A stretch of 64,000 nt of DNA. It comes from a virus. Its lineage: Duplodnaviria; Heunggongvirae; Uroviricota; Caudoviricetes. The stretch is from the IMG/VR virus record IMGVR_UViG_2585427754_000004; one strand, 5' to 3'. The notes below the pieces were generated by a model. The model searched no databases and had not been told where the DNA came from. It saw nothing but the letters and a program-made list of their open reading frames with translations. Numbering within the stretch: position 1 is the stretch's first letter; each line of letters opens with the position of its first letter. Of the stretch, positions 1 through 64,000 are shown piece after piece. A program made the position numbers and the translations under genes.

Positions 1-568
1 TTCCATCAACAGCGGCTCTGGCGCGTGGATAGATATGCGTAACCAGAACGTCATCTTCGGGAGGAACGCTGTAAGTACAAGCTCTGCACAAGCGTTGTTG
101 AGACAAGACCACGCGGATCGCAAATTCTTCTTGGGTGGCTTGGGAAACAGTCAGTTTGGTTTTTACATGATCAACAACTCACGTACCGCAAACGGCACGG
201 ATGCGAACGCATACCTCCAGAATGATGGTACTTGGGTTTGTGGCGGTAATGGCAGCTTTAATGACGTTTATATCCGCTCTGACCGTCGTAGCAAACGCAA
301 TATTCGCAAGATTGAACGAGCGCTCGACAAGCTGGATCGGATCGAAGGTGTTCTGTACGAGATTCAGGTCTGTGACCGGTATGAGCAGTCTGGCGGCCTC
401 ATCGCTCAGGACGTCCAGAATGTTCAGCCTGAACTGGTAACGGTTGACCATAACGATCAGTCAGGAGAGCCTCGTCTGCGTCTTAACTACAACGGCGTTA
501 TCGGCATGTTGGTCGAGGCTGTCAAAGAGCTGCGCGAGGAAGTGCGCGAACTGAAGGCAAAAATGTAA
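1..568 (+). CDS. Tail fiber protein, C-terminal part with intramolecular chaperone (peptidase S74-like) domain; 5' end outside window
   Basis: Translation contains YIRSDRRSKRNIRKIE and GGLIAQDVQNVQPELV, matching the autoproteolytic chaperone domain of phage tail fibers and endosialidases. Open reading frame runs in from the window edge. Confidence 0.7.
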   Translation, partial: SINSGSGAWIDMRNQNVIFGRNAVSTSSAQALLRQDHADRKFFLGGLGNSQFGFYMINNSRTANGTDANAYLQNDGTWVCGGNGSFNDVYIRSDRRSKRNIRKIERALDKLDRIEGVLYEIQVCDRYEQSGGLIAQDVQNVQPELVTVDHNDQSGEPRLRLNYNGVIGMLVEAVKELREEVRELKAKM

Positions 569-634
569 TCAAGGTGAATGGTGAGGGGCCACCCTCACCA
601 ATTCAGGATATTCACATCAAAAAGGAGATTAGAT

Positions 635-1417
635 GTGCCAATTGTCGGTGTTCCCGGTTGGATTGGGTCTTCGGCTGTCAGTGTGACAGGCCAGAGATGG
701 ATGAGTGCAGCTCGAACGGCGGTGCAATTGTCTGCTGCTGGGAATATGTCTCAGTTAGCAGGTCGTTCTAAGGAAATTCAGTACAGCATCGGTGCGAATC
801 ATAACTACAACAAAGACACACTGATCAACTATTTAAAATCCCAGGGGGCGACGCCAGTCGTTGTTACCATTACAGGGGATCTGGTGTCGTCCAGTAGCGG
901 CGTGCCATGTTTAGATTTCCCGAGTTCACTTACCAACTCTTATATCAGCCTTGTAATCAACGCAGGTGTGACTGTCTATGGACGCGGTGGCAATGGTGGT
1001 AGTAACGCTGCCGGTGCTGCTGGTGGTAACGCAATTAATAATGGCATCGGTACACGCTTGCGTATTACGAATAATGGTGCAATCGCTGGAGGTGGCGGCG
1101 GCGGTGGCGGCGGTAACAGGGGTAAACTAATATTTGGCGGCGGCGGTGGTCGCCCATTCGGTGCTGGTGGGTCTTCCTCTCATATGAGTTCCGGTGCAAC
1201 TGCTGGTACTATTTCCGCTCCTGGTAAAGGATCTGTTGGTGAGGGGTCTCTTAGTGCATATACAGGCGGTTCGGGTGGTAATGTCGGTGCTGCTGGAGGA
1301 AGATGTAATACTCAAGGTAACGGTACAGAATATAACGGCGGAGCAGCTGGTAAAGCTGTTACTGGTAATGCTCCAACTTGGACTAAAGTTGGGGCAATTT
1401 ACGGCGCTCATGTGTAA
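635..1417 (+). CDS. Glycine-rich protein, candidate tail-fiber adhesin or host-range determinant
   Basis: Sits directly after the tail-fiber gene. Several poly-Gly tracts (GGGGGGGGGN, FGGGGGRPFGAGG) separate short variable segments, as in T2-type gp38 adhesins. Start uncertain: GTG at 635 follows AAGGAG by 7 nt; ORF track gives 578. Confidence 0.4.
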   Translation: MPIVGVPGWIGSSAVSVTGQRWMSAARTAVQLSAAGNMSQLAGRSKEIQYSIGANHNYNKDTLINYLKSQGATPVVVTITGDLVSSSSGVPCLDFPSSLTNSYISLVINAGVTVYGRGGNGGSNAAGAAGGNAINNGIGTRLRITNNGAIAGGGGGGGGGNRGKLIFGGGGGRPFGAGGSSSHMSSGATAGTISAPGKGSVGEGSLSAYTGGSGGNVGAAGGRCNTQGNGTEYNGGAAGKAVTGNAPTWTKVGAIYGAHV

Positions 1418-1479
1418 GTACTTACCTACCAAGTGTGGGCGTTTTATGATATAAAACCGCCATCCCGATTTGACGATTC

Positions 1480-1815
1480 ATGGAGGAAATAATGTCGAAC
1501 GAGATGGCAGGCGTAACGCCAGAGCAGGTAGAGCGCATTGCCGCTATCGTTGCGCGTGAAGTTGTCGGCAAATTAGGTAAGGAGTTGCGTGAGGAAATTG
1601 GCCAGGAGGTCAACGACCAGCTCAAAACCTACTTTGGCGATATGACGCCTTCGCAACACAGCATTCAGCACTCCAACCTGGACAAACTACTTAATCGGCT
1701 AGACGCCATCTCCAGCGGGTTCTTTGGCGGCATTATCTCAAAGATAACGTCGTTCCTGATTACCGCGCTGCTGCTGGGTCTGGCCGCTTATGGCGTGAAG
1801 AATGGACTGCAATAA
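1480..1815 (+). CDS. Small protein with C-terminal transmembrane helix (holin candidate)
   Basis: 111 aa with C-terminal hydrophobic segment ITSFLITALLLGLAAYGV; lies at the head of the lysis cassette. Confidence 0.3.
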   Translation: MEEIMSNEMAGVTPEQVERIAAIVAREVVGKLGKELREEIGQEVNDQLKTYFGDMTPSQHSIQHSNLDKLLNRLDAISSGFFGGIISKITSFLITALLLGLAAYGVKNGLQ

Positions 1816-1828
1816 CAGGAGATCAAGG

Positions 1829-2521
1829 ATGAAAACTCCGAGAGGCATTCGTAATAACAACCCTGGCAACCTCGACAAAGGTTCGCCGTGGCAGGGGCTA
1901 ATCGACAACCCTGCCGAACCGCGCTTTTGCACGTTTAAAGACCCTGTTTGGGGGATTCGTGCGCTGGCGGTGACTCTAATTACCTACCACGATAAACGTC
2001 GCGCAAAAGACGGCACAAGTATCGATACCATTCGTGAAGTTATTGAACGCTGGGCACCGCCGAATGAAAACAATACTGACGCCTACATTAATGAGGTGTC
2101 TAAAGCCGTTGGTGTAACCGCAGACATGATCATCGATCTGCATGATTACGACATCCTTCGACCTTTGGTTGAGGCAATCATTCGCCACGAGAATGGCCGA
2201 GGCCCGCTAAAAACGCTGAACACCTGGTATGCGGCAGAAGTTATTGAGGAAGGTCTGCGTCGAGCTGGCGTTGTTAAGCCGGTGAAAACCGTGAAGGCTG
2301 TTCCTGTAACTAAAGAAACCGCAGGCGCAACTGTTACAGCAGGTATTGGTCTGGCGCAGCTGGCCGATGTTATGCCGCAGGTTTCCGCTGCTATGGATAA
2401 AGCACAAGGTCATATCTCTAGCGGGGATACAGTACGCATCATCTTCGGTATTGCCACTATTGTTGTGGCAGGATTCATTGCCTGGTCGCAGGTAAGAAAA
2501 CACCAGAAAGGGATGGTCTAA
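1829..2521 (+). CDS. Conserved phage protein with N-terminal RGIRNNNPGN motif and C-terminal membrane anchor; lysis-associated candidate
   Basis: ATG at 1829 preceded by AGGAG. C-terminal hydrophobic helix IIFGIATIVVAGFIAWSQV. Sits between the holin candidate and the spanins. Enzymatic class not established. Confidence 0.3.
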   Translation: MKTPRGIRNNNPGNLDKGSPWQGLIDNPAEPRFCTFKDPVWGIRALAVTLITYHDKRRAKDGTSIDTIREVIERWAPPNENNTDAYINEVSKAVGVTADMIIDLHDYDILRPLVEAIIRHENGRGPLKTLNTWYAAEVIEEGLRRAGVVKPVKTVKAVPVTKETAGATVTAGIGLAQLADVMPQVSAAMDKAQGHISSGDTVRIIFGIATIVVAGFIAWSQVRKHQKGMV

Positions 2522-2522
2522 T

Positions 2523-2774
2523 ATGCTAGGCAGCCTGATGACAAAGCTAAAAGTTGCTTTGATTACGCTGGCTGCCGTTCTTTTCGTTCTTGTCGGCGCT
2601 TACACGATGGGCGGGAATGCGGCGCGACGAGCAATGGAAGAGAAGGCAAAACAGGAAGACAGAAAACGACTTCAAAACACAGTGAAAGTGGTGAATGAGA
2701 CGAGCAGTAAAATACGTCAGAAAGATGCTTCTGCCGTTCATCGTGAGTTGTATGATAAGTGGGTGCGTCATTAA
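2523..2774 (+). CDS. Inner-membrane spanin (Rz-like)
   Basis: N-terminal transmembrane segment followed by a charged coiled-coil region; overlaps the next gene in the classic Rz/Rz1 arrangement. Confidence 0.5.
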   Translation: MLGSLMTKLKVALITLAAVLFVLVGAYTMGGNAARRAMEEKAKQEDRKRLQNTVKVVNETSSKIRQKDASAVHRELYDKWVRH

Positions 2775-2910
2775 ACCACAAACAGCCAGCGTGTTGTTCT
2801 GCGATGGGGCTGAGCCTATCTATATCAGCAATAATGATGTAATGACTGAAGAAACCGAACGCCAAATCCTTTTTCACAATACGATGGGAGAGAGGGTTTG
2901 TGGTTGGTGA
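2695..2910 (+). CDS. Outer-membrane lipoprotein spanin (Rz1-like), start embedded in the Rz-like gene
   Basis: Signal peptide with lipobox (MISGC), short mature region with Cys residues, +1-frame overlap with 2523..2774. Confidence 0.5.
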   Translation: MRRAVKYVRKMLLPFIVSCMISGCVIKPQTASVLFCDGAEPIYISNNDVMTEETERQILFHNTMGERVCGW

Positions 2911-2942
2911 TGTCGAAGTTCCCCTCAAATGAGGGGAACACA

Positions 2943-3464
2943 TTATTCGTCGAACAATTTTTCGATAGATTTTGTAGGATAGAACAAAGAACGCTCGTTG
3001 TTACCAACCAGCTGGATAAAGCCTAAACTTTTATAAAACGCCTTGGCTTTGTCATTTAACGCCTCAACGAAAAGTCCATGAATGCCTACAGCAAGAGATG
3101 CATTGTACACAACGCGCATTGCATGTGTTACAAGCATTGAGCCAAATCCTTGACCTTGAAGGGACTTGTCCAAAGCCAGCCTACCCAAAGTAACACTTGG
3201 AACATTCCGATAAGGAACCTTCTTTTGTTTGCTTCTTGAAGGTAAGGACTCCTTTTCAAAACAACTACCTGACAAAGTGTAATATCCTAACACTTTTGGC
3301 CTTTCTTCTTGAGTGCAAAGCACATAAGCACGAAGAATTTTTCCCTCATGCTGCCTTTTTAAGTGGTTGGCTAAAAAGGCGTTTAGTGACTCTTCGCCGC
3401 AATCAAAACCGTTTAGATCATAATCTTTCTCTCCAGAGAAAATCTCTATCGTTGTATTGCTCAC
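2943..3464 (-). CDS. GNAT-family acetyltransferase toxin (TacT/KacT-like) of a type II toxin-antitoxin pair
   Basis: 173 aa with acetyl-CoA-binding signature QGQGFGSMLV; 7 bp downstream of a DUF1778-type antitoxin gene on the same strand. Confidence 0.75.
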   Translation of the reverse strand: MSNTTIEIFSGEKDYDLNGFDCGEESLNAFLANHLKRQHEGKILRAYVLCTQEERPKVLGYYTLSGSCFEKESLPSRSKQKKVPYRNVPSVTLGRLALDKSLQGQGFGSMLVTHAMRVVYNASLAVGIHGLFVEALNDKAKAFYKSLGFIQLVGNNERSLFYPTKSIEKLFDE

Positions 3465-3471
3465 GAGTAAA

Positions 3472-3741
3472 CTACTCCATGCTTTTCAGACGATCAGCAG
3501 CTCGTTTCAGCTTGTCGTTCGGTGCCGGAGGATTGCTTATAGCGTCCATAACCAGATTCCAGGATTCTTCATTCAGAACTAGTCTACGGTGTTGCTCTAT
3601 AACTTTCACGGCACGTTCAGATGCACTGCTAACCATAAACTGAGTAATGCTCTGGTTAGACATTGCGGCAGCTTCCTCGATGATGCTTTTATCGTCATCG
3701 GTTAATCTCAAATCGATGCGCTGCTTTTTTAGTGCTGACAT
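3472..3741 (-). CDS. DUF1778 ribbon-helix-helix antitoxin (TacA/KacA-like)
   Basis: Translation MSALKKQRIDLRLTDDDKSIIEEAA ... NPPAPNDKL is typical of DUF1778 antitoxins. ATG at 3741 (minus strand) preceded by AGGAGG; ORF track extends to 3780. Confidence 0.7.
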   Translation of the reverse strand: MSALKKQRIDLRLTDDDKSIIEEAAAMSNQSITQFMVSSASERAVKVIEQHRRLVLNEESWNLVMDAISNPPAPNDKLKRAADRLKSME

Positions 3742-3752
3742 GTATTCCTCCT

Positions 3753-3779
3753 GATGGCCGTGATGTAGGAAGGCCATCA
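3753..3779. promoter_or_regulatory. Inverted repeat TGATGGCC-N11-GGCCATCA upstream of the antitoxin gene (candidate autoregulatory operator)
   Basis: Perfect 8-bp arms immediately 5' of the antitoxin ribosome-binding site. Confidence 0.35.
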
Positions 3780-4059
3780 ATCTCCTCTGTTCAAACTGAG
3801 TTTTCGACTCAAAAATTACTTTAAAAGGCTATAGCCCATTACGTGTGCATTATCAAATTGTGTACGGCATATCACCGTACTTGTAATATAGATGTCATTG
3901 TTACTTTTTTCAACAGACAAATACAAGCTATGTTTGCCAATTGTTAATCACAACCTACCATTTAACCTTTACACCGCAGCCGTAGGCATTTAGGCTATAT
4001 CACATATAAGAAAACAAGTTGTTTCAGACGATAATTATATACGCAAAGGGAACTCTCCA

Positions 4060-4728
4060 ATGACCAAGATCTTTGTGGTTGGCGGCACAAAGGGCGGGCC
4101 TGGCAAATCCACCGTTGCCCAGCAAATTGCCGTTTGCCTGAAAGTCAAAAAGAAGAAGAAGGTTTATATTACCGATATAGATATTCAGCGCACGACAACG
4201 AGCTGGTGTGAAGACCGTCGACAGAACGAAGACCTTGAGCTGATTCCTTTTGCATACGTTCAGGATGACATCATTAAGCACCTAAAATCGCTTCAGGGTA
4301 GAGCTGAGTTTGTAGTGGTAGATGCTGGTGGCTTCGACTCCGAAATTCAGCGACAAGCGATGCTGATGGCTGACGTTATCATTATCCCGCTGCGTCCTAA
4401 GCGTCGTGATTTGAAATCTTTACGTGACATCGATCCTATTATCGACAATGTTCGCAATGTAAACGATAAAGTGAAGGTCCGCGCGGTCATGAACCAGTGC
4501 CCGGCTTTGCCATCACAAGTGTCTCGCATTCTGGCGGCTAAAGAGATTGTTGAGACGTTTGGAATCGAGTCTGCGCCAGTCAATCTATATAACCGCAACG
4601 TCTATGATGATGCGGAAGAGTCTGGTCGCTCTATCTTTGAAATGACCGGTAGCGAGCGCGACAAAAAGGCGGAAGCCGAGTTTGAAGAATTTGTAGATTA
4701 TCTGTTGAGTCTGGAGGAAGAAGAATAA
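4060..4728 (+). CDS. parA: ParA-family partition ATPase (small type Ib)
   Basis: Deviant Walker A GGTKGGPGKST at the N-terminus; 222 aa; followed by a small RHH protein. Confidence 0.75.
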   Translation: MTKIFVVGGTKGGPGKSTVAQQIAVCLKVKKKKKVYITDIDIQRTTTSWCEDRRQNEDLELIPFAYVQDDIIKHLKSLQGRAEFVVVDAGGFDSEIQRQAMLMADVIIIPLRPKRRDLKSLRDIDPIIDNVRNVNDKVKVRAVMNQCPALPSQVSRILAAKEIVETFGIESAPVNLYNRNVYDDAEESGRSIFEMTGSERDKKAEAEFEEFVDYLLSLEEEE

Positions 4729-5087
4729 TGTCCATGAAAATGGGTGACCTAGCAAAGCGCAAAGAGCCTGATGCACCGGCTAAGAACACAACTCCTTTGC
4801 GCCAACCAGTCAGACCACAGGGACGCCCGACTCGTGGCAAAGAGAAAATTAAAAGCCGCACAATGTCACTGGAGGACGAATACTTCGAACTGCTGGAGAT
4901 GATGAAGTTCATCCCTCGCTTCGAGAAATTCACCCGTTCAGACGTGATTCGCGCAGCCATTTTCCATCTGGCAGAGAAGTCACCGCAGGAAATCGAGGAC
5001 ATCGTGAAACTTAACGAGGCGATCACAGCTGCCGATGTCACGATGCGTACCGATGAAATCAAACGAGAGTTGATGAAAAAAGGTTAA
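4728..5087 (+). CDS. Ribbon-helix-helix partition protein (ParG/ParB-like centromere-binding candidate)
   Basis: 119 aa with basic N-terminal tail and C-terminal RHH-like segment (TRSDVIRAAIFHLAE); start overlaps the parA stop. Confidence 0.45.
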   Translation: MSMKMGDLAKRKEPDAPAKNTTPLRQPVRPQGRPTRGKEKIKSRTMSLEDEYFELLEMMKFIPRFEKFTRSDVIRAAIFHLAEKSPQEIEDIVKLNEAITAADVTMRTDEIKRELMKKG

Positions 5088-5092
5088 AAATC

Positions 5093-5123
5093 ATGCATTG
5101 GCGCGTACATTGCGCCAATGCAT
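5093..5123. terminator. Perfect 12-bp inverted repeat between the convergent partition and GIY-YIG genes
   Basis: ATGCATTGGCGC-gtacatt-GCGCCAATGCAT. Confidence 0.5.
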
Positions 5124-5139
5124 AACTACAGTGTCAGCT

Positions 5140-5907
5140 TTATGCCGCGCTAACACTATGTTCAGTCCTAACCACCCCAACCTTCACAAAAGGGCTACCG
5201 TAGCTTGGTGGTTTCTTGATTAATTTGCCTACATACAGTTTTCTAATATGCTCATCGGCTATTCTGCCAACAAATTCATAACGTTTTGTGTCGGGGCCAA
5301 GAGCTATATCCCTTGTAAAGTACTGCTGAGAACCGGCTTTGACCCAGCATTCAATCCGATAAACTTCCATTATCAGCCCACCATATGTAGCGTAGGCATA
5401 TTTGAGATTCTCGTCTCTTGGAACCTTTGCCCATACGCCACGCGTAGCTTCATATAATGCCAGAGCGGACATTCCTGACTTGTAGGTGCTGTTTAGCAGG
5501 AAGGCAAGACCGGCGTGCTCAGGAGCAATTTCAGTTTCCTCTTGCAGCACTAAGTGATGGTAGGCGTCCAGTGATATTCTGCCCATCATGGAACCACTTC
5601 CTCGTACCTTATTCGTAAGCTCTCCGACCCCCATAAGGTCGATGCATGTCGCCTCAACAAGTTTGGCTGTGGTTTCATCCATACCATGACGAAGTATATC
5701 TATGCCTAATTTTTTATTAGCCAAAAGTTCTTTGATCCGCATGGATTTGGGAGAGTCATCGGGATACTTGATGTGATCGAGACAACGAGTCGATTTGCCT
5801 TTTCCTATGTAAAACGGTCTTTTCATCTTGTCTTCTGTATCATAGAGACAGTAAACATAGTATTTAGCCTTATCCAATGATCTCGCGTATACCGATAAAT
5901 CGTCCAT
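5140..5907 (-). CDS. GIY-YIG domain protein (homing-endonuclease-like or other nuclease)
   Basis: N-terminus YYVYCLYD ... PFYIGKGK ... R ... H matches the GIY-YIG fold. Opposite orientation to its neighbours. Confidence 0.45.
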   Translation of the reverse strand: MDDLSVYARSLDKAKYYVYCLYDTEDKMKRPFYIGKGKSTRCLDHIKYPDDSPKSMRIKELLANKKLGIDILRHGMDETTAKLVEATCIDLMGVGELTNKVRGSGSMMGRISLDAYHHLVLQEETEIAPEHAGLAFLLNSTYKSGMSALALYEATRGVWAKVPRDENLKYAYATYGGLIMEVYRIECWVKAGSQQYFTRDIALGPDTKRYEFVGRIADEHIRKLYVGKLIKKPPSYGSPFVKVGVVRTEHSVSAA

Positions 5908-6017
5908 TATTGCATCTCTTAGCTACTGACTAATGCGTTCTATTTTACACATAAGTTTTTAATCAATTTAACAGGCTCAAAGTGTAGAGCTTCTGGGCGT
6001 CTAAGACGACAAGTTAT

Positions 6018-6075
6018 GCCTGCTTCTGTATATATATAAATAATAAGTAACTTATTAAATATATACGGAAGCAGG
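6018..6075. repeat. AT-rich palindromic element of about 58 bp, copy 1
   Basis: GCCTGCTTCTGTATATAT ... ATATACGGAAGCAGG with AATAAGTAACTTATT at the centre; a near-identical element occurs at 51287..51345. Confidence 0.6.
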
Positions 6076-6182
6076 TCTTTTAAAAGACACCACCAGAACA
6101 AGTCCCTTCCGTTTCCACTTCCAAAAACTGCCACCAGTCGCTATCATCCGCTCATTGTGATAAGTAAGTAACTACCTACCAG

Positions 6183-6932
6183 GTGAGCCACATGAGCCAA
6201 ATCTTTTTCGATACCATCGACAACGACCAGTACGACTTCATGACAGAGTGGAATACCGCTGTTATGGACAAGTGGGTCGCTGAAAACATTGGTTTGTCGC
6301 GCTGTAAAGATGAGGCTGAACTCTTCGAGACGAAGTGGTTTGATTACCGCGACATGCATCCTCTGATGGCCACCTGTCTATTTACGGAGGCATACAAACG
6401 TCAGTACTCAAATATCATGCTGACGCACGGTCGCGAACACTTTGAAACAGCTCCGTTCACCACCGGGTTAAAACGCCTGCCTTATCAGGAGTTGTCGACT
6501 GCCAATAAAACGTCGCTATGGAAAGCACGCCAGTTTGCGGATCGCTATTGCTGCTCATACGACTACTTTATCTCCACCGTTCTTTCCGCAGCTGCACGAC
6601 GGCTGTGGGACAAGCTGCCGCGTCCGCAGCATTTGTGGCAGCCAGAACTGATTGAGATATTTGAAGATAAATTAGCCAGACGCGCAACAACCCGTCTGGA
6701 TGACTCTCTGGTTAGCTTTAAGCATATGGGAGACATGCAGTTCAACCCGATTCAGGAAAGCTATTTTGAGTGGATTCTGGAGCGTTTGCGCACCATCCCC
6801 CGCAGCAAGCGCATACGCGCAATTTTCTCCGCTATCTGGCTAATGGAAATCGTTCCAGAGCGCCTTATTTCCGCCCACTTTCCAGAAGAACTGGAAGAAG
6901 CACGGCGGTTTATTGATCCCCTATCTAATTAA
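6183..6932 (+). CDS. Hypothetical protein (immediately upstream of the helicase)
   Basis: 249-aa ORF with upstream TAAGTA palindrome motif; no recognisable motif. Confidence 0.35.
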   Translation: MSHMSQIFFDTIDNDQYDFMTEWNTAVMDKWVAENIGLSRCKDEAELFETKWFDYRDMHPLMATCLFTEAYKRQYSNIMLTHGREHFETAPFTTGLKRLPYQELSTANKTSLWKARQFADRYCCSYDYFISTVLSAAARRLWDKLPRPQHLWQPELIEIFEDKLARRATTRLDDSLVSFKHMGDMQFNPIQESYFEWILERLRTIPRSKRIRAIFSAIWLMEIVPERLISAHFPEELEEARRFIDPLSN

Positions 6933-6975
6933 CTAATACTAGAAAACAATTTGTTTAAAAAACAAAGGAAAGCAC

Positions 6976-8316
6976 ATGACCGAACTTTGCCATACAGGAC
7001 GCGGGCTGTCCGAAGAGTTTGATGAAGATTTTCAGAACAGATTGACGGCCTATTTTTGTCGTGATCACGAGTTTCTTACTCGTGCTGGAGATCTGGTTGT
7101 ACCTAGCCAATTTGCCAATGCGGCCAATGCCATATTGGTTAATATGGTTTCGGGCTATTACCGTATGTACAAGAGCGCGCCCTCTTCATCTGCGATTCTG
7201 GATATGCTTAAGCGTGCGAAACGCGATAAGACTATCCGTGAGGAACTATTCGCCGATGTTGTTGCTGCGTTTAAGCGCATCCTTGCAGAAAAATTGTCTG
7301 ATACCTCGTACATGGTTGACCAGGTATCAACCTTCGCAAAAAGTGTAGCGTTTGATGATGCTCTGATTAAGGCTGCTGAACTGAAAGAGAAAGGCGACTT
7401 TCAGGGGGCGATGGCAATCATGGCCAAGGTTCAGCAGATTGGATCGAACGAAGCGACCGGAATCTATGACTACTACACCTCCGCAAGTGAGCGATTGAAG
7501 GCGCGTGAATATGAGGCTTCAGAGGAGTATGTGCCAAACAGCATTACAACTGGACTCCCTCTGCTCGATAGGTTGCTGTACCAAAAAGGCTGGGCGAAGC
7601 GTGAAATGGTGCTCTTCATGGGGTTCGCTAAATCCGGTAAATCGACCGCAATGGGTGAGTTTTCCATAAACGCAACACTTGCTGGCTACAATGTTCTGTA
7701 TCTCTCGCTGGAGGTTCACACCACCATTTTATCCGACCGTTTTGATGCAAGATTGTCGGAGACAGAAATGTCCAAGCTGGTGGAACGGCGCGATGAGGTT
7801 CATCGTAAGTTGGCAGAGTTGGGAGCCACGAAGGGGATTGGTAGTTTGTGGGTGGTTGAGCGTCCGTCAGGAAGTATGTCACCGGCAGATCTGGACCGTA
7901 TGCTTAACAGCATGAAAGCCAACGGCATGGTACCTGACATGGTTGTTGTCGACTACGCAGATTTGATGCGTGCCAGTTATGACCTTCGTGATGATCGCGC
8001 CAACATTCGTAGTATCTACACCGATTTACGTGCTCTTTATGACAAGCATAACGTTGCTGGGATCACGGCATCGCAGACAAACCGTGAAGGTGGCGCGTCA
8101 GAAGTTGCCACAATGATGCACGCTGCCGACAACATCGAAAAAGTACGTATTGCTGACCTGGTAATAACGATCAACAAAACCGAAGAAGAAGAAGCGAAAG
8201 GAGAGGCTCGTCTCTACTTTGCTGGTTCACGTAACCAGCAGGGAGGGATCAGCATTCGCGTTAAACAAAACCTCGAACAAATGCGCTTCATTGAGCGAAT
8301 CTTAGACGTTACCTAA
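6976..8316 (+). CDS. DnaB-family replicative DNA helicase
   Basis: Walker A GFAKSGKST, Walker B VVVDYADLM, RecA-like C-terminal domain; conserved upstream AAACAAnTTGTTT motif and shared translation-initiation sequence. Confidence 0.7.
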   Translation: MTELCHTGRGLSEEFDEDFQNRLTAYFCRDHEFLTRAGDLVVPSQFANAANAILVNMVSGYYRMYKSAPSSSAILDMLKRAKRDKTIREELFADVVAAFKRILAEKLSDTSYMVDQVSTFAKSVAFDDALIKAAELKEKGDFQGAMAIMAKVQQIGSNEATGIYDYYTSASERLKAREYEASEEYVPNSITTGLPLLDRLLYQKGWAKREMVLFMGFAKSGKSTAMGEFSINATLAGYNVLYLSLEVHTTILSDRFDARLSETEMSKLVERRDEVHRKLAELGATKGIGSLWVVERPSGSMSPADLDRMLNSMKANGMVPDMVVVDYADLMRASYDLRDDRANIRSIYTDLRALYDKHNVAGITASQTNREGGASEVATMMHAADNIEKVRIADLVITINKTEEEEAKGEARLYFAGSRNQQGGISIRVKQNLEQMRFIERILDVT

Positions 8317-8325
8317 AAAATAAGC

Positions 8326-9579
8326 GTGGAGAACACCTCCACGCTTGATTCATTGGTGAAACAACTTTTCTTTTGCCAAACCACAAAAGAAAAACACATG
8401 AGCCTTTATGTTATATCAACATTTAGGTTGGTCACAATATTGCCTGTTAAAAGTGGAATTATCGTGAGCGAGCTGAAAGAGCTAATTACCGAATTAGATT
8501 TTGAACAATGGTTGGATACTGAAGGTATCGTTTATCGACGTGGAGGCGTGAGTACTCGCGGTCGTGAAGTGAATATCAAGGAGTGTCCGGTATGTGGCAG
8601 CTCCAACTGGAAGGTATATTTCAATCTGACCAGTGGCGTCGGTAAATGCTTCGCTGGTGATCATCCCGAAGAGATTCAGTTCAATAAGCTGGTCTTCCTC
8701 AAGCACTACAGCGGCAAATCACGACGACAGTTCGAGGAATATGTGCAGAACGCCCTTCTTTCCCAGGGGTGGGCACCAAAGAAAGAAGAGATAGTGCTTG
8801 CAAGCACAGTCGAGTTAGAGGGACCACTTGCACTCCCTCGTCATTACGAACTTCCTATAGATGGCCGTCTTCCAGACTATCTGGTTGAACGAAACATATC
8901 GCCTGAAATGGCAAAGTATTTTGACCTACGATACTGCGTCGAAGGCAAGCACGCTTATGTAGATCCGTATACAGATCAGGTTAAAGGACAGATATTCGAT
9001 ATGCGAATACTGATACCGGTTTACGATCTGGATGGGGTAATGAAGACATTTCAGGGGCGAGACATTACCGGTACAGCTGAACGTCGCTACCTCTTTCCTA
9101 TGCAGCTTCCAGCTTCAGGTAAGTTTCTCTACAACGGCCATAATGCGGTCGGCAAACAGACTGTAGTTGTCTGTGAGGGGGCGTTCGATGTTATGGGAGT
9201 TAAACGAGCTATTTTTGATGAAGAAACATTACGTGATTACGTGGAACCGATAGGAACGTTCGGGATGCATCTATCTGGTAACACCACTCAGGATGCAGAA
9301 GATCAGTTGGGCGCGTTCCTGACGCTCAAGGCGCGTGGATTACGTAATGTGATCATGATGTGGGATAGTGAAAAGCAAGCTATACGCAACACTATGGCCG
9401 CAGCCAGGCGACTGACCAGTATTGGTCTTAATGTCAAAGTAGCATGTTTGGGCGAGGAAGGACTCGACCCAGGCGATGCAACGCCAGAACAAATTATCAA
9501 AGCCTATTATCGGGCAAAACCGTATACCAAACAGTTGGAGTTGCAAAGCAAGGTTTTGGGCATTAAGGCGCTATCGTAA
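8326..9579 (+). CDS. DNA primase (zinc-binding plus TOPRIM)
   Basis: CPVCGSS ... KCFAGDH zinc-binding element, TOPRIM-like VVVCEGAFDVMGV; adjacent to the helicase. Start may be an internal Met. Confidence 0.6.
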   Translation: MENTSTLDSLVKQLFFCQTTKEKHMSLYVISTFRLVTILPVKSGIIVSELKELITELDFEQWLDTEGIVYRRGGVSTRGREVNIKECPVCGSSNWKVYFNLTSGVGKCFAGDHPEEIQFNKLVFLKHYSGKSRRQFEEYVQNALLSQGWAPKKEEIVLASTVELEGPLALPRHYELPIDGRLPDYLVERNISPEMAKYFDLRYCVEGKHAYVDPYTDQVKGQIFDMRILIPVYDLDGVMKTFQGRDITGTAERRYLFPMQLPASGKFLYNGHNAVGKQTVVVCEGAFDVMGVKRAIFDEETLRDYVEPIGTFGMHLSGNTTQDAEDQLGAFLTLKARGLRNVIMMWDSEKQAIRNTMAAARRLTSIGLNVKVACLGEEGLDPGDATPEQIIKAYYRAKPYTKQLELQSKVLGIKALS

Positions 9580-9654
9580 CAAGTGCCGCTAAAATAAGTA
9601 GATGATTACTTATCTTTCTGTAAGAATACTTTCATCTGTTAGCTAGGAGTTGGT

Positions 9655-10431
9655 ATGAAAGACGAAATTCAGAAATTAGCCTGCGACATCATTGATAAAA
9701 CTGGTTTAGAAATCAGCGAGAGCAATCGACTAGACATCATTGAAAAAGCGGTAAAAACAGCAATGGATCATATCGCCACTCGTTTGGTCGAGATCCCGCT
9801 ACCGGGGCTACCTTATCTGAAGGTTAAGTTACACGTATGGGGTGAACCTTCTTGTGCACGGCGTTCTGCATTAGTTGTTTTTATTAGCAAAGAAAACCCG
9901 CTCAGTCTTAAAGTGCAGGTTGGTGCATGGATGGATGGCAAAGTGATCTACACAAATACCGTTTTTTGTCTTTCAAACGACGAAACTATTGAAGCGGCCA
10001 TTCAAGAAGCAGTTCTAGCAATGCGCAGCAGCGGTTTGATGAAGAATAACTACGAAGAGTACTTGCGTTCGATAAGTGGTGAAAAGACATTATCTCTGAA
10101 AGCAGATTTCGTTACCCCGAAAAACCTGTTGGAAGTCTTGCTTAATAAAGGGGCTAATGATGCCGTAAATGTAATCAGAGAGAGTGAGTATGCGTCTCTT
10201 TGCGACATGTGCAAAAGCCAGTTGGATCTGGTGCATATCGTTATTGATGCTGGGAAGGCATGTGATGGCGTAATGGCGGAATTTGCTTGGAAGGTGGTCA
10301 GGATTGCTAACGAATTACCGATGATAGAGCAAGAGGCCAAATCATACGCCACCAATCATGTCACAGAGCTTCTTGTCCCCTATCGCTTAGAAAGCAATCA
10401 GCGCAAGATGGTTAGCTGGGGAAGTTGGTAA
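9655..10431 (+). CDS. Hypothetical protein
   Basis: 258-aa ORF in the replication block. Confidence 0.3.
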   Translation: MKDEIQKLACDIIDKTGLEISESNRLDIIEKAVKTAMDHIATRLVEIPLPGLPYLKVKLHVWGEPSCARRSALVVFISKENPLSLKVQVGAWMDGKVIYTNTVFCLSNDETIEAAIQEAVLAMRSSGLMKNNYEEYLRSISGEKTLSLKADFVTPKNLLEVLLNKGANDAVNVIRESEYASLCDMCKSQLDLVHIVIDAGKACDGVMAEFAWKVVRIANELPMIEQEAKSYATNHVTELLVPYRLESNQRKMVSWGSW

Positions 10432-10486
10432 TCTCTCCGCGCGTCGTTTTTTACGCAAATAATGATAGGTAAGTACAAGATTATTT

Positions 10487-10969
10487 ATGGCGGTAGTTGT
10501 GAAAGCTGATTTGTCAAAAATCCCTTCTATTTCAGGAAATAACGGTTATTCACTTCGTTGTGAGGAAGTAAAGATAAACGGTGAGTCGGCATATTGCAGC
10601 TATTCCGTTTGCCAGCACACCATTCTTGCCTTCAAAGAAAACCGTCTTCCTCGAACTTCTTTCCAGTCGTGCGCAACCGCTATTAAAGCAGGCAAATGCA
10701 AGGCGTTAAAAATGATGGTTGAAGAGATTCGTAAAGGAGAATCTCTGTATTTCGAAGATATGACCGCGCTCATTAAGGAGGTTGAAGAACGGAATAAACA
10801 AGCCAGAACTATAAAACGAAAACGTGACAGTGTAACGATTAATAGCATGGTTAAGAAGAGCACCACATCACAAACAGCGATCACTGACGTGTATGCGGCG
10901 TTGCTTGAAGAAACAACAAAAGAAACACATGAGCAAATCGATCAACATATGGAGGCAAAACAACAATGA
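10487..10969 (+). CDS. Hypothetical protein
   Basis: 160-aa ORF; stop overlaps the ligase start. Confidence 0.3.
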   Translation: MAVVVKADLSKIPSISGNNGYSLRCEEVKINGESAYCSYSVCQHTILAFKENRLPRTSFQSCATAIKAGKCKALKMMVEEIRKGESLYFEDMTALIKEVEERNKQARTIKRKRDSVTINSMVKKSTTSQTAITDVYAALLEETTKETHEQIDQHMEAKQQ

Positions 10970-12288
10970 AAAAGTTGATCGCACTTAAGCATAAGCTGGA
11001 CGAAATGAAAGCTATGGGAACCAATGCAAAAAAAGAGGCATTGGCCAACATGGATGACTTCGAGCAAAGCATGGTTTCATTGATGCTCAACCCTTTCATC
11101 CGTTTTGGGGTAAAGAAATACAAAGTGGCAGAGCCGCTTAGTGAGTCCGTCCCAAGTGACGAAAAAGCCATTGATATACTGAATAAGCTGGCCTCTCGCG
11201 AGCTGACGGGGAACGCAGCAATAGCTGCTGTTGAGTCTATCGTGGCGTCAATGTGCGCCGATGGGCAGGACGTGTTCCGTCGTTTCCTCTTAAAAGATCC
11301 GAAAGCTGGCGTTGGGATTAGCCTATGCAACAAGGTTTTTGAAAATCCCATTCCGAAATTTGAGGTGCAGCTGGCGTCACCGTATAAAGAAAAAGGCGAC
11401 AAATACCCCTTCAAGCCAAATCCTAAAGCCAAATGGCCGATGATTGGCAGCCTTAAGCTCGATGGTTTGCGAGTAATTTGTGAGGTTATTGTTGACGAGG
11501 AAGAGGTGAACTTCCTTTCTCGTACTGGTAATCCAATCACGTCTCTCGATCACCTAAAGCCAGCCATGCTCGAATTAGGCAAACTTTCAGGCCACAAACA
11601 CATCTTCTTCGATGGTGAAGGAACAGCCGGTTCATTTAACCAGTCCGTATCTGCATTGCGCAAAAAGAACGTGCAGGCAATTGGCGCTATTTATCATGTT
11701 TTCGACTTCTTCCTACCGGAATGGCGGGCACAGGCTAAATCCAAAGAGTATGCAAAGACAGGTATGAAGCTGAAAGAGCGCCTGGCTATGCTCGTGGCGT
11801 TGTTCAAAAACGATCGCAGTGAAGGCTACGCACAAGACATTCACCTGCATCCGTTCTATATCATCCATAGCCACGAAGACTTCATCGAACGCTTCATGAA
11901 ACGCCTGGACGATAACGAAGAAGGGGAGATGGGCAAAGATCCGAACTCTGTTTACGAGTTTAAACGTACCCGCAGCTGGTGGAAGTTAAAAGACGAAGAT
12001 TCAGAAGATGGTGAAATTATCGATTTTGAGCCGGGCGATCCGGACTCTGGTTTTGCCAACACGCTTGGAAAAATTGTTATTCGCCTTGAAAACGGTGTGA
12101 TTGTTCGTGCGAGCGGCATTAAGCATAAATATCTGGACGAGATCTGGAACAACAAAGAGAAGTACCGTGGTCGTATTGTCGAGGTTCATTGTCACGAGAA
12201 AACGCAGGATGGCAGCTTACGCCACCCACGACTGAAATGGCCGCGTTGCTTACGCGATACAGAAGATCGAATCGGAGATAAAGAATGA
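10966..12288 (+). CDS. ATP-dependent DNA ligase
   Basis: Adenylation motif I KLDGLR (KxDGxR) and C-terminal lysine-rich motif; 440 aa. Confidence 0.7.
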   Translation: MKKLIALKHKLDEMKAMGTNAKKEALANMDDFEQSMVSLMLNPFIRFGVKKYKVAEPLSESVPSDEKAIDILNKLASRELTGNAAIAAVESIVASMCADGQDVFRRFLLKDPKAGVGISLCNKVFENPIPKFEVQLASPYKEKGDKYPFKPNPKAKWPMIGSLKLDGLRVICEVIVDEEEVNFLSRTGNPITSLDHLKPAMLELGKLSGHKHIFFDGEGTAGSFNQSVSALRKKNVQAIGAIYHVFDFFLPEWRAQAKSKEYAKTGMKLKERLAMLVALFKNDRSEGYAQDIHLHPFYIIHSHEDFIERFMKRLDDNEEGEMGKDPNSVYEFKRTRSWWKLKDEDSEDGEIIDFEPGDPDSGFANTLGKIVIRLENGVIVRASGIKHKYLDEIWNNKEKYRGRIVEVHCHEKTQDGSLRHPRLKWPRCLRDTEDRIGDKE

Positions 12289-12446
12289 TGCTCGGCTGGA
12301 TGATTGCATTTTTAGCAGTTGGTTTTTCATCGGTATTGTGGTGATGTCCAGTTGCATTAATGACTACATTAAAAACGGTGTTATAGAAAGACGAGGTCGC
12401 ATTTATCGCATTGTAGAAATAACCAACACCGTGAAGGAGATTAAGG

Positions 12447-12662
12447 ATGATCGTATTAAGTAAACGGGAGAAGGAAACGCTTCATGAAATCAGTAAGTGG
12501 CCGGAGTTCCCTGAGTACTGGAAGCCTAAAACGCGAGCTAAGTTAGAGCGGTTAGGGTTGGTTGCAAACGTTTCTGAAACGAAGTGTTCGGCCAACTACC
12601 AGTTAACTGATAAAGGGAAAGTATTGCTACAGCAATTAGTAGAATCAGGAGTGTTAAAATGA
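12447..12662 (+). CDS. Hypothetical small protein
   Basis: 71-aa ORF preceded by AAGGAG. Confidence 0.25.
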   Translation: MIVLSKREKETLHEISKWPEFPEYWKPKTRAKLERLGLVANVSETKCSANYQLTDKGKVLLQQLVESGVLK

Positions 12663-12916
12663 TTCCATACATCTCATTAGCTTTTATGGGTGGCTTCCTT
12701 ATCGGCTTCGGCATCTGTCGTGATTTAATTAAGCAGGAACTTAAAACCAAAACACTGTGCATCGGAAAGCGTGTGTATCGGGTAGTTCATGAAACAAAGG
12801 TGAAAAATGAGCAATTTAACTTCTTGGGAATGGTGGTTGGCCACCTATTTCTTAGCGGCCGGAGTCGCATTCGCCTTTTACGTAGGTCAGTTAGTCGTAA
12901 AACTGTTGCTGATTAA
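12659..12916 (+). CDS. Small membrane protein
   Basis: N-terminal hydrophobic helix; start overlaps previous stop; 3' end overlaps the next ORF by about 110 nt in another frame. Confidence 0.25.
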   Translation: MIPYISLAFMGGFLIGFGICRDLIKQELKTKTLCIGKRVYRVVHETKVKNEQFNFLGMVVGHLFLSGRSRIRLLRRSVSRKTVAD

Positions 12917-13097
12917 ATTTGCTAGTCATAAACGTATCGATGATGGTCTGTGGCGTCTTGGCACCCTGGTGGAAACTCGCTACGGGCAACTTAAGGAGAA
13001 CGAAACCATTACTATCCAGGCGAAACGATTCACTGCCACCATCACAAGAACACCTAGTCGTAGAGTGGCCTTGATCAAAAAAGTCACAACCGAATAA
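12807..13097 (+). CDS. Small membrane protein
   Basis: AAGGTG ribosome-binding site; N-terminal transmembrane helix WWLATYFLAAGVAFAFYV. Confidence 0.3.
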   Translation: MSNLTSWEWWLATYFLAAGVAFAFYVGQLVVKLLLIKFASHKRIDDGLWRLGTLVETRYGQLKENETITIQAKRFTATITRTPSRRVALIKKVTTE

Positions 13098-13875
13098 AAA
13101 CATCATGATAAGTATTTACTTACTTATCTTTTATGTATAAGATGACTTTGTTTTCGTTGAGACGCGACTGTTTGAACTTAAATACAAGTGCAAACGAAGA
13201 AGTCTATCTGGCAGTAGCCTAATAAGCCAAACACCAGCGAGGTCAGTTTCCAGCCTCGTTACCGAAATGGGACACACTGAGCGAGTGTGATTGCATAACG
13301 CAGGAGGGAACATTCATGTTCCCTCCGATGAAGTAACAGAATGGGCGGTTGGTATATTTTCAACTCCATATGACTCCCGGATTCTTAGCCACTGACCGCC
13401 CATCCTGTTACGTCATTTTGTTCAATTATGTCGTTTATACTGGGTTAAAAAGCGGCGACGTAGCCCGGCTGGTATGGTTAGCCAGCACACAACGTTGAGG
13501 CCATTACATTTTTATCAATTCTAAGGTTCTATTCACAGAGATACCGGCGAGCGTTGATATGTAACATGTTGGGCAAACATTCAATCGGAGTAGTGGCCTC
13601 AACGTTGTGAAGACAGGATTGTTGTGTAGGTTTAACCACTGTTGCCATTGGTGCCTGTTTTCACAACAAATGATTCCATACATCACATTGTATAAATTAC
13701 AAAGTAGGTGCTGTCCTCAGAAACATCATCTACTTAAAGATTTTGCCTTCTACTATTGAGCGAAGTCGAAAGCGTCTGGCACTAACGAAAAGTGCAAGTA
13801 GCGGTGCGTTTCCTGGCAGAAACTAAACCGTCGCGATTGGCACTGTTGAGTAATAAATACTGGCAGTGCTGAATT

Positions 13876-13950
13876 GATGGTGTAGCTCAGCGGTAGAGCA
13901 GTTGGCTGTTAACCAACTGGTCGGTGGTTCGAATCCACCCACCATCGCCA
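13876..13950 (+). tRNA. tRNA-Asn (anticodon GTT)
   Basis: Cloverleaf folded by hand: acceptor GATGGTG/CACCATC, anticodon loop CTGTTAA, T-arm GGTGGTTCGAATCCACC, discriminator G then CCA. Confidence 0.85.
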
Positions 13951-13955
13951 ATTTA

Positions 13956-14042
13956 GGGGAGTTAGTCCGTAGGGGCAGCGGGGTAGACTGTAAATCTACT
14001 GTCATTGCGACTCGGGTGGTTCGACTCCATCACTCCCCACCA
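13956..14042 (+). tRNA. tRNA-Tyr (anticodon GTA), type II with long variable arm
   Basis: Acceptor GGGGAGT/ACTCCCC, anticodon stem-loop GTAGA-CTGTAAA-TCTAC, T-arm GGTGGTTCGACTCCAT, CCA encoded. Confidence 0.8.
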
Positions 14043-14046
14043 AATT

Positions 14047-14122
14047 GCCGGTTTAGCTCAGTTGGTAGAGCGTCTGCCTTGTAAGCAGGATGTCAGCGGT
14101 TCGATCCCGTTAACCGGCACCA
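14047..14122 (+). tRNA. tRNA-Thr (anticodon TGT)
   Basis: Acceptor GCCGGTT/AACCGGC, D-arm GCTC ... GAGC, anticodon loop CTTGTAA, T-loop TTCGATC, CCA encoded. Confidence 0.75.
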
Positions 14123-14442
14123 ACACAACAGGTAAGAGCATTGGGCGAATCGGCGATACTGACCCACAAGCCCGTAAATCGATAGAGTCAGACCAGTGCT
14201 CTTACCGTTGTGAGGAAGTGCAGCTCTTTGAAGCAACCAGAAGATAAGCATCTGGCTTCACAACACAACGATAAGATCATTACGGTTAATCGTCGTTCAT
14301 GTGCACAATGACTGGTCGAAAGGTAGTGATCTTACCGTTGTGATGAATGCACAGGCTGATGTGCCGCAACTACAGTAGTGCGCGCTTTGCGGGGCTTGCT
14401 ACAACCCTGTGTCGGAGTTCAGCACCGACCATCACAATAGCT

Positions 14443-14529
14443 GGAGAGTAGGGAGCATGGTGCTCAAGCGGTCTTGAAAACCGTCCCATTGCGCAAGCGA
14501 TGATGGTTCGATTCCATTACTCTCCGCCA
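14443..14529 (+). tRNA. tRNA-Ser (anticodon TGA), type II
   Basis: Acceptor GGAGAGT/ACTCTCC, anticodon loop CTTGAAA, long variable arm, T-loop TTCGATT, CCA encoded. D-arm is atypical. Confidence 0.7.
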
Positions 14530-14684
14530 GACACAGCGTTGAGCGGTTTGGCCTTTTAATCACCCAGATTAAGACTCCGCTAACATAAACCAGACCGCTC
14601 AACGCTGTGATAGACAATTACGGCAGACGTTCTTAACCATAGCTTGCTAACATCCTAGCAACACTTTTTTTCAGCGCAAAATTC

Positions 14685-14708
14685 AAAGGGGCTTCGGCCC
14701 CTTTTTTG
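14685..14708 (+). terminator. Rho-independent terminator after the tRNA cluster
   Basis: GGGGCTTCGGCCCC followed by TTTTTT. Confidence 0.7.
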
Positions 14709-14750
14709 CAACTGAAAGAGTCAAGTCTACGAACTTTGTAGGAAGAAATA

Positions 14751-15101
14751 ATGACCAGCAAAGATAACACACCACTAAAAGTCACCCCTGAACACATTGA
14801 ACAACTCATTCAAAGTGAACATTATTTCACTGCATATGATGCCAGCCACGGGGATAACTTCATCTCTGTTTACAATTCAAAAACAGATATCGACAAAGGT
14901 CATGAGTCGTTAAAACTCTTAACGTTCTGCGTTATGGTTCTCAAAAATGGATATACCGTAACGGGAAAATCTGCGTGCGTAAGACCAGAAATCTTCAACT
15001 TTGATGTTGGTCGCGAGTACGCTCGAAAAGATGCTATCGATCAAATCTGGCCCCTGGAAGGCTATCTCCTGAAGCAAAAGTGGCATGAGGCAAAGCAATG
15101 A
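14751..15101 (+). CDS. Hypothetical protein
   Basis: 116-aa ORF preceded by GGAAG; stop overlaps the glutaredoxin start. Confidence 0.3.
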   Translation: MTSKDNTPLKVTPEHIEQLIQSEHYFTAYDASHGDNFISVYNSKTDIDKGHESLKLLTFCVMVLKNGYTVTGKSACVRPEIFNFDVGREYARKDAIDQIWPLEGYLLKQKWHEAKQ

Positions 15102-15343
15102 CGATCACTATCTACGGACGAGATAACTGCTCATACTGCAAACGTGCGGTCGAGCTGGCGAAGCAACTAAAGGGACATGGCTACGGTGATTATGAGTACA
15201 TCGACATCACCACTGCCGATATCGACAAGGAAAAACTTAGTGAAATTGTTGGTAAACCGGTAGAGACTATCCCCCAGGTGCTGATCGATGGCCAGCCGAT
15301 TGGCGGATACACAGAACTGGCTGCATACGTCAGCACCCTCTGA
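15098..15343 (+). CDS. Glutaredoxin (T4 NrdC-like)
   Basis: Active-site CSYC near the N-terminus and C-terminal IPQVLIDGQPIGGY, matching the glutaredoxin fold. Confidence 0.7.
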   Translation: MTITIYGRDNCSYCKRAVELAKQLKGHGYGDYEYIDITTADIDKEKLSEIVGKPVETIPQVLIDGQPIGGYTELAAYVSTL

Positions 15344-15348
15344 TTTTA

Positions 15349-15371
15349 ACGGCTCACAGGAGCCGTTTTTA
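15349..15371 (+). terminator. Rho-independent terminator
   Basis: ACGGCTC-acag-GAGCCGT followed by TTTTT. Confidence 0.6.
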
Positions 15372-15553
15372 TTCCCACCAAACTCACTCCCATTTCCCTT
15401 AAAATTCAAAAAACAACGTCAAAATGATTCCATACCTACTATGTATGGAATCATTAGTAAAAATGAGTTACTTTTACTCTTGATCCTATAAGAATCTATG
15501 CCTAATATACTGTTTACTTATACAGTACATCGGCGTAACTCGGTGATTGTCAT

Positions 15554-16657
15554 ATGAAAAATAGCTTTGACAGAGCACGCGCTGCGGAGAACACCTCAAA
15601 AGAGGCGATTGAGTATCTCGAAAGAGCATCTCAAATGCAGGCCGTTATGATCTCCCAGGTTAGCAATGACATGAGATTCTCGGACGCATTCATGTTATTC
15701 ACTCGCTTATCTCTGCTGATAACCAGACGTCGGCCAGAGATCGCTGTTCATTGTATTTTGATACATGTTTTGCCGCACATTGCCGATGTAAAAGTAAGTG
15801 ATATTAATAGGTTCATGGTGAACCAACTGGTCAACCCACTAATACTGGATGGCAAAATTGTTATGGGCCGCCGCGTTTTCTCTCTGATGAAGCAGTTCCT
15901 TAGCTGGTGCGCCTTCCAGGGGATGATAGACGTGTCACCGTTAAACGATATGTCACTTAACAAAGTTGCCGGTGGCGCAAAGCCCACGCCCCGCGAGCGG
16001 AAGCTGACTGACGCAGAGGTATGGGTGTTCTGGAATATATGGGACTACTTCAATGTGTGCGCTGGTACAAAATGGGCGGCCAGACTGTGTCTTGTATCAG
16101 CAAGACGACCTGACGAAGTACTGCGGGCTAAAAAAAGTGAGTTCAATCTTAAGCGTGGGGTTTGGAATCAAGGCAAGAGGAACAAATCTGCCCGTGAGCA
16201 TTCTCTGCCTTTAAGCTCATTAATGCGCACTTGTATTGAAGAGTTGTTCGAATATGGTAAAGACAGCCAGTGGCTCGTGCCTTCGAATAAAAAAATCGGG
16301 AAAGACCTTCCTATGTCTAAAGTGGCAATAGCCCAGGCATTACGTCGTATTCTGGAACGACCAGAACTGATGGAGCTTGAGCCATTTACACCCCGAGATT
16401 TGCGCCGTACTGCGCGTAGTTACTTCCCAGCATTAGGCATAAGCCAGGAGGTATCACGTAAAATCATGAACCACAGTCTTGAGGGGATAGATCGGGTCTA
16501 CGACCGTCACGATTATATGGACGAGATGCGAGACGCCTTAGAAAGTTTCTCGACGTACATCGCATCAATCGTAGAGCAACCGGATTTAGACGAAATTGAC
16601 CACAAATTTAAGGGAGATCGTCTATCAACAGAGCTTATTCGTGTAAATTTTTCATAG
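15554..16657 (+). CDS. int: Tyrosine recombinase / integrase
   Basis: C-terminal catalytic-domain pattern with Arg (RRPDEV), His and RDLRRTARS, then HS ... VYDRHDY carrying the putative Tyr. N-terminal start uncertain. Confidence 0.7.
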   Translation: MKNSFDRARAAENTSKEAIEYLERASQMQAVMISQVSNDMRFSDAFMLFTRLSLLITRRRPEIAVHCILIHVLPHIADVKVSDINRFMVNQLVNPLILDGKIVMGRRVFSLMKQFLSWCAFQGMIDVSPLNDMSLNKVAGGAKPTPRERKLTDAEVWVFWNIWDYFNVCAGTKWAARLCLVSARRPDEVLRAKKSEFNLKRGVWNQGKRNKSAREHSLPLSSLMRTCIEELFEYGKDSQWLVPSNKKIGKDLPMSKVAIAQALRRILERPELMELEPFTPRDLRRTARSYFPALGISQEVSRKIMNHSLEGIDRVYDRHDYMDEMRDALESFSTYIASIVEQPDLDEIDHKFKGDRLSTELIRVNFS

Positions 16658-17038
16658 AGACTTTATGGCCTCAACAACCTTTTGTGATGCGCCTTTCTCT
16701 TTACCGAATCGCTCGTTATATGCAGCAAGAACCTGTTTTTCGTCCTCGTTAAGAGGAGCAGTGCCTTCTTTGTATAAAAATGCTGCGAGTTCGGGTTGGC
16801 GTTCTTCCAGCACCATCATCATAAGACGACTTGGCTCAATGCCCAGCGCCAGCGCCAACGGACGAACCTTATCGATAGGCAAAGGAATTTTGCCACTTTT
16901 AATTAAAGAAAGGTTGTTGGCATTTTTGTAACCAATAAGTCTGGCTATTTGGGCCTGACTCATAGGTGAGGATTCAATCAACCCTGCGATAAAAGCAGCG
17001 TAGCGACTTTCTATAAATTCAATCTTGTTATCAGACAT
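16652..17038 (-). CDS. HTH (XRE-family) DNA-binding regulator
   Basis: Helix-turn-helix MSQAQIARLIGYKNANNLSLIKSGK; convergent with the integrase; palindromes in its upstream region. Confidence 0.5.
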   Translation of the reverse strand: MSDNKIEFIESRYAAFIAGLIESSPMSQAQIARLIGYKNANNLSLIKSGKIPLPIDKVRPLALALGIEPSRLMMMVLEERQPELAAFLYKEGTAPLNEDEKQVLAAYNERFGKEKGASQKVVEAIKSL

Positions 17039-17289
17039 GGTTACAACCTTTGCGCGTTCAATTCTCTCTGGTAAGTGCTTACCGATATTACATCAAAGGT
17101 TAGGGTTGTAAAGCTATTATCATTTTTTTCGATAGGCACTTAAAAGACCGGTTAAAGGCCATTGCACGGAGAAAAATTAGCCCAAAATAGGTAAGAAAAT
17201 CAACTTGCATATGATATGAATGTATTCAGTATTGATACAAATTTTAGTAGTATTCCTTACCATAGTATAAGTTAGAATGGATTGATTGA

Positions 17290-17502
17290 ATGAAAACCAC
17301 TATTTCCAGCCTAATCGCTCTTGAGATCGGACACGTACAGAAATTAGCTGATGAGTGTGTAGCTGACATCCTCACCGATCTACCGAATGAGCAGATTCAG
17401 GTTGGTGTGAATGACACAACTGGATTTATATTCGAACTTAACAACAAACGCTTCACGCTTCTCAATACCGGCTCCGGGTCTTTAGCCGTCAGAATCTGTT
17501 AA
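17290..17502 (+). CDS. Hypothetical small protein
   Basis: 70-aa ORF followed by a hairpin. Confidence 0.25.
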   Translation: MKTTISSLIALEIGHVQKLADECVADILTDLPNEQIQVGVNDTTGFIFELNNKRFTLLNTGSGSLAVRIC

Positions 17503-17600
17503 CCCCTCTTCTCCCTGCGCGAATGGCTTAGTTCCCTGTTCGCGCAGTGCTACATTAAACACACTAGTAAATAATTTGTTTTCATAACAAAGGATTAGCC

Positions 17601-19709
17601 ATGTCTAAAAAACGTTCCATCAAAGAGGTTCAGGACTTCCGTGACAGTGTAAAACGAGTAGTCGCTCTCCTTTCAGGTAAAAACATCCCTGTTGCAGAAC
17701 GAGGGGACGACGCTTATGTACGCTATAACGATGATGGAGAGCCAATTCTCGTAAACATCCCATCAATCCCGGATAACGCAACACCGGCATTGATGAATGC
17801 TGTGCGCGGATTTCTCGATCATGAGGTTGCTCACATTTTGTTTACCGATATTCGTGTGTCCAACAAAATGAGAGAAAAAGGACGCGTTCCTTCCTGGTCG
17901 CTATGGAATGCCTTAGAAGACGTGTTCATCGAGCGAAAAATGGGTCAGGTCTTTAACGGAACAAGACGTAATCTGATGGCAACTCAGCGCCTTATAATCG
18001 AAAAAGTCTTTAAACCAAAGGCTTCAGAGGCTATTGCTTATTGTGGCAAAGATCAGCGCGCGCTTTTTCTAAACTTCTTTCTCTGTCCGGTTGTAAGAGC
18101 CTGGGATGGCCAAGCACCGTTCGTAGATTTCATGGATGAATATTGGCCTGTCATTGAGAAACCAATTTCATTATTAAAAGAACATGGTATCGATGTGGCC
18201 GTGCGTAACATGTCTTGCACCGAGGATTGTGTAAAGGTGGCTGCGACCATAGCTAAGATCCTCAAAGACACTGAAAGTGAAAGCAAAGGTAAGGAGTCAG
18301 CTCCGGGAAAAACTTCCGATCCTTCAGACGCTGACCAGACGGATGCCTCTGGAGAAAACAATGAAGACAACGAAGATCATGAGACACCCTCATCGTTAGA
18401 TAATCACAAATCTATTAAATCAGAGTCACATAGTAAGCACAAACATGATAATAACGACAGTGATGATTCAGATAATCCTGAATCATCAGAAACAATATTC
18501 GATGATACAGAAAATGATAAAGCGGTATCAGATTCTGATGCTTCTGATAACGCGGCGTCAGAATCATTAACCGCTGACCACGAAAAAAGAAAAACGACAG
18601 AAGACGGCTCTTCAGACATTCCAACTCCGTCAAAAATGAGTCTGGAAGAGGCTTTAGAGGAGTTGGATAGCATGGAAGATGAAGTCGGAGGCATGACAGA
18701 AGATGCGCTATCCGAAACGATTAAAAGCGAGTTAACAGAAAGCTCGAAAAGCGAATACAGGCCATACAATCGCTCATACGACTTCATCGGCTCGATTGAT
18801 CAGGCAGAAGCCCATATCAAACGGCTTATTAAAACATTCTCCGATATTGATTTAGGTGGATATCCAATCAGCCGTTATCGCATCGTTCCTGAAGGCAACC
18901 AACTCTTCGACAAATATATTGAAAAGCACCTTTCGTCAGGTGTTTCGTCGACGCTGGCAAAAGACCTGGAACGTGCAATAGCAAGCAGAAACAGAGTTCA
19001 GTTTATACCTGGCCAGCGTCGGGGGCGCATTCATGGTTCAAGTATCTACAGATTAACAATGAATGATGATCGCGTGTTTCGTAAAAAAGAAGAATCTAAA
19101 GCCGTTAACGCCTGTGTTCAACAAGTGATTGATTTATCGGGTTCAATGAGTGGCGAAACGATAAAACTAGCTCTTGCAAGTGCATATACCATCGCCGATG
19201 CACTTGATCGAATAAATGTTCCCAACATTATCACCGGCTTCACTACATTTGGCAGTCATATGGCAGCAGGAGAACTTAAGGCTATCAAATATGAGTTCTC
19301 TCGCTTTGAATCTTTAATGCTACCTATCATCAAAAATTGGAATGAAAAAGCAAATTCTCGCGAAGTTCGCTCACGTATGGGGTGCGTAGGCTACACATTC
19401 CCACTTCTTAATAACGTGGATGGTGAAAGCATAGCCAGCCTTGCATCGTTATTTTCCGGTCGCTTGGAGGACAGGAAGATCATGCTTGTTCTGAGTGATG
19501 GCGCGCCGTGGGCTGTTGGGAGAGGTTTTGACGCTCATTTGCGTTCAGTTGCGAAGCAAATTGAAACGCAGACTGACATTGATTTGATGGCAATTGGCAT
19601 CATGACTGATGCACCGGAGAGATTTTACTCAAATCATGCCCTGGTAACGAGCGTTGATAGTCTTGGTTCATCTGTAGTTACTGAACTATCTCGTATCATT
19701 TTAAAGTGA
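17601..19709 (+). CDS. von Willebrand factor A (vWA) domain protein with long acidic Ser/Asp-rich insertion (CobT-like)
   Basis: MIDAS motif DLSGSMSGET in the C-terminal half; roughly 150-aa low-complexity acidic region in the middle; conserved upstream motif. Confidence 0.55.
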   Translation: MSKKRSIKEVQDFRDSVKRVVALLSGKNIPVAERGDDAYVRYNDDGEPILVNIPSIPDNATPALMNAVRGFLDHEVAHILFTDIRVSNKMREKGRVPSWSLWNALEDVFIERKMGQVFNGTRRNLMATQRLIIEKVFKPKASEAIAYCGKDQRALFLNFFLCPVVRAWDGQAPFVDFMDEYWPVIEKPISLLKEHGIDVAVRNMSCTEDCVKVAATIAKILKDTESESKGKESAPGKTSDPSDADQTDASGENNEDNEDHETPSSLDNHKSIKSESHSKHKHDNNDSDDSDNPESSETIFDDTENDKAVSDSDASDNAASESLTADHEKRKTTEDGSSDIPTPSKMSLEEALEELDSMEDEVGGMTEDALSETIKSELTESSKSEYRPYNRSYDFIGSIDQAEAHIKRLIKTFSDIDLGGYPISRYRIVPEGNQLFDKYIEKHLSSGVSSTLAKDLERAIASRNRVQFIPGQRRGRIHGSSIYRLTMNDDRVFRKKEESKAVNACVQQVIDLSGSMSGETIKLALASAYTIADALDRINVPNIITGFTTFGSHMAAGELKAIKYEFSRFESLMLPIIKNWNEKANSREVRSRMGCVGYTFPLLNNVDGESIASLASLFSGRLEDRKIMLVLSDGAPWAVGRGFDAHLRSVAKQIETQTDIDLMAIGIMTDAPERFYSNHALVTSVDSLGSSVVTELSRIILK

Positions 19710-19804
19710 ACAAAACAGCCTTAACGATAAGTAACCACTTACGATAGATAATGATATATTTATATAAGAAGTTGAACGCTCATTAGAAAACAAAGGAAAA
19801 ACGC

Positions 19805-21040
19805 ATGACTACTACTGCACTGCAAAATGAAAAAAATCCTTCTGATTACCTTGTTTGCAAGTGGTGCGGAAAATCATTTCACTATTTTAAGTCCCATGTA
19901 GCCAATGGTAATTGCGAGGGCATTCCTGAGTCAGTAAAAGATGCCGATCCTGACACCGTACTGAAAATGTACACAACACAGTTTCCAGATGAGCCAACGC
20001 TATCGAAAAAGGCACTTGATGCAATTCAAGCTAAACGTGCCGAGCAAAAAAGCGAAATGGCCAAATCATCTGGCGTGACCAGTAGCCCAGGCTACACAGG
20101 CACAGTTGAGTACAAGACAGATCTGGTCGCAGCTCACGAACTGCTAAATGTAACGGTGAAAGAACTCGGAACAAAACGTGGGACGCCGCTCATGGTTAGC
20201 GTCAACGTCAATACGCCGTATCCAGAGTTCGTTCCAGAAGTGAAGAAGGGCTACGTATATGGCGACTTCGAACTGATCAAAGATATTTTCATGATGCTTG
20301 AACTTGGCATACCTGGCTATTTGTGGGGTCATGCAGGAACAGGCAAATCGTCATTGCCTACACAGCTATGTGCTTTGCTCAATCGTCCGTTGATCCGTGC
20401 CCAACATACAGCATCAATGGAAGAGGCACATGTTACGGGGCAAATTCTGGCGCGTGATGGCTCTACGTATTTCGAGCCTGGCTTGCTTGCGCTCGCAATG
20501 AAGCATGGCTGGGTTTACCTCGCGGATGAATACGACTTTGCGTTTCCACAAATTCTTGGCGTGTATCAGCCAGTGCTGGAAGGTGAGGCGTTGGTCATCA
20601 AAGAGGCAACTCCAGAATGGCGTCGCATTACTCCGCATGAACGGTTTGCTTTCATTGGCACTGGCAACACAAACGGTTCTGGTGATGAAACCGGCTTGTA
20701 CCAGGGTACAAACATCCAGAACGCCGCGAACTTTTCGCGTTTTGGCATCGTTTCGAATGTGAAATACATGAGCAAAGAGGCAGAGATCAACATGTTGATA
20801 AATGCCGGTATCGTGGATGAATACGCAGAAAAGATGGTTAAGTTTGCCGGTATCGTTCGCGATGGATACGAAGAACACCTTATCAGTCAGCCAATTGGCC
20901 CTCGTGAACTTTTGTTGTCGGCCAAGATTGGAATGATGCGAGGCGACTTTGTGACAGGTATTGAGCGTTCTTTCATTAACAAACTCCCTTCAGCTTCTGC
21001 ACAAGCGGCTCGTGAAGTTGTTCAAAAAATATTTGGTTAA
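19805..21040 (+). CDS. AAA+ ATPase (MoxR/CobS-like)
   Basis: Walker A GHAGTGKSS, Walker B VYLADEYD; N-terminal Cys/His cluster; directly follows the vWA gene. Confidence 0.6.
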   Translation: MTTTALQNEKNPSDYLVCKWCGKSFHYFKSHVANGNCEGIPESVKDADPDTVLKMYTTQFPDEPTLSKKALDAIQAKRAEQKSEMAKSSGVTSSPGYTGTVEYKTDLVAAHELLNVTVKELGTKRGTPLMVSVNVNTPYPEFVPEVKKGYVYGDFELIKDIFMMLELGIPGYLWGHAGTGKSSLPTQLCALLNRPLIRAQHTASMEEAHVTGQILARDGSTYFEPGLLALAMKHGWVYLADEYDFAFPQILGVYQPVLEGEALVIKEATPEWRRITPHERFAFIGTGNTNGSGDETGLYQGTNIQNAANFSRFGIVSNVKYMSKEAEINMLINAGIVDEYAEKMVKFAGIVRDGYEEHLISQPIGPRELLLSAKIGMMRGDFVTGIERSFINKLPSASAQAAREVVQKIFG

Positions 21041-21220
21041 TCGTGCGTAAAGGATGTTTCGGCTCTCTTATCGCTGCTTCTGAAACTGGTAAGGCTTGTC
21101 TGGTGTGTCCAGACAAGCCCGATTGTCACCAATCAGCAAAAGAAGTTGCGATTTCGATGCATGGGAAGTTCGTAGGCTTCCCCAATGACAAAATCAAAAA
21201 AACCAGAAAGGTAAAAACAC

Positions 21221-24200
21221 ATGAAGGCACTGATGGTTCGAACTGACTTCTCACTTGGGGAGTCGGCTCTAAAAGCAGAAAACGCGGTGAAGATTGCCAG
21301 AGAAGCTGGCTACACCGCTGTAATTTCAGCAGATAGCATGAATATTGCGAGCGTTATTCCACTACAACGTGCCGCTGGTGACGACATGGCGGTTATTTGT
21401 GGTGTGAAACTAAACATTGTTGATGATCCCACATACGAACACCGGGCTAAACTTGCTAAAGAATCTATGAGATGTATGGAATCATTAGAGCGGGGACGTA
21501 ACTACTCGTTTACCGCTCTAATTAAAAATGAGCAAGGATATCGCGACATCTGCGAACTAATGACGGCGGCCAACACACGAGAACAGTTCTACTTTGTACC
21601 GCGTCTCTCGCTCGAACAGTTGGTTTCTACATATGCCAAAGGCAACATCATCCTGCTTACTTCCGACATCGGTAGCGTGTTCCAACGCAACGATTTTGCA
21701 AAAATCATAAGCACACTGATTACAGCGGGTGGAAAAGACAACTTCTATAGTGTGGTTTATCCGCACCCTACCCCATTCTACGACCAGATTAACGTCCGGG
21801 CGATGAAAGTCGCCAGCGCATTGAAAATAGAGCCAGTGGCGTTCTATCCCGCTTATTACGAATCGATCGACGATGCAGACATTAAAGACATCGCGCACAT
21901 GGTTACGAACAACATCAAAATCGACCAGCCGCATCGTCTGCGTATCCCCCACCAGCGAGATAACGCCGTCAATGGTCGCCGCCATCTCCTTGAGGCGCTT
22001 AAAGCCTTCTCCGTTCGCATGGATGTGCCTGTAACAGCTGCAATGGCCTCAACAACGCAGGATACCATTATCGATTCCTGCACATGGCGCTGGCATGAAT
22101 TGCCACCAGCACTGCCAAAGATGGCAGACGACGAGCCTGCAACGCTTATGAAACTGGCTGTTGCAGGGCTGCGTAAACGTCTTACCACAAAAGAGTTTGG
22201 CTACACACCACCTGCTTCTGAGAACAGGGTTTATGTTGAGCGGCTAAAGTACGAAATGGACACGCTGACTCGCCTGGGATTTTGTGGTTACTTCCTGATG
22301 GTACGCGATCTGATGAATCATAGTCGTGAAACTGGCATTCCCGTTGGGCCTGGTCGTGGTTCCTCTGCCGGTTCTCTGGTGGCGTGGTGCATAGGCATAA
22401 CCAACGTCGACCCAATCCGTCACGGTCTTCTGTTTGAGCGTTTCATCAACCCTGAGCGTCTCGACTTGCCGGATGCGGACTTGGACTTCAGCCAGGCACG
22501 TCGCCATGAGGTGATCGAGTATCTGAATGAACGCTACGGCGAAGATTACGTTGCGGGTATTCCGAACTTCACCTACCTGGGCGCAGCCTCTGCACTACGT
22601 GATACCGCTCGTATTTATGGTGTGGAGTCCGCAGATATGGCGGTATCAAAAGAACTGAAGAACGCTGAGGATGATAGCCTTCCATTGGAAGAACTGCGCG
22701 AACAACTGGCAAGTCTCGACAAATACGCAACAAAATATCCTGATGCATTCAATGCAGCCTGCAAGTTACAAAGCCTTATGCGTGGCTTTGGTAGACATGC
22801 GGCAGGGATGATCGTAGCAGGTGTTCCTCTGACAGAACGTACACCGGTTGAGCGCCGTGGTGACGCGCGTTGTATCGCATTTGACAAGCGTTACTGCGAG
22901 GCTATGGGCCTAATTAAGCTGGACGTGCTTGGCCTGGCAACTCTCGATTTGCTCGATAGTGCAAAACGCTACATAAAAGAGAACACAGGTGAAGATATCA
23001 ATCTTGATGCCATTTCTCTTGAAGATCGCAAGGTGCTGGATGGTTTTGCTGCTGGGTACACTCAAGGTGTTTTCCAGCTTGAATCAGGCCCAATGCGCAA
23101 GCTGCTTAAAGATTTAGGTGGTGGAATTGAGCCAATGAGCTTTAAAACGGTCGTCGCTACAACTGCGCTCTTCCGGCCGGGGCCAATTCAATCAGGCATG
23201 TTGGATGACTATGTTTCTGTCGCCAAAGGCTTTATGACGCCGGAATCATTACACCCCGTTCTTGATGAACTTACCGCGGAAACAAATGGCGTGATTCTCT
23301 ATCAGGAACAGACGATGAACGCGACTCGATTGCTTGCCGGCTTCACAATGGCTGAAGCTGACGCTGTGCGTTCCGCAATCGGTAAGAAGAACATGGAAAA
23401 AATGAAGAGCATGGGCGAGAAGTTCATCGTTCAGGCTCAAGCTGGCTGGATAGACGTTGAGCTGGAAGATGGCACTACACAGCGCATTCACCGTGCGGAA
23501 CATTTTAAATGCGAAGACGGAACTCTGAAAACTGTCGAAGAGGCACTTGAGCACGGCGCAAAACTACCTATAAACGCAGTACGCGTTACAGCGTCACATC
23601 CAGGGCTATCAGAGATGAAAGCGAAGGAGATCTGGACCGCATTTGAGAAAAACGGAGCCTATCAGTTCAATAAATCACACTCCGTTGCTTATTCTTTAAT
23701 CAGTTATCAGTCTATGTGGCTAAAGACGCACTACCCTGCTGAGTTCTTCGCAGCTGCGCTCACCATTCTGGGCGAGGATAAGCATCAGGGGCTGGTGAAG
23801 GATGCGCTGACCTATGGCATTCGCGTATTGCCACCAGACGTTAATGTGTCATCTAACCGAATTGAGATCCGCACACTCGAAGACGGCAGTCAGGCACTGT
23901 ATGCGCCATTCTCTGCTGTGAAAGGCTGTTCTGAAAATGGTTGTCAGGCAATTATGCGTGCGCGTGAGAAAGTTGGTGGCAAATTCGAGTCAGTGGCACA
24001 ATTCGATGAAGCGGTCGAGAAGCGTGCATGTAACAGTCGTGTACGCGAGTCGCTTCATAAAGTAGGGGCTTTTGCGTCAATTGAGCCAGGCAGTCTGCCA
24101 GCAACTGATCCTGAACGACTGCGCGACCAGGCTGAGCTGATGGGCAATCTCATCATTGACGCTGTTAAAGCATCACGTCCGTTCGAAATGAATCCTAAGC

Positions 24201-24739
24201 GTTCTGCCGAAATCAACGTACTCATGACACGTATGGCGGCTGAAATGGGCTTGGGTGAGGAGTTGATACGCCCGACTATTGGTATTAAACCCAAAATCAT
24301 GATCATTCTGGACAATGCGAACGGCAATGACGCTCGTACCGGCTACTTCATGGAGAACGGATACGACGACTTTAAGGCAAAACTACTGACAGTTGGAGAT
24401 CTGCGCATGGGCGATCTTTATGTCACGGGTGTTTGTAAGAAGGTTAAGGACAAAGAGAAAGACTATACCAAAGACGAGATAGGCCAGTTCACAGACTTTA
24501 TGCGGGAAGAAATTAATCTTGTACGACCAACCTACATTTTGACGTGTGGTAGTCGTTCAACCGCACTATTTAACAATAAGAGTAAACCATCAGATCTGAT
24601 TGGTCGTAAGGAGTACTTCCCAGAGCTTGATGCAACCGTCTTCTACGGATTTAACCCGAATATCCTGTACTTCCGACCGGAAGAAGGAGAGCGACTGGAG
24701 GCCATTCTGGCTGATATCGCGGAGACAATAAATAAGTAA
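21221..24739 (+). CDS. dnaE: DNA polymerase III alpha subunit (DnaE-type replicative polymerase)
   Basis: 1172 aa; GPGRGSSAGSLVAW, FERFINPER, PDADLDF catalytic triad region and FNKSHSVAYSL ... HYPAEFFAA align with bacterial DnaE signatures. N-terminal PHP-like region lacks the usual His residues. Confidence 0.85.
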   Translation: MKALMVRTDFSLGESALKAENAVKIAREAGYTAVISADSMNIASVIPLQRAAGDDMAVICGVKLNIVDDPTYEHRAKLAKESMRCMESLERGRNYSFTALIKNEQGYRDICELMTAANTREQFYFVPRLSLEQLVSTYAKGNIILLTSDIGSVFQRNDFAKIISTLITAGGKDNFYSVVYPHPTPFYDQINVRAMKVASALKIEPVAFYPAYYESIDDADIKDIAHMVTNNIKIDQPHRLRIPHQRDNAVNGRRHLLEALKAFSVRMDVPVTAAMASTTQDTIIDSCTWRWHELPPALPKMADDEPATLMKLAVAGLRKRLTTKEFGYTPPASENRVYVERLKYEMDTLTRLGFCGYFLMVRDLMNHSRETGIPVGPGRGSSAGSLVAWCIGITNVDPIRHGLLFERFINPERLDLPDADLDFSQARRHEVIEYLNERYGEDYVAGIPNFTYLGAASALRDTARIYGVESADMAVSKELKNAEDDSLPLEELREQLASLDKYATKYPDAFNAACKLQSLMRGFGRHAAGMIVAGVPLTERTPVERRGDARCIAFDKRYCEAMGLIKLDVLGLATLDLLDSAKRYIKENTGEDINLDAISLEDRKVLDGFAAGYTQGVFQLESGPMRKLLKDLGGGIEPMSFKTVVATTALFRPGPIQSGMLDDYVSVAKGFMTPESLHPVLDELTAETNGVILYQEQTMNATRLLAGFTMAEADAVRSAIGKKNMEKMKSMGEKFIVQAQAGWIDVELEDGTTQRIHRAEHFKCEDGTLKTVEEALEHGAKLPINAVRVTASHPGLSEMKAKEIWTAFEKNGAYQFNKSHSVAYSLISYQSMWLKTHYPAEFFAAALTILGEDKHQGLVKDALTYGIRVLPPDVNVSSNRIEIRTLEDGSQALYAPFSAVKGCSENGCQAIMRAREKVGGKFESVAQFDEAVEKRACNSRVRESLHKVGAFASIEPGSLPATDPERLRDQAELMGNLIIDAVKASRPFEMNPKRSAEINVLMTRMAAEMGLGEELIRPTIGIKPKIMIILDNANGNDARTGYFMENGYDDFKAKLLTVGDLRMGDLYVTGVCKKVKDKEKDYTKDEIGQFTDFMREEINLVRPTYILTCGSRSTALFNNKSKPSDLIGRKEYFPELDATVFYGFNPNILYFRPEEGERLEAILADIAETINK

Positions 24740-24744
24740 TAAAG

Positions 24745-24772
24745 AAAACCCGCCTGTTGGCGGGTTTATAAA
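24745..24772 (+). terminator. Terminator hairpin after dnaE
   Basis: AACCCGCC-tgtt-GGCGGGTT followed by TATAAAG. Confidence 0.5.
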
Positions 24773-25042
24773 GAATTATGGCGCTTGTTGAGGAAGTCAC
24801 TCCTCTTACGCACTTTGTTTTGCCATGCCGGCAGTTAGCTTCTGCCTTTGACTATTCATGCGGCAACCCCGCATTTCGCCACAATGGGCAATTCACTTTT
24901 ATGGAATAAACTGGCCGTTGTGTCGATTTAATTAGCATGGCCTTACCATGCTAATTTATTCAACTTGTACAATCCTGCAAATCTATCCACTCAGGCTTAC
25001 ACCGTCTTCGTTATTGTAGAAATGAGGATCATCAGCGTTGAA

Positions 25043-25258
25043 TCAGCTTAGAGCAACGACATTTGCTGCTGCTGGGCCTTTAGCCCCATTCTCGATAGAG
25101 AATTCGACCTGCTGGCCTTCTTCCAAAGTGCGGAAATTATTACTCTGAATTGCCGAAAAATGTACAAAAACATCTTTACTGCCATCAGCAGGAGAAATAA
25201 AGCCAAAGCCTTTATCAGAGTTAAACCATTTTACTAAACCAGTCATTTTATTAGACAT
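25043..25258 (-). CDS. Cold-shock protein (CspA family)
   Basis: [23 protein letters not shown] ... VFVHFSAIQ is near-canonical for a cold-shock domain with RNP1/RNP2 motifs. ATG at 25258 with SD; ORF track start at 25354 is probably too far upstream. Confidence 0.85.
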
Positions 25259-25587
25259 AGATATTACCTTCTTAATTTTGTGAGCCACATAGTGCGGCGA
25301 GAATTTGATCTGTATAGATTGGGACTTACTTAGGCACTTAAGGAGGAGACTCACGAAGAAGGGAAATCAGAAGATAACACTGAACTGAGACTGCTTTACT
25401 AAAACTGCTTACATAAGGTCTGTCTTGCAAACCAACGATGCTATTAACGCATACCCCTTCTTTTCATGCAACCTTTATTTTTCAAAGATAACTAATTTTT
25501 GTCACCATTGGTTTAGTAAACGTTAACGAACCAGACGATGCCAGACACCTTTACAGAGAACAGATGCCCGCCAATTGGCGGGCATCA

Positions 25588-26151
25588 TTATGCGCATTTC
25601 GCAATATCTTTGCGGCGTTTAATCAGTTTCTCCGCAATTTGCTCTATTTCGTTGAAATCTTTCGAGACGCTGTTTCGAAGCGCCAGATTCCATTTACTCA
25701 AAGTTCGGGCATTTTGGACAATTTGATCGCCCTCTTTAAGTCGTCCGTTATTCATGAGCCATTCAGCCACATCAGCCCAATCCCAGAGAGGAGACTGGCC
25801 TTTTATGCGTTGTACAGGGCAAGGGAAGTCGCCGCTTCCGCGCTTACCGTCTTTGAGCAACGCCACTGCCTGGCGAGACAGGTCTGTCAGTTCCGCGATA
25901 TCGCTTAAGCCCACAAGAGCCGAGTCGACGGATTCAACAATTGCACCGATACCGGCTGATTCAATATTGTCGACCGCAGATGCGATAGCTGCATCAAGTG
26001 ATTGTGCTTCGCGGTCAAATTCTACATAGACGGAGTTTCCATATGCGCAAATTAGCGCATCGTCACAGCCGTTTTGGTACAGCGCGTCTTCCAGTCCTTC
26101 CGTCTCATACGATACGCCTGAGAGCGTCAGAGTGAAGTTATAAAGCGCCAT
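25588..26151 (-). CDS. HTH-containing protein, candidate antitoxin or regulator
   Basis: Helix-turn-helix LSDIAELTDLSRQAVALL in the middle; start MALYNF with AAGGA ribosome-binding site; 60 bp downstream of a small ORF on the same strand. Confidence 0.4.
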   Translation of the reverse strand: MALYNFTLTLSGVSYETEGLEDALYQNGCDDALICAYGNSVYVEFDREAQSLDAAIASAVDNIESAGIGAIVESVDSALVGLSDIAELTDLSRQAVALLKDGKRGSGDFPCPVQRIKGQSPLWDWADVAEWLMNNGRLKEGDQIVQNARTLSKWNLALRNSVSKDFNEIEQIAEKLIKRRKDIAKCA

Positions 26152-26211
26152 AGTTTTCCTTTGAAGATAGTTGGACAGTTTCTGCAAAAGGCGGCTAATG
26201 CCGCCTTGAAA

Positions 26212-26436
26212 TCATTTACAACGATCAACCATTCGTTTGATCTGTTTGGCATGGTTTTCGGGATTACCCGGAGTCGACCATACGCTCATTTGGTGAGTTT
26301 TGTGTTCACCTTCTGGATTACCGCATCGCAGTCTGCAAAAACAATGTGCAGCACCACCAGCTGCTACCCAGATCCAGCCTTTACTTAATGCATAGTCAAT
26401 GGCTGCTTGAATATGCTTATTCGGATGTTGCTTCAT
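26212..26436 (-). CDS. Small protein, weak HicA-like toxin candidate
   Basis: 74 aa; LSKGW ... GGAAHCF loosely resembles the HicA fold; GGAGG ribosome-binding site; palindromic operator upstream. Confidence 0.3.
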   Translation of the reverse strand: MKQHPNKHIQAAIDYALSKGWIWVAAGGAAHCFCRLRCGNPEGEHKTHQMSVWSTPGNPENHAKQIKRMVDRCK

Positions 26437-26467
26437 TCGCCTCCGATAATAGTATTCTATTCACAGT

Positions 26468-26483
26468 GTTGACATCTGTCAAC
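26468..26483. promoter_or_regulatory. Palindrome GTTGACA-tc-TGTCAAC overlapping a -35-like hexamer for the small minus-strand gene
   Basis: Perfect 7-bp arms containing TTGACA; TATTAT-like hexamer about 17 bp downstream on the minus strand. Confidence 0.4.
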
Positions 26484-26690
26484 GGCGACTGAATTTCATC
26501 CGTTCATGCCACACCCCCATCCATCTCATGTATGTGACCTAAAGATGGTCAGCACAGCTTACCAAAATAAGACAACTAATTATCTTCGGTGATCTCAATA
26601 TTTTCCCCTGAACAAAGTTGACATGACGCCATAAACCCGTTCTCTGTTTGATATAATTGATACAGATTTTATAAGTAGGAACCTATTAGA

Positions 26691-27122
26691 GTGAACACTG
26701 ATATTTTTTCTAAAATCATGGCCGATCTGGAGTTCGACCGCGACAACCTTGAGGAAGTATGGCGTAAACAGCCACGGCTTTTAATGGAGTATGGGTCAAA
26801 ACTAGCGCAGGCAGATCGAGATGTCGCAGAGGCAAAACTTAACCTTGAAGCTGTTGAAGCAAAGCTATACGACACAGAGCGTAAGAACTTGAGTATGAAC
26901 GGCATTAAGTTCAACGAGTCTGTACTGGACGCTAAGGTTAAAACAAACCCACAGTATCTGTCTAAACGGCAGAAGTTGGATGAAGCACGGCACATCGCAG
27001 ACATATACAAACATGCTGTCGCCGCCTTTTCGCATCGCCGAGACATGATCGTTCAGGCGTCAAAGATGGCCATCGTTGAATTAGAGCGATTAGGCTCTGA
27101 ACGCTTTATTACTCCCCGTTGA
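26691..27122 (+). CDS. Hypothetical protein, possible UvsY-like recombination mediator
   Basis: 143 aa, predicted helical; position next to the SSB gene and loose similarity to T4 UvsY. GTG start. Confidence 0.3.
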   Translation: MNTDIFSKIMADLEFDRDNLEEVWRKQPRLLMEYGSKLAQADRDVAEAKLNLEAVEAKLYDTERKNLSMNGIKFNESVLDAKVKTNPQYLSKRQKLDEARHIADIYKHAVAAFSHRRDMIVQASKMAIVELERLGSERFITPR

Positions 27123-27239
27123 TTTTTGATAGATAATAAGTAAGTACTGATCTATCATTTAACAGCTCGAAAGAGCCACGAATGAACGAAAGCCCAACGC
27201 GCATAGCGCCATCGGCCAAATCACAACAAGGAGAAACAC

Positions 27240-28268
27240 ATGTCTAAGACATTACTTGATTTGCTTAACAAAACTCGTGAAGACATTGCCGCCAAACGTG
27301 GCAACAACGTTGATCTGACTCGCTTAAAAGACGGCGTCAACTATATCCGCATCTTCCCGAATAAAGACGACCCAAACGGTAAGTTCTTCCAGACTTTCGG
27401 TATGCACTACGTTAAGTATCAGAACGAGGAAGGTAAAGAAGCAACCAACGCTTATATTTGTGAGCAACATACTCACGGTCGCGCTTGTCAGCTATGCGAA
27501 ATGGTTATGGAAGGTCGCGCTCGTCACAAGGGCAACAAAGCAATGGAAGAACGCATCGGTCAAATGCGTGCCACTCCTCGCTACCTGGTCAACGGCATTC
27601 TTTCTGCTCGTGAGGATTTCGCAGATGCTGAGAAATGCCAGTTAATCGAGCTGCCGTCTACTGTATTCGATGATATCTGCAAAGCAATCACCGAAGACAT
27701 CGCTGATGATATCGGCAATCCACTGAGCAAAGAGGAAGGCTACGCATTCCTGATTAAACGTACTGGCTCTGGTCGCGATACCAAATATGACGTCTCGCCT
27801 AAGCGTAAAGTCTACAAAGGCGATATCGAAGATAAATTCTGGAACACCCAGCATGATCTGATCGCATACGCAAATCAGGCTGATGAAACTCGTCTTCTGT
27901 CGACAGTTCGCACTATGGGTCGTCTGATTGGCATCGCTGCACCAACTGCCGCAGCATCTGCACCAGCAATTTCCTCAACCGCGAAAACATCGGCTGCGGC
28001 ACTACCTGGATTTGGCTCTGTCACTGGTCATACGGAGGGTGCGACTGCTGTAGCAACCGCTCACACCCCAGCTTCTGAACCAACCAGTCTGGTTGATGAA
28101 GAAATCCTCCGTGCCGTTGAAACTGAATTTAAACCAGAAGCAAGTTCCGCTGCCGTTGCCGTATCAGTCAAAGAGTCTGAAGCAGTCGCAGCGACATCTG
28201 TAGCAGCCGCATCTGCGACGGAAGATGAAGGTCTGGATGACCTACTGAGAGAGCTGGACTCTCTGTAA
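27240..28268 (+). CDS. Single-stranded DNA-binding protein (T4 gp32-like)
   Basis: N-terminal YIRIFPNKDDPNG (compare gp32 RFLPSKNDEQ), Zn-binding HTHGRACQLCE, Ala/Ser-rich linker and acidic C-terminal tail DDLLRELDSL. Confidence 0.6.
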   Translation: MSKTLLDLLNKTREDIAAKRGNNVDLTRLKDGVNYIRIFPNKDDPNGKFFQTFGMHYVKYQNEEGKEATNAYICEQHTHGRACQLCEMVMEGRARHKGNKAMEERIGQMRATPRYLVNGILSAREDFADAEKCQLIELPSTVFDDICKAITEDIADDIGNPLSKEEGYAFLIKRTGSGRDTKYDVSPKRKVYKGDIEDKFWNTQHDLIAYANQADETRLLSTVRTMGRLIGIAAPTAAASAPAISSTAKTSAAALPGFGSVTGHTEGATAVATAHTPASEPTSLVDEEILRAVETEFKPEASSAAVAVSVKESEAVAATSVAAASATEDEGLDDLLRELDSL

Positions 28269-28285
28269 TCCCATTACGTGACCAG

Positions 28286-28313
28286 TAAGGCGTCTACGGA
28301 CGCCTTACTTTTT
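28286..28313 (+). terminator. Terminator hairpin (AGGCGTC family)
   Basis: GTAAGGCGTC-tacg-GACGCCTTAC followed by TTTTT. Confidence 0.6.
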
Positions 28314-28328
28314 GGAAGGAATGTACCG

Positions 28329-29273
28329 GTGAATTATCTCTTCGTAGATGGCAATAGCCTTGGTTATTACCACCAACAATCTGACAAATTGCACAACGGC
28401 GAAATGGAAGTACAGGCTGCTTTCGGCTTTGTTAAGAACGTCCGTCGTTATGCCTCCATCCTCCATGCCCGACCTATGATTCTTTGGGATGGATTTAGTG
28501 ACAAGCGTCGCGACTTTTACCCGGACTACAAAGCAAATCGCGACGACGATCCTGATATGAAAAAGATGAAGGAAGGCTTTGCTATCCAGAAGCCATACAT
28601 CCTAAAAATGATGACCGCGCTTGGAGTTACCCAACTCATTGCAAAAGATGCAGAAGCGGATGATCTGGCCGGGCTGCTGGTATCCCGCATGGCACCGCAG
28701 CCAACCGTTGAACACATCTATCTGTTAACAGGCGATAGCGACTGGCTTCAGTTAGTTCGTGAAAACGTAAGCTGGGTAAGCCTGCGTGAAGACGCCAAAA
28801 ACAAGCAGGTTAATTTTGAGCAATTTGCGGAGCTGACAGGATTCGCCACGCCTCGCGCATTTTTGGAAGCAAAAGCATTACAAGGCGATAACTCGGACAA
28901 CATTAGCGGTGTTGGTGGCATTGGTGCTGGCGGTGCGAAAGAGCTGCTGCATGAATGGGGAAGTGTCGCAACGATGGTACGCGGCATCAACGACGGCTCA
29001 ATCGTGGTTAATAAAGGGCGTCATAAGACCGCCTTCAACAAACTAGCGAAGAATGCCTTCAACGAGAAAACAGGCTGTCGAATGCTCGAAGCGTTCAAGA
29101 GAAACATCACGCTAATGAACCTGATTGAGACGAAGTTTCCGCCTACCGAAATCGAAACAATCAAAGGCAATCGTGACGTGAAAGCATTCGAGCAACTGTG
29201 CTACGAGCTGAATTTCCGTTCGTTCCTTGAAGACCTTGAAGTGTTTGTTCTTCCATTCGAAAGGTATTGCTAA
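28329..29273 (+). CDS. 5'-3' exonuclease / flap endonuclease (FEN family)
   Basis: DAEADDLAG, GDSDWLQL and H3TH motif LQGDNSDNISGVGGIGAGGAKEL. Start set at in-frame GTG after the upstream terminator; ORF track 28278. Confidence 0.75.
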   Translation: MNYLFVDGNSLGYYHQQSDKLHNGEMEVQAAFGFVKNVRRYASILHARPMILWDGFSDKRRDFYPDYKANRDDDPDMKKMKEGFAIQKPYILKMMTALGVTQLIAKDAEADDLAGLLVSRMAPQPTVEHIYLLTGDSDWLQLVRENVSWVSLREDAKNKQVNFEQFAELTGFATPRAFLEAKALQGDNSDNISGVGGIGAGGAKELLHEWGSVATMVRGINDGSIVVNKGRHKTAFNKLAKNAFNEKTGCRMLEAFKRNITLMNLIETKFPPTEIETIKGNRDVKAFEQLCYELNFRSFLEDLEVFVLPFERYC

Positions 29274-29539
29274 TGCTTAAATCGATTATCAATGGCGCTA
29301 CAACCACCCCTGCCCAACTGGCAAAAGAGATTGTCTTTTATCACGGTGAGTACGCTGTCATCGCACTGCCGTCAATTCTAGGCGCTGCCGGAATGAAAGC
29401 GACAGATCGCGAGTTTGGATTAGTCAGCGAGCAGGTCGTAAAAATCCTCGCTCGTGTATCCAGACTCCTTAACCACGATGCGATTGTATTCGATGAATCC
29501 GCCGCTTTAAAACGAATCAACGAAACAAAAGGAGCCTGA
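29267..29539 (+). CDS. Hypothetical protein
   Basis: 90-aa ORF overlapping neighbouring stop and start codons. Confidence 0.3.
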   Translation: MLMLKSIINGATTTPAQLAKEIVFYHGEYAVIALPSILGAAGMKATDREFGLVSEQVVKILARVSRLLNHDAIVFDESAALKRINETKGA

Positions 29540-29541
29540 TC

Positions 29542-30615
29542 ATGGCAAAAGGAAAATCCGCACTGGCACTTGCTCTGAAAAAGAAAATCGGTAGCAACGA
29601 CGAAATTCAGAAAGTAACTCATTGGATTGATACAGGCTTTCCACCGTTAAACAAAGCTATTTCTGGTCGTTACGATGGCGGCTTCCCATGTGGTCGTATC
29701 GTCGAAGTATTCGGTCCTCCAAGTGCAGGGAAAACGTTCCTTGCAACAGCAGCGATGATCTCCGCTCAAAAACAAGATGGTCTGGCGGTATTCCTCGATC
29801 ATGAAAACAGTTTTGACGTTGGCCTGGCTGTAGCCAATGGCCTGAACGCAGATGAGGATGACGGTCAGTGGGTATACAAGCAGCCAGATACCTTCGAAGA
29901 CTCTGTAGAGTTGATCGGCACAATACTTAAATTGGTTCGTGATGAAGAGCTTATCCCCGAATCAGCACCTATCTGTATCGTGGCTGACTCTCTTGCGTCT
30001 ATGGTTCCGAACTCCAAAGCCGAGAAGTTCGAAAAGATGGCTGAAGGCACTGCCAAAGACAAAGATCAGCTAAACATGAACGACAATACGGCACTGGCTC
30101 GTGCGACGAGTGCGAACTTCCCTACTCTGGCTTTGTGGGCACGCAAATACAACGCCTGCATCATCTTCTTGAATCAGGTTCGCACAAAAATCGGTGTAAT
30201 GTTTGGCGACCCTACTACGTCGCCAGGTGGAGATTCACCGAAGTTCTACGCTTCTGTACGTATCCGTCTTGGTGCATCGGTGATGAAGGATGGTAAAGAG
30301 AAGATCGGCCAGGACGTAGGCGCAGAATGCATCAAAAACAAAGTTGCACCACCGTATGGCAAATGCACCTGGAAATTCTACTTCGATCCTACTCGTGGCC
30401 TCGACGTTATCGAATCGCTCGTCGAGTACATGCTGGAAGAAGGATACCTGCCAAAGAACGCCAGCGGGCGAGTTGAAATTGGTGACAAGAAATACACAAA
30501 ATCGCAGATCGTCGAGATGTATCGGGAGAAGCCATTAGCAGAAATCATTGCTGCGTTACAGACGATAGATGACCGACGAGAGAAGACATCACCAACAGAA
30601 GAACTAGAAGATTAA
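29542..30615 (+). CDS. recA: RecA-family recombinase
   Basis: GRIVEVFGPPSAGKTFLA Walker A and IFLNQVRTKIGVMFGDPTTSPGGDSPKFYASVR closely match bacterial RecA core motifs. Confidence 0.85.
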   Translation: MAKGKSALALALKKKIGSNDEIQKVTHWIDTGFPPLNKAISGRYDGGFPCGRIVEVFGPPSAGKTFLATAAMISAQKQDGLAVFLDHENSFDVGLAVANGLNADEDDGQWVYKQPDTFEDSVELIGTILKLVRDEELIPESAPICIVADSLASMVPNSKAEKFEKMAEGTAKDKDQLNMNDNTALARATSANFPTLALWARKYNACIIFLNQVRTKIGVMFGDPTTSPGGDSPKFYASVRIRLGASVMKDGKEKIGQDVGAECIKNKVAPPYGKCTWKFYFDPTRGLDVIESLVEYMLEEGYLPKNASGRVEIGDKKYTKSQIVEMYREKPLAEIIAALQTIDDRREKTSPTEELED

Positions 30616-30620
30616 TTATC

Positions 30621-30646
30621 AGGCGTCCAAACGGACGCCTTTTTTG
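30621..30646 (+). terminator. Rho-independent terminator (AGGCGTCC family)
   Basis: AGGCGTCC-aaac-GGACGCCT followed by TTTTTTG. Confidence 0.7.
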
Positions 30647-30708
30647 TATATTGAAAATGTATAAGCACTTACTTATCATTAGCACACAATAACCACATAG
30701 GAAAACAC

Positions 30709-30909
30709 ATGATCAAACTCTATCTTATGGCAGTAGTTACAGGTCTATCTGTAGTTTTCATCTACTGTTTGCTGGTTCCGTCGCTGATCTCTACTAAAAG
30801 CGACATTGCCGTAATGCTTGGAATCATCGTTGCTTTTGGCGCTCCTGTGATCGGGTTTATTGCAGGTCGTAAGTTTCTAAAGTCACTCATCAATTCGAAG
30901 GAGAAGTAA
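30709..30909 (+). CDS. Small two-helix membrane protein (possible partner of the SPFH protein)
   Basis: 66 aa, two hydrophobic segments; stop 3 nt before the next start. Confidence 0.35.
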   Translation: MIKLYLMAVVTGLSVVFIYCLLVPSLISTKSDIAVMLGIIVAFGAPVIGFIAGRKFLKSLINSKEK

Positions 30910-30912
30910 GTA

Positions 30913-31743
30913 ATGAAGAAAGGTTTACTGGCAGTGATCGTGGCCGCTGTTTGCACAATGGGTCTTACTGGCTGCGATCGCGTGGAGCCTGGATACGTTG
31001 GCATCAAAGTAAACAAATTAGGTGAAGACAAAGGGATTGGTGAAGTGGTTGGCGTTGGTCGCCAATGGACAGGTCTTAACACCGAACTTTACGTATTCCC
31101 GACCTTCAAACAAATGAAGACCTACGACGAGCCGTTCACATTCCAGATGAGTGACGGTACTGCTATTGGTCACAAAATTGGCGTTGCGTATCTGGTTAAT
31201 CGTGACAAGGTAACGACGGTGTTCCAGACCTATCGCAAAGGCGTAGACGATATCACCGAATCAGATCTGCGTCAGAAAATTGCCGACTCTCTAAACCGTT
31301 TGGCCAGCCGTATGACCACTGACTCATTTATCGACGGTGGTAAGGCACAATTGCTGGACAACGCACTGAAAGATATTCAGAAAGAGATGTCTCCGGTTGG
31401 TATTGAGGTACTGAGCCTGTCATGGGTTGGAAAGCCTGATTACCCAAAAACCGTCATAGAATCTATCAACGCCAAAGTAACGGCTAACCAGCGTACTCTG
31501 CAACGTCAGCAGGAAGTAGAACAACGTAAAGCTGAGGCGAATATGCTGCGTGAACAGGCTAATGGTGAAGCTGATGCTATCCGTGCTCGTGCGCAGGCAG
31601 AAGCAGATGCCATTCGTCTGCGCGGTGAAGCTCTGCGTCAAAACCCGAACGTTATGGAACTGGAAGCCATCAATAAATGGAATGGCCAGTTACCGCAGTA
31701 CATGACTCAAGGGGCTAACACTCCTTTCATTACAGTGAAATAA
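30913..31743 (+). CDS. SPFH/Band-7 domain lipoprotein
   Basis: Signal peptide with lipobox LTGC; C-terminal Ala/Glu/Arg-rich helix (EQRKAEANMLREQANGEADAIRARAQAEADAIRLRGEA) typical of the prohibitin/HflK fold. Confidence 0.55.
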   Translation: MKKGLLAVIVAAVCTMGLTGCDRVEPGYVGIKVNKLGEDKGIGEVVGVGRQWTGLNTELYVFPTFKQMKTYDEPFTFQMSDGTAIGHKIGVAYLVNRDKVTTVFQTYRKGVDDITESDLRQKIADSLNRLASRMTTDSFIDGGKAQLLDNALKDIQKEMSPVGIEVLSLSWVGKPDYPKTVIESINAKVTANQRTLQRQQEVEQRKAEANMLREQANGEADAIRARAQAEADAIRLRGEALRQNPNVMELEAINKWNGQLPQYMTQGANTPFITVK

Positions 31744-31758
31744 CTCCCCTAAAAAGTT

Positions 31759-31785
31759 CAGGCGTCCAGTTGGACGCCTTTTTTA
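31759..31785 (+). terminator. Rho-independent terminator (AGGCGTCC family)
   Basis: AGGCGTCC-agtt-GGACGCCT followed by TTTTTT. Confidence 0.7.
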
Positions 31786-31834
31786 TCGCAATTATCTTAT
31801 TAAGAAAACAATTTGTTTAAAAGGATAAGAAAAC

Positions 31835-32260
31835 ATGACAGCTATTAAGAAACTCTACGATGCCGCAAACGTGGCTCTGGATGTTATTGATGATGAAGTA
31901 GCAAAAGGCTTTCCTGAACCTGATTGGGCGCATCAGCTACGAAACGCTATCGCAGAAATGACCCCACCAGATCCAACCCCCGACGAGACAGACTGGCAGC
32001 GATTCATCCGTATGTACGCTCAGGAAATAGGTCCAACGCCAACGGCAGAGCAGGCAATGCTGCTGAAATACTTCAAAGAGGCGGGAGAGGATTTACCAAT
32101 TGATGACTCAGCATATTGGTTCCACTGCGCATGGCGTAAGTATGACGTGATATTCACACAAGGCATGGGAAGCAAAGATATGGTTGTGTGGCATCTACTC
32201 CATATAGACACAGCCGTTGACAGAGTTATTGAACAGTTTTTCCCTAAACAAGAAGATTGA
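31835..32260 (+). CDS. Hypothetical protein
   Basis: 141-aa ORF with conserved upstream AAACAATTTGTTTAAAA motif. Confidence 0.35.
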   Translation: MTAIKKLYDAANVALDVIDDEVAKGFPEPDWAHQLRNAIAEMTPPDPTPDETDWQRFIRMYAQEIGPTPTAEQAMLLKYFKEAGEDLPIDDSAYWFHCAWRKYDVIFTQGMGSKDMVVWHLLHIDTAVDRVIEQFFPKQED

Positions 32261-32315
32261 TCGCCTATTCATAACTAACAAAATAAGTAAACACTAACCA
32301 CAAAAGGAAAAACAC

Positions 32316-32591
32316 ATGAGAGTTTTAGTTCGAATCGTTACCAGCACTGTCTATGACGTGTTTCCGCTTTTTATGGTCAAAGCCGATGGCCTTAACGACG
32401 AAGAAACTGACGCGCTGATCCAGCGTATTCTCGTTGAATATACAGGTCATGACGCTGATTCAGTGATGGTTGATGATGATGGTGTTTGTTGGCATAACGG
32501 CAACTGTTGGTACGTAGAAGAGACTCAACAAATCAGTGATGAAGATGCCGAACATCTTGAGCGTATTTTAAGCATCAGCACTTTTGAGTGA
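32316..32591 (+). CDS. Hypothetical acidic protein
   Basis: 91-aa ORF with the shared AAAGGAAAAACACATG initiation sequence. Confidence 0.35.
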   Translation: MRVLVRIVTSTVYDVFPLFMVKADGLNDEETDALIQRILVEYTGHDADSVMVDDDGVCWHNGNCWYVEETQQISDEDAEHLERILSISTFE

Positions 32592-32806
32592 GTTTACAGT
32601 AAAATTTATATAAGTTAGTATCTACCTATCATGAAGATTTTTATTGAATACTTGTTACTCATCGTTTCAATAGCTTTTGTCATCGACTGCATTTTCACTG
32701 GTGTCATTCGTAAAGTCTTTTCCCCGGTGCACGACGTAGTCATAAACGCTTTGGCTATCGTGCTCGTATTTAATTCAGCATTTGATGTAATCAAAGAGGT
32801 GGCAGC

Positions 32807-33142
32807 ATGAAGGCCATCCCATTCGCGCTGTTGTTCCTTTCTTCGATCGTTGTGGCCGACACCACTGTTTATCAGTGTGAAATGTCTGTAGCCGACGTTA
32901 AGAATGGCGCTCTTACCGACGTCATAAAAGCACCATATGGAGCGATGGTCGTAGACAGCGGCGACCAGTTCTATGTTGTGCGTGACGATCGAGTGTTGTC
33001 ATCCCCATATCTCACAAATCGTAATGGCAAATTAACCGGCGTCGGAGAAGACCACTTCGTATACAACAAATACAAGGGCTTCTATGGCGTTCACGCTTCT
33101 CAGCAAAGCTACCTTTTCGATGACTGCAAGGAGGTTGGATAA
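32807..33142 (+). CDS. Secreted/periplasmic hypothetical protein
   Basis: N-terminal signal peptide MKAIPFALLFLSSIVVA. Confidence 0.35.
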   Translation: MKAIPFALLFLSSIVVADTTVYQCEMSVADVKNGALTDVIKAPYGAMVVDSGDQFYVVRDDRVLSSPYLTNRNGKLTGVGEDHFVYNKYKGFYGVHASQQSYLFDDCKEVG

Positions 33143-33354
33143 TGGCATTAACACTGGCAGGTCTGGAAATCGAGAAAACAAGCGGCTACTGGCGTGCTAA
33201 GGGTTTCAAGCAGCCTGGCATTCTTGAGCGTCTGGAACGTGAAGATGGGTATATCGTCCACCAGCGGCGTGAATGGCGTATGTACGATCCAGAAACAGGA
33301 AAACTGACTACAAAAGCCGGAACACTTTGGGGTCTGTTGAAGAAAATTCACTGA
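33142..33354 (+). CDS. Hypothetical small protein
   Basis: 70-aa ORF, start overlaps previous stop. Confidence 0.25.
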   Translation: MALTLAGLEIEKTSGYWRAKGFKQPGILERLEREDGYIVHQRREWRMYDPETGKLTTKAGTLWGLLKKIH

Positions 33355-33360
33355 TAACAC

Positions 33361-33843
33361 CAACCACTGCGGTGAGTAGTCTGCTCACCGCATTCGTATC
33401 CAGCTCATTATCCACTGTAGTCAGTAACAAAACCTTCCTACATATCTGCTAACCACTGTAGCGAGTAGACAGCCTTTCATTCGCATCAAACAACCACTAT
33501 GGTGAGTATTGGAGTGAGATGTCCAGCGGGTATCCACTATGGTGAGTAAGCCTTTGCTGTTTTCAGTGGATATCCACTCGCCACAGTGGATACGCTCAAA
33601 GATGAGGGCGACAACAACCACTATAGACAGTAAATTTTCCAAGATACCCAGTGACCACTAACCTCGCAGCCCTTGTTTCATCAGTGTTAGTGATCACTAA
33701 CATTTAATTCAGTATTTGCATTCTACTGCCTACAGTGGTTATCAACAGATAACGATACTCACTATAGTGGATAGCGAATTACAGATATAAGTAAGGCTCA
33801 CTACAGTGGATAGTGAGCCTTACTACTAACTACAGTGGTTGGG
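33361..33843. repeat. Iteron array downstream of repA (about 10 copies, both orientations; incA-like copy-control candidate)
   Basis: Repeated AACCACTRTGGTGAGTA / CTAYAGTGGWT units, e.g. at 33363, 33446, 33492, 33530, 33614, 33757, 33795, 33828. Confidence 0.6.
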
Positions 33844-34899
33844 CTATTTGCGAGTCTTTGCCTTGCGCAACTCTTCGAGAAGCGCCAGTTCTTCTTTACT
33901 CAACATGACCATTTTGCCTTCTTTTTCGTCAGGCACAACGTCGATAATGTCATCTTGATTCTCATCTGGGAGGCTATATTCCGTCTCATCATTATCGATT
34001 TTTGTTGATATTTGTGCCTGGCGTAACTTTGGCCGCCTATAGTGGATGACGAAGTAGACCGAGTTTCCGCGCTTAACTTCCGTGTAATCGAGATATCCTA
34101 TCTCTCGCAGCTGTTCCATAGCCTTTCTTACCGTCGCATTCTGAGTAATAGTGCGACTTGTCAGATTAAGTCTGGCGCGTAAACGGGCTAGTGATATTGG
34201 TGCCGGATCAGGCGGCAAACTTTCAATAAAAGTATAAAGCGCCTGAGCGGATTCTTTTCTTGAGAGTTCGTTTATAGCCCGGAGTTGCAGAAGAACCTTT
34301 TTGTCGAACTGGTAGAGTTCGAAAATCTTGGGATCTGCTTTCAGTTCGACCGTATCGTGCTTGACACTATATTTTGCCGTTTGCACAAGATGCGTTACGT
34401 AAAACTCATCAGAGCCTTTGCTACGGAACGAGATGGTATTTGTGGCAATACGGCTTAGCGAACTGTCCAGGCGTTTGCGTAACTTCGCTGATGACCTGGC
34501 GGTCGGAATGCCACACAGCCTTACAAACTCAACGAACGGCAACGTGACAGTATCGCCAACGACCTTGTGTTTGGCAAACGCGTGGATTATTCCCACCCAC
34601 GTTTTAAAGTCGTTATCCATATCAAGCCGAAGGCCAGAGATCCTTATGTCTTCGTACCCTTCGGCTTTTGCCAGAGACAGCTGTTTGAGTTCAGCAGAGG
34701 CATCCATAGAGACCATTTGCCCCTTTCTTCCTCTGGATGTCGATTTCAGCGTCGGAACGAAGAGGCCCAGACGCATCAAAGCAACAGGCTGAACAGTGTT
34801 ATTAGTGTTAGGAACCAACGTAACAACTTCGCCTGTCTTTTTATCTGTTTCTGAAAATGCTTCAACGATCGCTATGTTTTTATTGCCGTTTTCGCTCAT
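33844..34899 (-). CDS. repA: Iteron-type plasmid replication initiator (RepA-like)
   Basis: 351 aa with winged-helix-like C-terminal region; flanked on both sides by iterons of the same sequence family; DnaA box and GATC cluster upstream. Confidence 0.55.
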
Positions 34900-34987
34900 T
34901 CCAAATGTCTCTTGTTATTCGACGGCTTTGGTGGCCTTTGCTGATTACAGTGGATAGTAGCACTCATCACAGCGGTTATCCTACCGT

Positions 34988-35059
34988 CTATAGTGGTTTT
35001 TCTCCTCTCTATAGTGGTTGCTTTGCTCCCTATAGTGGATTATTCGCTCTCTATAGTGG
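34988..35059. repeat. Four direct iterons (CTATAGTGG core) at exact 21-bp spacing upstream of repA
   Basis: Core starts at 34988, 35009, 35030, 35051. Confidence 0.7.
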
Positions 35060-35173
35060 ATATCGATCATGTCTGAAGGCAGATGGCACAACGGTTTGAG
35101 GTTGGCGGGGATCTTATTGGGTCTTTATGGGTCTCTTTGGTTCTCTTTGTGATCTGAATTACTGGATCGGGCC

Positions 35174-35182
35174 TGTGGATAA
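35174..35182 (-). promoter_or_regulatory. DnaA box (TTATCCACA on minus strand)
   Basis: TGTGGATAA on the plus strand is a perfect 9-mer consensus; two 8/9 matches nearby (35221..35229, 35548..35556). Confidence 0.5.
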
Positions 35183-35345
35183 AAATCAGAGGATTTCAAG
35201 AACAGGTAACTCTACTCTTCTGTGGATATTTAAGGACATAAGAATCATGACTAAGAGTAGAGTTTAAAATATATCTATTTATATCAGTATGTTAATGAAG
35301 AATTAAGTCATTAAGTTATCCATAAAAGACAATGTGCTCTACTCT

Positions 35346-35440
35346 CTACAGTGGATATATACAGCTCTCCAGAGTGGTTGTTTTACTCTTCATAGCGGTT
35401 ATTCAGCTCTCTACAGAGGTTTCTTTGCTCTCCATAGTGG
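35346..35440. repeat. Second array of five iterons at about 21-bp spacing
   Basis: CTACAGTGG, CAGAGTGG, CATAGCGG, CTACAGAGG, CATAGTGG cores at about 35346, 35369, 35390, 35411, 35432. Confidence 0.6.
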
Positions 35441-35483
35441 ATGGCAACACCCTTTCAGACCAGTAACCGCAACGGCTAGAGGC

Positions 35484-35541
35484 GATCGGGGATCTCTTTG
35501 GATCTTCTATTTGATCTTACTTGGGATCTCTTATTTGGATC
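35484..35541. promoter_or_regulatory. Cluster of six GATC sites in 58 bp (candidate Dam/SeqA-regulated origin region)
   Basis: GATC at 35484, 35491, 35501, 35513, 35525, 35538; a smaller cluster at 35065..35168. Confidence 0.5.
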
Positions 35542-35642
35542 TATCCAGTGGATAACTGGGATAAGTAAAACAGGCAAATGCAGATTAAGGTATGCCTAAT
35601 GAGTTATCGTAGCATCGGCCAATAACTACTGAAAAAACGATT

Positions 35643-36287
35643 ATGGATCTAAAACGCACGCGCTGGGTTCGTCGTCTTGATGACGGCTCCTACACTATCG
35701 AATCAAATTCCAACCTGAATAAGCAGAAGTTACTTTGTGATATCTGCGGTATAGCGGCGAAGTGCCCGATCTACGAAACCAGAATTAAACTTGATAAGGC
35801 TGGTGTGAACTTTCATTTGAATAGTTGTATCAGGTACGTTCCATTGCTCGCATTTCGTAAACCGATCATCGGATTGGATGCGCCCTACTTCAACACACTC
35901 CGTTCAGGAGTAACGTGGCGAGATCGTTTATCACCAGACAAACTGATTTGCCTTGTATCCGCAGATACAGGAAAAATCATTCGTTTTGGGAAAGTAGACA
36001 AGGTTTACTCAGGCCCAGTTGACGAGATGTTGCGGAAACACAGCCGGTTTAATCACCTCTGCATGGGTGGTGAGAAAATCGAGAAGGTTGAAGAAGTGAT
36101 CCGCAAATCCTACGGACACTTCCTGACCAAAGATAGCCTGCTCACTGCAATCTACATCAGACATGTAAAACGTGAGTTCGACCTTGAATACCATAGCGAA
36201 GAAGAACTGAACCTTGTCGATCCACGTCCTAAAGCTGGCGTCATAAGCATAAATGCAGCGCGTAAAAAGCCCACTGACGCGCTGTAA
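35643..36287 (+). CDS. Hypothetical protein adjacent to the origin
   Basis: 214-aa ORF preceded by a GATC-rich region. Confidence 0.3.
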   Translation: MDLKRTRWVRRLDDGSYTIESNSNLNKQKLLCDICGIAAKCPIYETRIKLDKAGVNFHLNSCIRYVPLLAFRKPIIGLDAPYFNTLRSGVTWRDRLSPDKLICLVSADTGKIIRFGKVDKVYSGPVDEMLRKHSRFNHLCMGGEKIEKVEEVIRKSYGHFLTKDSLLTAIYIRHVKREFDLEYHSEEELNLVDPRPKAGVISINAARKKPTDAL

Positions 36288-36541
36288 CCCTCCAGATCGT
36301 ATATTGGCGTAGATAGAATCTACGCCCCCTCAAAATAGCTCTCATAGCGTTCTACAGTGATCCTGTCTTATTTTTAGTCATACAGACAAGCAAAGTTGCG
36401 CCACGATAAATAGGTATATACTTACTTATAAATTTTGTATATTAAGGCGCTCGTTTCATTCCTAACATACCGTTATGCATAGTTGTTTACCTCCTCATTG
36501 CTCTTAGAATTTGTATCAAAATAACCACAAAGGAAAAACAC

Positions 36542-37627
36542 ATGACTTTGCCATACGGCGTCATTTCTGACTGCCACTACCACAAATGGGATGCGTTCTC
36601 CACGACGAACGCTGAGGGGCTTAACTCCAGACTTGAAATACAGTTGGAAGCAACGAAAGAAGCAGCCATCGCCATGAAGAAGGCCGGTTGTAAGTACATG
36701 TTGGTTGCCGGTGATACATTTCACGTCCGAGGAACTGTGTCCCCTTCTGTTTTGCATTACGTAACTGAAACGTACAAGTGGATTATCAACGAGCTTGATC
36801 TGACAGTAGTAATGCTGGCCGGTAATCACGATCTTGAAACCAACGATTCAGTATATAGCGCCAACGCAGCAGCATCGCTGAGTTCTATCGGCGTGGTAAT
36901 CGTATGTGGCAAGCGCCCACACTCAATAAAAATTGGCGATGTGACTGTCCACCTGATTAGCTGGCGTAACAATCATGCGGAGCTTATCAGCGATCTGAAA
37001 GCATTACGTAAGAGCGTAGAAGGTGATAATCATGACGTTGTTATCCATACATCCATTAACAAAGCCATTCCAACAATGCCTGACGTCGGTATCGATGCGC
37101 AGGAGTTAAAGGATATCGGCTTTCGTCTCGTGCTTAGTGGGCATTACCACAACCACAAAGAGGTCATTCCTGGAGTTATCAGTGTCGGTGCACTGACTCA
37201 TCAAAATTGGGGAGATGTTGGATCTCTGGCTGGCTACATGATCGTAAACCCGGACGGCAGTTTCAGTCACTACGAAACCAGTGCGCCTAAATTCATTAAC
37301 CTGGAAGATGATGTTGCTGATGACCAAATTCGCGGCAACTACGTGCGTTTCCGCGCCGTAATTGAGAACGATGAAGAAGGCATTAAGTACCAGAACATCC
37401 TCAAAACAATGGGTGCAAAAGGTGTCGTGTGCAACTTCATCCGTAAGTCATCAATGATGGAAGGTACAGCCAGCACAACTGAAACCAGCAAAATCGATAG
37501 CCTGGGAGAGTCGGTATCTGCTTATTGCAAGATTGTCCACGATACTGACGGCGGATTTGATCTGAGCAAATTGGATATTTTGTGTCAGGAAATCCTCACC
37601 GAAGCGGAGAGTTCGGAGGCTGTGTGA
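36542..37627 (+). CDS. Mre11/SbcD-family nuclease (T4 gp47-like)
   Basis: Calcineurin-like phosphoesterase motifs DCHYH, AGDTFH, LAGNHD, SGHYHNH; shared initiation sequence. Confidence 0.8.
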   Translation: MTLPYGVISDCHYHKWDAFSTTNAEGLNSRLEIQLEATKEAAIAMKKAGCKYMLVAGDTFHVRGTVSPSVLHYVTETYKWIINELDLTVVMLAGNHDLETNDSVYSANAAASLSSIGVVIVCGKRPHSIKIGDVTVHLISWRNNHAELISDLKALRKSVEGDNHDVVIHTSINKAIPTMPDVGIDAQELKDIGFRLVLSGHYHNHKEVIPGVISVGALTHQNWGDVGSLAGYMIVNPDGSFSHYETSAPKFINLEDDVADDQIRGNYVRFRAVIENDEEGIKYQNILKTMGAKGVVCNFIRKSSMMEGTASTTETSKIDSLGESVSAYCKIVHDTDGGFDLSKLDILCQEILTEAESSEAV

Positions 37628-37856
37628 AGCAAAGTCGTTATGGGAGCTTTCGAGACTTTGCCATCACGATGAAAAGACTTGAACGAGGCCAGACGGTGAT
37701 GTTTCACAAGCCCTACCCGCCACAAGGAAATCCCGTAGCGTTTTATCTTGGAAGGTTAACAAGAAAAGGCGTATTGAGGCGCAGATCCTTCCCGGCGCAT
37801 ACGGAGTTCAGATTGAAAGAAGGCCAAAAGCTAACACGCGGTATCAGAGGTGTTAT

Positions 37857-39773
37857 ATGAAGTTTTTAAAGCTCCAGGTTGAGAATTTTATGGCTATCGC
37901 CAGCGCGGAGGTCGAGTTAGATCAGCGTGGTTTAGTGCTTATTCAGGGTGTTAATAGTGATGATAGTTCCGCATCAAGTAATGGCTCTGGAAAGTCAACT
38001 CTAATGAATAGCCTGATGTGGTGTCTTTATGGCGAAACAGCTCATGGTGTGAAGGGTGACGATGTGTTGTCTACCGACCATGAAAAGAACTGTCGTGTTG
38101 CAGTAACCATCGAGGATGAAGGCAAGAGATACGCAATCATTCGTCACCGTAAACACAAAGAGTTCAAAAATCGTCTTATCGTTCGTGGTGAAGATGGCGA
38201 TATGACGAAAGGCAAAGATGCGCTGACGCAGGAGTTCGTCGAGCGTCTGATCGGTGCATCTAAAGAGGTTTTCATGGCTTCCATCTATGCGAGCCAAGAA
38301 GCTATGCCAGATTTACCTGGAATGTCCGACAAAAACCTCAAAACCATCGTAGAAGAAGCCGCTGGCGTTGACAGACTGACACGCGCCTACGCTATTGCTC
38401 GTGAGCGAGCTAATGCAGCTGCCGCACGTATGGATGTGGTTAAAACCAAATTGGAGTCGACAATCTCGACCATTGAGGCAACACAGTCAGAAATTGAGTC
38501 AGCGAAAGCCTCCTCTGAATCATGGGAGCAAGAGCGTTCTAAACGTTATGACGATGCCCTGGCTGGGCTGGCCAGTGCCGAAGTTGAGTTAACGGAAGTT
38601 GAACTTGAGATCCGCACTCTTCCCGAACAGATACGTGATACCGAGAAGGCAATCGAAAGTGAGCGCAAAAAGTTAGCCTCAAAAGAAGAACATGACGCCA
38701 AGTTGCTCAAAGTTCGTGGTGCGATAACTGATATTCGGGCAAGCATCAAAGCTACAGAAAATAGTCAGGCTGATGCAATGAACCGCGCGCGTAATTTTAA
38801 GACCAAAGCAGAAGAGGTTGGTACTAAAGTGGGATCACCATGCCCTACTTGTGGCAAAGCCTACTGCGAAGAAGATCTATCAACGGTGAAGGAGAGTTTC
38901 ATTGAACAAGCACGTCAGGAAATTGGTCAGGCGAAGACACTTGCAGAGGCAATGGCTAAACACAAAACGAATCTTGAGAAAGCGTTAAGCATTGAGTCTG
39001 CCCTTGTTAAAACGACACCTGATGTAACGGCTATCATTGCCCGGATTGAAGAGCTTACGAAACAACTCTCATCTTTGCGTCATCGTGAGAAGGAGGTTGT
39101 TGCTATTGAGTCTCTTGTGACTCGTGCTCGTACTGAGGTCGATCGTATATCAAAAGAGATTAATCCGTTTATTGCTCTTATCGCCAGACACGAAGATAAC
39201 TTGGTATCCAGTAAGTCTACCTTCAAGTCCTTAAAAGATGAGTTGAAGGCTATTCAGGAACAAACGTTGCTATTGGAAAAAGCTCGTCAGGTCTACTCTC
39301 CTGCCGGGGTGCGTTCTCATATTTTGACGTCTGTTACGCCTTTCCTGAATACACGCACTGCCGAGTATCTCAATACGTTGTCTGACGGGAATATTACTGC
39401 TGAGTGGTCGACGATGGATGTCACTAAAAAAGGTGAGTATCGCGACAAATTCAACATTAGTGTGCAGAAGAAAGGTTCAAGTAAGTCGTTCCAGACCCTC
39501 TCTGGTGGTGAGAAGCGGAAGGTTCGCATTGCGTGTTCTTTGGCATTGCAGGATCTGGTTAGTAACCGGGCGAGTAAAAACATCGATTTGTTTATCGGCG
39601 ACGAAATTGACGATGCACTCGATACAGCCGGTCTTGAACGCCTCATGGGTATTCTGGAGTCCAAAGCTCGCGAGCGAGGTACTGTGCTGATTATCTCCCA
39701 TAAAGAGATGAAGTCATGGTTCCGGGAAACTATTACGCTGGAAGTTAAAGAGGGGCGCAGCTATGTCGTTTAA
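37857..39773 (+). CDS. Rad50/SbcC-family ATPase (T4 gp46-like)
   Basis: Walker A GSGKST, long coiled coil with CPTCGKAYC zinc-hook-like motif, C-terminal signature LSGGEKRKVRIA and Walker B FIGDEIDDALD. Confidence 0.8.
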   Translation: MKFLKLQVENFMAIASAEVELDQRGLVLIQGVNSDDSSASSNGSGKSTLMNSLMWCLYGETAHGVKGDDVLSTDHEKNCRVAVTIEDEGKRYAIIRHRKHKEFKNRLIVRGEDGDMTKGKDALTQEFVERLIGASKEVFMASIYASQEAMPDLPGMSDKNLKTIVEEAAGVDRLTRAYAIARERANAAAARMDVVKTKLESTISTIEATQSEIESAKASSESWEQERSKRYDDALAGLASAEVELTEVELEIRTLPEQIRDTEKAIESERKKLASKEEHDAKLLKVRGAITDIRASIKATENSQADAMNRARNFKTKAEEVGTKVGSPCPTCGKAYCEEDLSTVKESFIEQARQEIGQAKTLAEAMAKHKTNLEKALSIESALVKTTPDVTAIIARIEELTKQLSSLRHREKEVVAIESLVTRARTEVDRISKEINPFIALIARHEDNLVSSKSTFKSLKDELKAIQEQTLLLEKARQVYSPAGVRSHILTSVTPFLNTRTAEYLNTLSDGNITAEWSTMDVTKKGEYRDKFNISVQKKGSSKSFQTLSGGEKRKVRIACSLALQDLVSNRASKNIDLFIGDEIDDALDTAGLERLMGILESKARERGTVLIISHKEMKSWFRETITLEVKEGRSYVV

Positions 39774-40506
39774 ATTAAGCCGCTCGCAGTTTTTGCAGGT
39801 ATTTGCAGTGATGCAGTCGATAAAACTGATCAATGGGCATACTTCCAATGGTGCGGCTCCACGTATTCTGTGGGGCAGCAACAATATTGACGGAGTACAA
39901 TTCGCCGCGTTGCTTGGTCTAATATCCGAGACGCCATTGATGCAAAGTTTGAAATCACTACCACCTGGATGTATTGCGCCGATCCTGATTAATCCTTTTG
40001 TTGAGGGGGGATATCTTCCCAACGTCGGGCCTGGGTTTATTGCATCCCATGAAACTGAAGATCTTAACATTAATAGCGAAGGGTTCTTTGGGGGAATGGG
40101 TGCGCATCACTGTATGGCTTTCACGAACCTTATTCGACTTGCCAATAAGCGGGTGGATAGTTTGGCATCGCCAGGTGATGCTTTTACTGGTTTCCTTATC
40201 CAAAGGAGGGATAAAAAGTACAGTGCGGACAAACTACAGTTTGTTGGTAAGTATGGAGAAATGGTAGAAATCGAACTTCAGCTCCCTCATGTTTTAGCAA
40301 ACGATAGTGCAGACAGTCGGAGGCTATTGGGCATCATGCGTCATTTCATAGCAAGTGGTGTTAAACATGCCGCAGATAAACGTGTCACGCAGGAAAATGA
40401 GTATTCAGACTTTGCAAACTATCCCCAACCAACGTTGCAAACGGCAATAGTAGCCAATTCGTTGGAGGCGAGATTATTGGAAAACCCTATATGGGGAACA
40501 TGGTAA
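39763..40506 (+). CDS. Hypothetical protein
   Basis: 247-aa ORF overlapping the SbcC-like stop. Confidence 0.3.
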   Translation: MSFKLSRSQFLQVFAVMQSIKLINGHTSNGAAPRILWGSNNIDGVQFAALLGLISETPLMQSLKSLPPGCIAPILINPFVEGGYLPNVGPGFIASHETEDLNINSEGFFGGMGAHHCMAFTNLIRLANKRVDSLASPGDAFTGFLIQRRDKKYSADKLQFVGKYGEMVEIELQLPHVLANDSADSRRLLGIMRHFIASGVKHAADKRVTQENEYSDFANYPQPTLQTAIVANSLEARLLENPIWGTW

Positions 40507-40515
40507 GGAGACTAT

Positions 40516-41085
40516 ATGAGTAAAAAAATCAGCGTAGTTGGTGTTGATCCCTCAATGAGCAACTTTGGGCTTGCTGTGGGCACTTTAGACCTTGAGACGG
40601 ACGAACTTGAGATTCACGGCCTTACTCTTGTTGAGACTAAAGCGGGGAGTAACAAAAAGACCGTTCGTGTGAACAGTGACGATCTGCGCCGCGCCAGTGA
40701 AATATGGCGTGTTGCGAAGCCAATCATTGATAAGGCAAATATGGTTTTTTGTGAGCTACCGGTTGGGAGCCAAAACTCTCGTTCGCAGACGTCTTACGGT
40801 ATTTGTATCGGTGTACTTGCGTGTGTGGATAAGCCATTGATCCAGGTTACTCCAAACGAAATCAAGCATTTTGTCGGCAATAAACTTACTACATCGAAAG
40901 AAGAGATTATCCAGTGGGCTACGAAAAAACACCCTAAAGCACCGTGGCTGCGTCGTAAGCAATCTGGACAGGATGTTCTCGTGAACAAAAACGAACATTT
41001 GGCTGATGCGGTGGCTGCCATCCATACCGGTATGCAAACAGATCAGTTCCGCCAGGTGCGCGATGTTCTTAAGTCTCTCATTTGA
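40516..41085 (+). CDS. RuvC-like Holliday junction resolvase candidate
   Basis: N-terminal ISVVGVDPSMSNFGLAVG (compare RuvC ILGIDPGSRVTGYGV) and C-terminal EHLADAVAAIH (compare RuvC DAADALA). Confidence 0.45.
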   Translation: MSKKISVVGVDPSMSNFGLAVGTLDLETDELEIHGLTLVETKAGSNKKTVRVNSDDLRRASEIWRVAKPIIDKANMVFCELPVGSQNSRSQTSYGICIGVLACVDKPLIQVTPNEIKHFVGNKLTTSKEEIIQWATKKHPKAPWLRRKQSGQDVLVNKNEHLADAVAAIHTGMQTDQFRQVRDVLKSLI

Positions 41086-41118
41086 TTTCATTGATAGGTA
41101 AGTGCTTATCTATTAACA

Positions 41119-41149
41119 TGGGCCACTATATTTAGTGGCCCTCTTTATT
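41119..41149 (+). terminator. Rho-independent terminator
   Basis: GGGCCACTA-tattt-AGTGGCCC followed by TCTTTATTT. Confidence 0.6.
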
Positions 41150-41158
41150 TGGTGATAC

Positions 41159-43474
41159 ATGATAAGCATCGTAAAACGTAACGGCCAAACAGAGCCGTTA
41201 TCCGAAGAAAAATACAACCGCGTCGTAATGTATGGCGTAGAAGGCATTCGTGGTGTAAGCGCATCCGCTGTAGCAATGGGAGCTGCGGCCAGCATTTTTG
41301 ATGGGATTACCACCAGCCAGTTGCATGAGGCTTTGGTTAAATCTGCCGCTGATTTGATCTCACCAGAAGCACCAAATTACTCACAGGTGGCTGCCCGCCT
41401 GAACATTTTTAAAATCCGCAAAGATGCCTTCGGTCGTTACGACTATCCGAACTTCTACCAACACATTGTCAAGAACGTTAACAAGGGCGTTTATGACAAG
41501 GATTTGCTGACACATTATTCGTTTGAAGAGATCGAAGAACTCGGCAATTACATTAAGCCGAAACGTGACGATCTTTTTGGCTATGCAGCTACGGTGCAGT
41601 TGCAAAGCAAATACCTCGTTCAAAACCGTGTTACTGGTGAGATTCATGAGGGGCCGCAACATATCTATATGCTGGTAGGCATGTGTCTGTTCCAGAATTG
41701 GGAAGACGACTGCGCTGGCAAAACACGTATGGAGATGGTCAAAGGTTTCTATGACGTTACAAGTACGTTCAAACTGTCTCTGCCCACACCAATCATGGCC
41801 GGCGTCCGTACTCCAACCCGTCAGTTCTCCAGTTGTGTGCTGATTGAGTCTGGCGATAGTCTGAAAGGGATTAGTGCAGCTTCAGCCGCAATTATCGACT
41901 ACGTTTCACGTCGTGCTGGAATTGGTATTGGTTTTGGCCGTATCCGTGCGCTGGGCAGCGAGATCCGCAATGGTGAAGCCACCCATACTGGAGTTATTCC
42001 ATTCCTGAAGCATTTCCAGACGGCTGTTAAATCTTGTTCGCAAGGTGGTGTTCGTGGTGGCGCAGCAACAGCGTTTTACCCGATCTGGCATCTTGAAGTT
42101 GAAAGTCTGCTGGTGGTGAAAAATAACCGTGGTATTGATGAAAACCGCGTTCGCCATCTTGATTACGGCGTCATGAGTAACCGTCTAATGTACCGTCGAC
42201 TCGTCAGAAGCGAGAACATCACTCTGTTCAGCCCGCATGATGTGCCTGATATGTACGAAGCCTTCTTCACAGACCAGGAGCTGTTTGAAAAGCTGTACCA
42301 TAAATACGAAGCCGATGATTCAATTCGCAAGAAGTCAGTACCTGCCATTGAGCTGTTCTCATCTCTGATGCAGGAACGAGCGTCCACGGGCCGAATTTAT
42401 ATTGCGAACGTCGATCATATTAACGAGCATGGCGCTTTCATTCCTGCTCTTGCACCTGTTCGCCAGTCAAACCTGTGCATGGAGATCACTCTACCCACTC
42501 GTCCACTGGCATTTACCGACGACCCGAACGGTGAGATCGCGCTATGCACTTTATCCGCTTTTAACCTCGGAGCCATCCGTTCACTGGAGTCTCTTAAAGA
42601 GGTGGCGTTCTATGCCGTTGCTGCACTGGATTCGTTACTGGATTATCAAGACTATCCGATGGAGGCAGCCGAAGTGCCTGCCAAAGCTCGTCGTAGCTTG
42701 GGAATTGGTGTAACCAACTTTGCTTATTACCTGGCAAAGAATGGCGTTCGTTATTCTGATACCGCTGGCAATAAACTGGTGCATGAAACGTTCGAAGCTA
42801 TCCAGTATTACCTTCTTGATGCCAGCTGCCGACTTGCTGAAGCAAAAGGTGAGTGTGACTGGTTTGAGCAGACCAAGTACGCAATTGGTCAGTTGCCGAT
42901 CGACCATTACCGTTCTTCATTAGACGAAAGTGGCGAAACCAACTTTGAGTTAAAGATGCCGTGGGAAGAACTGCGTGAACGTATTGCAAAATACGGCCTT
43001 CGCAACTCCACACTGACGGCACAAATGCCATGCGAGACTTCCAGCCAGATCACTAATTCCACCAACGGCATCGAACCGCCTCGTGGACCGGTGTCGGTGA
43101 AATCTTCTAAGGACGGCATCGTTAAGATGGTCGTGCCTGAGTTTGAAAAACTGAAGGAACAGTATGAATACCTGTGGGATATGCCGGACAACCGCGGCTA
43201 TCTGACAAAGGTGGCGATCATCCAGAAGTTCTTTGACCAGGCTATTTCAGCCAATACCAACTATGACCCTTCTCGCTTTGAAGGCGATAAAGTCCCAATG
43301 ATGACGCTACTGTCAGATTTGCTTCTCGCCTACAAGATGGGAGTTAAAACGCTTTACTACCACAACACCAGAGATGGTGCAGGAAAGCGTGATGACGACG
43401 AAGCGCAGAATCCACTTACGCAAGCTGTAGCCGTCGAGCCAGAAGATGAGTGCGACGGAGCCTGCAAAATCTGA
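41159..43474 (+). CDS. nrdA: Ribonucleotide reductase class Ia alpha subunit
   Basis: N-terminal ATP-cone, active-site region NLCMEI and C-terminal CDGACKI redox tail; 771 aa. Confidence 0.9.
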   Translation: MISIVKRNGQTEPLSEEKYNRVVMYGVEGIRGVSASAVAMGAAASIFDGITTSQLHEALVKSAADLISPEAPNYSQVAARLNIFKIRKDAFGRYDYPNFYQHIVKNVNKGVYDKDLLTHYSFEEIEELGNYIKPKRDDLFGYAATVQLQSKYLVQNRVTGEIHEGPQHIYMLVGMCLFQNWEDDCAGKTRMEMVKGFYDVTSTFKLSLPTPIMAGVRTPTRQFSSCVLIESGDSLKGISAASAAIIDYVSRRAGIGIGFGRIRALGSEIRNGEATHTGVIPFLKHFQTAVKSCSQGGVRGGAATAFYPIWHLEVESLLVVKNNRGIDENRVRHLDYGVMSNRLMYRRLVRSENITLFSPHDVPDMYEAFFTDQELFEKLYHKYEADDSIRKKSVPAIELFSSLMQERASTGRIYIANVDHINEHGAFIPALAPVRQSNLCMEITLPTRPLAFTDDPNGEIALCTLSAFNLGAIRSLESLKEVAFYAVAALDSLLDYQDYPMEAAEVPAKARRSLGIGVTNFAYYLAKNGVRYSDTAGNKLVHETFEAIQYYLLDASCRLAEAKGECDWFEQTKYAIGQLPIDHYRSSLDESGETNFELKMPWEELRERIAKYGLRNSTLTAQMPCETSSQITNSTNGIEPPRGPVSVKSSKDGIVKMVVPEFEKLKEQYEYLWDMPDNRGYLTKVAIIQKFFDQAISANTNYDPSRFEGDKVPMMTLLSDLLLAYKMGVKTLYYHNTRDGAGKRDDDEAQNPLTQAVAVEPEDECDGACKI

Positions 43475-43479
43475 CATAT

Positions 43480-43510
43480 GGTGGGGTATATCCCCACCTT
43501 ATCTTTGATT
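43480..43510 (+). terminator. Terminator hairpin after nrdA
   Basis: GGTGGGG-tatat-CCCCACC followed by a T-rich run. Confidence 0.6.
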
Positions 43511-43574
43511 TGTAAGCCTTGTTTAAACACATAAGATAACAACTTGTTTAAACACATCAAAAAAGGAAAAACAC

Positions 43575-44717
43575 ATGTCATATTCAACGTTCCGTTTGGG
43601 TGCTAATGATGCAACCAAAGAGCCTATGTTCCTCGGACAATCTGTCAACGTGGCACGTTACGATCAGCAAAAATACCGTGATTTTGAAAAGTTGATTGAA
43701 CGTCAATTGTCTTTCTTCTGGCGGCCGGAAGAAGTTGATATTTCGAGTGATCGTATCGACTTCAACACGAAGCTGCGGGACCACGAACGTCACATTTTTC
43801 TGAGCAATCTCCGTTATCAAACGTTACTCGATTCAGTTCAGGGACGTAGCCCAAATGCAACGCTTCTGCCGCTTATCTCTATTCCTGAACTGGAAACGTG
43901 GGTTGAAACATGGTCTTTCTCTGAGACTATCCATAGCCGCAGCTACACCCACATTATTCGTGGCATGGTGGACGATCCGAGTATTGTTTTTGACGGTATT
44001 GTTACGGATGAAGAAATCATCAACCGAGCGATCAGTATCTCTGCTGAATATGACAGGCTTTATGGGATGACCTGCGAGCGCCAGTCGTTAGGTGAGAAAG
44101 AGTTTGAACGTCTGTACGTAAATGAATATGGCTGGGAGCCATACCCTTTGCACCGTCAGCTTTTCCGCACGTTGGTGTCCATTAATGCGCTTGAGGCGAT
44201 CCGTTTCTATGTAAGTTTTGCATGTACGTTTGCCTTTGGCGAACGGAAGTTGCTTGAGGGTAACACCAAAATTATGCGCTTTATTGCCCGTGATGAAGCT
44301 CTGCATTGCGAAGGAACTGAACGCATGATCCGCTTCATGCGTACCGGTCGCGAAGGCTTATTGTGGAAAGAGATTGCTGCTGATGAAGAAAACGTCATTT
44401 ACGACACCATGAAATCAGTCGCCGAACAAGAAATGAACTGGGCAGACTATCTCTTCAAAGACGGTTCGATGATTGGTTTAAACGCGGATATTCTGAAGAC
44501 CTATGTAAAATACCGCACCAATCTGGCTATGAATCGTCTTGGCCTGAAGGCTTTATTTCCAGAAGTTACCACAGATCCGCTGGTCTGGATGAACAAGTGG
44601 TTGTTAACCGACACACTGCAAATTGCACCACAAGAGGCAGAGCAAAGCACATATCTGGTAGGTCAGATCGATTCTACCGTGGATAAGGCTTCTCTAAGCC
44701 AGTTTGCAGACCTGTAA
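43575..44717 (+). CDS. nrdB: Ribonucleotide reductase class Ia beta subunit
   Basis: Di-iron/tyrosyl radical motifs ([23 protein letters not shown]); 380 aa; no intron interruption seen. Confidence 0.9.
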
Positions 44718-44794
44718 ACCGATACAAAGCATTATGTGGCCTGGCAACGCTGGGCCACAATGGATCACAAGAATTAAGAAGGAACAAAACTAGC

Positions 44795-45664
44795 ATGAAC
44801 TTTACCAAACTGACTGACCACCTGAAACTTGCCACCGATCGTCTCATTGGATTTAAGCCAGAACCATATGAGTTGCATGAAGGTCATGGTGTAGCTACTG
44901 AAAGTATTTACAAGATGGTCGATCAGTTTCATGAACTCTTCCTGCATCCGAGACGCGTTATGCCGACACCAGAGCTGCTTCGTCTCCGTGCAAGCCTGAT
45001 TCATGAAGAAGCTGTAGTGGAAGGTATTCCAGCCGCAATGAATGGGGATATTGAGCAACTGCTGGATGCAATGGCCGACTTTTTATACGTTGGTGTTGGT
45101 ACGATGGTCGCCATCAAAGGTGGTATTTCTACCGGCATGACCTATTACACGCAGGAACAGAGCATTGATCGCTTTATGCAGACAATTTTTGTGCCCGGTA
45201 ACACTGTTTTCGATGATATGGCAATGCCATTTCAGGAAGCTCGTGAGGCGTCATGTATGCTCGAAGAGCTGGCAGATAAACTTGAGAACAAGACTGTTAA
45301 GGATTCTGAGCTGATTCAGGAACTGCGCCGTGTCATGAACAAAATCTATGTGGCGTGCATGATGACCTATCGACTGGCTGATTTCCTCGGTATCAATGTA
45401 GTCGAGCTGGTTGGAGAAATTCATCGGTCTAACATGACAAAATTATGGCCTGCTGATGTAGAGGAACGTCGCCAGGCTGTGGCCAACTGCAAATACGACT
45501 CTTCAGACCTGGGATTTCGCCATGCTGATGGTACCGATAAGATGATCGGTTTTCGAATTTCCGATGGAAAGATTCTGAAGTCTCCAACCTATAGTGATGT
45601 CGATTTATCCTCCTTTGTTGAGCAAGCTAAAGCCTCAGCAATGTACGGAATGATCAAAAAATAA
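44795..45664 (+). CDS. Hypothetical protein, possible all-alpha NTP pyrophosphohydrolase (MazG-like)
   Basis: Segment EEAVVEGIPAAMNGDIEQLLDAMADFLYVGVG resembles the MazG/HisE metal-binding helix pair; weak. Confidence 0.3.
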   Translation: MNFTKLTDHLKLATDRLIGFKPEPYELHEGHGVATESIYKMVDQFHELFLHPRRVMPTPELLRLRASLIHEEAVVEGIPAAMNGDIEQLLDAMADFLYVGVGTMVAIKGGISTGMTYYTQEQSIDRFMQTIFVPGNTVFDDMAMPFQEAREASCMLEELADKLENKTVKDSELIQELRRVMNKIYVACMMTYRLADFLGINVVELVGEIHRSNMTKLWPADVEERRQAVANCKYDSSDLGFRHADGTDKMIGFRISDGKILKSPTYSDVDLSSFVEQAKASAMYGMIKK

Positions 45665-45732
45665 TTGTAGGTAGTTATCTATCTGTGTATATTTAACATG
45701 CGTAATAAAACTCTGGAATGACTATTCGTTTT

Positions 45733-45758
45733 GGTGGCCTATGGCCACCATTTTTTTA
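45733..45758 (+). terminator. Rho-independent terminator
   Basis: TGGTGGCC-tat-GGCCACCA followed by TTTTTTT. Confidence 0.7.
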
Positions 45759-45834
45759 TCTGTCTGGTCTTGTTCTCTCAATGAATGTAAACTCACACGA
45801 TGAATAAGTAATTACTTATCTTTGTGAGGTTTTT

Positions 45835-46938
45835 GTGTCACTCCTTTTGAATCGAGAGCATACGAACGGTCAGGTAACAAACGCATCGTATGCAAAAGTT
45901 ATTGAGACGGTGCTTAAAAGCGGCGTGCAGGCTGATGATCGCACAGGCACTGGTACTTTAAGCACCTGCTACGTTCCCTCTTACTACATGCTTACTGGTG
46001 GGACTGTGCCGCTTATTTCTGGAAAGGCGGTAAATCTTAAGCCACTACTTGTCGAACTTGAGTGGTATCTGAAAGGCACGGGCAACATCCAATTTCTCAA
46101 GGATAACGGCGTTAAGATTTGGGATGCATGGGCCGATGAGAATGGCGATTTGGGGCCGGTTTACGGTAAGCAGTGGCGTCGATGGGAAGATACCCGCATC
46201 GTGAGCCATAGTGAATATCTGAGCAAGATCGCTACTTTCCGTGAACGCGGGTACAAAGTCGAGGGATACCTGGGTATCAGTGAAGATCGCGTAGTGCTGT
46301 CCCGTGAAATCGATCAGCTACAGCGTATTGTCGATACACTGCGCACGAACCATACCGATCGTCGCATCATGCTTAACGCATGGAACGTAGGCGAGCTTGA
46401 GGATATGAAACTGCCACCTTGCCACTTTGTCTTCTCTTTGTGGAGTCGTGAGCTGGATTTTGAAACCCGTTTAACGATGGCAACTGACATTGGTCTTCAA
46501 CACAGTCGCCTCGGTTACGAGTCTATCTACACCAAGATGCTATACGATCTGGAGATGGACGGCAGTGTTACTGAAGCTGAACTGGATGAACTTGGAATCC
46601 CCAAACGCATCCTCAACTCCTGCCTCGTACAGCGTAGCGTAGACACTTTTGTTGGTATGCCATTCAATATTGCTGGCTATGGCATTCTCACTCATTTTCT
46701 CGCGAAGATTACGGGTCACATGGCCGGTGCATTTGTGCATTTTGGCTTTGACGTGCATTTGTACAACAACCACATGGAAGGTGTGTGTGAGCTAATGAAA
46801 CGACAGGCTCCAGAGCATTCAGATCCGGTCGTTATTTTCCCTCATGAATGGTCAGAGTTGGATGATTTCAAATGGGACGAGGTTTTAATTCTTGGCTATG
46901 ACCCTCTACCGTGGATCAAGGTTCCAGTGGCGGTGTGA
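45835..46938 (+). CDS. thyA: Thymidylate synthase (ThyA family) with two internal insertions
   Basis: DRTGTGT, catalytic PPCH, QRSVD ... PFNIAGY (Asn indicates dUMP specificity), DVHLYNNHMEG and C-terminal GYDPLPWIKVPVAV. GTG start. Confidence 0.8.
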   Translation: MSLLLNREHTNGQVTNASYAKVIETVLKSGVQADDRTGTGTLSTCYVPSYYMLTGGTVPLISGKAVNLKPLLVELEWYLKGTGNIQFLKDNGVKIWDAWADENGDLGPVYGKQWRRWEDTRIVSHSEYLSKIATFRERGYKVEGYLGISEDRVVLSREIDQLQRIVDTLRTNHTDRRIMLNAWNVGELEDMKLPPCHFVFSLWSRELDFETRLTMATDIGLQHSRLGYESIYTKMLYDLEMDGSVTEAELDELGIPKRILNSCLVQRSVDTFVGMPFNIAGYGILTHFLAKITGHMAGAFVHFGFDVHLYNNHMEGVCELMKRQAPEHSDPVVIFPHEWSELDDFKWDEVLILGYDPLPWIKVPVAV

Positions 46939-46939
46939 T

Positions 46940-47353
46940 ATGGCAAGAGGTATGTATGTCTTATGCGAAATTGAAGGTGTGCTGGCAAATGCCAGCCATC
47001 GTAAATCAGTATCTGACGCGGATGCAGGCCAGCTCATTGCCGGTGATGAACTCATTTTCCCCACCAGCCGTATGTTGCGTGGTTTTGCTCGCTCAGGGGC
47101 TGAAGTGGTGCTTATCAGTAGCCGCTCTGAAACTCTTGAAGCGCCAACTAAACGATGGCTGAAAGATTTTGGCGTTGATTATGACTGGCTTCATCTTGTA
47201 CCGAATGGCACCAGTTATGAGAAGCATATTAAGCGCACATTAGCGGAGCATAAAGGCGATCTGCTTATCGCTGCGCTGGTGCACGATCCTCGACTCCGTG
47301 CCGCTTTAGCCGACTCTCACCATCGACCGGTCATCTATGAGGTGAGCAAATGA
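46940..47353 (+). CDS. Hypothetical protein
   Basis: ORF between thyA and the DHFR gene; start set at first ATG after the thyA stop. Confidence 0.3.
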   Translation: MARGMYVLCEIEGVLANASHRKSVSDADAGQLIAGDELIFPTSRMLRGFARSGAEVVLISSRSETLEAPTKRWLKDFGVDYDWLHLVPNGTSYEKHIKRTLAEHKGDLLIAALVHDPRLRAALADSHHRPVIYEVSK

Positions 47354-47826
47354 AGATGATCGCTGCTGTTGGCCGTAACTATGAGATCGGCATAGCGAAT
47401 GAACTCCCCTGGCGTTGTTCTACCGATCTGAAGCTATTTAAGAGACTCACCAAAAACGCCACTGTCGTTATGGGGCGTAAAACGATGGAAAGTCTCAAAC
47501 GCCCTCTTCCAGAGCGTCATAACCTCGTTTTGACGCGCTCTCATGGCTTTGTACCAAATGGATTCTACCCTGCTGGTGTGGATGATGTGTTGCGATTACC
47601 AGAGCCTGTGTGGGTGATTGGCGGGGAACAAATTTACTCGCTATTCATGCCGCATGTTGAAGAGATTTGGCTCTCCCACATCGGCGTTGATGTACCAAAC
47701 GCCGATGCATTCTTCCCGGCAAGCATGATGCGTAACTTAGGCTTTGTGCCTGTTGAAACAGCTTATACCCAACGAGCCAGCGAGGAAGAGCCTGGCTTTT
47801 CGCAGATCGTATACAGAAGGTCGTAA
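47350..47826 (+). CDS. Dihydrofolate reductase
   Basis: MIAAVGRNYEIGIANELPW ... VMGRKT ... VWVIGGEQIY matches the DHFR fold signature; 158 aa. Confidence 0.8.
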   Translation: MKMIAAVGRNYEIGIANELPWRCSTDLKLFKRLTKNATVVMGRKTMESLKRPLPERHNLVLTRSHGFVPNGFYPAGVDDVLRLPEPVWVIGGEQIYSLFMPHVEEIWLSHIGVDVPNADAFFPASMMRNLGFVPVETAYTQRASEEEPGFSQIVYRRS

Positions 47827-48470
47827 TGGATTACCGGATTGGGATCACTGGTGCTCAGGGCAGTGGGAAAACAACCCTGGCAAAATATATCGACAAACAT
47901 TACGGAATCCCTTACGTGGATGCTGGTGTCGGAAGTTTGATGAGCCGCCTCGGTGTTCGAGTAGGTGAGTCTATGCCTCTATATGAGCGGCTTCAGATTC
48001 AAATGGAAATAGCAAAGCATATAGAGCTACTTACGCGTGGTGTTGAAGGCTTTGTTATCGATCGCACACCTGCTGATGTTATGGCCTACACGTTGGATTT
48101 GGTCGGCCATACCAATGAAGATCGATGTATTGAGTTAGCCCTCGATATCGAAAAGTTTTGCCACAAAACTGCTATTTCAAACTTTAACGCCATTGCTGGC
48201 TTACGCCCGGGAGTCGCTCTCTCAGAGCGAGATTACTTGCGATCACAACGAGCATCATTAGACCGTCTGTATGTCGCTCGTATTGATGCGTTGATGTGCG
48301 GGGAACTGACAAAAATTCACCTGCATCCGCAAAGGGGGGATCTGCAAACCTTCGTCGTTTCCAACCGATATCGCACGGTTGAAGCAAGAGCCAGATCAGT
48401 GATGAGAATGCTAGATAACGCTGTAGAAAAGATAGAAAACCGGTTCTGTGGCCGAGTGACCGTTCATTAG
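47826..48470 (+). CDS. P-loop nucleotide kinase-like protein (dNMP kinase candidate)
   Basis: N-terminal Walker A GITGAQGSGKTT; sits in the nucleotide-metabolism block. Confidence 0.45.
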   Translation: MDYRIGITGAQGSGKTTLAKYIDKHYGIPYVDAGVGSLMSRLGVRVGESMPLYERLQIQMEIAKHIELLTRGVEGFVIDRTPADVMAYTLDLVGHTNEDRCIELALDIEKFCHKTAISNFNAIAGLRPGVALSERDYLRSQRASLDRLYVARIDALMCGELTKIHLHPQRGDLQTFVVSNRYRTVEARARSVMRMLDNAVEKIENRFCGRVTVH

Positions 48471-48531
48471 AAATTGTTCGCCTCTTCGACATTGCGACAA
48501 TAAAACTCTCAAAATGGGTTAAGGATAAAAA

Positions 48532-48951
48532 ATGTTTAGTGAAATGTTGCTTGAAGATGAACTGGATCGGAAAACAACAGAGGCTTTGATTCGTGTAGCG
48601 GACGAACATTCCCGGTCGCTTATGAGCGATCGAGAGGCTCGTCTGGCTATTCGTGCCATATTCGAAACTGCGCAGGGGCTTGTTGGCGCACAAGTAGGTG
48701 AAGCCATTAACATCGCCATGTCTCAGTTCAGTGAAGACAGTAAAAAGCCTCTGTTTCCTATGCATTTGATGCTGGCTGGTGGCACGGTGCTTTATATCTC
48801 TGTTTGTCTGGATAGCAACCAAATCAATATTCTCAACACTGCGTCAGGTAAGTGGAAAGATCCGATTGTCTGTGAAACCAGTGAAGAAACTTTGAAAAAA
48901 GCGGCTCAATTTGTACGTAGCGCACTACTTAAGGGCGCTAAGAAGTTGTAA
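48532..48951 (+). CDS. Hypothetical protein
   Basis: 139-aa ORF. Confidence 0.3.
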   Translation: MFSEMLLEDELDRKTTEALIRVADEHSRSLMSDREARLAIRAIFETAQGLVGAQVGEAINIAMSQFSEDSKKPLFPMHLMLAGGTVLYISVCLDSNQINILNTASGKWKDPIVCETSEETLKKAAQFVRSALLKGAKKL

Positions 48952-48960
48952 GGAGTTCTG

Positions 48961-49518
48961 ATGACAACGATTGTTGCAGGCATCGATATCGAGTCTACGG
49001 GACTGGATTTCCTTGCTGGTCATAAAATTATTGAAATCGCAATTACCCGCTATGAACTGGAGACACAGAGACATATTGATAGTCTGGAGATGCGTTTTAA
49101 CCCTCGCAGAAACATAGATCCGAAAGCTCAAGCCGTTCATGGCATTTCATTAGAACAGCTCGCAGCTGAACCTTTGTTGTCAAATCATGCCAGCGAAATT
49201 GGCGCTTATATGGGGGCATGTAGTGCGTGGATTGCTCATAACGGCGAAGCGTTTGATATACCATTTATTCGACACGAGTTTTCAGGGTATGGAGTAAGAC
49301 TGCCAGACGTTCCCGTTATAGATACTATGTTATCGGGATTGTGGGCCACAGAAGACGGTAAACGTCCTCGCCTTGAAGAGTTGGCCTTCTCTCTTGGCTT
49401 TATATACGATCATGCCAAAGCACATAGTGCCTTATATGACACAAACTTAATGATGCAATGCTTCTTTAAGGCACGTAATAAGTACGGATTTTTTAAATTA
49501 CCCTCTGAAATTGTGTAA
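48961..49518 (+). CDS. DnaQ-like 3'-5' exonuclease (DEDDh family), likely proofreading partner of DnaE
   Basis: Exo I GIDIESTGL, Exo II AHNGEAFDIPF, Exo III HSALYDT. Confidence 0.75.
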   Translation: MTTIVAGIDIESTGLDFLAGHKIIEIAITRYELETQRHIDSLEMRFNPRRNIDPKAQAVHGISLEQLAAEPLLSNHASEIGAYMGACSAWIAHNGEAFDIPFIRHEFSGYGVRLPDVPVIDTMLSGLWATEDGKRPRLEELAFSLGFIYDHAKAHSALYDTNLMMQCFFKARNKYGFFKLPSEIV

Positions 49519-49678
49519 AACAAAAGCCTACTTTAAAGAGAGTTTAAAGTAGGCTTTCTTTTAAAGAACAGCCGCCTTTCAATCATTTCCTGCCTGTATT
49601 TAATACTTTTCCGCCTGATAGGTTTAGTCAAAATGTAGCTATCGAAACGCAAATGTAACCAAGCAGAAGGAGACTTAC

Positions 49679-50488
49679 ATGAGTTCGGTTGAAAATGTAA
49701 TGACAAATGATGATCTGGACGAGCTGACAGCCATGTTGCAATCACTTGATGAACCAGTAAAAAAAGCCGCACAGGTTGAAAATACTGATGATATTGACGA
49801 TCTGCTGCTCGGCCTCGATGCTGGCGTAGCCATGAGTTCTGATGATGTTGCCGAAGAACTGTTCAATGAAGAAAAAGCAGGTGATTTCAGCTCTGCTTTA
49901 AATGAGTTGGAGTTAGCGCATGAGCCTATAAACGTAATTAACGCTGAAAGTGTTGAATCTGCCGAAAACGAGCCAGAACAATTGGGATTGATTGAGGTTG
50001 AAGAGTGTGTTGATGTTAATGATGAATTAAAAGTTCAACAGTCAAATGATAGCAACACAAATAAAAAAGCGCGTACTGCAAGAGGTCCTCGTTTTACTTT
50101 AAGTGATAAAGATGATTCGTTTTTCAATAAAGCAGGCTTAGAAACAGATATTTTCTTAGACGCTTACGAAAACGCGCCTGTCAAAGCAAAGGATAAGATA
50201 TTAAACCTTCTTAATTGGTTTAGCGGAGGTCCAGATATTAGTGTTTACACGGTAATTTCCATGAGACACCTTCTCACAGAAAAGAAGGCTACAAGTAATA
50301 GTATTAAGATTGCTTTAATGAGCAATCCAGAAAAACCGTATCCGCTTAACACTGCGTCAACTCAGGCTGGGCAAATGATGGCTGTATTTCCAGCGACAGG
50401 AATTGCCGTTAGAGACGGTGGAAATCTAACATTGAACGAAGAATCACCGATCGTTAAGAAGTTTGTAGCGGAGTACACTATTGGATGA
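49679..50488 (+). CDS. Highly acidic hypothetical protein
   Basis: N-terminal 120 aa dominated by Asp/Glu; 269 aa. Confidence 0.3.
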   Translation: MSSVENVMTNDDLDELTAMLQSLDEPVKKAAQVENTDDIDDLLLGLDAGVAMSSDDVAEELFNEEKAGDFSSALNELELAHEPINVINAESVESAENEPEQLGLIEVEECVDVNDELKVQQSNDSNTNKKARTARGPRFTLSDKDDSFFNKAGLETDIFLDAYENAPVKAKDKILNLLNWFSGGPDISVYTVISMRHLLTEKKATSNSIKIALMSNPEKPYPLNTASTQAGQMMAVFPATGIAVRDGGNLTLNEESPIVKKFVAEYTIG

Positions 50489-50671
50489 CGTCCCCCTACT
50501 GAAAATAAAGCCCATAGAGAGCTTTATAGTGCTGGGTAAGCCAATCACATATCCAGCACCACAAAAACGCGCCAGAGAGCTTCTCGTTTGCATTTCTGGC
50601 GCGTTTTATTTGATTGCCAGACATAAAATCAAATGCAAAAATAGGTAATCACTTACCTATCGAGAAAGACG

Positions 50672-51265
50672 ATGATTGCAGCCGAAAAAATCAAACAGCG
50701 AAAGCGCGACAACTCTCTTCGTGACCTCTGGAGAACACCTGACTGGCTGTTTTCTGCCATTCAACGTTATCTTGGAGTGACATTTGATGTTGACGTTGCC
50801 TGCAACAAGGACAATGCGAAGCTGCCTAATTTCATAGGCGTTGAGCGTGATGCTTTGAAATCTGAATGGGGACAGCCAGGTACAATTGCCTTCCTCAATC
50901 CACCCTACTCCAAAATCTCCCCCTGGATTGATGCGGCTATACGTGAGCAGGCTCGCGGAGTTACAACAGTGATGCTAATTCCTCAATCCCTCGATACAAA
51001 GTGGTATGAGCGTGCAACAGAGTGTGCGAATGAGACGATTATTCTGTCTGGTGGCCGCGTAGCGTTTGTCGAGCCTGACGTCAATTTGGGTCAGGTAGAA
51101 GTAAACATCAACCCCGGTGGCAGTATGCTCGTTGTTTTTCGAGGATTTTGTCAGGACGCTGGGCACTCTATAAGCAAGATCCCTTTGGATGTCATGAAAA
51201 GTCTGGGAGGGTATGATCCTGCGAATGTGATCAGGAAAAAAAGACCATCAAAGAAGGCTGCTTAG
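50672..51265 (+). CDS. Small phage-type DNA N6-adenine methyltransferase
   Basis: Motif IV NPPYS in a roughly 190-aa protein. Confidence 0.55.
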   Translation: MIAAEKIKQRKRDNSLRDLWRTPDWLFSAIQRYLGVTFDVDVACNKDNAKLPNFIGVERDALKSEWGQPGTIAFLNPPYSKISPWIDAAIREQARGVTTVMLIPQSLDTKWYERATECANETIILSGGRVAFVEPDVNLGQVEVNINPGGSMLVVFRGFCQDAGHSISKIPLDVMKSLGGYDPANVIRKKRPSKKAA

Positions 51266-51286
51266 TTTGTTCTGGCGTCTGTAATT

Positions 51287-51345
51287 AGCCTGCTTCTGTA
51301 TATATAAATAACTACATATTAATTATTAATATACGGAAGCAGGCT
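51287..51345. repeat. AT-rich palindromic element, copy 2 (also a likely terminator)
   Basis: AGCCTGCTTCTGTATATA ... TATACGGAAGCAGGCT followed by TGTTTTA; near-identical arms to the element at 6018..6075. Confidence 0.6.
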
Positions 51346-51427
51346 GTTTTATATCAGAGACTCCCAGACCTGAACACCACTACAGAATCCACTAGAACCC
51401 CTTCCCAGACGCTTTAAAATCGATTTT

Positions 51428-51682
51428 ATGAACCACTTTAAGGAAACCAACATGTCATACCCGACTAATGTCGTTGCGCTCGTAGAGAGCGATTTTCTGG
51501 CCCAGGCTCGTGAAATGATGAAAGATCGTGAGCAGGCTTTCAACTTGTACGAGTGGGCAATTAAGTGCTTACATCTTGGCGAGCATCGCGAACTTGTTGA
51601 ACAGCTTTTAGGTGAGTTGATCAATGAGGTGTTTGCCTTGAATGTTCAACTACATGGTCGAGAAAATAATCAATCACAATGA
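51428..51682 (+). CDS. Hypothetical protein
   Basis: 84-aa ORF preceded by GGAAACC. Confidence 0.3.
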   Translation: MNHFKETNMSYPTNVVALVESDFLAQAREMMKDREQAFNLYEWAIKCLHLGEHRELVEQLLGELINEVFALNVQLHGRENNQSQ

Positions 51683-52263
51683 TAGATAAGTACAAACTAT
51701 TCATAAAGTGAATTGTAAGTGCTAAGATCTGATAGTTTCCAGTCGTAGACTGGAGGCTCGACCTGATGGGTGGGGGTAAGCGTCACTGGCGTCAGGTTTA
51801 AAAAAGCTCACTACCAGCGTAGAACCGGTGCCGTATAGGTGTCGGGGAAGGGGGAACCAAAGTGAGCAGAGACAAGGGTCACTTTATGATTGTCGAGTCT
51901 GGGGTGTTTCGAGAGGTTGAATCCAGTACTCCCCTTCATAAAGTGTGGGAAGATCTCGGTTCTGGGGTGCTGTCATCCATAACTTCCCAAGTCTAAGCTG
52001 GCAGTAGACTTAGACCATAGCTTTTCAGGTTATGAAACGACCAGGTTGGTGAGGAATTTTATACTCACCTCCCTGGGAGAGTATTACCTGAAAAGACAAC
52101 CTCTCACTTCGTTCGAGGTGAACTTCACTCACTTCGTTCGTTCAGTTCAGGTTTATAAAAACCTGTTCTGGGAAGTAATTTGTTTATTTTAATAATTATT
52201 AACACGCACGCGTGTGCGCACGCGCGAGGAAAAATCGGCGCGGCGCTTGATTCAGGAGTTTAT
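51683..52263. other. 580-bp non-coding region with G-rich blocks, a 13-bp direct repeat and an alternating GC palindrome
   Basis: No convincing ORF. CTCACTTCGTTCG at 52103 and 52128; ACACGCACGCGTGTGCGCACGCGCG at 52201..52229; GTCTGGGG repeats. Confidence 0.4.
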
Positions 52264-52854
52264 ATGACGACGAAGACACCAGCCCGATCGCAAGCAAAAA
52301 CTCGCAAAAAAGACAAAAACAAAAATTCTCCCCGCACCAATCCCACAACGCCTGTCGTAGAGTTCAATCCCCAGCTCAAAACCGTGAAAATCTTTAGTGA
52401 TGGCTCTTGCCTTAAAAATCCGGGTGGCCCGGGCGGTTACGGTATCGTTCTCCAGTATCGTGGTGAGGAACGCGAGTTCTCAGATGGTTTTCATAGCACC
52501 ACCAATAACCGCATGGAGATGATGGGGGCACTTATCGGGCTGGAGCGTTTGAAATATCCATGCAACGTTATTTTGCACTCTGATAGCCAGTATCTGAAAA
52601 ACGGCATGACACAGTGGATGAAATGGTGGAAACGCAATGGATGGATGACTTCTGACAAAAAACCGGTAAAGAATGTTGATCTGTGGAAGCGTCTGGATGA
52701 GGCCGCAAGTCGACATAATGTTCGCTGGAAGTGGGTTAAAGGTCACGCCGGGCATCGTGAAAATGAAATATGTGATCGACTCGCGAAGATCGCAGCTTTT
52801 TCAGCAGCAGATATGCCTCACAAGAAAGATATTGGTTTTGTTTATAACAAATAG
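52264..52854 (+). CDS. rnhA: Ribonuclease HI
   Basis: FSDGSC ... GGPGGYG ... HSDSQY ... [18 protein letters not shown] matches RNase H catalytic motifs. Start at MTTKT; ORF track begins at 52180. Confidence 0.8.
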
Positions 52855-53002
52855 TAAGTAAGTGTTTACCTATCATTTTAAATCATGTATCTTATCGGCG
52901 TCAGGATGACAATGTGTCGGTAAGACACAGTTCCAGGATGGAACGAGAAAGGCGGCTGGCAATCGCCAGCCGCAACTCTTTCTGACACTGGATGGAGTCC
53001 AC

Positions 53003-53497
53003 ATGGCACGTCAAACCTATTTCACTTCTGCAACTAAACGTCCTCGTTCACTACGTCAAATTTTGGCCGAATTATTTAGCGGTCGTGTTCTGTCACGTCT
53101 TGATGAACTGGAGACTACCGTTCGGTTGCTGAATGAACGTTTAGATAAGCAAGCGTCAGTTGTTGCGAACGTGGGGGCGATTGTTACCTCTGGTTCTTCA
53201 CACCAAGCGAAAAATGCACGGCCTTTAGTGAAGGAGAAAAACAACAAGGACAGTTCGAATGGAAAATTTTCAAAGAAAGAGGCTGAAACCAATGGCCTAC
53301 GTTCTCATTATAGTTTCACTGGCGACGGTAGCTGTTCCAGCCGGCCAGAGCCTTTTGATGCCGGATTCATCCATCACCACACCTCCGTCGACGACAATTA
53401 CCACCACTCCAGTAGAGCGTCCTGTCACTCTGGATGGGATGACGGTGGATGCGATACCTCAATTTCATCCAGTTACTCAGGATCATGTTGTGACTAA
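53003..53497 (+). CDS. Hypothetical protein (frame conflict with 53292..53510)
   Basis: N-terminal 90 aa look coiled-coil; C-terminal part is Ser/Cys/His-rich and overlaps a second frame that encodes a signal-peptide protein. Confidence 0.25.
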   Translation: MARQTYFTSATKRPRSLRQILAELFSGRVLSRLDELETTVRLLNERLDKQASVVANVGAIVTSGSSHQAKNARPLVKEKNNKDSSNGKFSKKEAETNGLRSHYSFTGDGSCSSRPEPFDAGFIHHHTSVDDNYHHSSRASCHSGWDDGGCDTSISSSYSGSCCD

Positions 53498-53506
53498 GGC
53501 GGTTGT

Positions 53507-53695
53507 ATGAACTTGTTTTCAAATCACTTTGGAAAAATTTGGCTGGCAATTCTGGCCCTCATGGCCGCCGGTTGGGTATCGAACATTATAAAACTTGTTT
53601 GCTCTGGCGATCTCCAGTTTCAGGCTGGCATGACCTTGGCTCGTGTAGTTGGGGTTTTTGTTTTTCCAGTCGGTTCGGTACTTGGTTATTTCTGA
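53507..53695 (+). CDS. Small membrane protein
   Basis: 62 aa, two hydrophobic segments. Confidence 0.3.
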   Translation: MNLFSNHFGKIWLAILALMAAGWVSNIIKLVCSGDLQFQAGMTLARVVGVFVFPVGSVLGYF

Positions 53696-53788
53696 CGGCT
53701 GTTAGTGCATATGCATTGACCATCTTTGCGTAAGCAATTTATGAAACTATAAAACAACTTGTTTTGACAAATAACAAAAGGAAAACAC

Positions 53789-54214
53789 ATGTTAGGTTTC
53801 TTCAAAAAGAAAACTCGTAAAGCTGTTATCGAAGTCAAAAAAATGGAGAACCGTGATGCGGTTGAGGCCACCGTGTGGGGCGCGTACATGATCTCCTATG
53901 CCGACGGCACATGTGACGCAAAAGAAATTGCCATTCTTGAGAAGACAATTGCAGCTCTGCCTGCGTTTTCTCCGTTTGCTGGTGAAATTGCCCAAATGAG
54001 CGCCAATATCCGTGCTCGTTACGAAGCGTCCCCTCGTTCTGCTAATGCACAGGCTATTCGTGAGCTGTCTGATATTGCGGGTACTCCAGAGGCGGTCGAT
54101 GTTCTGTGTCTGTGCCTTGATATTGCCGATCAGGACGGCATTGGCGAACAAGAAGAGCAGGCACTTAAAAAGATCGCCCAGGCGCTTCAGTTGTCACTGG
54201 ATGCTTATCTCTAA
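53789..54214 (+). CDS. TerB-like domain protein
   Basis: MLGFFKKK ... ISYADGTCDAKEIAILEK ... CLCLDIADQDGIGEQEEQALKKIA follows the TerB two-repeat pattern; conserved upstream motif. Confidence 0.45.
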   Translation: MLGFFKKKTRKAVIEVKKMENRDAVEATVWGAYMISYADGTCDAKEIAILEKTIAALPAFSPFAGEIAQMSANIRARYEASPRSANAQAIRELSDIAGTPEAVDVLCLCLDIADQDGIGEQEEQALKKIAQALQLSLDAYL

Positions 54215-54374
54215 TGCTTGAGAGATTCCGGCTTGTGATCGTCATTGCTCTTCTGGTGATGGCGGTGTTGGTGGATTTTACGGGAAAGATGATGTCTGTC
54301 ATTTCTGATGGCGTCCTCATTGGTCTGGCGATCTACTTCGCTTATCCGCTAGTCCGTAAAGCAACGTGTTAATG

Positions 54375-54403
54375 ACAAGGGCCAAATGGCCCTTGTGTTT
54401 CGT
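54375..54403 (+). terminator. Rho-independent terminator
   Basis: ACAAGGGCC-aaat-GGCCCTTGT followed by GTTTCGTT. Confidence 0.6.
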
Positions 54404-54511
54404 TGACCGAAATAGAGAGTTTGCACCTTTACGTTTAGCTTGCTCCCCTTTTATGCCACATCACAATAAAGCCAATAAGAAAACAACTTGTTTAAGCATT
54501 AGGAAAAACAC

Positions 54512-55081
54512 ATGTGCAAGAAATGCAAAGCGATAGCTGATGAACAAAACGCCTTATTCGAAGAAATGGATGCTAATGAACTGGTCAAAATGTTAGCCAT
54601 TCTTCGAGGAATAGAAGACGTTTCCATATTTGAGAGAGTGGTTACAGCACTTAATTTTGAGTCCACCTTTGAAGAGCCAACTCAGGTTGTAGCTTTAGCA
54701 CATCATTTCGGTGTTCATTATCTTGCTGAAAAAGAGCGCGCTGATAAGTTGCAGGCGACTTTGGATATGGTGAGCGAGACTCAACGAACTGATGACACTA
54801 ACAAGAGTGAGGCGATTATTGCCAGCAAAGATCGTGAAATTGCTGGGCTTAAATCCTCTCTAACGATGTTGATGTCTGCGTTCAATCTTATGTCTTCTCA
54901 GGCGGGTTATAAAATGCCATCACTAAACAGCGATGATCCGATGGCCGTTCGTCAGCTTTTGGGAGCAATGGCCGACCAACTCGACGACACAAAGAGTCGG
55001 CTTGAAGACATGATGCGTGAGTTAAGCCATCGACATAACCTCGCAACACAGCCACACAAAGCCTTTCAAAGCTCTAATTGA
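54512..55081 (+). CDS. Hypothetical protein
   Basis: 189-aa ORF with conserved upstream motif. Confidence 0.35.
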   Translation: MCKKCKAIADEQNALFEEMDANELVKMLAILRGIEDVSIFERVVTALNFESTFEEPTQVVALAHHFGVHYLAEKERADKLQATLDMVSETQRTDDTNKSEAIIASKDREIAGLKSSLTMLMSAFNLMSSQAGYKMPSLNSDDPMAVRQLLGAMADQLDDTKSRLEDMMRELSHRHNLATQPHKAFQSSN

Positions 55082-55136
55082 TCTGATATGGCCGCATGAT
55101 CGGCCATATTGTGTTGATAAAAAACAAGGATGAAAA

Positions 55137-55418
55137 ATGGCATACGGTACAGGGATTTACAACAATAAAGGAATTAACGTTACTGGCTTCCTTACTCCTA
55201 TTTTTTTTCTTGATCGATTTACTGCGTCATCAGGCTCTAAGACGTACTCCAATCCGCCACCGGGTAAATCGCTACATGCCGTGTGGTCATTGATGCCTCT
55301 TAACAACGACAACTACATTAATTTACCTGTTCCAACAGTTACTATTAATGGAAATACGGTTAGTTGGTCAAATTTATATACGGGGCTTGGTTCTTACATA
55401 TACACATACTGGGGATAA
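55137..55418 (+). CDS. Hypothetical protein in low-GC segment (contains T8 tract)
   Basis: 93-aa ORF; T8 at 55201..55208; 3' end overlaps the next ORF by 55 nt. Confidence 0.3.
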   Translation: MAYGTGIYNNKGINVTGFLTPIFFLDRFTASSGSKTYSNPPPGKSLHAVWSLMPLNNDNYINLPVPTVTINGNTVSWSNLYTGLGSYIYTYWG

Positions 55419-56035
55419 TTATGTTCGGGATGTCAATTACTCAATCAGATGGAAGTTTGTGGATGAGTCCAGAATTTACTCCGCAAAATCTGATTAATAA
55501 AGGGACAATGTCTACATCTAAAGGTTCTGTTTTTCAAACATCAATCCCATCAAACAAATCATGTTTTTTTTTCATAAAAAGCAGTAATAAGGCGAACATG
55601 ATGTTTATTCATGAGCATAGTAACGGATACAATGCTCTCAGATTGCATCAGGTAAATGGTAGCCCCGGAACAATAACAGTTTATGCTTTTTCTGATATGG
55701 TGTTACCACATTCTGGCTATGGCATTGCCATGTATAACAGCGCAGGCGCAATGGTGTATCACGGTGAGATGATGCCCCTTGATGCGAAACTTATCACTAT
55801 TTCTGACCCTCAATTTACAATAGATATGGGGTATCCATGTGCGGTAATGCCTGCTATGGTTGGGGTATATAACTATAGACGAACCGATTACGACAGACCT
55901 GTCTATGTAACAATGACAGGTGCAACTGGAAACCAAGTATATAACGGTCAATGGTATTCCGGTAATGTCACATGGGATATTAAGAAGATTTATACAAACA
56001 AAATTCTGGTGATAAATACCTCCAAGTATGATTAG
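55364..56035 (+). CDS. Hypothetical aromatic-rich protein in low-GC segment (contains T9 tract)
   Basis: 223-aa ORF; T9 at 55564..55572 encodes CFFF. Confidence 0.35.
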   Translation: MVKFIYGAWFLHIHILGIIMFGMSITQSDGSLWMSPEFTPQNLINKGTMSTSKGSVFQTSIPSNKSCFFFIKSSNKANMMFIHEHSNGYNALRLHQVNGSPGTITVYAFSDMVLPHSGYGIAMYNSAGAMVYHGEMMPLDAKLITISDPQFTIDMGYPCAVMPAMVGVYNYRRTDYDRPVYVTMTGATGNQVYNGQWYSGNVTWDIKKIYTNKILVINTSKYD

Positions 56036-56138
56036 CCAATGCCTTTATTTGAACGATTGCCTGTTTATTTCTATTTAGTACCTTTTCATTTTTGAAATAA
56101 TTGCACCATTAAACAAATCACTTCTTAATGGTGCAATT

Positions 56139-57824
56139 ATGAATACAGCCCTTTCCATCATCGACGATGCCAACTCAAACACTGCTATCGACTATCGGCA
56201 GGAAATGAACGTCATCCACGAAATTGTGGCCGAGTGCGAGAAAGAGATCGCCTTCATGTATCAGGTACACGACTTCGTTTATGGCGACGAACGCCACAAC
56301 ATGATTAATCGCCTGCTGAGACTAAACCATCGACCAGATGAAGATCGCTCGCGTTTAAATCGAGGTTGGTTGGATAAAGTCGATCTGGAATGGGTGAAAC
56401 AGAATATTTGGGCCGAGTACTGGAGTAAGGTCACGGACATGACTAACGTTTTGCTGATCATGCCAGCTTCCCGTCGAGATGAGTGGCGCGAGCAGTTTAT
56501 AGAGGGCAAACAGGAAGTCATCAAAACTGACAGAACCGGCTACCAGATGAAGGTTAAAGAGTTCGTTGGTGTACCGGAGTTCAAAGCAGAAACGGTCATA
56601 CCCACGATGCTTAATTTGCTGAATGACAGGCACAAATATCTCTCTGAGCGCGTGTATGGCTTGTTTAAGGCGCTGAGTCCTGCGCACAAGACAAATAAGA
56701 CAAACGGTTTCAGCGAGCGTCTGATAATCGCTGACTGCATTTCTGATTTCTGGCGGGACAGCGTTAGCGTGAACTATCGCAAAGAGGACTACATCGACGA
56801 TCTGCGTGTCTTGCTTCATTTCTTCGCGCACAAAGAATTTATTACCATCAACCGCACTGCTGAGGTGCTATCAGCTGCGTATCGAGCAAACGACTGCCAG
56901 ACCGGTGACTGGATGAACGTCGATGGAAATCTGATGCGCGTGAAGATGTTCAAGAACGGCAACGTTCACTTTGAAATACATCCTGACGTGGCCTGGAAGT
57001 TGAATGAGGTGCTGGCTTACAGTATGCCTGCTGCAATCCCCGCGCCATGCCGAACTGCGCCAAAAACACGGGCACCAAAGCAGTTCGGGTTAATCCAGAA
57101 GACGATCTCCGTGCCGGTTCGCACTGCGCTTCGTGACGGGCGATTGAGCAAAGACAAAGGCGTATGGTACTTCTCTGATTCAGCTCTCCAGAAGTCGCAG
57201 GTGGAAGAGCTTGAGCGCACACTGAGCTTCATTGGCGGCGTGCAGGAGAAAAAGCACTGGCAGTTCCCGTATGACATCGGCCATACGCTAAATACGATTG
57301 TGGCTACCGGTTTAATACCGGATACAAAATCACACCAGTTCTACCCTACCCCACGCTTGATTGCTGAGTACGTTGCCAGAGCCACTGAATTGAAGCCTGG
57401 TGAGAAGCTGCTGGAGCCTCAAGCCGGACGTGGGGATCTTCTGGCCTATATTAACGCCGATCTGGAAGATGTTACCTGCATAGAAATCGCACCTCTCTTC
57501 GCTGATATCCTGCGTGGAAAAGGGTATACGAACACGATTTGCTGCGACTTCATAAAGTGGTCTGAGGACAACGCAGGTTATCAGTTCGACAAAATCGTTA
57601 TGAACCCGCCGTACTCGCTTGGTCGTCATAGAGAGCACACGCTGGCTGCGCTGGGGCATCTGAAAGTCGGCGGGCGTCTTGTAGCAGTATTGCCGGGCAC
57701 TGCGCCAATACTGGACTGGATGACGATGGATAATTACGTTTATGCCAGAGGGAAGTCGTTTACCAACGAGTTTGAAGACACAGGGATCACAGTCAGCGTA
57801 TACGTTTTCAAACGCGTTAAATGA
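56139..57824 (+). CDS. Large protein with C-terminal SAM-dependent N6-adenine methyltransferase domain
   Basis: Motif I LEPQAGRGDL followed by motif IV MNPPYS in the C-terminal third; about 370-aa N-terminal region of unknown function. Confidence 0.5.
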   Translation: MNTALSIIDDANSNTAIDYRQEMNVIHEIVAECEKEIAFMYQVHDFVYGDERHNMINRLLRLNHRPDEDRSRLNRGWLDKVDLEWVKQNIWAEYWSKVTDMTNVLLIMPASRRDEWREQFIEGKQEVIKTDRTGYQMKVKEFVGVPEFKAETVIPTMLNLLNDRHKYLSERVYGLFKALSPAHKTNKTNGFSERLIIADCISDFWRDSVSVNYRKEDYIDDLRVLLHFFAHKEFITINRTAEVLSAAYRANDCQTGDWMNVDGNLMRVKMFKNGNVHFEIHPDVAWKLNEVLAYSMPAAIPAPCRTAPKTRAPKQFGLIQKTISVPVRTALRDGRLSKDKGVWYFSDSALQKSQVEELERTLSFIGGVQEKKHWQFPYDIGHTLNTIVATGLIPDTKSHQFYPTPRLIAEYVARATELKPGEKLLEPQAGRGDLLAYINADLEDVTCIEIAPLFADILRGKGYTNTICCDFIKWSEDNAGYQFDKIVMNPPYSLGRHREHTLAALGHLKVGGRLVAVLPGTAPILDWMTMDNYVYARGKSFTNEFEDTGITVSVYVFKRVK

Positions 57825-57884
57825 TAGGTAAATACTTACTTAATTTGTGTAAGAATGTAATAACTAAACGATAAGAGAAAACAC

Positions 57885-58589
57885 ATGAACAACCTCCAGT
57901 TAGAGCATTTTAACGTCACAGGCCATTCTGATTTTCCTTTCAAGTTTACATTGAAAGGTTATGCAGAGGATGCGGTAGGCCAGATCATTATTGATAAAGG
58001 CATCGTTAAGTTTGAGGGGGATTTTGATGAATCCGCGAAAACATTCATAGACTTCGTTGCCAAACGTTGGAGCGAGCAATGGAAAGACCTGGAAAAGCGC
58101 GCTAGTGAGTTTGATCGGTTCATGGATGCAATGGATACAGCAAAAGAGGCTCTTGCTGCCGGGACTCCGTTAGATCTGGAGTCACTTTTCAACGGCGAAG
58201 TGGCCTCTGCGATGTTCGCCACCATGTTCGCGGGTGAGTTCGTCCGCAGCGGTGCCAAAAACTACCTTGAGCTGGATTACAACGTCCCTGCAATTGGCGA
58301 TTTCGTCGTTACCATCCAACGCAAAGAAGGTAAGACGCCAGGTGAACGCGTCGCAGAGCTTGAGGCCGTTGTGGATCAGCGTAACGGAGAGTGTGACCGT
58401 TTGATCAACGAGCTTCATGCACTTCGGGAAGAAAGAATATGCGCGGGTAGCAATACACGTAATGCAGCGGATATCTACTTCCAGTTAGTTGAGGAATGCC
58501 AGATTCCACCAGGCGGCTCTCTTGTCGATTACGTCAGACATTTAATGACGGAAGTTAACTCCAGCCATAAAGATGGTGAGGTGCGCTGA
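57885..58589 (+). CDS. Hypothetical protein
   Basis: 234-aa ORF with AAAACACATG initiation sequence. Confidence 0.35.
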   Translation: MNNLQLEHFNVTGHSDFPFKFTLKGYAEDAVGQIIIDKGIVKFEGDFDESAKTFIDFVAKRWSEQWKDLEKRASEFDRFMDAMDTAKEALAAGTPLDLESLFNGEVASAMFATMFAGEFVRSGAKNYLELDYNVPAIGDFVVTIQRKEGKTPGERVAELEAVVDQRNGECDRLINELHALREERICAGSNTRNAADIYFQLVEECQIPPGGSLVDYVRHLMTEVNSSHKDGEVR

Positions 58590-58969
58590 TGTTTGGCATT
58601 GACGCACAGCGTGTAGCCGCTTTTGCAAAAAGCCCTCTTGATAATCCCTTGTCTCGTAGTGAGCAAATGGAGCTGGCAAGGCTTTTTCTTCACATTCAAA
58701 AACAGGCAGACATTTTCAATAACATGCCTAATCAACCTATTCTGGATGGTCACATCCAGATGGTCATTAACAGTCATGAGAAAGGCTGGGCTGCAATCGT
58801 CCCCTGCACAATTACATACAAGTTGGCGAAAGAGGTTCAAGAGTTTCGAAAAGCCAGTGTCGAATCGGAGTCTACCAAAGCCGCAATAAACACTCTTATT
58901 CGCATGGGGTTCACATGGACCGGTGGAGCCTACTGGCAAGCACCTCAACCCATTTTATCCGGCAATTAG
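58589..58969 (+). CDS. Hypothetical protein
   Basis: 126-aa ORF, start overlaps previous stop. Confidence 0.3.
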   Translation: MFGIDAQRVAAFAKSPLDNPLSRSEQMELARLFLHIQKQADIFNNMPNQPILDGHIQMVINSHEKGWAAIVPCTITYKLAKEVQEFRKASVESESTKAAINTLIRMGFTWTGGAYWQAPQPILSGN

Positions 58970-59107
58970 GCGCTACAAATCCTTCTGCATGAATAAATAA
59001 AGGCCATAAGTTATGGCCTTAAATAAATTGTTTTCTACCTTTTCTTATTTGTGAAAATAAACCAGCACTTGGTAGTGCTTATGTAACAGCAAAGAAGAGA
59101 AAAACAC

Positions 59108-59659
59108 ATGAGTAACAAAATCGAAAATCCCGTAGTTCTCATTCACAAGCGCGAGAACCACGACTCCTATGCGGTGGCGATCACCAATGGGAGTCACGAT
59201 TTTTACGATGGCCTGCTAATGGCCTCAGTGTCGCCTGATGAGGCAGATAACTCTTTTGCCGTCTTCGCTATGGTTGGTTACTACATGGCTGCCGAAATTG
59301 AGAAGTTGCGGGCGCAGAGAGACGCATTAGCGGCGGAGAATGTGGCATTGCGATCTAAGGCTGCGGAACTGGCACATGAAGCGTCAAAAATTTACTCGGC
59401 ATATAACGCCACTATCACAGAGCCTGACGGGGATTTTATGGACATGCAGACATTGCATGAAATGCAGTGCATAGAAACTCCAGCCACCGATGCTTTTCTG
59501 GCTGAAGTACGTGCGCAGGGCGTGGATATGGCTCGTAACGCGATGATTGATTTTGTTGATGGTGAAGTTGGGCCAAACAAGAACGTTCCGGGGCTGATTA
59601 GAGGCGCAGAGATATGCGTAAGTATTGCTGAACAGCTTCGCAAAGGAGGCAACCAGTGA
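59108..59659 (+). CDS. Hypothetical protein
   Basis: 183-aa ORF with AAAACACATG initiation sequence. Confidence 0.35.
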   Translation: MSNKIENPVVLIHKRENHDSYAVAITNGSHDFYDGLLMASVSPDEADNSFAVFAMVGYYMAAEIEKLRAQRDALAAENVALRSKAAELAHEASKIYSAYNATITEPDGDFMDMQTLHEMQCIETPATDAFLAEVRAQGVDMARNAMIDFVDGEVGPNKNVPGLIRGAEICVSIAEQLRKGGNQ

Positions 59660-60732
59660 GCAAGATTGACTATCAGGCACTGCGTGAAAAGGCAGAGAAA
59701 GCAACGTGTGGCGAGTGGTCGCTAGAATATGGAGATGGCAGATTTGATGGTGATGATGCACTAATTCATCGCGAGGCTGCTGGATATATTCCCATTTGCA
59801 GAATTGAAGGAGCGCATCCTGAAAGCGGTTTCGATGAAGATTTCCAAATGGAGCAGCAGGCCAATGCTGAATTCATCGCCGCAGCCAACCCGGCTACTGT
59901 GCTGGTATTACTGGATGAACGGGAAAGGAACCAGCAATACATCAAACGCCGTGACCAGGAGAACGAGGATATTGCGCTAACGGTTGGGAAGCTGCGCGTT
60001 GAGCTGGAAGCCGCAGAGAAGCGCATTGCTGAACTGGAGTCACTGATGGAACCAAAGTTACCGCAGCCAGCGGTGGTTGACAACGATAAGTTCCGAGCGG
60101 ATTTTGAACGGTGGATGGTTGAGGATGAAAAGTGCATCGTAGGAAGCTCTGACCCTTATCCAGCTGGGATTGAGTCACGCAACTGGAGAGCATGGAACGC
60201 CTGCCGCGCCGCCATGCTTCAGAGTCAAGATAGTGGCATTAAGGATAGCTGGATAAGCTGTAGTGAGCGAATGCCTGTAATCGGCGAGCTAAATTGGAGA
60301 ACTGGTTTTCCTTTGCTGATTACGTGTGAGATCGGCGTTATACCAGCTTATTACGGCTTTGTGAGCGTTAATGGGGGTAAGCATTATGGTTTTATGGAAA
60401 GTTTTAAATACGGAGACGATAACGGCAACCATCCTCAAACTAATGAATATGGTCTGATTAGCAATGTCACACACTGGATGCCACTACCAGAACGCCGCAG
60501 GAGTCGAACAGTGAATAATGCAGAGTTATTTCAGAAAATATCGGCTCTCGCGACTGAATGCCACGCTATAGCATCTGAGCTTGATGTTGGCGATGAACGA
60601 ACCGAGATGTTCGAAATATACAGTGTGCTGCGCAATCTCTGTCGGCGTGGCTACGCCACTCAAGTAGGGCGAATGACTAACCCACTACTCTCATCCTGTG
60701 ATGAGGATGACTCGGATGAGGATGACGAATGA
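59656..60732 (+). CDS. Hypothetical protein with central coiled coil (possibly Ead/Ea22-like)
   Basis: 358-aa ORF overlapping neighbours; coiled-coil segment LTVGKLRVELEAAEKRIAELESL. Confidence 0.3.
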   Translation: MSKIDYQALREKAEKATCGEWSLEYGDGRFDGDDALIHREAAGYIPICRIEGAHPESGFDEDFQMEQQANAEFIAAANPATVLVLLDERERNQQYIKRRDQENEDIALTVGKLRVELEAAEKRIAELESLMEPKLPQPAVVDNDKFRADFERWMVEDEKCIVGSSDPYPAGIESRNWRAWNACRAAMLQSQDSGIKDSWISCSERMPVIGELNWRTGFPLLITCEIGVIPAYYGFVSVNGGKHYGFMESFKYGDDNGNHPQTNEYGLISNVTHWMPLPERRRSRTVNNAELFQKISALATECHAIASELDVGDERTEMFEIYSVLRNLCRRGYATQVGRMTNPLLSSCDEDDSDEDDE

Positions 60733-61112
60733 TGCATAAATCAGTAGCCGGTGAGTTTCAGAAGGAAGTCGATAATACCACTGATCTATTGGACGATATT
60801 TTAAGCATTCTCGCGCTGCTTGAGGCTGGCGATTGGTCAGAACATTGCACTAAAACAGAGCTAGGCGGTCGGCTTGAAAGAGAGATTACACGACTGATTA
60901 GCGATGCCCAAAATGATTTGTCACCTGAGCATCTCCCCTGCGATGTAGTTCTTGTGCCAGGGATGAGGATACACGAAGGCGTCAGAACGAAAACATTATT
61001 AACCGCATTACAGAGAAGAGCCGAACTAAGCTCGCGGATAAAGTTGATGCCATCCAAAATATTTGATGTCGTCAAATTTACGCCATCGCAACATACCGAG
61101 AGAGATAAATGA
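60729..61112 (+). CDS. Hypothetical protein
   Basis: 127-aa ORF, translationally coupled to neighbours. Confidence 0.3.
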   Translation: MMHKSVAGEFQKEVDNTTDLLDDILSILALLEAGDWSEHCTKTELGGRLEREITRLISDAQNDLSPEHLPCDVVLVPGMRIHEGVRTKTLLTALQRRAELSSRIKLMPSKIFDVVKFTPSQHTERDK

Positions 61113-61735
61113 GCACGGTAGCGAAAGATCTCACAGAAGATATTCTCAATGAAATTATTGCTGGTGCAAATACCTCGCTTGAGCAACTTCTTGCGTTAGC
61201 ACTGAGAGCCGAACGTCGAGACAGAAATCGTTTTTATGAGCGATTACCAGGGAAGCGACCAGATAGATCGGATGAAGAAGGTTGCGATATAGACTACATG
61301 GAGCCTTCAGAGATTTATCAACTTGGTAAAGATGACGGCTGGAACGCTTATCACGATGCTGTGATGAAGTTGGATGAAAAAGTTAAACCTCTTTCTCGAC
61401 CGGTAGATCACGGTTTCCGCGATAACTGCGAATGCTCTAGTTGCCAGACCACGGCCCGTATTTGTTCCGAATTGACAGATAAGTCCAGCCTAATCTACGA
61501 AGTTAATGTAGGCGGTAATACATGGGTCGAATGCACAAGAGCTGCATACGTAAGAGCAAAAGACAAGGGTGAATTAACCAGAGTTGTTACCAATCACCCA
61601 AATAATGAGCTTAAAGATCACCAGATTCGAGAACTGGTGAACGAGTTGAGAGATATTGCGGTTCAGTACCACGGAACGCAGCAATTGCGGGAGAAGATTG
61701 CCAGAGCAGTGAACAACTCAGTCCGTAAAAAATAA
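61109..61735 (+). CDS. Hypothetical protein (last gene of the co-directional block)
   Basis: 208-aa ORF followed by a hairpin at 61753..61777. Confidence 0.3.
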   Translation: MSTVAKDLTEDILNEIIAGANTSLEQLLALALRAERRDRNRFYERLPGKRPDRSDEEGCDIDYMEPSEIYQLGKDDGWNAYHDAVMKLDEKVKPLSRPVDHGFRDNCECSSCQTTARICSELTDKSSLIYEVNVGGNTWVECTRAAYVRAKDKGELTRVVTNHPNNELKDHQIRELVNELRDIAVQYHGTQQLREKIARAVNNSVRKK

Positions 61736-61948
61736 GCAATAGTACGATAAAGAGGCCCCATGCTCTTGATGGGGCCTGTAGCAACTAGCGTTATGGACGC
61801 TGGTTTACGTACTCAATGATCGCTTTGATAATCGCGAACATCGGCGGCACGATTTTGAACAGTAAGTTAACCATAACAGGCCTCACTTAGTTTTATCGCG
61901 CCTAGCTGCAAATACCTTTGGGATTGCCTTTGCAGTTGCAATATCTGT

Positions 61949-61968
61949 AGTCGCCAGATACTTACGGC
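61949..61968 (+). repeat. 20-bp direct repeat, copy 1 (AGTCGCCAGATACTTACGGC)
   Basis: 19/20 identical to the copy at 62122..62141, 173 bp away, in the non-coding stretch between the mobile element and the umuD-like gene. Confidence 0.6.
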
Positions 61969-62121
61969 ACGATTTCGAGTTAAGGTAAGGTTTTAGAGTC
62001 ACCAAAAACCTGGACTTAAATCTTCTTTGAGAACAACGATGTTTAGTAAATGGTCATTATTACCTGGTATGACCACTCAACGTTTCTTGATGAATCCAGT
62101 ACATTCGGTTAATCTTAATTC

Positions 62122-62141
62122 AGTCGCCAGATACTTATGGC
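62122..62141 (+). repeat. 20-bp direct repeat, copy 2 (AGTCGCCAGATACTTATGGC)
   Basis: See copy 1. Confidence 0.6.
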
Positions 62142-62174
62142 TCAGGAACAGAGCCTCAAACTCTGTTTCCCTTT

Positions 62175-62205
62175 AAAAAGCCCAGCCTAGTCAACTGGGC
62201 TTTTT
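62175..62205. terminator. Bidirectional terminator hairpin
   Basis: AAAAAGCCCAG-cctagtcaa-CTGGGCTTTTT, preceded by a second hairpin at 62145..62170. Confidence 0.6.
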
Positions 62206-62500
62206 AATGTCTATTTTTAACCCAACATACCCTCAATACTGCAACATCAGTGTCTTGCGAATTAAGATAGTGTGAATAGATTTTTCATGCAAGTGCATAA
62301 GCCTGTGGATAACTCAGGAAGGAAAAAGTGACTTCTGCGCACTTTAGACCGGACAAGGCGTTCGAAAAAGTCAATGGGAAGAAAAAATTTGTTAAAAATA
62401 ACGTTTGTTTGAATTGTATATATTTATGCCTTTCAATAGTTAGCATCTTATTAACATCTTTTTTAAGAGATAGAGTTCAAAAATATATAGCTTCAATATA

Positions 62501-62520
62501 TACTGTATGTGTATACAGTA
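62501..62520 (+). promoter_or_regulatory. LexA (SOS) box
   Basis: TACTGTATGTGTATACAGTA fits CTGT-N8-ACAG and is nearly a perfect palindrome; 16 bp upstream of the umuD-like start, with AAGAGG ribosome-binding site between. Confidence 0.75.
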
Positions 62521-62536
62521 TTAAGAGGCGAGTATT

Positions 62537-62926
62537 ATGGGCTTCCCTTCTCCTGCGGCGGATTATGCTGAGAGCCGTATTTCTCTTGATCAGCAGATAA
62601 TTAGACATCCTTCAGCGACCTACTTCATGAGGGCAGCTGATAGTCATCATCGTGAGGGAATATTACAGGGTGCATTGCTGGTGGTCGATTCCTCACTTAC
62701 CCCGGTTGATGGTTCTCTGCTTGTATGCGCTCTGGATGGGGAATATCGCGTAAAAAGATACCGGAAGTACCCACGTCAGCATCTGGAGGATTTAAGAACC
62801 GGTAAGAAGGAAGCATTGCCAAAGGATGACGATGGATGCACGGGCAGCAATGCCGTGTTTGGTGTGATCACTCACATTATCAACGACGCAAGAAGTGGCG
62901 AGTTTGATGATTGTCCCGTGATGTAG
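62537..62926 (+). CDS. umuD: UmuD'-like protein (LexA/S24 peptidase fold) encoded without the N-terminal arm
   Basis: Starts MGFPSPAADY, i.e. at the Cys-Gly cleavage site of UmuD; retains the Ser (AADSH) and Lys (RVKR) dyad and GVITHII near the C-terminus. No umuC follows. Confidence 0.65.
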   Translation: MGFPSPAADYAESRISLDQQIIRHPSATYFMRAADSHHREGILQGALLVVDSSLTPVDGSLLVCALDGEYRVKRYRKYPRQHLEDLRTGKKEALPKDDDGCTGSNAVFGVITHIINDARSGEFDDCPVM

Positions 62927-62938
62927 GAGAACTGATTA

Positions 62939-62963
62939 GGCGGTGCAATGCACCGCCTTTTTA
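62939..62963. terminator. Bidirectional terminator between the umuD-like gene and apbC
   Basis: GGCGGTGCA-a-TGCACCGCC followed by TTTTTA. Confidence 0.65.
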
Positions 62964-64000
62964 TCACACTGCGCGGAATGCGATTTCGCCAGGTATTACT
63001 TCACCTTGCCAATACATTTGGGCGGCAACGCGATCTGCGAGGTCACGATAAATAGCCGTAAATTCGCTATCTGGACGACTAATAACGGTTGGTGTTCCGT
63101 TATCCAGATCTTCACGAAGAGAGATATGAAGTGGCATTTGGCCTAACAACTGCGTGTTGTATTTCTCGGCCAGTTTCTGTGCGCCACCGGTGCCAAAAAT
63201 TGGCTCGTGATGACCGCAGTTACTGCAAATATGCACACTCATGTTTTCGACGATACCCAGTACCGGCACTTCGACTTTTTCGAACATCACAATGCCTTTC
63301 TTCGCATCGATCAGCGCGATGTCTTGCGGCGTAGTTACCACAACCGCACCAGTTACAGGAATGTTCTGCGCCAGCGTCAACTGAATATCACCAGTGCCCG
63401 GCGGCATATCGAGAACGAGATAGTCCAGATCAGGCCATAGAGTTTCCTGCAACATCTGCATCAGCGCCTTGCTGGCCATCGGTCCACGCCACACCATTGC
63501 ATTGTCGTCGGTGACCAGATAACCAATAGAGTTGGTTGCCAGGCCATGAGACATGATAGGTGCCATGTGAGTACCGTCAGGTGAGGTTGGACGTTGGTTT
63601 TCCGCGCCCAGCATGGTTGGAATTGATGGACCATAGATATCGGCATCCAAAATACCAACTTTCGCACCTTCAGCAGCCAACGCCAGTGCCAGGTTTACCG
63701 CCGTGGAGGATTTACCCACGCCGCCCTTGCCTGAGCTGACGGCGATAATGTTCTTAACGCCATTAATGCCTGGTTGGTTTTTGACGCGCTTAAGCGTGGC
63801 AATGTTGTACGACAGCTTCCAGTCAATAGCCTTTGCGCCAGTGATACGGAGCAGATCACCACTACATTGCTCTTTCAGGTCTTCAAAAGGCTTATTCCAC
63901 ACGAAAGGCATGATTAGTTCGACATGCAGTGTGTCATCCATCAACGCAACATGGTGTAACGCTTTAAGCGTAGTCAGGTTGTGTTTCAGGGTTGGGTGCT
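62964..64000 (-). CDS. apbC: Fe-S cluster carrier ATPase ApbC/Mrp, 3' portion (5' end outside window)
   Basis: Near-identical to enterobacterial ApbC over the visible length: Walker A SSGKGGVGKSSTAVNLALALA, CSNCGHHEP and C-terminal WQGEVIPGEIAFRAV. ORF runs off the window end. Confidence 0.9.
   Translation of the reverse strand, partial: HPTLKHNLTTLKALHHVALMDDTLHVELIMPFVWNKPFEDLKEQCSGDLLRITGAKAIDWKLSYNIATLKRVKNQPGINGVKNIIAVSSGKGGVGKSSTAVNLALALAAEGAKVGILDADIYGPSIPTMLGAENQRPTSPDGTHMAPIMSHGLATNSIGYLVTDDNAMVWRGPMASKALMQMLQETLWPDLDYLVLDMPPGTGDIQLTLAQNIPVTGAVVVTTPQDIALIDAKKGIVMFEKVEVPVLGIVENMSVHICSNCGHHEPIFGTGGAQKLAEKYNTQLLGQMPLHISLREDLDNGTPTVISRPDSEFTAIYRDLADRVAAQMYWQGEVIPGEIAFRAV

Follow-up and report, generated by a model that had tools for sequence, protein, structure and literature searches.

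A 64-kb stretch of viral DNA collinear with the SSU5-type phage-plasmids of Escherichia coli

What kind of element carries plasmid maintenance genes, tailed-phage late genes and a large replication block side by side? The window analysed here, a stretch of 64,000 nt, had been likened in a first-pass annotation to phage-plasmids of the P1/SSU5/pHCM2 type. Whole-sequence nucleotide and protein searches against phage-plasmids gave collinear SSU5-type matches throughout: collinearity with E. coli phage-plasmids of the SSU5 type (plasmid and phage records) extends over all 64,000 bases, at 97–99% identity. The best whole-window matches are E. coli plasmids of 105–120 kb, typed as non-mobilizable, and the phages Cyrano, CMS-2020a, PhiR41_1 and SSU5. 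The SSU5 branch of the proposed resemblance is thus confirmed, while the P1 branch is not, as no P1-group record appears among the best phage matches listed; within that set, phages outside the SSU5 group account for no more than 3% of the first 25 kb. The element is not a relative of P1. Very probably, the stretch is an internal 64-kb segment of a temperate siphovirus of about 105–115 kb that persists in E. coli as a circular plasmid at low copy number and belongs, among the phage-plasmids of the SSU5 supergroup, to the pLF82/Cyrano lineage.

The SSU5 supergroup has been defined as phage-plasmids, mostly IncFIB (PMC7969092). Experiments on Cyrano put it at about 5.5 copies per cell, with DNase-protected genomes up to 32-fold above background and a 39-fold induction by ciprofloxacin, and siphovirus particles have been seen (PMC9928086). 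Close relatives of the window are circular records of 105–120 kb, and the repA/iteron replicon is present in 243 of 5,426 complete E. coli genomes, in every case on plasmids of about 100–140 kb. One plasmid, NZ_CP149811.1 (circular, 108,916 bp, IncFIB, non-mobilizable), has a replicon locus 99.9% identical to that of the window, and its genes outside the homologous stretch include those for terminase, portal, capsid and tape-measure proteins.

The element runs past both ends of the window. The tail-fibre ORF is already open at base 2, and an apbC-like gene at the right end (62964–64000, minus strand; all other features are on the plus strand unless marked) lacks its first 22 codons. Its product is an ApbC/Mrp-type P-loop ATPase (Pfam ParA (NUBPL), 342 bits; 100% identical to residues 23–366 of CYRAN_99). 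An end at 61735, as had been implied, is not supported: there is no boundary at that position, and homology to the relatives continues to base 64000. A HumD (UmuD′-like) gene at 62537–62926 (NCBIfam HumD family, 219.8 bits against a cutoff of 120; product 100% identical to CYRAN_98) also belongs to the element. The head, tail and packaging genes fall outside the window. Since neither end of the element, nor any head, tail-shaft or packaging gene, nor host DNA falls within the window, we infer the circularity, extrachromosomal state and completeness of the present copy from its relatives.

The replicon centres on repA (33844–34899, minus strand), encoding an iteron-binding replication initiator with Rep3_N (WH1) and Rep3_C (WH2) domains by Pfam; the protein is 100% identical to RepA of Cyrano and 91% identical to SSU5_069. 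Iterons of 21 bp flank the gene on both sides. The iteron core CTNYAGHGGWT has 15 matches in the window, 14 of them at 33410–35421 against a chance expectation of 1.3, and none of 100 shuffles reached 15. Together with the intact Rep3 gene, this enrichment bears out the predicted iteron/RepA replicon. Downstream of repA, twelve iteron-like repeats in both orientations (33359–33842, by repeat analysis) form a putative incA-like copy-control locus. On the other side lies the origin region (34937–35560, by repeat and motif analysis), made up of a pair of homologous modules some 380 bp from each other, with an intervening stretch of 80% A+T at 35250–35299. Module A holds 21-bp-spaced iterons and a consensus DnaA box (TGTGGATAA) at 35174, and module B iterons and six GATC sites at 35484–35541. 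The DnaA box and GATC clusters adjoin the iterons upstream of repA.

A small Walker-type ParA partition ATPase is encoded at 4060–4728 (Pfam MipZ/AAA_31/CbiA; NCBIfam ParA_partition at E 1.9e-33, below the family cutoff), with 99.6% and 91% amino acid identity to the ParA proteins of Cyrano and SSU5. The start codon of the next gene (4728–5087) shares one base with the parA stop. Its 119-aa product, presumed to be the centromere-binding partner, is 100% identical to the Cyrano counterpart and has homologues restricted to SSU5-like plasmids; in a structure model, a basic, low-confidence and unstructured N-terminus of about 45 aa is followed by helices. Of the ParA/RHH pair annotated at first, ParA stands; the RHH label is not established. 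The partner has no Pfam or PDB match, and a sub-threshold match to an RHH family is the sole hint of such a fold. No centromere repeats were recognised near parA.

The toxin-antitoxin pair that had been reported is confirmed by Pfam on the minus strand: a GNAT acetyltransferase toxin of TacT/KacT type (2943–3464; Acetyltransf_7/_1/_10; 99.4% identical to Cyrano KacT) and, immediately upstream, a TacA-type antitoxin (3472–3780; TacA1, 8.6e-26). The Cyrano toxin is expressed at 35 times local background in the LF82 lysogen (PMC9928086). The HicAB and RelE/ParE toxin labels of the Cyrano annotation have no Pfam support at E ≤ 1.

The predicted tail fibre and spanins were located at the left end. 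The 3′ end of a tail-fibre gene (1–568; ORF 2–568), cut by the window edge, encodes a C-terminal intramolecular chaperone domain (Pfam Peptidase_S74, 7e-12) with 96.6% amino acid identity to the SSU5 tail-fibre C-terminus. It is followed by a receptor-recognising Gp38-type adhesin gene (578–1417; Pfam GP38, 238 bits; Gp38_N, 55 bits), of which bases 767–1392 are 87.6% identical to the adhesin of the T-even phage PaulHMueller. The lysis cassette begins with a candidate holin (1480–1815; 95% identical to the Cyrano 'Holin'; phrog_5093), which shows a single C-terminal hydrophobic helix. Next come an endolysin (1802–2521; phrog_873, 1.7e-87; 98.7% identical to that of Cyrano), an Rz-like inner-membrane spanin (2523–2774; phrog_1026, 7e-25; 100% identical to Cyrano Rz) and a candidate Rz1-like outer-membrane spanin (2695–2910). 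The last combines a signal peptide with an ISGC lipobox, overlaps the end of Rz in another frame, and is 100% identical to Cyrano Rz1 over its last 39 aa.

A replisome built around DnaE was likewise recovered by Pfam. It comprises a DnaB-like helicase (6976–8316; DnaB_C; 100% identical to that of Cyrano), a DnaG-like primase (8326–9579; DNAG_N/Toprim_2; 98.9%), an ATP-dependent DNA ligase (10966–12288; DNA_ligase_A_M) and a DnaE-type DNA polymerase III alpha subunit (21221–24739; DNA_pol3_alpha, finger, HHH_6 and PHP), which shares 93% amino acid identity with both SSU5 and Cyrano. A CobT-like VWA protein and an AAA_5 (CobS-like) ATPase (17601–21040; CobT_C/CobT, AAA_5) are conserved in SSU5. 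Genes for a UvsY-like protein, gp32 SSB, a 5′-3′ exonuclease and an intein-less RecA-like recombinase lie at 26691–30615 (Pfam gp32, 5_3_exonuc_N and RecA; Cyrano annotation), and those for an SbcD/SbcC-like nuclease and a RuvC-like resolvase at 36542–41085 (Pfam Metallophos, AAA_23, SMC_N and SbcC_Walker_B; Cyrano annotation, 100% identity). The nucleotide-metabolism block (41159–49518; Cyrano and RefSeq annotations) encodes NrdA, NrdB, a MazG-like protein, ThyX, polynucleotide kinase, DHFR, an ATPase and an epsilon-like 3′-5′ exonuclease; it is 97.8–100% identical to Cyrano at the protein level and collinear with SSU5. All four tRNAs listed earlier, Asn(gtt), Tyr(gta), Thr(tgt) and Ser(tga), were found by ARAGORN (13876–14529), and the first three also match Rfam. 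Every component on which the phage-plasmid proposal rested is present in the sequence.

A tyrosine recombinase (15554–16657; Pfam Phage_integrase; 99.2% identical to that of Cyrano) is absent from SSU5. By analogy with P1/F-type replicons, it probably serves as a plasmid-dimer resolvase rather than for integration of the element. Beside it on the minus strand (16652–17038) is a candidate HTH repressor (phrog_8 transcriptional regulator; weak Pfam HTH_19), for which the same analogy suggests a role in the lysogenic state. Its Cyrano homologue is expressed at 10 times background in the lysogen (PMC9928086). A variable slot holds a GIY-YIG gene (5140–5907, minus strand; Pfam LEM-3_GIY-YIG; PADLOC PD-T4-3, 1.6e-23), a candidate PD-T4-3 anti-phage defence gene. 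Comparison with Cyrano identified, in the block 50672–57824, a Dam-like methylase (50672–51265), RNase H (52180–52854), TciA/TciB-like genes and a DUF4942 methyltransferase (56139–57824); PADLOC gave methyltransferase matches in this block. The ead/ea22/DUF551 accessory region that follows (57885–61735; Pfam Ead_Ea22, DUF551) is variable and differs partly from Cyrano.

Cyrano, the plasmid pLF82 of E. coli LF82 (OV696614/NC_011917/CU638872), aligns in the same order over 60,182 of the 64,000 bases (94%) at 98.4% nucleotide identity. The two share the replicon, toxin-antitoxin pair, partition genes, integrase/repressor pair and lysis cassette, and their RepA, ParA partner, helicase, SbcD, NrdB, DHFR and HumD proteins are 100% identical. 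Matches in the window were obtained for 73 of the 77 CDS that Cyrano has in the homologous stretch. In-frame stops are absent from all of these matches, and most run the full length; RecA, three ea22-region genes, CYRAN_40 and the window-cut apbC homologue do not. No gene common to both is decayed. The differences are local. At 1–1413 the window has the S74 C-terminus and T-even-type Gp38 adhesin, whereas Cyrano has a P1 S-like fibre; the CYRAN_30 slot holds the GIY-YIG gene; CYRAN_43 is absent; tRNA-Tyr is added to the Asn, Thr and Ser tRNAs of Cyrano; the Cyrano RecA contains an intein; dnaE has a divergent patch (23407–23617); and the ea22 region is rearranged.

The type element of the E. 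coli 'pSLy3' group, pSLy3 (CP015915), aligns over 50,737 bases (79%) at 96.5% identity. Matching genes include those for the replisome, recombination, nucleotide metabolism and lysis, together with the GIY-YIG gene, apbC and the integrase/repressor pair. Its replicon, however, has a RepB-family initiator (rep_cluster_488) and no counterpart of window 33353–35453; neither the GNAT/TacA pair nor the cspA region occurs in pSLy3, and its extras relative to the window are a type I restriction-modification system and a group II intron. Salmonella phage SSU5 (JQ965645/NC_018843), representing the group that includes S. Typhi plasmid pHCM2, aligns over 46,195 bases (72%) at 78.1% identity. It has homologues of 65 of the 90 window ORFs in strictly collinear order, with protein identities of 91% (RepA, ParA), 93% (DnaE) and 97% (tail-fibre C-terminus) and the same repA/origin layout. 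It lacks the GNAT/TacA pair, the integrase and HTH repressor pair, three of the four tRNAs, cspA, humD and apbC. Its adhesin (SSU5_022) is different and shorter, sharing only the N-terminal attachment domain (about 38 aa).

The likeness to P1 and to RepFIB/F-type plasmids is one of layout, in which an iteron-binding Rep has iterons on both sides of its gene and the origin carries GATC repeats as well as a DnaA box. They also have in common ParA-type partition and an addiction module, along with a HumD homologue and a tyrosine recombinase. P1 is a myovirus, while the present element is a siphovirus with its own DnaE replisome.

If the element were instead an integrated prophage or genomic island, with its plasmid genes as relics, the tyrosine integrase at 15554–16657 would fit, and neither end of the element is visible in the window. 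This reading, already disfavoured, has a negligible probability: among the 5,426 complete E. coli genomes the replicon was found in 286 plasmid places and no chromosomal one, the adhesin region lies on plasmids in 37 of 38 genomes, and the close relatives are circular, as noted above. Nor are the maintenance genes decayed remnants, an outcome named beforehand as counting against a phage-plasmid; repA and parA have intact coding sequences, and the iteron arrays are present.

Somewhat less remote, though still improbable, is a phage-derived cryptic plasmid gone defective, which RepA, ParA and the toxin-antitoxin pair still maintain but whose present copy no longer forms infectious virions. The structural and packaging half lies outside the window, members of the family (e.g., pHCM2 and pECOH89) are often reported simply as cryptic plasmids, and the tyPPing paper lists a pSLy3-type element without packaging into virions. 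Free virions of Cyrano are about 100-fold fewer than those of the most active LF82 prophage (PMC9928086). Against this, no window gene with a counterpart in virion-producing Cyrano has an in-frame stop, the lysis cassette and tail-fibre tip included, and the window contains no IS elements or transposons, unlike some relatives.

For the preferred reading, a temperate phage-plasmid, gene anatomy and the closely related Cyrano suggest how the lysogenic state may be kept. RepA would bind the 21-bp-spaced iterons upstream of repA and, with host DnaA at its one consensus box, open the adjacent A+T-rich, GATC-rich origin; the roughly twelve downstream iterons would titrate or, by analogy with P1/F-type replicons, handcuff RepA and so keep the copy number down. 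Segregation of the copies would fall to ParA and its small basic partner, the GNAT/TacA pair would penalise plasmid loss, and the tyrosine recombinase would probably resolve dimers, as in the analogous replicons, rather than integrate. The HTH repressor would silence the lytic genes; the Cyrano lysogen expresses its repressor, toxin-antitoxin and partner genes (PMC9928086). After DNA damage, the element would turn to a replisome of its own, with DnaE, DnaB-like helicase, primase, ligase, gp32 SSB, exonucleases and the RecA/UvsY/SbcCD/RuvC recombination functions, its own dNTP supply (NrdAB, ThyX, DHFR, MazG) and tRNAs supporting lytic replication. The DNA would be packaged with the head and tail genes lying outside the window, and the cell lysed by holin, endolysin and Rz/Rz1. 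The stretch differs from its relatives only in known variable cassettes (the gp38 adhesin, the PD-T4-3-like GIY-YIG gene, the extra tRNA-Tyr and the intein-less RecA). It holds nothing new, and the element is an ordinary, already described kind of E. coli virus.

The element belongs to the SSU5 supergroup, is nearest to Cyrano (plasmid pLF82 of E. coli LF82), and is already known. Three segments of the window were compared by megablast with the phages of GenBank and the plasmids of PLSDB, and all three returned the same family each time. The plasmid matches came from E. coli, E. albertii and E. marmotae, were 105–120 kb in length and 97–99% identical, and are predicted to be non-mobilizable. 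The phage matches were Cyrano, CMS-2020a and PhiR41_1, together with Salmonella phage SSU5 at about 78–83% identity, the latter covering 37–86% of each segment. Direct blastn aligned 60,182 of the 64,000 bases with Cyrano (98.4% identity), 50,737 with pSLy3 (96.5%; CP015915, the type element of the E. coli 'pSLy3' phage-plasmid group) and 46,195 with SSU5 (78.1%).

The first-pass annotation had suggested a phage-plasmid of the P1/SSU5/pHCM2 type, and comparison with phage-plasmid genomes at both nucleotide and protein level led to the SSU5-type family each time. The SSU5 part of that assignment is borne out by blastn and by gene order. Of 90 ORFs picked mechanically, 65 have SSU5 homologues, strictly collinear between SSU5 positions 25222 and 85204 and mostly at 70–98% amino acid identity (RepA 91%, ParA 91%, DnaE 93%), and the persistent replication, recombination and nucleotide-metabolism arrays that mark the supergroup are collinear with those of SSU5. 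Membership of the P1 group is rejected: no P1-group record was among the best matches listed for any segment, and, among the matches listed, every phage record with over 3% coverage of the first 25 kb was SSU5-type. A few single genes in the window are P1-like, namely HumD, TciA/B and a Cra-like gene. Its backbone is nearer to pSLy3, whereas its replicon is of the SSU5/pLF82 type; the tyPPing size ranges are 85–134 kb for the pSLy3 type and 94–126 kb for SSU5_pHCM2, and no match to the closest accessions, with a label for either subgroup, was found in the tyPPing supplements.

Long ORFs lie nearly all on the plus strand of the window, along which the cumulative GC skew rises steadily. At the left edge, profile searches found the C-terminus of a tail fibre (1–568) with a Peptidase_S74 chaperone domain, the gene being cut by the window edge because its frame is open from base 2. 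A Gp38 adhesin (578–1417), an endolysin (1802–2521) and an Rz spanin (2523–2774) follow, and a candidate Rz1 (2695–2910) is recognised by its ISGC lipobox. A tRNA cluster (Asn, Tyr, Thr and Ser) at 13876–14529 was predicted by ARAGORN, with three of the four also passing the Rfam gathering threshold; an Rfam scan of the window for further RNA elements returned only a cspA thermoregulator besides the tRNAs. Also identified by profile were a DnaB-like helicase, primase, ATP-dependent ligase, CobT/CobS-like proteins, a DnaE of 1172 aa, gp32 SSB, a 5′–3′ exonuclease, RecA, SbcCD, a tyrosine recombinase (15554–16657) and an HTH regulator (16652–17038, minus strand). The tail fibre, spanins, four tRNAs and DnaE-centred replisome originally read from the sequence are all present, as are the iteron/RepA replicon and the toxin–antitoxin pair described below.

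RepA with its iterons, ParA, the fibre tip, the Gp38 adhesin, the endolysin and Rz share one 64-kb stretch. A replication initiator and a partition gene are thus contiguous with phage structural and lysis genes, matching the operational definition of a phage-plasmid as a single replicon with plasmid replication/partition and phage functions (Pfeifer et al. 2021). The original observation is confirmed, and its interpretation as a phage-plasmid is supported.

Decay of the RepA/iteron and Par genes, which had been named as grounds for doubting this interpretation, was examined against the Cyrano coding sequences. Of the 77 in the homologous stretch, 73 were matched in the window, none with an in-frame stop. 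The majority span the full length of the Cyrano protein; RecA (short of Cyrano's through a missing intein), CYRAN_40, three genes of the ea22 region and the apbC homologue, truncated at the window end, do not. RepA and the ParA partner show 100% identity to their Cyrano counterparts. It follows that the maintenance genes have not decayed.

The replicon is centred on a Rep3-family repA gene (33844–34899, minus strand), found by profile search; both WH1 and WH2 are present, with matches to Pfam Rep3_N (1.3e-10) and Rep3_C (1.3e-4) above the cutoffs. There are 15 matches to the motif CTNYAGHGGWT in the window, compared with 1.3 expected by chance (none of 100 shuffles reached 15), and 14 of the 15 sites lie within 33410–35421. 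A looser scan found 23 iteron-like sites at 33362–35541, with about 12 located 3′ of repA (33362–33842) in both orientations, and two arrays upstream of the gene (34937–35062 and 35344–35443) with a spacing of 21 bp. Behind each upstream array come short GATC-containing repeats and a DnaA box (TGTGGATAA at 35174 for the first array, AGTGGATAA near 35547 for the second). Six GATC sites fall within 35484–35541, and a stretch of 80% A+T (35250–35299) lies between the two arrays. Iteron arrays adjoining rep, a DnaA box and an A+T-rich region together point to a Rep3/RepFIB-type layout, and a 99.9%-identical repA/iteron locus, that of plasmid NZ_CP149811.1, is typed as IncFIB. In the oriR/incC-repA-incA region of P1, and in RepFIB replicons, iterons are followed by the rep gene and then by further iterons. 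From this likeness we infer that theta replication would depend on RepA and DnaA, and that the extra iterons would limit copy number.

The region upstream of repA (34937–35560) is a diverged tandem duplication of two modules about 380 bp apart, each consisting of an iteron array, GATC repeats and a DnaA or DnaA-like box. SSU5 also has a duplicated origin module, judged from collinear matches.

In many SSU5-like plasmids of E. coli, pSLy3 and an O104:H4 plasmid among them, the match to the region 33300–35600 is limited to its first 53 nt. While pSLy3 has its backbone in common with the window, its initiator is different, being of the RepB family and typed rep_cluster_488, so that the replicon itself is an exchangeable module, swapped as a cassette inside an otherwise conserved backbone. 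Variation in RepA among members had been noted in the pECOH89 paper, with 48% identity to that of pLF82 (PMC3999498).

The partition gene parA (4060–4728, plus strand) encodes a small protein of 222 aa in which Pfam matches (MipZ, AAA_31 and CbiA) start at residues 2–6. Its match to NCBIfam ParA_partition (E = 1.9e-33) scores 115.7 bits, under the cutoff of 180. A small Walker-A ParA that lacks an N-terminal DNA-binding domain corresponds to type Ib. The stop codon of parA overlaps the start of a 119-aa ORF (4728–5087, plus strand), and the pair had been described as ParA/RHH. The ParA half of that description is upheld by Pfam; the RHH label found no support. The partner has no Pfam match at E ≤ 1, and no match in PDB either by sequence or with a profile of 11 sequences, while hhalign against ParG (1P94) gave a probability of 0.1. 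An AlphaFold2 model built on the alignment had low confidence (pLDDT 63), and this model found no match in PDB by Foldseek. The sole hint of an RHH fold is a sub-threshold match (21 bits) to aCcr1, a family of ribbon-helix-helix proteins. Homologues of the partner occur in SSU5-like plasmids only. They share a conserved, basic N-terminus, unstructured and of low confidence in the model, followed by a strictly conserved core, SRTMS-x-EDE...FTRSDVIRAAI. A ParG-like role for the partner is likely. No convincing array of centromere repeats was found within 3700–6200; the surroundings of parA hold one two-copy 14-nt repeat, upstream of the gene, and a perfect 12-nt inverted repeat at 5093–5123 could equally be a terminator.

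A GNAT toxin gene (2943–3464, minus strand; Pfam Acetyltransf_7/_1) and a TacA antitoxin gene (3472–3780, minus strand; TacA1, 8.6e-26) lie 7 nt apart, as would be expected of a type II operon of the TacAT/KacAT kind. Three toxin or antitoxin labels in the Cyrano annotation are without Pfam or NCBIfam support: HicA (26212–26436) and HicB (25588–26187), both on the minus strand, and RelE/ParE, which had been applied to the ParA partner.

Other points of annotation emerged. The Rz1 ORF and the 3′ end of Rz overlap in different frames, and the start of Rz1 is probably upstream of that annotated in Cyrano (equivalent to 2791); a signal peptide and the lipobox are found in the longer ORF only. At its C-terminus the endolysin has a hydrophobic helix (IIFGIATIVVAGFIAWSQV), suggesting a membrane anchor there. 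The 'LexA-like peptidase S24' of Cyrano is a HumD-family (UmuD′-like) protein, as in phage P1. A CspA-family cold-shock gene (25018–25436, minus strand; Pfam CSD 4e-33) keeps its full cspA thermoregulator 5′ UTR (Rfam RF01766, 185.7 bits); the Cyrano annotation omits it, and neither SSU5 nor pSLy3 carries it.

No end of the element was found within the 64-kb window. The first-pass annotation had closed it at 61735, which is not a boundary: HumD (62537–62926; NCBIfam HumD, 219.8 bits against a cutoff of 120) and an apbC-like gene (62964–64000) lie beyond this point and are part of the element in Cyrano, pSLy3 and others. On the left side, the relative NZ_CP149811.1 is a circular, non-mobilizable IncFIB plasmid of 108,916 bp whose remainder encodes terminase, portal, major capsid, tape-measure and tail genes, placing the phage structural module outside the window, beyond the left-end tail fibre. 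In both this plasmid and pSLy3, the head, tail and packaging module is upstream of the tail fibre and outside the homologous stretch.

Integration into a chromosome is rejected by the distribution of the replicon among complete E. coli genomes, which speaks indirectly for extrachromosomal maintenance of this copy too. The repA/iteron region was found in 243 of 5,426 complete E. coli genomes, at 286 places on plasmids and none on a chromosome, in records of roughly 100–140 kb. Misson et al. renamed pLF82 as the phage-plasmid Cyrano, and measured 5.5 copies per cell, DNase-protected genomes (by qPCR) up to 32-fold above plasmid background, a 39-fold induction by ciprofloxacin, and a siphovirus of matching size by electron microscopy; the lysogen expresses the repressor, KacT/antitoxin and CYRAN_29 (PMC9928086). 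Production of virions carrying the element has been shown only for this 98.4%-identical relative.

Alongside the observed domain content, replicon anatomy, intactness and distribution, a life cycle can be proposed. In the lysogen, RepA, the iterons and host DnaA would maintain a low-copy plasmid, ParA and its partner would segregate the copies, and the GNAT/TacA pair would act as an addiction module. The tyrosine recombinase probably resolves dimers; SSU5 is without it, and no integrated copies were seen. The HTH protein is the likely repressor. Upon induction, lytic replication would proceed with the element's own replisome, a T4-like recombination set, dNTP-synthesis genes and tRNAs, and lysis would follow by way of holin, endolysin and Rz/Rz1.

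Differences from Cyrano are confined to cassette-like regions: the tail-fibre tip (1–1413), a minus-strand GIY-YIG gene slot (5086–6008), an extra tRNA-Tyr (13953–14427), the absence of CYRAN_43 (15322–15404), a divergent dnaE patch (23407–23617) and the ea22 region (60012–61399). Other E. coli plasmids span the window with these variants, at 94–98% coverage over its first 25 kb and 100% over the segments that follow, and direct searches located the fibre tip, and likewise the GIY-YIG cassette, in other plasmids. As these variants are carried elsewhere, none looks unique to the window. RecA (29542–30615) is intein-free, while in Cyrano and several plasmids it contains a Hint/LAGLIDADG intein of about 1.26 kb, corresponding to window position ~29733. 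The dnaE patch, about 210 bp, has no nucleotide alignment to Cyrano, and DnaE shows 93.5% protein identity compared with 98–100% for most neighbouring genes, suggesting a recombination patch.

The GIY-YIG protein (5140–5907, minus strand) matches the PADLOC model for PD-T4-3 (E = 1.6e-23), a single-gene anti-phage system. It occupies a variable slot directly after the partition operon, where Cyrano has an unrelated gene and pSLy3 the same GIY-YIG gene. The adhesin is chimeric: the first ~40 aa (Gp38_N) show 60% amino acid identity to the attachment domain of the SSU5 adhesin, the receptor-binding head (767–1392) shows 87.6% nucleotide identity to the PaulHMueller adhesin, from a virulent T-even phage, and the junction coincides with the Pfam Gp38_N/GP38 domain boundary. 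The tail-fibre tip was found in 38 of 5,426 E. coli genomes and was plasmid-borne in 37 of these. The chimera suggests that virulent myoviruses and temperate phage-plasmids have recently traded host-range modules. That this copy is itself a recent recombinant joining gene pools usually regarded as separate is a tentative and rather doubtful proposal; on this reading, if the adhesin head and the PD-T4-3-like gene both work, SSU5-type phage-plasmids would swap host-range modules with virulent phages and at the same time equip their host to resist them. Equally tentative are, separately, the proposals of an undescribed centromere-binding family for the ParA partner, and of plasmid-mode and lytic-mode origins for the duplicated origin.

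As a discovery, the known SSU5-supergroup member identified here carries little weight, as SSU5-type phage-plasmids are catalogued by the hundred, and a surveillance preprint that covers about 66,900 clinical isolates counted 1,377 with SSU5-group elements. The value lies in annotation: the window is securely identified, the element runs past both of its ends, and weak spots in the Cyrano annotation are flagged (the RelE/ParE and HicAB labels, the Rz1 start, and the 'LexA-like' protein that is HumD).

Follow-up and report, generated by a model that had tools for sequence, protein, structure and literature searches.

The 64,000-nucleotide stretch analysed here (the window) belongs to an SSU5/pHCM2-type phage-plasmid and shares 97% identity with Escherichia phage Cyrano (pLF82). 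Dispersed along it are about 19 copies, weaker ones counted, of a 22-bp palindrome whose consensus half-sites are GATARGTAAGT and ACTTAYCTATC (GATARGTAAGTACTTAYCTATC in the scan query). The copies are listed in Table 1 together with the gene and the promoter of a candidate repressor and with neighbouring terminators.

Table 1. Palindrome copies and associated features in the window (strand given where one is assigned; matches are to the 22-bp consensus)
Position	Strand	Feature	Match	Context
1409–1430		Palindrome CATGTGTAAGTACTTACCTACC	18/22, 19.9 bits	Between tail-fibre gene end and holin gene (1480); orthologue before holin gene in SSU5 and K. oxytoca
6159–6180		Palindrome GATAAGTAAGTAACTACCTACC	19/22	Upstream of helicase operon (gene 6183–6932); orthologues SSU5 33599, K. 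oxytoca 7786
9593–9614		Palindrome AATAAGTAGATGATTACTTATC	16/22, 23.9 bits	3′ of primase gene, upstream of gene 9655
10464–10485		Palindrome GATAGGTAAGTACAAGATTATT	16/22	Right arm degenerate; 5/11 arm positions complementary
13107–13128		Palindrome GATAAGTATTTACTTACTTATC	19/22, 31.8 bits (window best)	Upstream of tRNA cluster region
16652–17038	−	Gene for XRE/Cro-CI-type HTH protein, 128 aa		Converges on integrase gene and overlaps its end
17066–17087		Core-only palindrome GGTAAGTGCTTACC (17070–17083)	15/22	Between repressor gene and divergent gene
17085–17112	−	Predicted sigma-70 promoter of repressor gene, TTTACA, 16 nt, TAATAT		From promoter scan
19726–19747		Palindrome GATAAGTAACCACTTACGATAG	15/22	Upstream of cobS/MoxR-like gene (19805); orthologues SSU5 45123, K. 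oxytoca 25523
27135–27156		Palindrome AATAAGTAAGTACTGATCTATC	20/22	Upstream of gp32-like SSB gene (27240)
30621–30640		Intrinsic terminator		Just upstream of the 30656 palindrome
30656–30677		Palindrome AATGTATAAGCACTTACTTATC		Inside near-consensus promoter upstream of membrane protein gene (30709)
32282–32303		Weak palindrome AATAAGTAAACACTAACCACAA	14/22, 15 bits	Better copy at the orthologous place in SSU5, 57745
32609–32630		Palindrome TATAAGTTAGTATCTACCTATC	18/22	Directly abuts ATG of gene 32631, with no leader space; 22-mer identical at SSU5 58073
36409–36430		Palindrome AATAGGTATATACTTACTTATA	17/22	Upstream of sbcD-like gene (36542); orthologues in SSU5 and K. oxytoca
41093–41114		Palindrome GATAGGTAAGTGCTTATCTATT	20/22	Inside promoter upstream of nrdA (41159)
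45662–45683		Palindrome TAATTGTAGGTAGTTATCTATC	16/22	At mazG-like gene end
45732–45750		Terminator		48 nt downstream of the 45662 palindrome
45799–45820		Palindrome GATGAATAAGTAATTACTTATC	18/22 in two registers	Contains perfect 16-mer ATAAGTAATTACTTAT; upstream of thyX (45835); orthologues SSU5 72510, K. oxytoca 52527
50640–50661		Palindrome AATAGGTAATCACTTACCTATC	19/22	11 nt upstream of adenine methyltransferase gene (50672)
51681–51702		Palindrome GATAGATAAGTACAAACTATTC	16/22	Starts a ~480-bp stretch without long ORF; SSU5 counterpart better, AATCGGTAAGTACTTACCATTT at 78708
52853–52874		Palindrome AGTAAGTAAGTGTTTACCTATC	18/22	3′ of RNase H-like gene; SSU5 orthologue GATAAGTAAGTATTTACCTATC, 35.2 bits, highest of all
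57823–57844		Palindrome GATAGGTAAATACTTACTTAAT	18/22	Upstream of Ead/Ea22-like gene (57885); last copy in window

Abundance, placement and conservation of the palindrome

With a threshold of at least 16 of 22 matches to the consensus, 16 sites were found in the whole window, all of them intergenic. Dinucleotide shuffles of the intergenic sequence (the window has 8.8 kb of non-coding DNA) gave a mean of 0.13 such sites and a maximum of 2, and whole-window shuffles gave 0.42, confirming the recurrence that the sequence-only reading had noted. Two further sites with 15/22 matches (17066 and 19726) bring the total to the 'about 18' copies of that reading. All 15 positions that it named carry the motif, although a better register lies a few bases off at 27135, 30656, 36409 and 45799; its list lacked the copies at 32609, 45662 and 51681 and the weak one at 32282. 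Scanned independently, the pattern ATARGTA-N6-TACYTAT gave 17 matches with up to two mismatches, a number that none of 100 shuffles reached (0.47 expected), and the 8-mer ATAAGTAA/TTACTTAT ranked second for over-representation in the window (15 occurrences against 2.25 expected). Information content falls to background outside motif positions −1 to 24. No bit-scored site lies in the 58–64 kb part of the window, and the complete Cyrano genome (108 kb) has 28 copies of at least 15 bits.

The copies had been described as exclusively intergenic, which applies to the 16 window sites but not to Cyrano, where one conserved copy lies within the 3′ end of the portal gene. The spacing of 20 to 60 bp before start codons, also claimed earlier, did not hold: the distances range from 1 to ~200 bp, with 478 bp between the 51681 copy and the next crude ORF call. 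A perfect palindrome reported near 45805 was confirmed and occupies the 16 bp from 45804 to 45819.

The palindrome is kept at orthologous intergenic positions, with diverged flanks, in SSU5 and in K. oxytoca pCAV1015-111, the helicase of which is 68% identical. Acinetobacter pCFSAN093707, with a helicase 37% identical, has ~30 copies of ATTATT-AGTAAGCGCTTACT-AATAT, and the core AGTAAG-NN-CTTACT is common to the enteric members and Acinetobacter. The motif is thus conserved across four lineages. Gene order is likewise kept from E. coli to Acinetobacter; gene content between the copies differs among relatives. This difference, the position of copies at gene-block junctions and the resemblance of the 8-bp arms around a 6-bp centre to recombinase core sites would suit repeats that promote exchange of blocks, or that are targets of an integrase-like recombinase, and that have no role in transcription. 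We regard this as very improbable, since 28 active sites would scramble a replicon whose order has been kept over such distances, and since the strand-specific promoter context and the copy at the repressor start described below would be left unexplained. Any use as module boundaries would here come second to a regulatory function, an order of importance also proposed for the mycobacteriophage stoperators.

Type of site and promoter context

To distinguish a DNA site from a transcribed hairpin, we compared the two arms in 67 sites. Mean arm complementarity was 66%; at each of the 11 mirrored positions it equalled the permutation expectation, compensatory changes were seen at 0 of the 11, and R5 and Y18 vary independently. 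Because the arms do not covary, the palindromes appear, on this substitution pattern, to be protein-type DNA sites and not hairpins. A role in RNA, as a processing site, stabiliser, terminator or target of an FljA-like protein, is already disfavoured by this result and seems to us scarcely tenable. It could call on the copies in transcribed spacers of long co-directional operons, the T-rich sequence 3′ of some copies and the FljA-family protein that the element encodes (Pfam Flag1_repress, 1e-80), but the arms in the window are complementary at only 3 to 9 of 11 positions, the stems are AT-rich without a conserved T-run, and no Rfam match was obtained at any palindrome site.

The palindromes lie in a directional, sigma-70-like context. 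The best promoter score overlapping the palindrome was higher on the plus strand, which is the gene strand, than on the minus strand at 56 of the 67 sites (p = 8e-9); 11 bits or more were reached at 22 sites on the plus strand and at 2 on the minus strand, and intergenic positions without a palindrome had no strand bias (6.2 vs 6.4). In a promoter scan of 60 kb, 6 of the 18 plus-strand matches overlapped or abutted palindromes, at 5 sites. Promoter matches on both strands in three 20-kb blocks numbered 13, 24 and 16, fewer in every block than in shuffles (32.7, 29.0 and 31.5). At many sites the predicted promoters are weak, with scores of 3.5 to 9. Thus, the earlier proposal of an element-specific promoter class stood as far as the directional promoter context is concerned; no evidence pointed to a new polymerase or sigma factor dedicated to the element, and neither a sigma factor nor an Lpa homologue was found in the enteric members.

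Site by site, the palindromes cover the spacer, the −35, the −10 or the +1 of the predicted promoters. The 30656 copy lies in TTGAAA-17-TATCAT (10/12 in the scan), the 27135 copy in the spacer of TAGATA-17-TATCAT, and the 41093 copy fills the spacer of TTGATA-17-TAACAT, after which comes the hairpin GGGCCACTATATTTAGTGGCCC with a T-run; the order promoter, hairpin, nrdA is kept in SSU5, K. oxytoca and Acinetobacter. The portal copy is associated with TTGAAA-17-TATGAT, and the −35 and −10 of the 30656, 41093 and portal promoters are conserved in three lineages; the 30656 hexamers and the 27135 arrangement are kept in SSU5 and K. oxytoca. At 13107 the right arm supplies TTTACT as −35, with TAAGAT as −10 at 17 nt, also kept in both relatives. 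At 50640, the left edge of the palindrome adjoins the end of TTGCCA-17-AAAAAT (with a TG motif), so that the palindrome would span about +1 to +20; this promoter too is kept in SSU5 and K. oxytoca. The best plus-strand promoter at 45662 is TTGTAG-17-TATATT. Elsewhere a −10 follows the palindrome: the extended −10 TGTAAGAAT lies 4 nt downstream of the 9593 copy (window and SSU5) and 3 nt downstream of the 57823 copy, at equal distance in SSU5; a conserved −10-like element, ATATAAGA, lies 17 nt downstream of the 19726 copy; and 16 nt downstream of the 1409 copy there is a conserved −10 resembling TGnTATAAA, which places the centre of this copy near −41.5. Taken together, the centres fall near −19.5, −22.5, −30 to −37, ~−41.5 (holin), −43.5 and +2.

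An activator needs a fixed position relative to its promoter, and this variable register favours operators over activator sites. The experimentally defined C1 operators of P1 have the same spread, with Oref in the spacer, Ossb at +1 and Oc4/Olpa over the −35.

Several features nevertheless recall the late promoters of P1, where a −22 box acts with Lpa and SspA, and on this model the palindromes would be elements at which a dimeric activator, encoded by the element and acting in the lytic cycle, brings the polymerase of the host to promoters that have a −10 and a poor −35, leaving the repressor in control of a few early promoters only. The P1 late promoters consist of AAGTNACTT, 4 nt and a −10, and their −22 box resembles the motif centre here (AAGT-ACTT; AAGTACTT), a likeness that counts against the operator reading. 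At 16 of the 67 sites, a −10-like hexamer begins 7.5 or 10.5 nt past the centre, a convincing −35 is absent at many sites, and Acinetobacter copies often have CTTACTATAAT without a conserved −35. In three lineages the centre of the holin copy falls near −41.5; its distance from the predicted −10 is conserved and would be a classical one for activation. Immunity operators tend to diversify, and deep conservation is seen more often in signals of activators or late promoters; conservation of the core from Enterobacteriaceae to Acinetobacter is therefore unusual for operators and would fit a basal activator–promoter pair. The candidate activator is the 88-aa winged-helix-like phrog_900 protein encoded just upstream of terS, the place of lpa in P1, with which the element also has Cra and TciA/B in common. 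This protein, which could be an alternative reader of the palindrome, has a conserved counterpart in K. oxytoca and a weakly conserved one in Acinetobacter; one of its helices, KQSIQFSIRALIKKGLVEK, is conserved, and its gene is off in the lysogen (PMC9928086, S1 table).

We consider the activator, the main rival reading, unlikely all the same. No −10 is conserved at a fixed distance from the palindrome, tblastn found no Lpa homologue in four genomes (SSU5 to 100 kb), and 0 of 9 candidate proteins tested matched the Lpa PHROG. For several spacer copies, the −35 and −10 of the surrounding promoter both match at 5/6 with 17 nt between them, so that an activator should be needless, yet these promoters are silent in the lysogen. 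The operon of the putative activator itself starts with a palindrome (Cyrano 105106), which would make bootstrapping awkward.

The candidate repressor and expression in the lysogen

The 128-aa protein has a weak match to Pfam HTH_19 and belongs to phrog_8 ('transcriptional regulator'). Its AlphaFold model has a five-helix HTH domain of the Cro/CI fold, with C.AhdI, C.BclI, 434 Cro, lambda cI and the SPC32H repressor as nearest folds. Related proteins are encoded by 961 plasmids of the group, among them pHCM2, pMT1 and Acinetobacter plasmids, and the recognition-helix motif N-x-N-x-x-S-x-I is kept as far as Acinetobacter. On pHCM2, pMT1/pFra of Y. pestis and a plasmid of K. pneumoniae, both hexamers of the predicted repressor promoter and the block TGGTAAGTRCTTACYGATATTACA are conserved. 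The core-only palindrome lies 1 nt downstream of the −10 and covers about −5 to +9. This copy on the predicted +1 is in a repressive position, which favours operators and speaks against an activator. Upstream of its repressor gene, K. oxytoca has weaker copies at 22960 and 22984, and Acinetobacter has them at 78256 and 78346. We propose that the 128-aa protein is the reader of the palindrome. Phage SSU5, described as virulent (PMC5427195), lacks the integrase and repressor genes, which counts for the operator reading. It retains excellent palindrome copies, which fits a recent deletion and also fits sites for another protein.

In published RNA-seq of the Cyrano lysogen, the median expression value is 9.8, with parA and repA at 50 to 133 and the repressor gene at 96, ~10-fold over background; CYRAN_123, the other conserved small DNA-binding candidate, is at 7.8 (PMC9928086, S1 table). 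Genes downstream of the 30656, 41093 and portal promoters have values of 5.0 (CYRAN_56, at the detection floor), 7.6 and 10.9, and the gene downstream of the 27135 orthologue is at background (9.1). Expression drops across the orthologues of 6159 (CYRAN_30, 55, to CYRAN_31, 6), 10464 (44 to 9) and 36409 (CYRAN_64, 31.5, to CYRAN_65, 7.5); CYRAN_81, a small ORF in the 51681 stretch, is at 117 (same table). The silence of near-consensus promoters that carry palindromes favours the operator reading.

The same data bear on a dual use, in which one protein represses at most copies and activates at the few near −41.5, like lambda cI at PRM, or in which the repressor shares the site with a lytic Cro-like factor. 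The mixed registers, including the conserved holin position, would suit it, as would the nearest folds, since C-proteins and lambda cI both repress and activate, and a small divergent gene occupies the Cro position (17290–17502 in the window, also in Acinetobacter). The holin value is 8.6, so that the lysis genes are silent and the lysogenic protein does not activate them (PMC9928086, S1 table), and no conservation of the Cro-position protein from one lineage to another was detected. We hold this explanation to be quite improbable.

A proposed dispersed operator system

The sequence-only reading had left the choice between a promoter class and the operator of a dimeric regulator. Each half holds in part, and the evidence favours the operator, with the protein-type palindrome, the variable register, the copy on the repressor +1 and the silent near-consensus promoters all on its side. 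We consider it moderately probable that the palindromes are operators of the integrase-adjacent 128-aa repressor and work like the C1 operators of P1. Under this mechanism, a repressor dimer would bind the two half-sites, each copy lying within or immediately next to the core elements of a sigma-70 promoter of the host that drives a lytic block, and the blocks controlled would be those for replication and recombination, nucleotide metabolism, virion structure and lysis. Simple promoter occlusion leaves unexplained several copies that abut a start codon or are followed at once by an intrinsic terminator, as after the capsid gene and before nrdA; copies at tight junctions without a promoter would probably block read-through from interspersed plasmid-maintenance genes. 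We infer the 128-aa protein as the binder, the predicted promoters as real and the junction copies as roadblocks.

No description of the motif was found in the searchable literature. In the lysogenic (plasmid) state, occupied copies would block RNA polymerase at these promoters, and the weaker core-only copy over the repressor +1 would make the repressor gene negatively autoregulated. Once repressor activity is lost, as might follow SOS induction, all blocks would be released together. Most likely, then, one small repressor silences the whole virus in its plasmid state through these palindromes.

Occurrence of the palindrome in the window and in related elements

In a megablast comparison, the segment at 17-25 kb of the window was 97.5% identical to Escherichia phage Cyrano (OV696614; the pLF82 phage-plasmid of E. 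coli LF82) and ~80% identical to Salmonella phage SSU5 and Klebsiella phage-plasmids. By the Cyrano annotation, the end of the tail-fibre gene and a MinD-like gene bound the window, which holds genes for lysis, toxin-antitoxin functions and parA, a helicase-primase-ligase group, tRNAs, an integrase, an HTH 'putative repressor', cob-like, dnaE, recombination and repA genes, and genes of nucleotide metabolism. Nearly all genes listed from this annotation lie on the plus strand.

The sequence-only reading had proposed that a near-palindromic site recurs in the intergenic DNA. We scored all window positions against the 22-bp consensus GATARGTAAGTACTTAYCTATC and found 16 separate sites matching at least 16 of 22 positions, every one in non-coding DNA, as compared with 0.13 in dinucleotide shuffles of the 8.8 kb of intergenic DNA and 0.42 in shuffles of the whole window. 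In a separate shuffle test, the pattern ATARGTA-N6-TACYTAT, with up to two mismatches, gave 17 matches versus 0.47 expected, and ATAAGTAA/TTACTTAT was the second most over-represented 8-mer of the window. For k-mer enrichment a second-order Markov background worked, whereas a maximal-order background was uninformative because it absorbs the signal. The motif was present at all 15 positions listed in that reading, and these counts, positions and 8-mer enrichment confirm the recurrent palindrome as an observation. An iterated weight matrix added copies at 32609, 45662 and 51681, a weak one at 32282, and two sites matching 15 of 22 positions (17066 and 19726). The window has 19 copies, scattered through 1.4-57.8 kb without clustering in one immunity region. 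The accompanying estimate that they typically lie 20 to 60 bp upstream of start codons was only roughly right, since the distances span 1 to ~200 bp; the 51681 copy is 478 bp from the next crude ORF call.

A second enriched word, CACTATAG/CTATAGTG, was rejected as a part of the palindrome; it belongs to the RepA iterons, which flank repA, form an ordinary plasmid origin and explain the top 8-mer of the window (CACTATAG, 10 versus 0.67 expected). LexA, Fur, TyrR and NrdR boxes and LacI-family operators were rejected as the identity of the motif on sequence and spacing.

The 108-kb Cyrano genome contains 28 sites of at least 15 bits by the weight matrix. They are spread over about 85 kb, one per gene block, and precede both replication and structural genes. 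The 85-105 kb interval has no site of 15 bits or more and one weaker site (14.8 bits) at 96685. SSU5 has copies in orthologous gaps. The K. oxytoca plasmid pCAV1015-111 (helicase 68% identical) bears 26 copies with unalignable flanks, and Acinetobacter pCFSAN093707 (helicase 37% identical) has ~30 copies of ATTATT-AGTAAGCGCTTACT-AATAT at the same kinds of junction, among them the gaps between terL and portal and behind the capsid gene, and the region ahead of nrdA. The core common to enteric and Acinetobacter copies is AGTAAG-NN-CTTACT. Among viral contigs, matches to an exact 20-mer pattern fell mostly on contigs of 60 to 113 kb. Copies occupy short intergenic gaps that include promoter-less places, namely the terL-portal gap in four lineages and the post-capsid gap, and two copies (32609 and 50640) abut start codons. 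We found no description of the motif in the searchable literature on SSU5, Cyrano and phage-plasmid promoters or operators.

Two further features of these elements were noted. Chi sites (GCTGGTGG) are enriched, with 14 versus 2.7 expected in the window and 37 versus 5.9 in the K. oxytoca relative. The best palindrome copy, 13107, is followed by tRNA genes, which number four at this place in the window, three in Cyrano and one in SSU5.

Coordinates, promoter hexamers and lysogen readings of the features discussed. Positions are those of the window unless a genome is named; readings are normalised read counts for the Cyrano lysogen from the LF82 transcriptome table, overnight LB cultures (PMC9928086, S1).
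Feature	Position	Strand	Reading	Details
XRE/HTH repressor gene (CYRAN_45)	16652-17038	minus	96	128 aa; converges on integrase gene and overlaps its end
Predicted repressor promoter	17112-17085	minus		TTTACA-16-TAATAT; promoter scan
Predicted promoter before membrane-protein gene				TTGAAA/TTGAAA/TTGATG-17-TATCAT across lineages, orthologous sites
Predicted promoter before nrdA				TTGATA-17-TAACAT/TACTAT across lineages, orthologous sites
nrdA			7.6	
nrdA-leader hairpin	41120-41150			GGGCCACTATATTTAGTGGCCC and T-run; between palindrome-bearing promoter and nrdA
CYRAN_56			5.0	30656 promoter
SSB			9.1	
CYRAN_4			10.9	portal-internal copy
CYRAN_123			7.8	phrog_900 winged-helix-like protein
parA operon			50 to 89	
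repA	33844-34899	minus	133	
repA iterons	33400-33840 and 34940-35560			CTAYAGTGGWT; scattered copies on both sides of repA
Tandem repA iterons	34988-35060			four; 21-bp period
LexA box at integrase gene	15508-15527			perfect, 20 bp; TACTGT-N8-ACAGTA
LexA box at S24-peptidase gene	62501-62520			perfect, 20 bp; TACTGT-N8-ACAGTA
S24-peptidase-domain-only protein			148	129 aa
cspA thermoregulator 5' UTR	25018-25436	minus		full length; Rfam, 186 bits
Stretch without long ORF	51700-52180		117	~480 bp; Cyrano equivalent, 44-aa ORF CYRAN_81
Compact palindrome variant	6036-6062			AATAAGTAACTTATT; ~100 bp upstream of 6159 copy
tRNA genes	13876-14529			Asn, Tyr, Thr, Ser
Structural/lysis-region sites	Cyrano 2019, 3526, 5442, 9017, 15528, 22447, 26656			weight matrix, at least 15 bits
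Head of parB-to-terS operon	Cyrano 105106			weight matrix, at least 15 bits
CYRAN_114, FljA family	Cyrano 9781-10302			outside window
Sigma-70-family protein	pCFSAN093707 32337-33002			221 aa; weak Pfam Sigma70_r2
Median, all Cyrano genes			9.8	

Half-sites and placement on predicted promoters

The palindrome might act as RNA, as a hairpin, or as DNA. We examined its arms in 67 distinct sites pooled from Cyrano, SSU5 and one K. oxytoca plasmid. At the 11 mirrored positions, complementary pairs were as frequent as expected from permuted arms; the sole nominal excess, at positions 5/18 (p = 0.04), was lost after correction for 11 tests. The R at position 5 and the Y at position 18 combine as A-T, A-C, G-C and G-T in near independence, and arm complementarity averages 66% over the 67 sites, ranging from 3 to 9 of 11 in the window copies. 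No Rfam family was found at palindrome sites. In the profile of sites the arms are AT-rich and a conserved T-run is absent. A structured RNA or intrinsic terminator was thus rejected. Because arm pairing stays at the permutation level and Rfam has no family here, selection acts on the sequence of each half-site rather than on base pairing, as expected for a site read by a dimeric DNA-binding protein. Intrinsic terminators lie within 70 nt downstream of the palindrome at 10 of 97 sites and upstream at 7, and there is therefore no general palindrome-terminator rule.

The hairpin between the palindrome-bearing promoter and nrdA keeps its place in SSU5 and K. oxytoca, and in Acinetobacter with a different hairpin sequence. 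It looks like a leader terminator or attenuator, and the enteric version is also NrdR box-like. Elsewhere in the window, a full-length cspA 5' UTR indicates that a cold-shock protein gene, together with its regulatory leader, is part of the element.

Matches to the -35/-10 consensus are rarer than in shuffles in all three 20-kb blocks (13 versus 32.7, 24 versus 29.0 and 16 versus 31.5), clearly so in the first and third. Over 60 kb, 6 of the 18 plus-strand promoter-scan hits lay on or beside palindromes (27135, 30656, 32609 twice, 41093 and 50640). As the unsymmetrised profile of the 67 sites mirrors itself, the motif is symmetric, and the two strands therefore provide an internal control for promoter scoring. 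At 56 of 67 sites, the gene strand gave the higher of the two best sigma-70-like scores overlapping the palindrome (Wilcoxon p = 8e-9), and scores of at least 11 bits occurred at 22 sites on the plus strand versus 2 on the minus strand. The corresponding plus- and minus-strand scores were 6.2 and 6.4 at palindrome-free intergenic positions, and 4.4 and 4.8 at coding positions. At orthologous sites, the flanking hexamers of the predicted promoters are kept across lineages. The overlap of the sites with lytic-gene promoters was seen for predicted sigma-70-like promoters only, with strong strand bias.

Such promoters could be activated or repressed through the palindrome. On the first account, which we consider unlikely, the palindrome would not be an immunity operator but an undescribed and ancient class of lytic promoter, extending from Enterobacteriaceae to Acinetobacter through the SSU5/pHCM2/pMT1 supergroup and akin in logic, perhaps in origin, to the -22 box of P1. 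Its activator would belong to a new family, not Lpa-like, with the phrog_900 protein (88 aa, encoded upstream of terS) as one candidate, and this one factor would switch on replication, structural and lysis genes while shutting the repressor promoter by binding at its start site. The motif centre, AAGTACTT, is similar to the box of the P1 late promoters, AAGTNACTT-N4-TAnnnT, and in three lineages the holin copy has its centre near -41.5; the spacing from palindrome to -10, however, is not fixed. The predicted -10 starts at motif position 19 (10 sites), 22 (6 sites), -2 (7 sites), 30 to 36 (12 sites) or elsewhere, and the information content over 132 aligned positions revealed no -10 or -35 at a fixed distance in the enteric elements or in Acinetobacter. 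Which part of a predicted promoter the palindrome occupies thus differs between promoters: it is the spacer in some, the -35 or the start site in others. While many sites lack a -35, as an activator-dependent class would allow, several have good -35 hexamers, and the palindrome sits in the spacer of complete predicted promoters. The conservation of the motif is far deeper than is usual for immunity operators, a point on the side of the promoter class.

The XRE candidate repressor, other candidate regulators and expression in the lysogen

The 128-aa XRE protein, a Cro/CI-type HTH protein, is our candidate reader and candidate repressor. One base after its predicted -10 stands GGTAAGTGCTTACC, which places a core palindrome at about -5 to +9 of the predicted promoter, a repressive position that speaks against the activator account. 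At protein identities of 57 to 66%, pHCM2, a K. pneumoniae plasmid and Y. pestis pFra/pMT1 keep this promoter/core block, so that the element-encoded candidate repressor, expressed in the Cyrano lysogen, has a core site at its own predicted promoter in four plasmid lineages. In K. oxytoca and Acinetobacter, imperfect copies precede the homologous gene. The family was found in 961 plasmids of the supergroup, nearly all on contigs of ~100 to 116 kb, and although overall identity drops to 38%, the helix N-x-N-x-x-S-x-I-x-x-G is kept between E. coli and Acinetobacter. Fold prediction covered the repressor. The AlphaFold model (mean pLDDT 77; 86 to 89 over residues 11-80) has a five-helix Cro/CI-type domain followed by C-terminal helices, with C.AhdI, C.BclI, 434 Cro, lambda cI, HigA and the SPC32H repressor as its nearest folds. 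PDB sequence searches with the repressor and the phrog_900 protein gave nothing useful. Cyrano is inducible by ciprofloxacin. SSU5, which PMC5427195 describes as virulent, is without the integrase and repressor genes.

As for other regulators, the activator account gains from the conserved winged-helix-like protein, which occupies the place that lpa has in P1. A homologue of Lpa itself was not found by tblastn against Cyrano, SSU5 (first 100 kb), K. oxytoca and Acinetobacter (best E = 0.03, to an unrelated gene), and none of nine tested candidate proteins matched its PHROG, phrog_1704. Pfam detected no sigma factor or RNA polymerase among 29 element proteins (20 of them from window coordinates). 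The Acinetobacter plasmid encodes a sigma-70-family protein between a MoxR-like gene and dnaE; no counterpart was detected in the enteric genomes, namely Cyrano, SSU5 and K. oxytoca. Outside the window, the FljA-family protein CYRAN_114 (Pfam 'repressor of phase-1 flagellin', 1e-80), kept in SSU5 and K. oxytoca, has an Hfq-like C-terminal stretch; from its sequence, it could be an RNA-binding regulator acting on host flagellin.

Two LexA boxes were also found. One overlaps the -10 of the predicted integrase promoter (TTGATC, 17 nt, TAATAT), and the integrase gene converges on the repressor gene and overlaps its 3' end; the other is 17 nt upstream of the gene for the S24-peptidase-domain-only protein, which is strongly expressed in the Cyrano lysogen. 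Their placement suggests that the switch takes an SOS input, perhaps by transcription running antisense into the repressor gene.

In the lysogen, genes behind the best palindrome-bearing promoters are at or near background (readings of 5.0-10.9 versus the median of 9.8), and expression drops over palindromes behind expressed genes from 55 to 6, from 44 to 9 and from 31.5 to 7.5 (PMC9928086, S1). Since near-consensus promoters are silent, a repressor is needed, and the palindrome is the only conserved element over them. Its reader must exist in lysogeny, a requirement that suits the XRE protein but not the phrog_900 protein. The stretch that in Cyrano holds CYRAN_81, with a reading 12 times background, begins shortly behind a palindrome and may encode a lysogeny-expressed small RNA or small protein.

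Comparison with known systems and implications

In both P1 and the present elements, phage-plasmids of ~100 kb, one repressor-type site is scattered at many lytic-function promoters, here predicted ones, and the region of the repressor gene itself also bears sites. The C1 repressor of P1 is not known to be related to Cro/CI proteins. Its operators are asymmetric 17-mers (ATTGCTCTAATAAATTT), whereas we find a 22-bp palindrome of unrelated sequence with a candidate reader of the Cro/CI type. In the annotated P1 record, from which the P1 features were taken, C1 operators lie in the spacer (Oref), at +1 (Ossb), over the -10 (OrepL) and over the -35 (Oc4 and Olpa), and the palindromes are spread likewise. 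P1 separates early, C1-controlled genes from late, Lpa-controlled ones, whereas here one motif stands before both replication and structural genes.

The P1 late promoters (a -22 box, AAGTNACTT, and a -10; dependent on Lpa and host SspA) share with our sites an AAGT/ACTT inverted repeat just upstream of the -10, before phage-plasmid genes for morphogenesis and lysis, and LPs, AAGTTACTTATC, is near the right half of the palindrome. The P1 box, however, has 9 bp with one central base, sits near -22 at a fixed 4-nt gap from the -10 and dispenses with a -35, whereas the palindrome has 22 bp, no central base, no fixed distance, scattered registers and, in several cases, a good -35. Its copies also precede early-type genes and the repressor gene. 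An AT-rich stretch of the window holds a compact variant, with half-sites one base apart, that shows the exact P1 -22 box pattern.

The stoperators of mycobacteriophage L5 and Cluster A are asymmetric 13-mers, strictly oriented relative to transcription, whereas the motif here is symmetric. Hosts and repressor families (for that of gp71, see PMC6550527) are unrelated. The likeness is in number, ~25 to 30 repressor sites per genome, and in placement, in short gaps of long co-directional operons, promoter-less gaps included. A bound repressor that halts the elongating polymerase would silence the prophage, and by analogy the terL-portal and start-codon-abutting copies would fit this idea. Lambdoid Cro/CI operators and the C-protein boxes of restriction-modification systems are likewise palindromes for dimers of the five-helix HTH fold predicted for the XRE protein, with autoregulatory copies at the regulator's own promoter. 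Those systems cluster 2 to 6 sites in one or two control regions, whereas the present sites are dispersed over ~85 kb.

The need for a repressor, the registers resembling those of P1 C1, the copy at the repressor's own start site and the presence of the reader in lysogeny together lead us to favour, with modest confidence, the view that the palindromes are dispersed operators of the XRE repressor. Binding at its own start site would allow autoregulation, and the promoter-less junction copies are probably roadblocks that would insulate lytic blocks from interspersed maintenance genes. Neither these operators nor an activator-dependent promoter explain the copies that immediately precede a terminator, which stand behind the capsid gene and ahead of nrdA. 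The proposed mechanism belongs to a known kind, that of the P1 C1 operators and mycobacteriophage stoperators, but differs from them in the site, the family of the candidate reader and the host range.

Clinical Enterobacteriaceae commonly carry SSU5-like phage-plasmids, among them pHCM2 of S. Typhi, pMT1/pFra of Y. pestis and resistance plasmids of E. coli and Klebsiella, and these phage-plasmids have distant relatives in Acinetobacter. We found no account of their silencing or lytic switch in searchable papers. The motif provides a testable map of control points, consisting of ~28 sites per genome, a single candidate repressor with an autoregulatory site at its own promoter, and two nearby LexA boxes that could tie control to the SOS response. 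Annotation of promoters and operons could benefit from it in more than 900 sequenced plasmids. If the XRE operator reading holds, these elements would be the second Gram-negative system, after P1, in which a prophage is silenced through dispersed operators, and the motif suggests how their induction, hence the spread of resistance genes by them, might be triggered or blocked.

Follow-up and report, generated by a model that had tools for sequence, protein, structure and literature searches.

A gp38-family adhesin with a probable T-even-type specificity cassette in a temperate SSU5-like Escherichia coli phage-plasmid

The adhesin gene and the element that carries it

The window, i.e., the whole stretch of 64,000 nucleotides that was analysed, opens within a tail-fibre gene, the stop codon of which is separated by a gap of 66 nt from the start of an intact ORF of 260 amino acids at positions 635-1417 on the + strand. 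This ORF begins with GTG at 635, is preceded by the Shine-Dalgarno sequence AAGGAG 7 nt 5' of the start, and its stop codon ends at 1417. The first-pass annotation had described a Gly-rich gene directly after a tail-fibre gene; its coordinates were found to be exact, and the upstream ORF ending at 568 was identified as a fibre by matches to PHROG 22609 and Peptidase_S74. The features of the locus are as follows:

2..568, + strand: 3' end of the tail-fibre gene, 188 codons (PHROG 22609 'tail fiber protein', E 1e-114)
278..568, + strand: C-terminal intramolecular chaperone of the fibre, Peptidase_S74 (Pfam PF13884, E 7e-12)
635..1417, + strand: gp38-family adhesin gene, 'receptor-recognizing protein' (PF05268, PF21721, PHROG 2056, 6f45_D, AlphaFold2 model)
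635..766, + strand: predicted N-terminal attachment (docking) domain, aa 1-44 (Gp38_N match at residues 1-42; three predicted short helices)
767..964, + strand: first part of the predicted central beta-helix, aa 45-110 (AlphaFold2 strands; phage-plasmid-type composition, GC3 0.55)
965..1396, + strand: putative specificity cassette, aa 111-254, Gly-rich motifs and hypervariable loops forming a predicted polyglycine sandwich (identity to Bas45; GC3)
1115..1135, + strand: hypervariable segment aa 161-167 (NRGKLIF), between the G9 and G5 runs (entropy 1.75 bits, block 161-170)
1169..1204, + strand: hypervariable segment aa 179-190 (entropy 2.09 bits)
1229..1264, + strand: hypervariable segment aa 199-210 (entropy 2.29 bits)
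1298..1336, + strand: hypervariable segment aa 222-234 (entropy 1.3-1.8 bits)

Glycine accounts for 23.5% of the adhesin overall, for 6-13% in aa 1-110 and for 34% in aa 111-260; the protein contains a run of nine (G9, aa 152-160), a run of five (G5, aa 168-172) and eight GG pairs. ORFs in other frames overlap the gene at 978-1130, 1065-1199, 1127-1432 and 1194-1454 and are best read as by-products of its GGN-rich composition. A chance, low-complexity origin of the ORF at 635-1417 was ruled out because the protein matches curated family models over their full length; its homologues measure 258-262 aa and align from residue 1. A scan of positions 1-3000 of the window returned no promoters, with none above the shuffled expectation, and three terminator-like sites compared with 2.8 expected from shuffled sequence. 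An NCBIfam search yielded no match for the adhesin or its three neighbours.

The fibre gene starts upstream of the window; in plasmid CP059946, which is 99.3% identical, the full gene encodes 1455 aa. Within the fragment, the motif SDRRSK (nt 278-295) marks the start of the S74 chaperone, a region aligning with the SSDRRIKK region of gp37 of Salmonella phage S16 (6f45_A). Residues 65-187 of the fragment match S16 gp37 (6f45_A, E 3e-13), and residues 2-102 match fibre protein S of phage Mu (5yvq_A, residues 346-445, E 9e-35), the approximately 90 residues before SDRRSK being closer to Mu protein S than to S16 gp37. The chaperone is presumed to be auto-cleaved, which would bare the tip where the adhesin docks.

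By its sequence, the window is assigned to a temperate SSU5-like E. coli phage-plasmid of approximately 108 kb. The opening 3 kb share 99.5% identity with the 107.6-kb record 'Escherichia phage CMS-2020a' (CP053388) and 99.3% with the 110-kb E. coli plasmid p2 (CP059946), and the window, SSU5 and CP059946 have a common gene order of fibre, adhesin, holin-like protein, endolysin, spanins, GNAT toxin with DUF1778 antitoxin, and ParA. Elsewhere in the window, Rep3, a DnaB-like helicase, a ligase, Pol III alpha, RNR, CobT-like genes and four tRNA genes are encoded, with phage and plasmid functions present side by side. SSU5-like phage-plasmids such as Cyrano make siphovirus particles (PMC9928086).

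A near-identical gene was found in 35 of the 5,426 complete E. coli genomes, in 34 of them on a plasmid, and the gene occurs in 87 PLSDB plasmids from Enterobacter, Escherichia, Citrobacter, Salmonella and Shigella. Many of the tblastn matches to plasmids cover only ~67% of the query, which was not taken as truncation and which we attribute to masking of the Gly runs by the low-complexity filter. The PGAP label of the gene in near-identical public records is 'receptor-recognizing protein'; its family and function are therefore already known and correctly annotated. What goes beyond the first-pass annotation is that the carrier is a temperate SSU5-like phage-plasmid and no T-even phage, and that the gene had already been annotated. 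Recent work calls gp38 unique to Straboviridae (PMC12032242), and the carrier lies outside this T-even distribution; carriage by Straboviridae describes where gp38 occurs and is no defining trait of the protein family.

Family membership, predicted fold and hypervariable segments

The likeness to gp38-type adhesins of T2-like phages proposed in the first-pass annotation was borne out by both Pfam models of the family, with scores far above the gathering cut-off of 25 bits that applies to each. The match to PF05268 (phage tail fibre adhesin Gp38) covers profile positions 1-217 of 218 and scores 238.6 bits (E 9e-71); that to PF21721 (Gp38_N) covers positions 1-40 of 40 and scores 56.1 bits (E 4e-15). 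PHROG 2056 ('tail fiber protein; host specificity') matches over all of its positions (1-267/267, E 6e-93). Among proteins of known structure, the crystal structure of S16 gp38 (6f45_D) matches residues 8-258 with E 1e-47, and a second match is to the receptor-binding domain of PP01 gp38 (9v85) with E 3e-37.

Structure prediction, put forward in the first-pass annotation as one check on the assignment, led to the same two proteins. A single-chain AlphaFold2 model built on 56 homologues reached a pLDDT of 92.4 and a pTM of 0.83, and a Foldseek search of this model against the PDB gave significant matches only to 6f45_D (TM 0.79/0.83) and 9v85 (TM 0.76/0.88), the next entry having an E-value of 2.8. 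S16 gp38 consists of a three-helix N-terminal attachment domain, the helix apices of which carry conserved Trp residues that plug pockets on the gp37 trimer, of a five-ring beta-helix, and of a polyglycine-II sandwich built from Gly-rich motifs with hypervariable loops at its distal end (PMC6851490). All three parts, i.e., docking domain, beta-helix and polyglycine-II sandwich, are present in the adhesin according to the model, in which the N-terminal helices span residues 10-18, 23-29 and 38-41. The conserved W9 and W22 are present and position 37 is Asn, a site occupied by Trp in gp38 of the Tequatrovirus type. Of the 104 aligned sequences, 55 have Trp at this position; 29 homologues, that of phage JSE among them, have Tyr, and the whole phage-plasmid lineage has Asn or Ser. 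Because Asn replaces one of the three anchoring Trp residues, docking of the adhesin on the fibre may differ in detail from that in S16. Taken from homology, the assignment of the 635-1417 product as a gp38-type receptor-binding adhesin of the T2/T6/S16 kind is supported.

An alignment of the adhesin with 103 full-length homologues (104 sequences), drawn from a search of 5.8 billion proteins, revealed near-invariant Gly motifs, namely YGRGGNG, GG.AI.N.IG.RLRI.N.G.IAGGGGGGG, GGGGGRPFG, GG.GG..G..G and GGAAG.A..G..P.W..G, and most of the 44 invariant columns lie within them. Poly-Gly tracts separated by short variable segments, which the first-pass annotation had read from the single sequence, are evident here from a mean column entropy of 0.36-0.47 bits in the Gly motifs versus 1.75-2.29 bits in the blocks between them (1.75 bits for 161-170, 2.09 for 181-190, 2.29 for 201-210 and 1.82 for 221-230). 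In aa 111-260, mean identity to the query is 80% at non-variable positions versus 47% in the variable segments, as expected from the hypervariability suggested earlier; since the segment boundaries were drawn from the same alignment, this contrast is descriptive and constitutes no independent test. It agrees with the published scheme of Gly motifs and hypervariable segments (PMC3157838, PMC12032242).

The two ends of the protein vary separately, as evident from uncorrelated N-terminal and C-terminal identities across the 103 homologues (r = -0.04). Docking domains are 91-100% identical inside the phage-plasmid lineage versus 59-66% to T-even gp38, and among the 13 homologues with a phage-plasmid-type N-terminus, loop identity spans 11% to 95%.

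The specificity cassette and its predicted receptor

Comparison with gp38 of Escherichia phage Bas45 divides the gene into unequal parts. The proteins are 66% identical over aa 1-44, 73% over aa 45-110 and 97% over aa 111-260, with corresponding nucleotide identities of 59%, 67% and 94%, and every hypervariable loop of the adhesin is identical in Bas45 gp38. In sliding windows of 60 nt, identity to Bas45 is at most 75%, then 92-100% at approximately nt 970-1390, and then ~40%; blastn aligned the cassette with Bas45 gp38 at 95.5% nucleotide identity over 440 nt. In the adhesin gene, the first 110 codons have a GC3 of 0.50 and the last 150 codons one of 0.29 (0.27 when Gly codons are excluded), compared with 0.27-0.29 in Bas45 gp38 and 0.49-0.64 in the neighbouring phage-plasmid genes. 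Sliding identity, blastn and GC3 mark the same cassette. Of the cassette codons that differ from Bas45, 20 still encode the same amino acid and 4 encode another, which suggests purifying selection.

Relatives of the element delimit the cassette from the other side. The Enterobacter hormaechei phage-plasmid pHD8642-1 (L004) is 99.6% identical over nt 1-964, 64% identical over 965-1395 and 86% identical after that; the stretch shared at nt 1-964 comprises the end of the fibre gene and the first 110 adhesin codons. Correspondingly, the sliding windows in the first part of the beta-helix (nt 767-964) show 95-100% identity to this Enterobacter element and ~60-75% to Bas45. A near-identical fibre end combined with a different cassette lends support to the proposal of the first-pass annotation that the adhesin, rather than the fibre shaft, would set receptor specificity. 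The best T-even matches of the pHD8642-1 cassette are the Enterobacter phages CC31 and EnA02, with 72-73% over the full length; by its sequence, the cassette goes with host genus and not with phage lineage in this one case. Enterobacter and Citrobacter phage-plasmids carry other cassettes. Differences between the window and a second E. coli phage-plasmid, pXH988_2, are confined to approximately nt 1090-1330, a pattern that looks like a smaller exchange.

The simplest reading of this mosaic is that a cassette of ~430 bp (nt 965-1395) was most probably imported by recombination from a T-even-type gp38, its T-even origin being suggested by the near-identity to Bas45 gp38 together with the T-even codon composition. 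On the same reading, the junctions would lie in the conserved first Gly motif and in the conserved C-terminal sequence. The direction of transfer is read solely from base and codon composition. The receptor-binding part of the adhesin looks recently borrowed from a T4-like, OmpA-requiring phage. In T-even phages, the specificity determinant has been mapped experimentally to a segment of ~400 bp that holds the hypervariable segments (PMC3157838), and the size of the cassette fits this determinant.

Bas45 targets OmpA, as established by complementation of the defect (PMC8594841), and phage FL18 is likewise OmpA-dependent (PMC12032242). All four hypervariable segments are identical in the window adhesin, Bas45 gp38 and FL18 gp38, and over aa 158-253 the FL18 adhesin P0065 is identical to the window adhesin except for two residues. 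Closely related gp38 proteins, when compared without the N-terminus, recognise the same receptor, and such a phylogeny predicts the receptor (PMC12032242). Since the loops are shared with Bas45 and FL18, each of which needs OmpA, this outer-membrane protein of E. coli is predicted by homology to be the receptor of the phage-plasmid fibre.

In T-even phages, LPS or further parts of the fibre may also play a role in OmpA dependence (PMC3157838), and here, too, LPS or other tail proteins may contribute to recognition. A receptor other than OmpA is possible, with a low probability. In a broader form of this alternative, the gp38 would be functional and OmpA would be either not its receptor or not limiting for host range, with other fibre parts, the central tail tip or LPS dominating. 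The differences from Bas45 in the N-terminal and beta-helix parts (66% and 73% amino acid identity) would allow for this, as would the large separate tail protein of SSU5-like phages (SSU5_020) and the findings that a single receptor does not suffice for some T-even phages and that OmpA recognition can be affected by sequence beyond the hypervariable segments (PMC3157838). Against it stand the identity of all loops to those of two independently characterised OmpA-dependent phages and the predictive value of the gp38 phylogeny without the N-terminus (PMC12032242), and we regard it as improbable.

Far less probable is a role as an assembly chaperone in the manner of T4 gp38, absent from the virion, with the fibre itself binding the receptor. 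Several records do label close homologues (those of JSE, T6, RB49 and ime09) as 'distal long tail fiber assembly catalyst' or 'tail assembly protein'; these labels are best read as carry-over from T4 gp38, which is very different in sequence (PMC6851490). The adhesin matches the S16 gp38 chain that is seated on the fibre tip in crystal 6F45, the fibre has an S74 intramolecular chaperone of its own, and hypervariable loops suit a receptor-binding surface better. Least credible of all is the view that a defective plasmid prophage carries the gene as an unused relic, or that its T-even likeness reflects convergent composition and not transfer. In favour of this view, the fibre-gene end is the only other structural gene in the window. 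Against it, the ORF is intact and of full length, synonymous differences from Bas45 exceed amino acid differences in the cassette, the near-identical genes in 35 E. coli genomes and 87 plasmids are all intact enough for annotation, relatives make virions (PMC9928086), and convergence cannot produce a sharply delimited stretch of 440 nt with 95.5% nucleotide identity.

We conclude that 635-1417 very probably encodes the gp38-family adhesin of a temperate SSU5-like E. coli phage-plasmid of siphovirus type, equipped with a T-even cassette and with OmpA as the predicted receptor. In the proposed sequence of events, the fibre would trimerise via its own C-terminal S74 intramolecular chaperone, which would then cut itself off at SDRRSK. 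One gp38 would dock on the bared trimeric tip via the three-helix domain (aa 1-44), as judged from the crystal complex of S16 gp37 and gp38. According to the sequence and the predicted fold, the central beta-helix would bear the polyglycine-II sandwich of conserved Gly motifs, and the hypervariable loops between these motifs would touch the bacterial receptor. The phage-plasmid would have acquired the cassette at nt 965-1395 from a T-even phage, through exchange in the conserved Gly-motif and C-terminal sequences.

With the family of the gene known, the new point is a modest one, namely that a phage-plasmid backbone contains a cassette of apparent T-even origin with sharp boundaries. It would render the receptor of the phage-plasmid fibre readable from the cassette, OmpA being the one indicated here. 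Relatives in which an identical fibre end is combined with other cassettes occupy other host genera, and cassette differences would bear on the between-host spread of phage-plasmids, some of which carry resistance genes. As a cross-family mosaic, the gene also indicates that gp38 is not confined to Straboviridae, contrary to recent papers.

More tentatively, SSU5-like phage-plasmids and virulent T-even phages might share a single pool of gp38 specificity cassettes, with the cassette described here being a fairly recent import of Tequatrovirus or Krischvirus type; we consider this possible, yet somewhat on the doubtful side. If it were true, the resident phage-plasmid would constitute a standing reservoir of receptor-binding cassettes and would recombine with infecting T-even phages in either direction, coupling host-range evolution between unrelated virulent and temperate phages. 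A description of gp38 cassette exchange between virulent Straboviridae and a temperate phage-plasmid was not found in the searchable literature, such absence being no proof. By title or abstract, the publications found on gp38 together with SSU5 or phage-plasmids hold nothing on phage-plasmid adhesins, and fibres, adhesins and receptors go unmentioned in a large survey of phage-plasmids.

Comparison with known systems

The closest structural counterpart is S16 gp38 (6F45 chain D), to which the adhesin aligns over its full length with a matching predicted fold and the same three-domain plan; in both cases, the gene directly follows a fibre gene with a C-terminal S74 chaperone. The two differ in that identity in the structural alignment is 41%, in that the window adhesin has Asn at the third anchoring Trp and its fibre tip is Mu-S-like before the chaperone, and in that it resides on a temperate siphovirus phage-plasmid, whereas S16 is a myovirus of the Straboviridae.

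In sequence, gp38 of Escherichia phage PaulHMueller (Bas45, Tequatrovirus) resembles the adhesin in its length of 260 aa, its near-identical cassette, its GC3 and its identical loops, but has a diverged docking domain and a diverged first beta-helix part, and its flanking genes are unrelated.

Among phage-plasmids, the 'tail fiber adhesin' SSU5_022 of Salmonella phage SSU5 (178 aa) likewise follows the fibre gene, the 3' end of which is 96% identical to window positions 1-552, and likewise begins with a Gp38_N docking domain (E 3e-20). In contrast to the window adhesin, it is devoid of the GP38 domain (PF05268) and of Gly motifs, and its C-terminal 130 aa are unrelated (12-18% identity); moreover, SSU5 has three extra genes between adhesin and holin, including a Cor-like exclusion gene. 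Because the SSU5 adhesin joins Gp38_N to an unrelated C-terminal domain, this docking domain appears to be an adaptor for at least two kinds of receptor-binding domain, i.e., the gp38 type and the 130-aa SSU5 domain, a property that may serve host-range engineering.

T4 gp38 bears the same gene name, occupies the corresponding place behind gene 37, and has lent its product name to some annotations of gp38-adhesin homologues. According to the published description, T4 gp38 is very different in sequence, assists folding and has no role in host recognition, while S16-type gp38 caps gp37 (PMC6851490); the folding role described for T4 gp38 sets it apart from the window adhesin.

The cassette itself finds its nearest parallel in the swapping of gp38 cassettes among T-even phages (Trojet et al. 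2011; PMC3157838), where Gly motifs flank exchangeable hypervariable segments as they do here, with a size of ~400 bp compared with ~430 bp in the window. Unlike that exchange, the one proposed here would have crossed between a virulent phage of the Straboviridae and a temperate phage-plasmid.

The attachment domain and its fibre

At codon 37 of the adhesin gene (window 743–745), the site of the third 'conserved' Trp of the gp38 attachment domain, the gp38-family adhesin carries Asn. Across the alignment of 104 sequences, comprising the adhesin and 103 homologues, Trp was found at this position in 55 of 104; 29 homologues, among them the one from phage JSE, have Tyr, and Asn or Ser occurs where the N-terminus is of the phage-plasmid type. 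Given these differences at residue 37, docking to the fibre tip may be lineage-dependent. The fibre, too, is a mosaic, composed of Mu/P2-type and T-even-type modules; its portion directly before the S74 chaperone (window 2–310) closely resembles the tail fibre protein S of phage Mu over residues 346–445 of the latter (5yvq_A, E = 9e-35).

Possible exchange within the adhesin gene of other phage-plasmids

In the E. coli phage-plasmid pXH988_2, sliding-window comparison revealed 92–100% identity to the window over 971–1120 and 97–100% from 1331 on, whereas identity between those stretches (approximately 1090–1330) drops to 55–85%. This pattern looks like a smaller swap inside the same adhesin gene, confined to the inner hypervariable segments. 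For the adhesin cassette of the Enterobacter hormaechei phage-plasmid pHD8642-1 (1831–2289 of that element), the best T-even matches were Enterobacter phages CC31 and EnA02, with 72–73% over the full length. In this one case, the cassette tracks the host genus, not the phage lineage.

The other frames and strand of window 978–1454 contain overlapping ORFs of 44–101 aa (978–1130, 1065–1199, 1127–1432 and 1194–1454). The likeliest reading is that they are not genes but by-products of the GGN-rich sequence that encodes the adhesin.

Genes downstream of the adhesin

The adhesin gene is followed by a lysis cassette and, directly downstream of the lysis genes on the opposite strand, by a toxin-antitoxin pair. 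Window 4060–43474 is the plasmid and replication block typical for SSU5-like elements.

Features of the window downstream of the adhesin gene
1480–2910, lysis cassette, including a holin-like protein (111 aa; PHROG 5093, labelled function unknown)
1802–2521, endolysin ORF (PHROG 873 match)
2523–2774 and overlapping ORF 2695–2910, spanin genes
2943–3780 (−), adjoining GNAT-family acetyltransferase toxin and DUF1778-type antitoxin
4060–4728, ParA-like ATPase
6976–8316, DnaB-like helicase
10966–12288, ATP-dependent ligase
13876–14529 (+), four clustered tRNA genes (Asn-GTT, Tyr-GTA, Thr-TGT, Ser-TGA)
15554–16657, integrase-family protein
17601–19709, CobT-like VWA protein
21221–24739, Pol III alpha
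33844–34899 (−), Rep3 initiator
37857–39773, SbcC/SMC-like ATPase
41159–43474, class I RNR large subunit

The holin-like protein gave no Pfam match and the endolysin ORF no significant match to a Pfam family. The latter is named 'membrane protein' in RefSeq relatives, and its start is annotated at about 1829 in relatives as against 1802 for the ORF. The GNAT-family toxin comprises 173 aa and is named KacT-type in phage Cyrano.

Comparison with the adhesin of SSU5

The counterpart of window 635–1417 in Salmonella phage SSU5 is that phage's own adhesin, SSU5_022 (6589–7125; 178 aa). In SSU5, two membrane-protein genes and one Cor-like exclusion gene separate the adhesin from the holin, and these three additional genes are absent from the window. 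SSU5_022 shares the Gp38_N docking domain with the window adhesin but differs in its C-terminal domain, which is unrelated, non-glycine and without a match in Pfam or PDB. Despite the unrelated adhesin C-terminus, the 3' end of the SSU5 fibre gene is 96% identical to that of the window.
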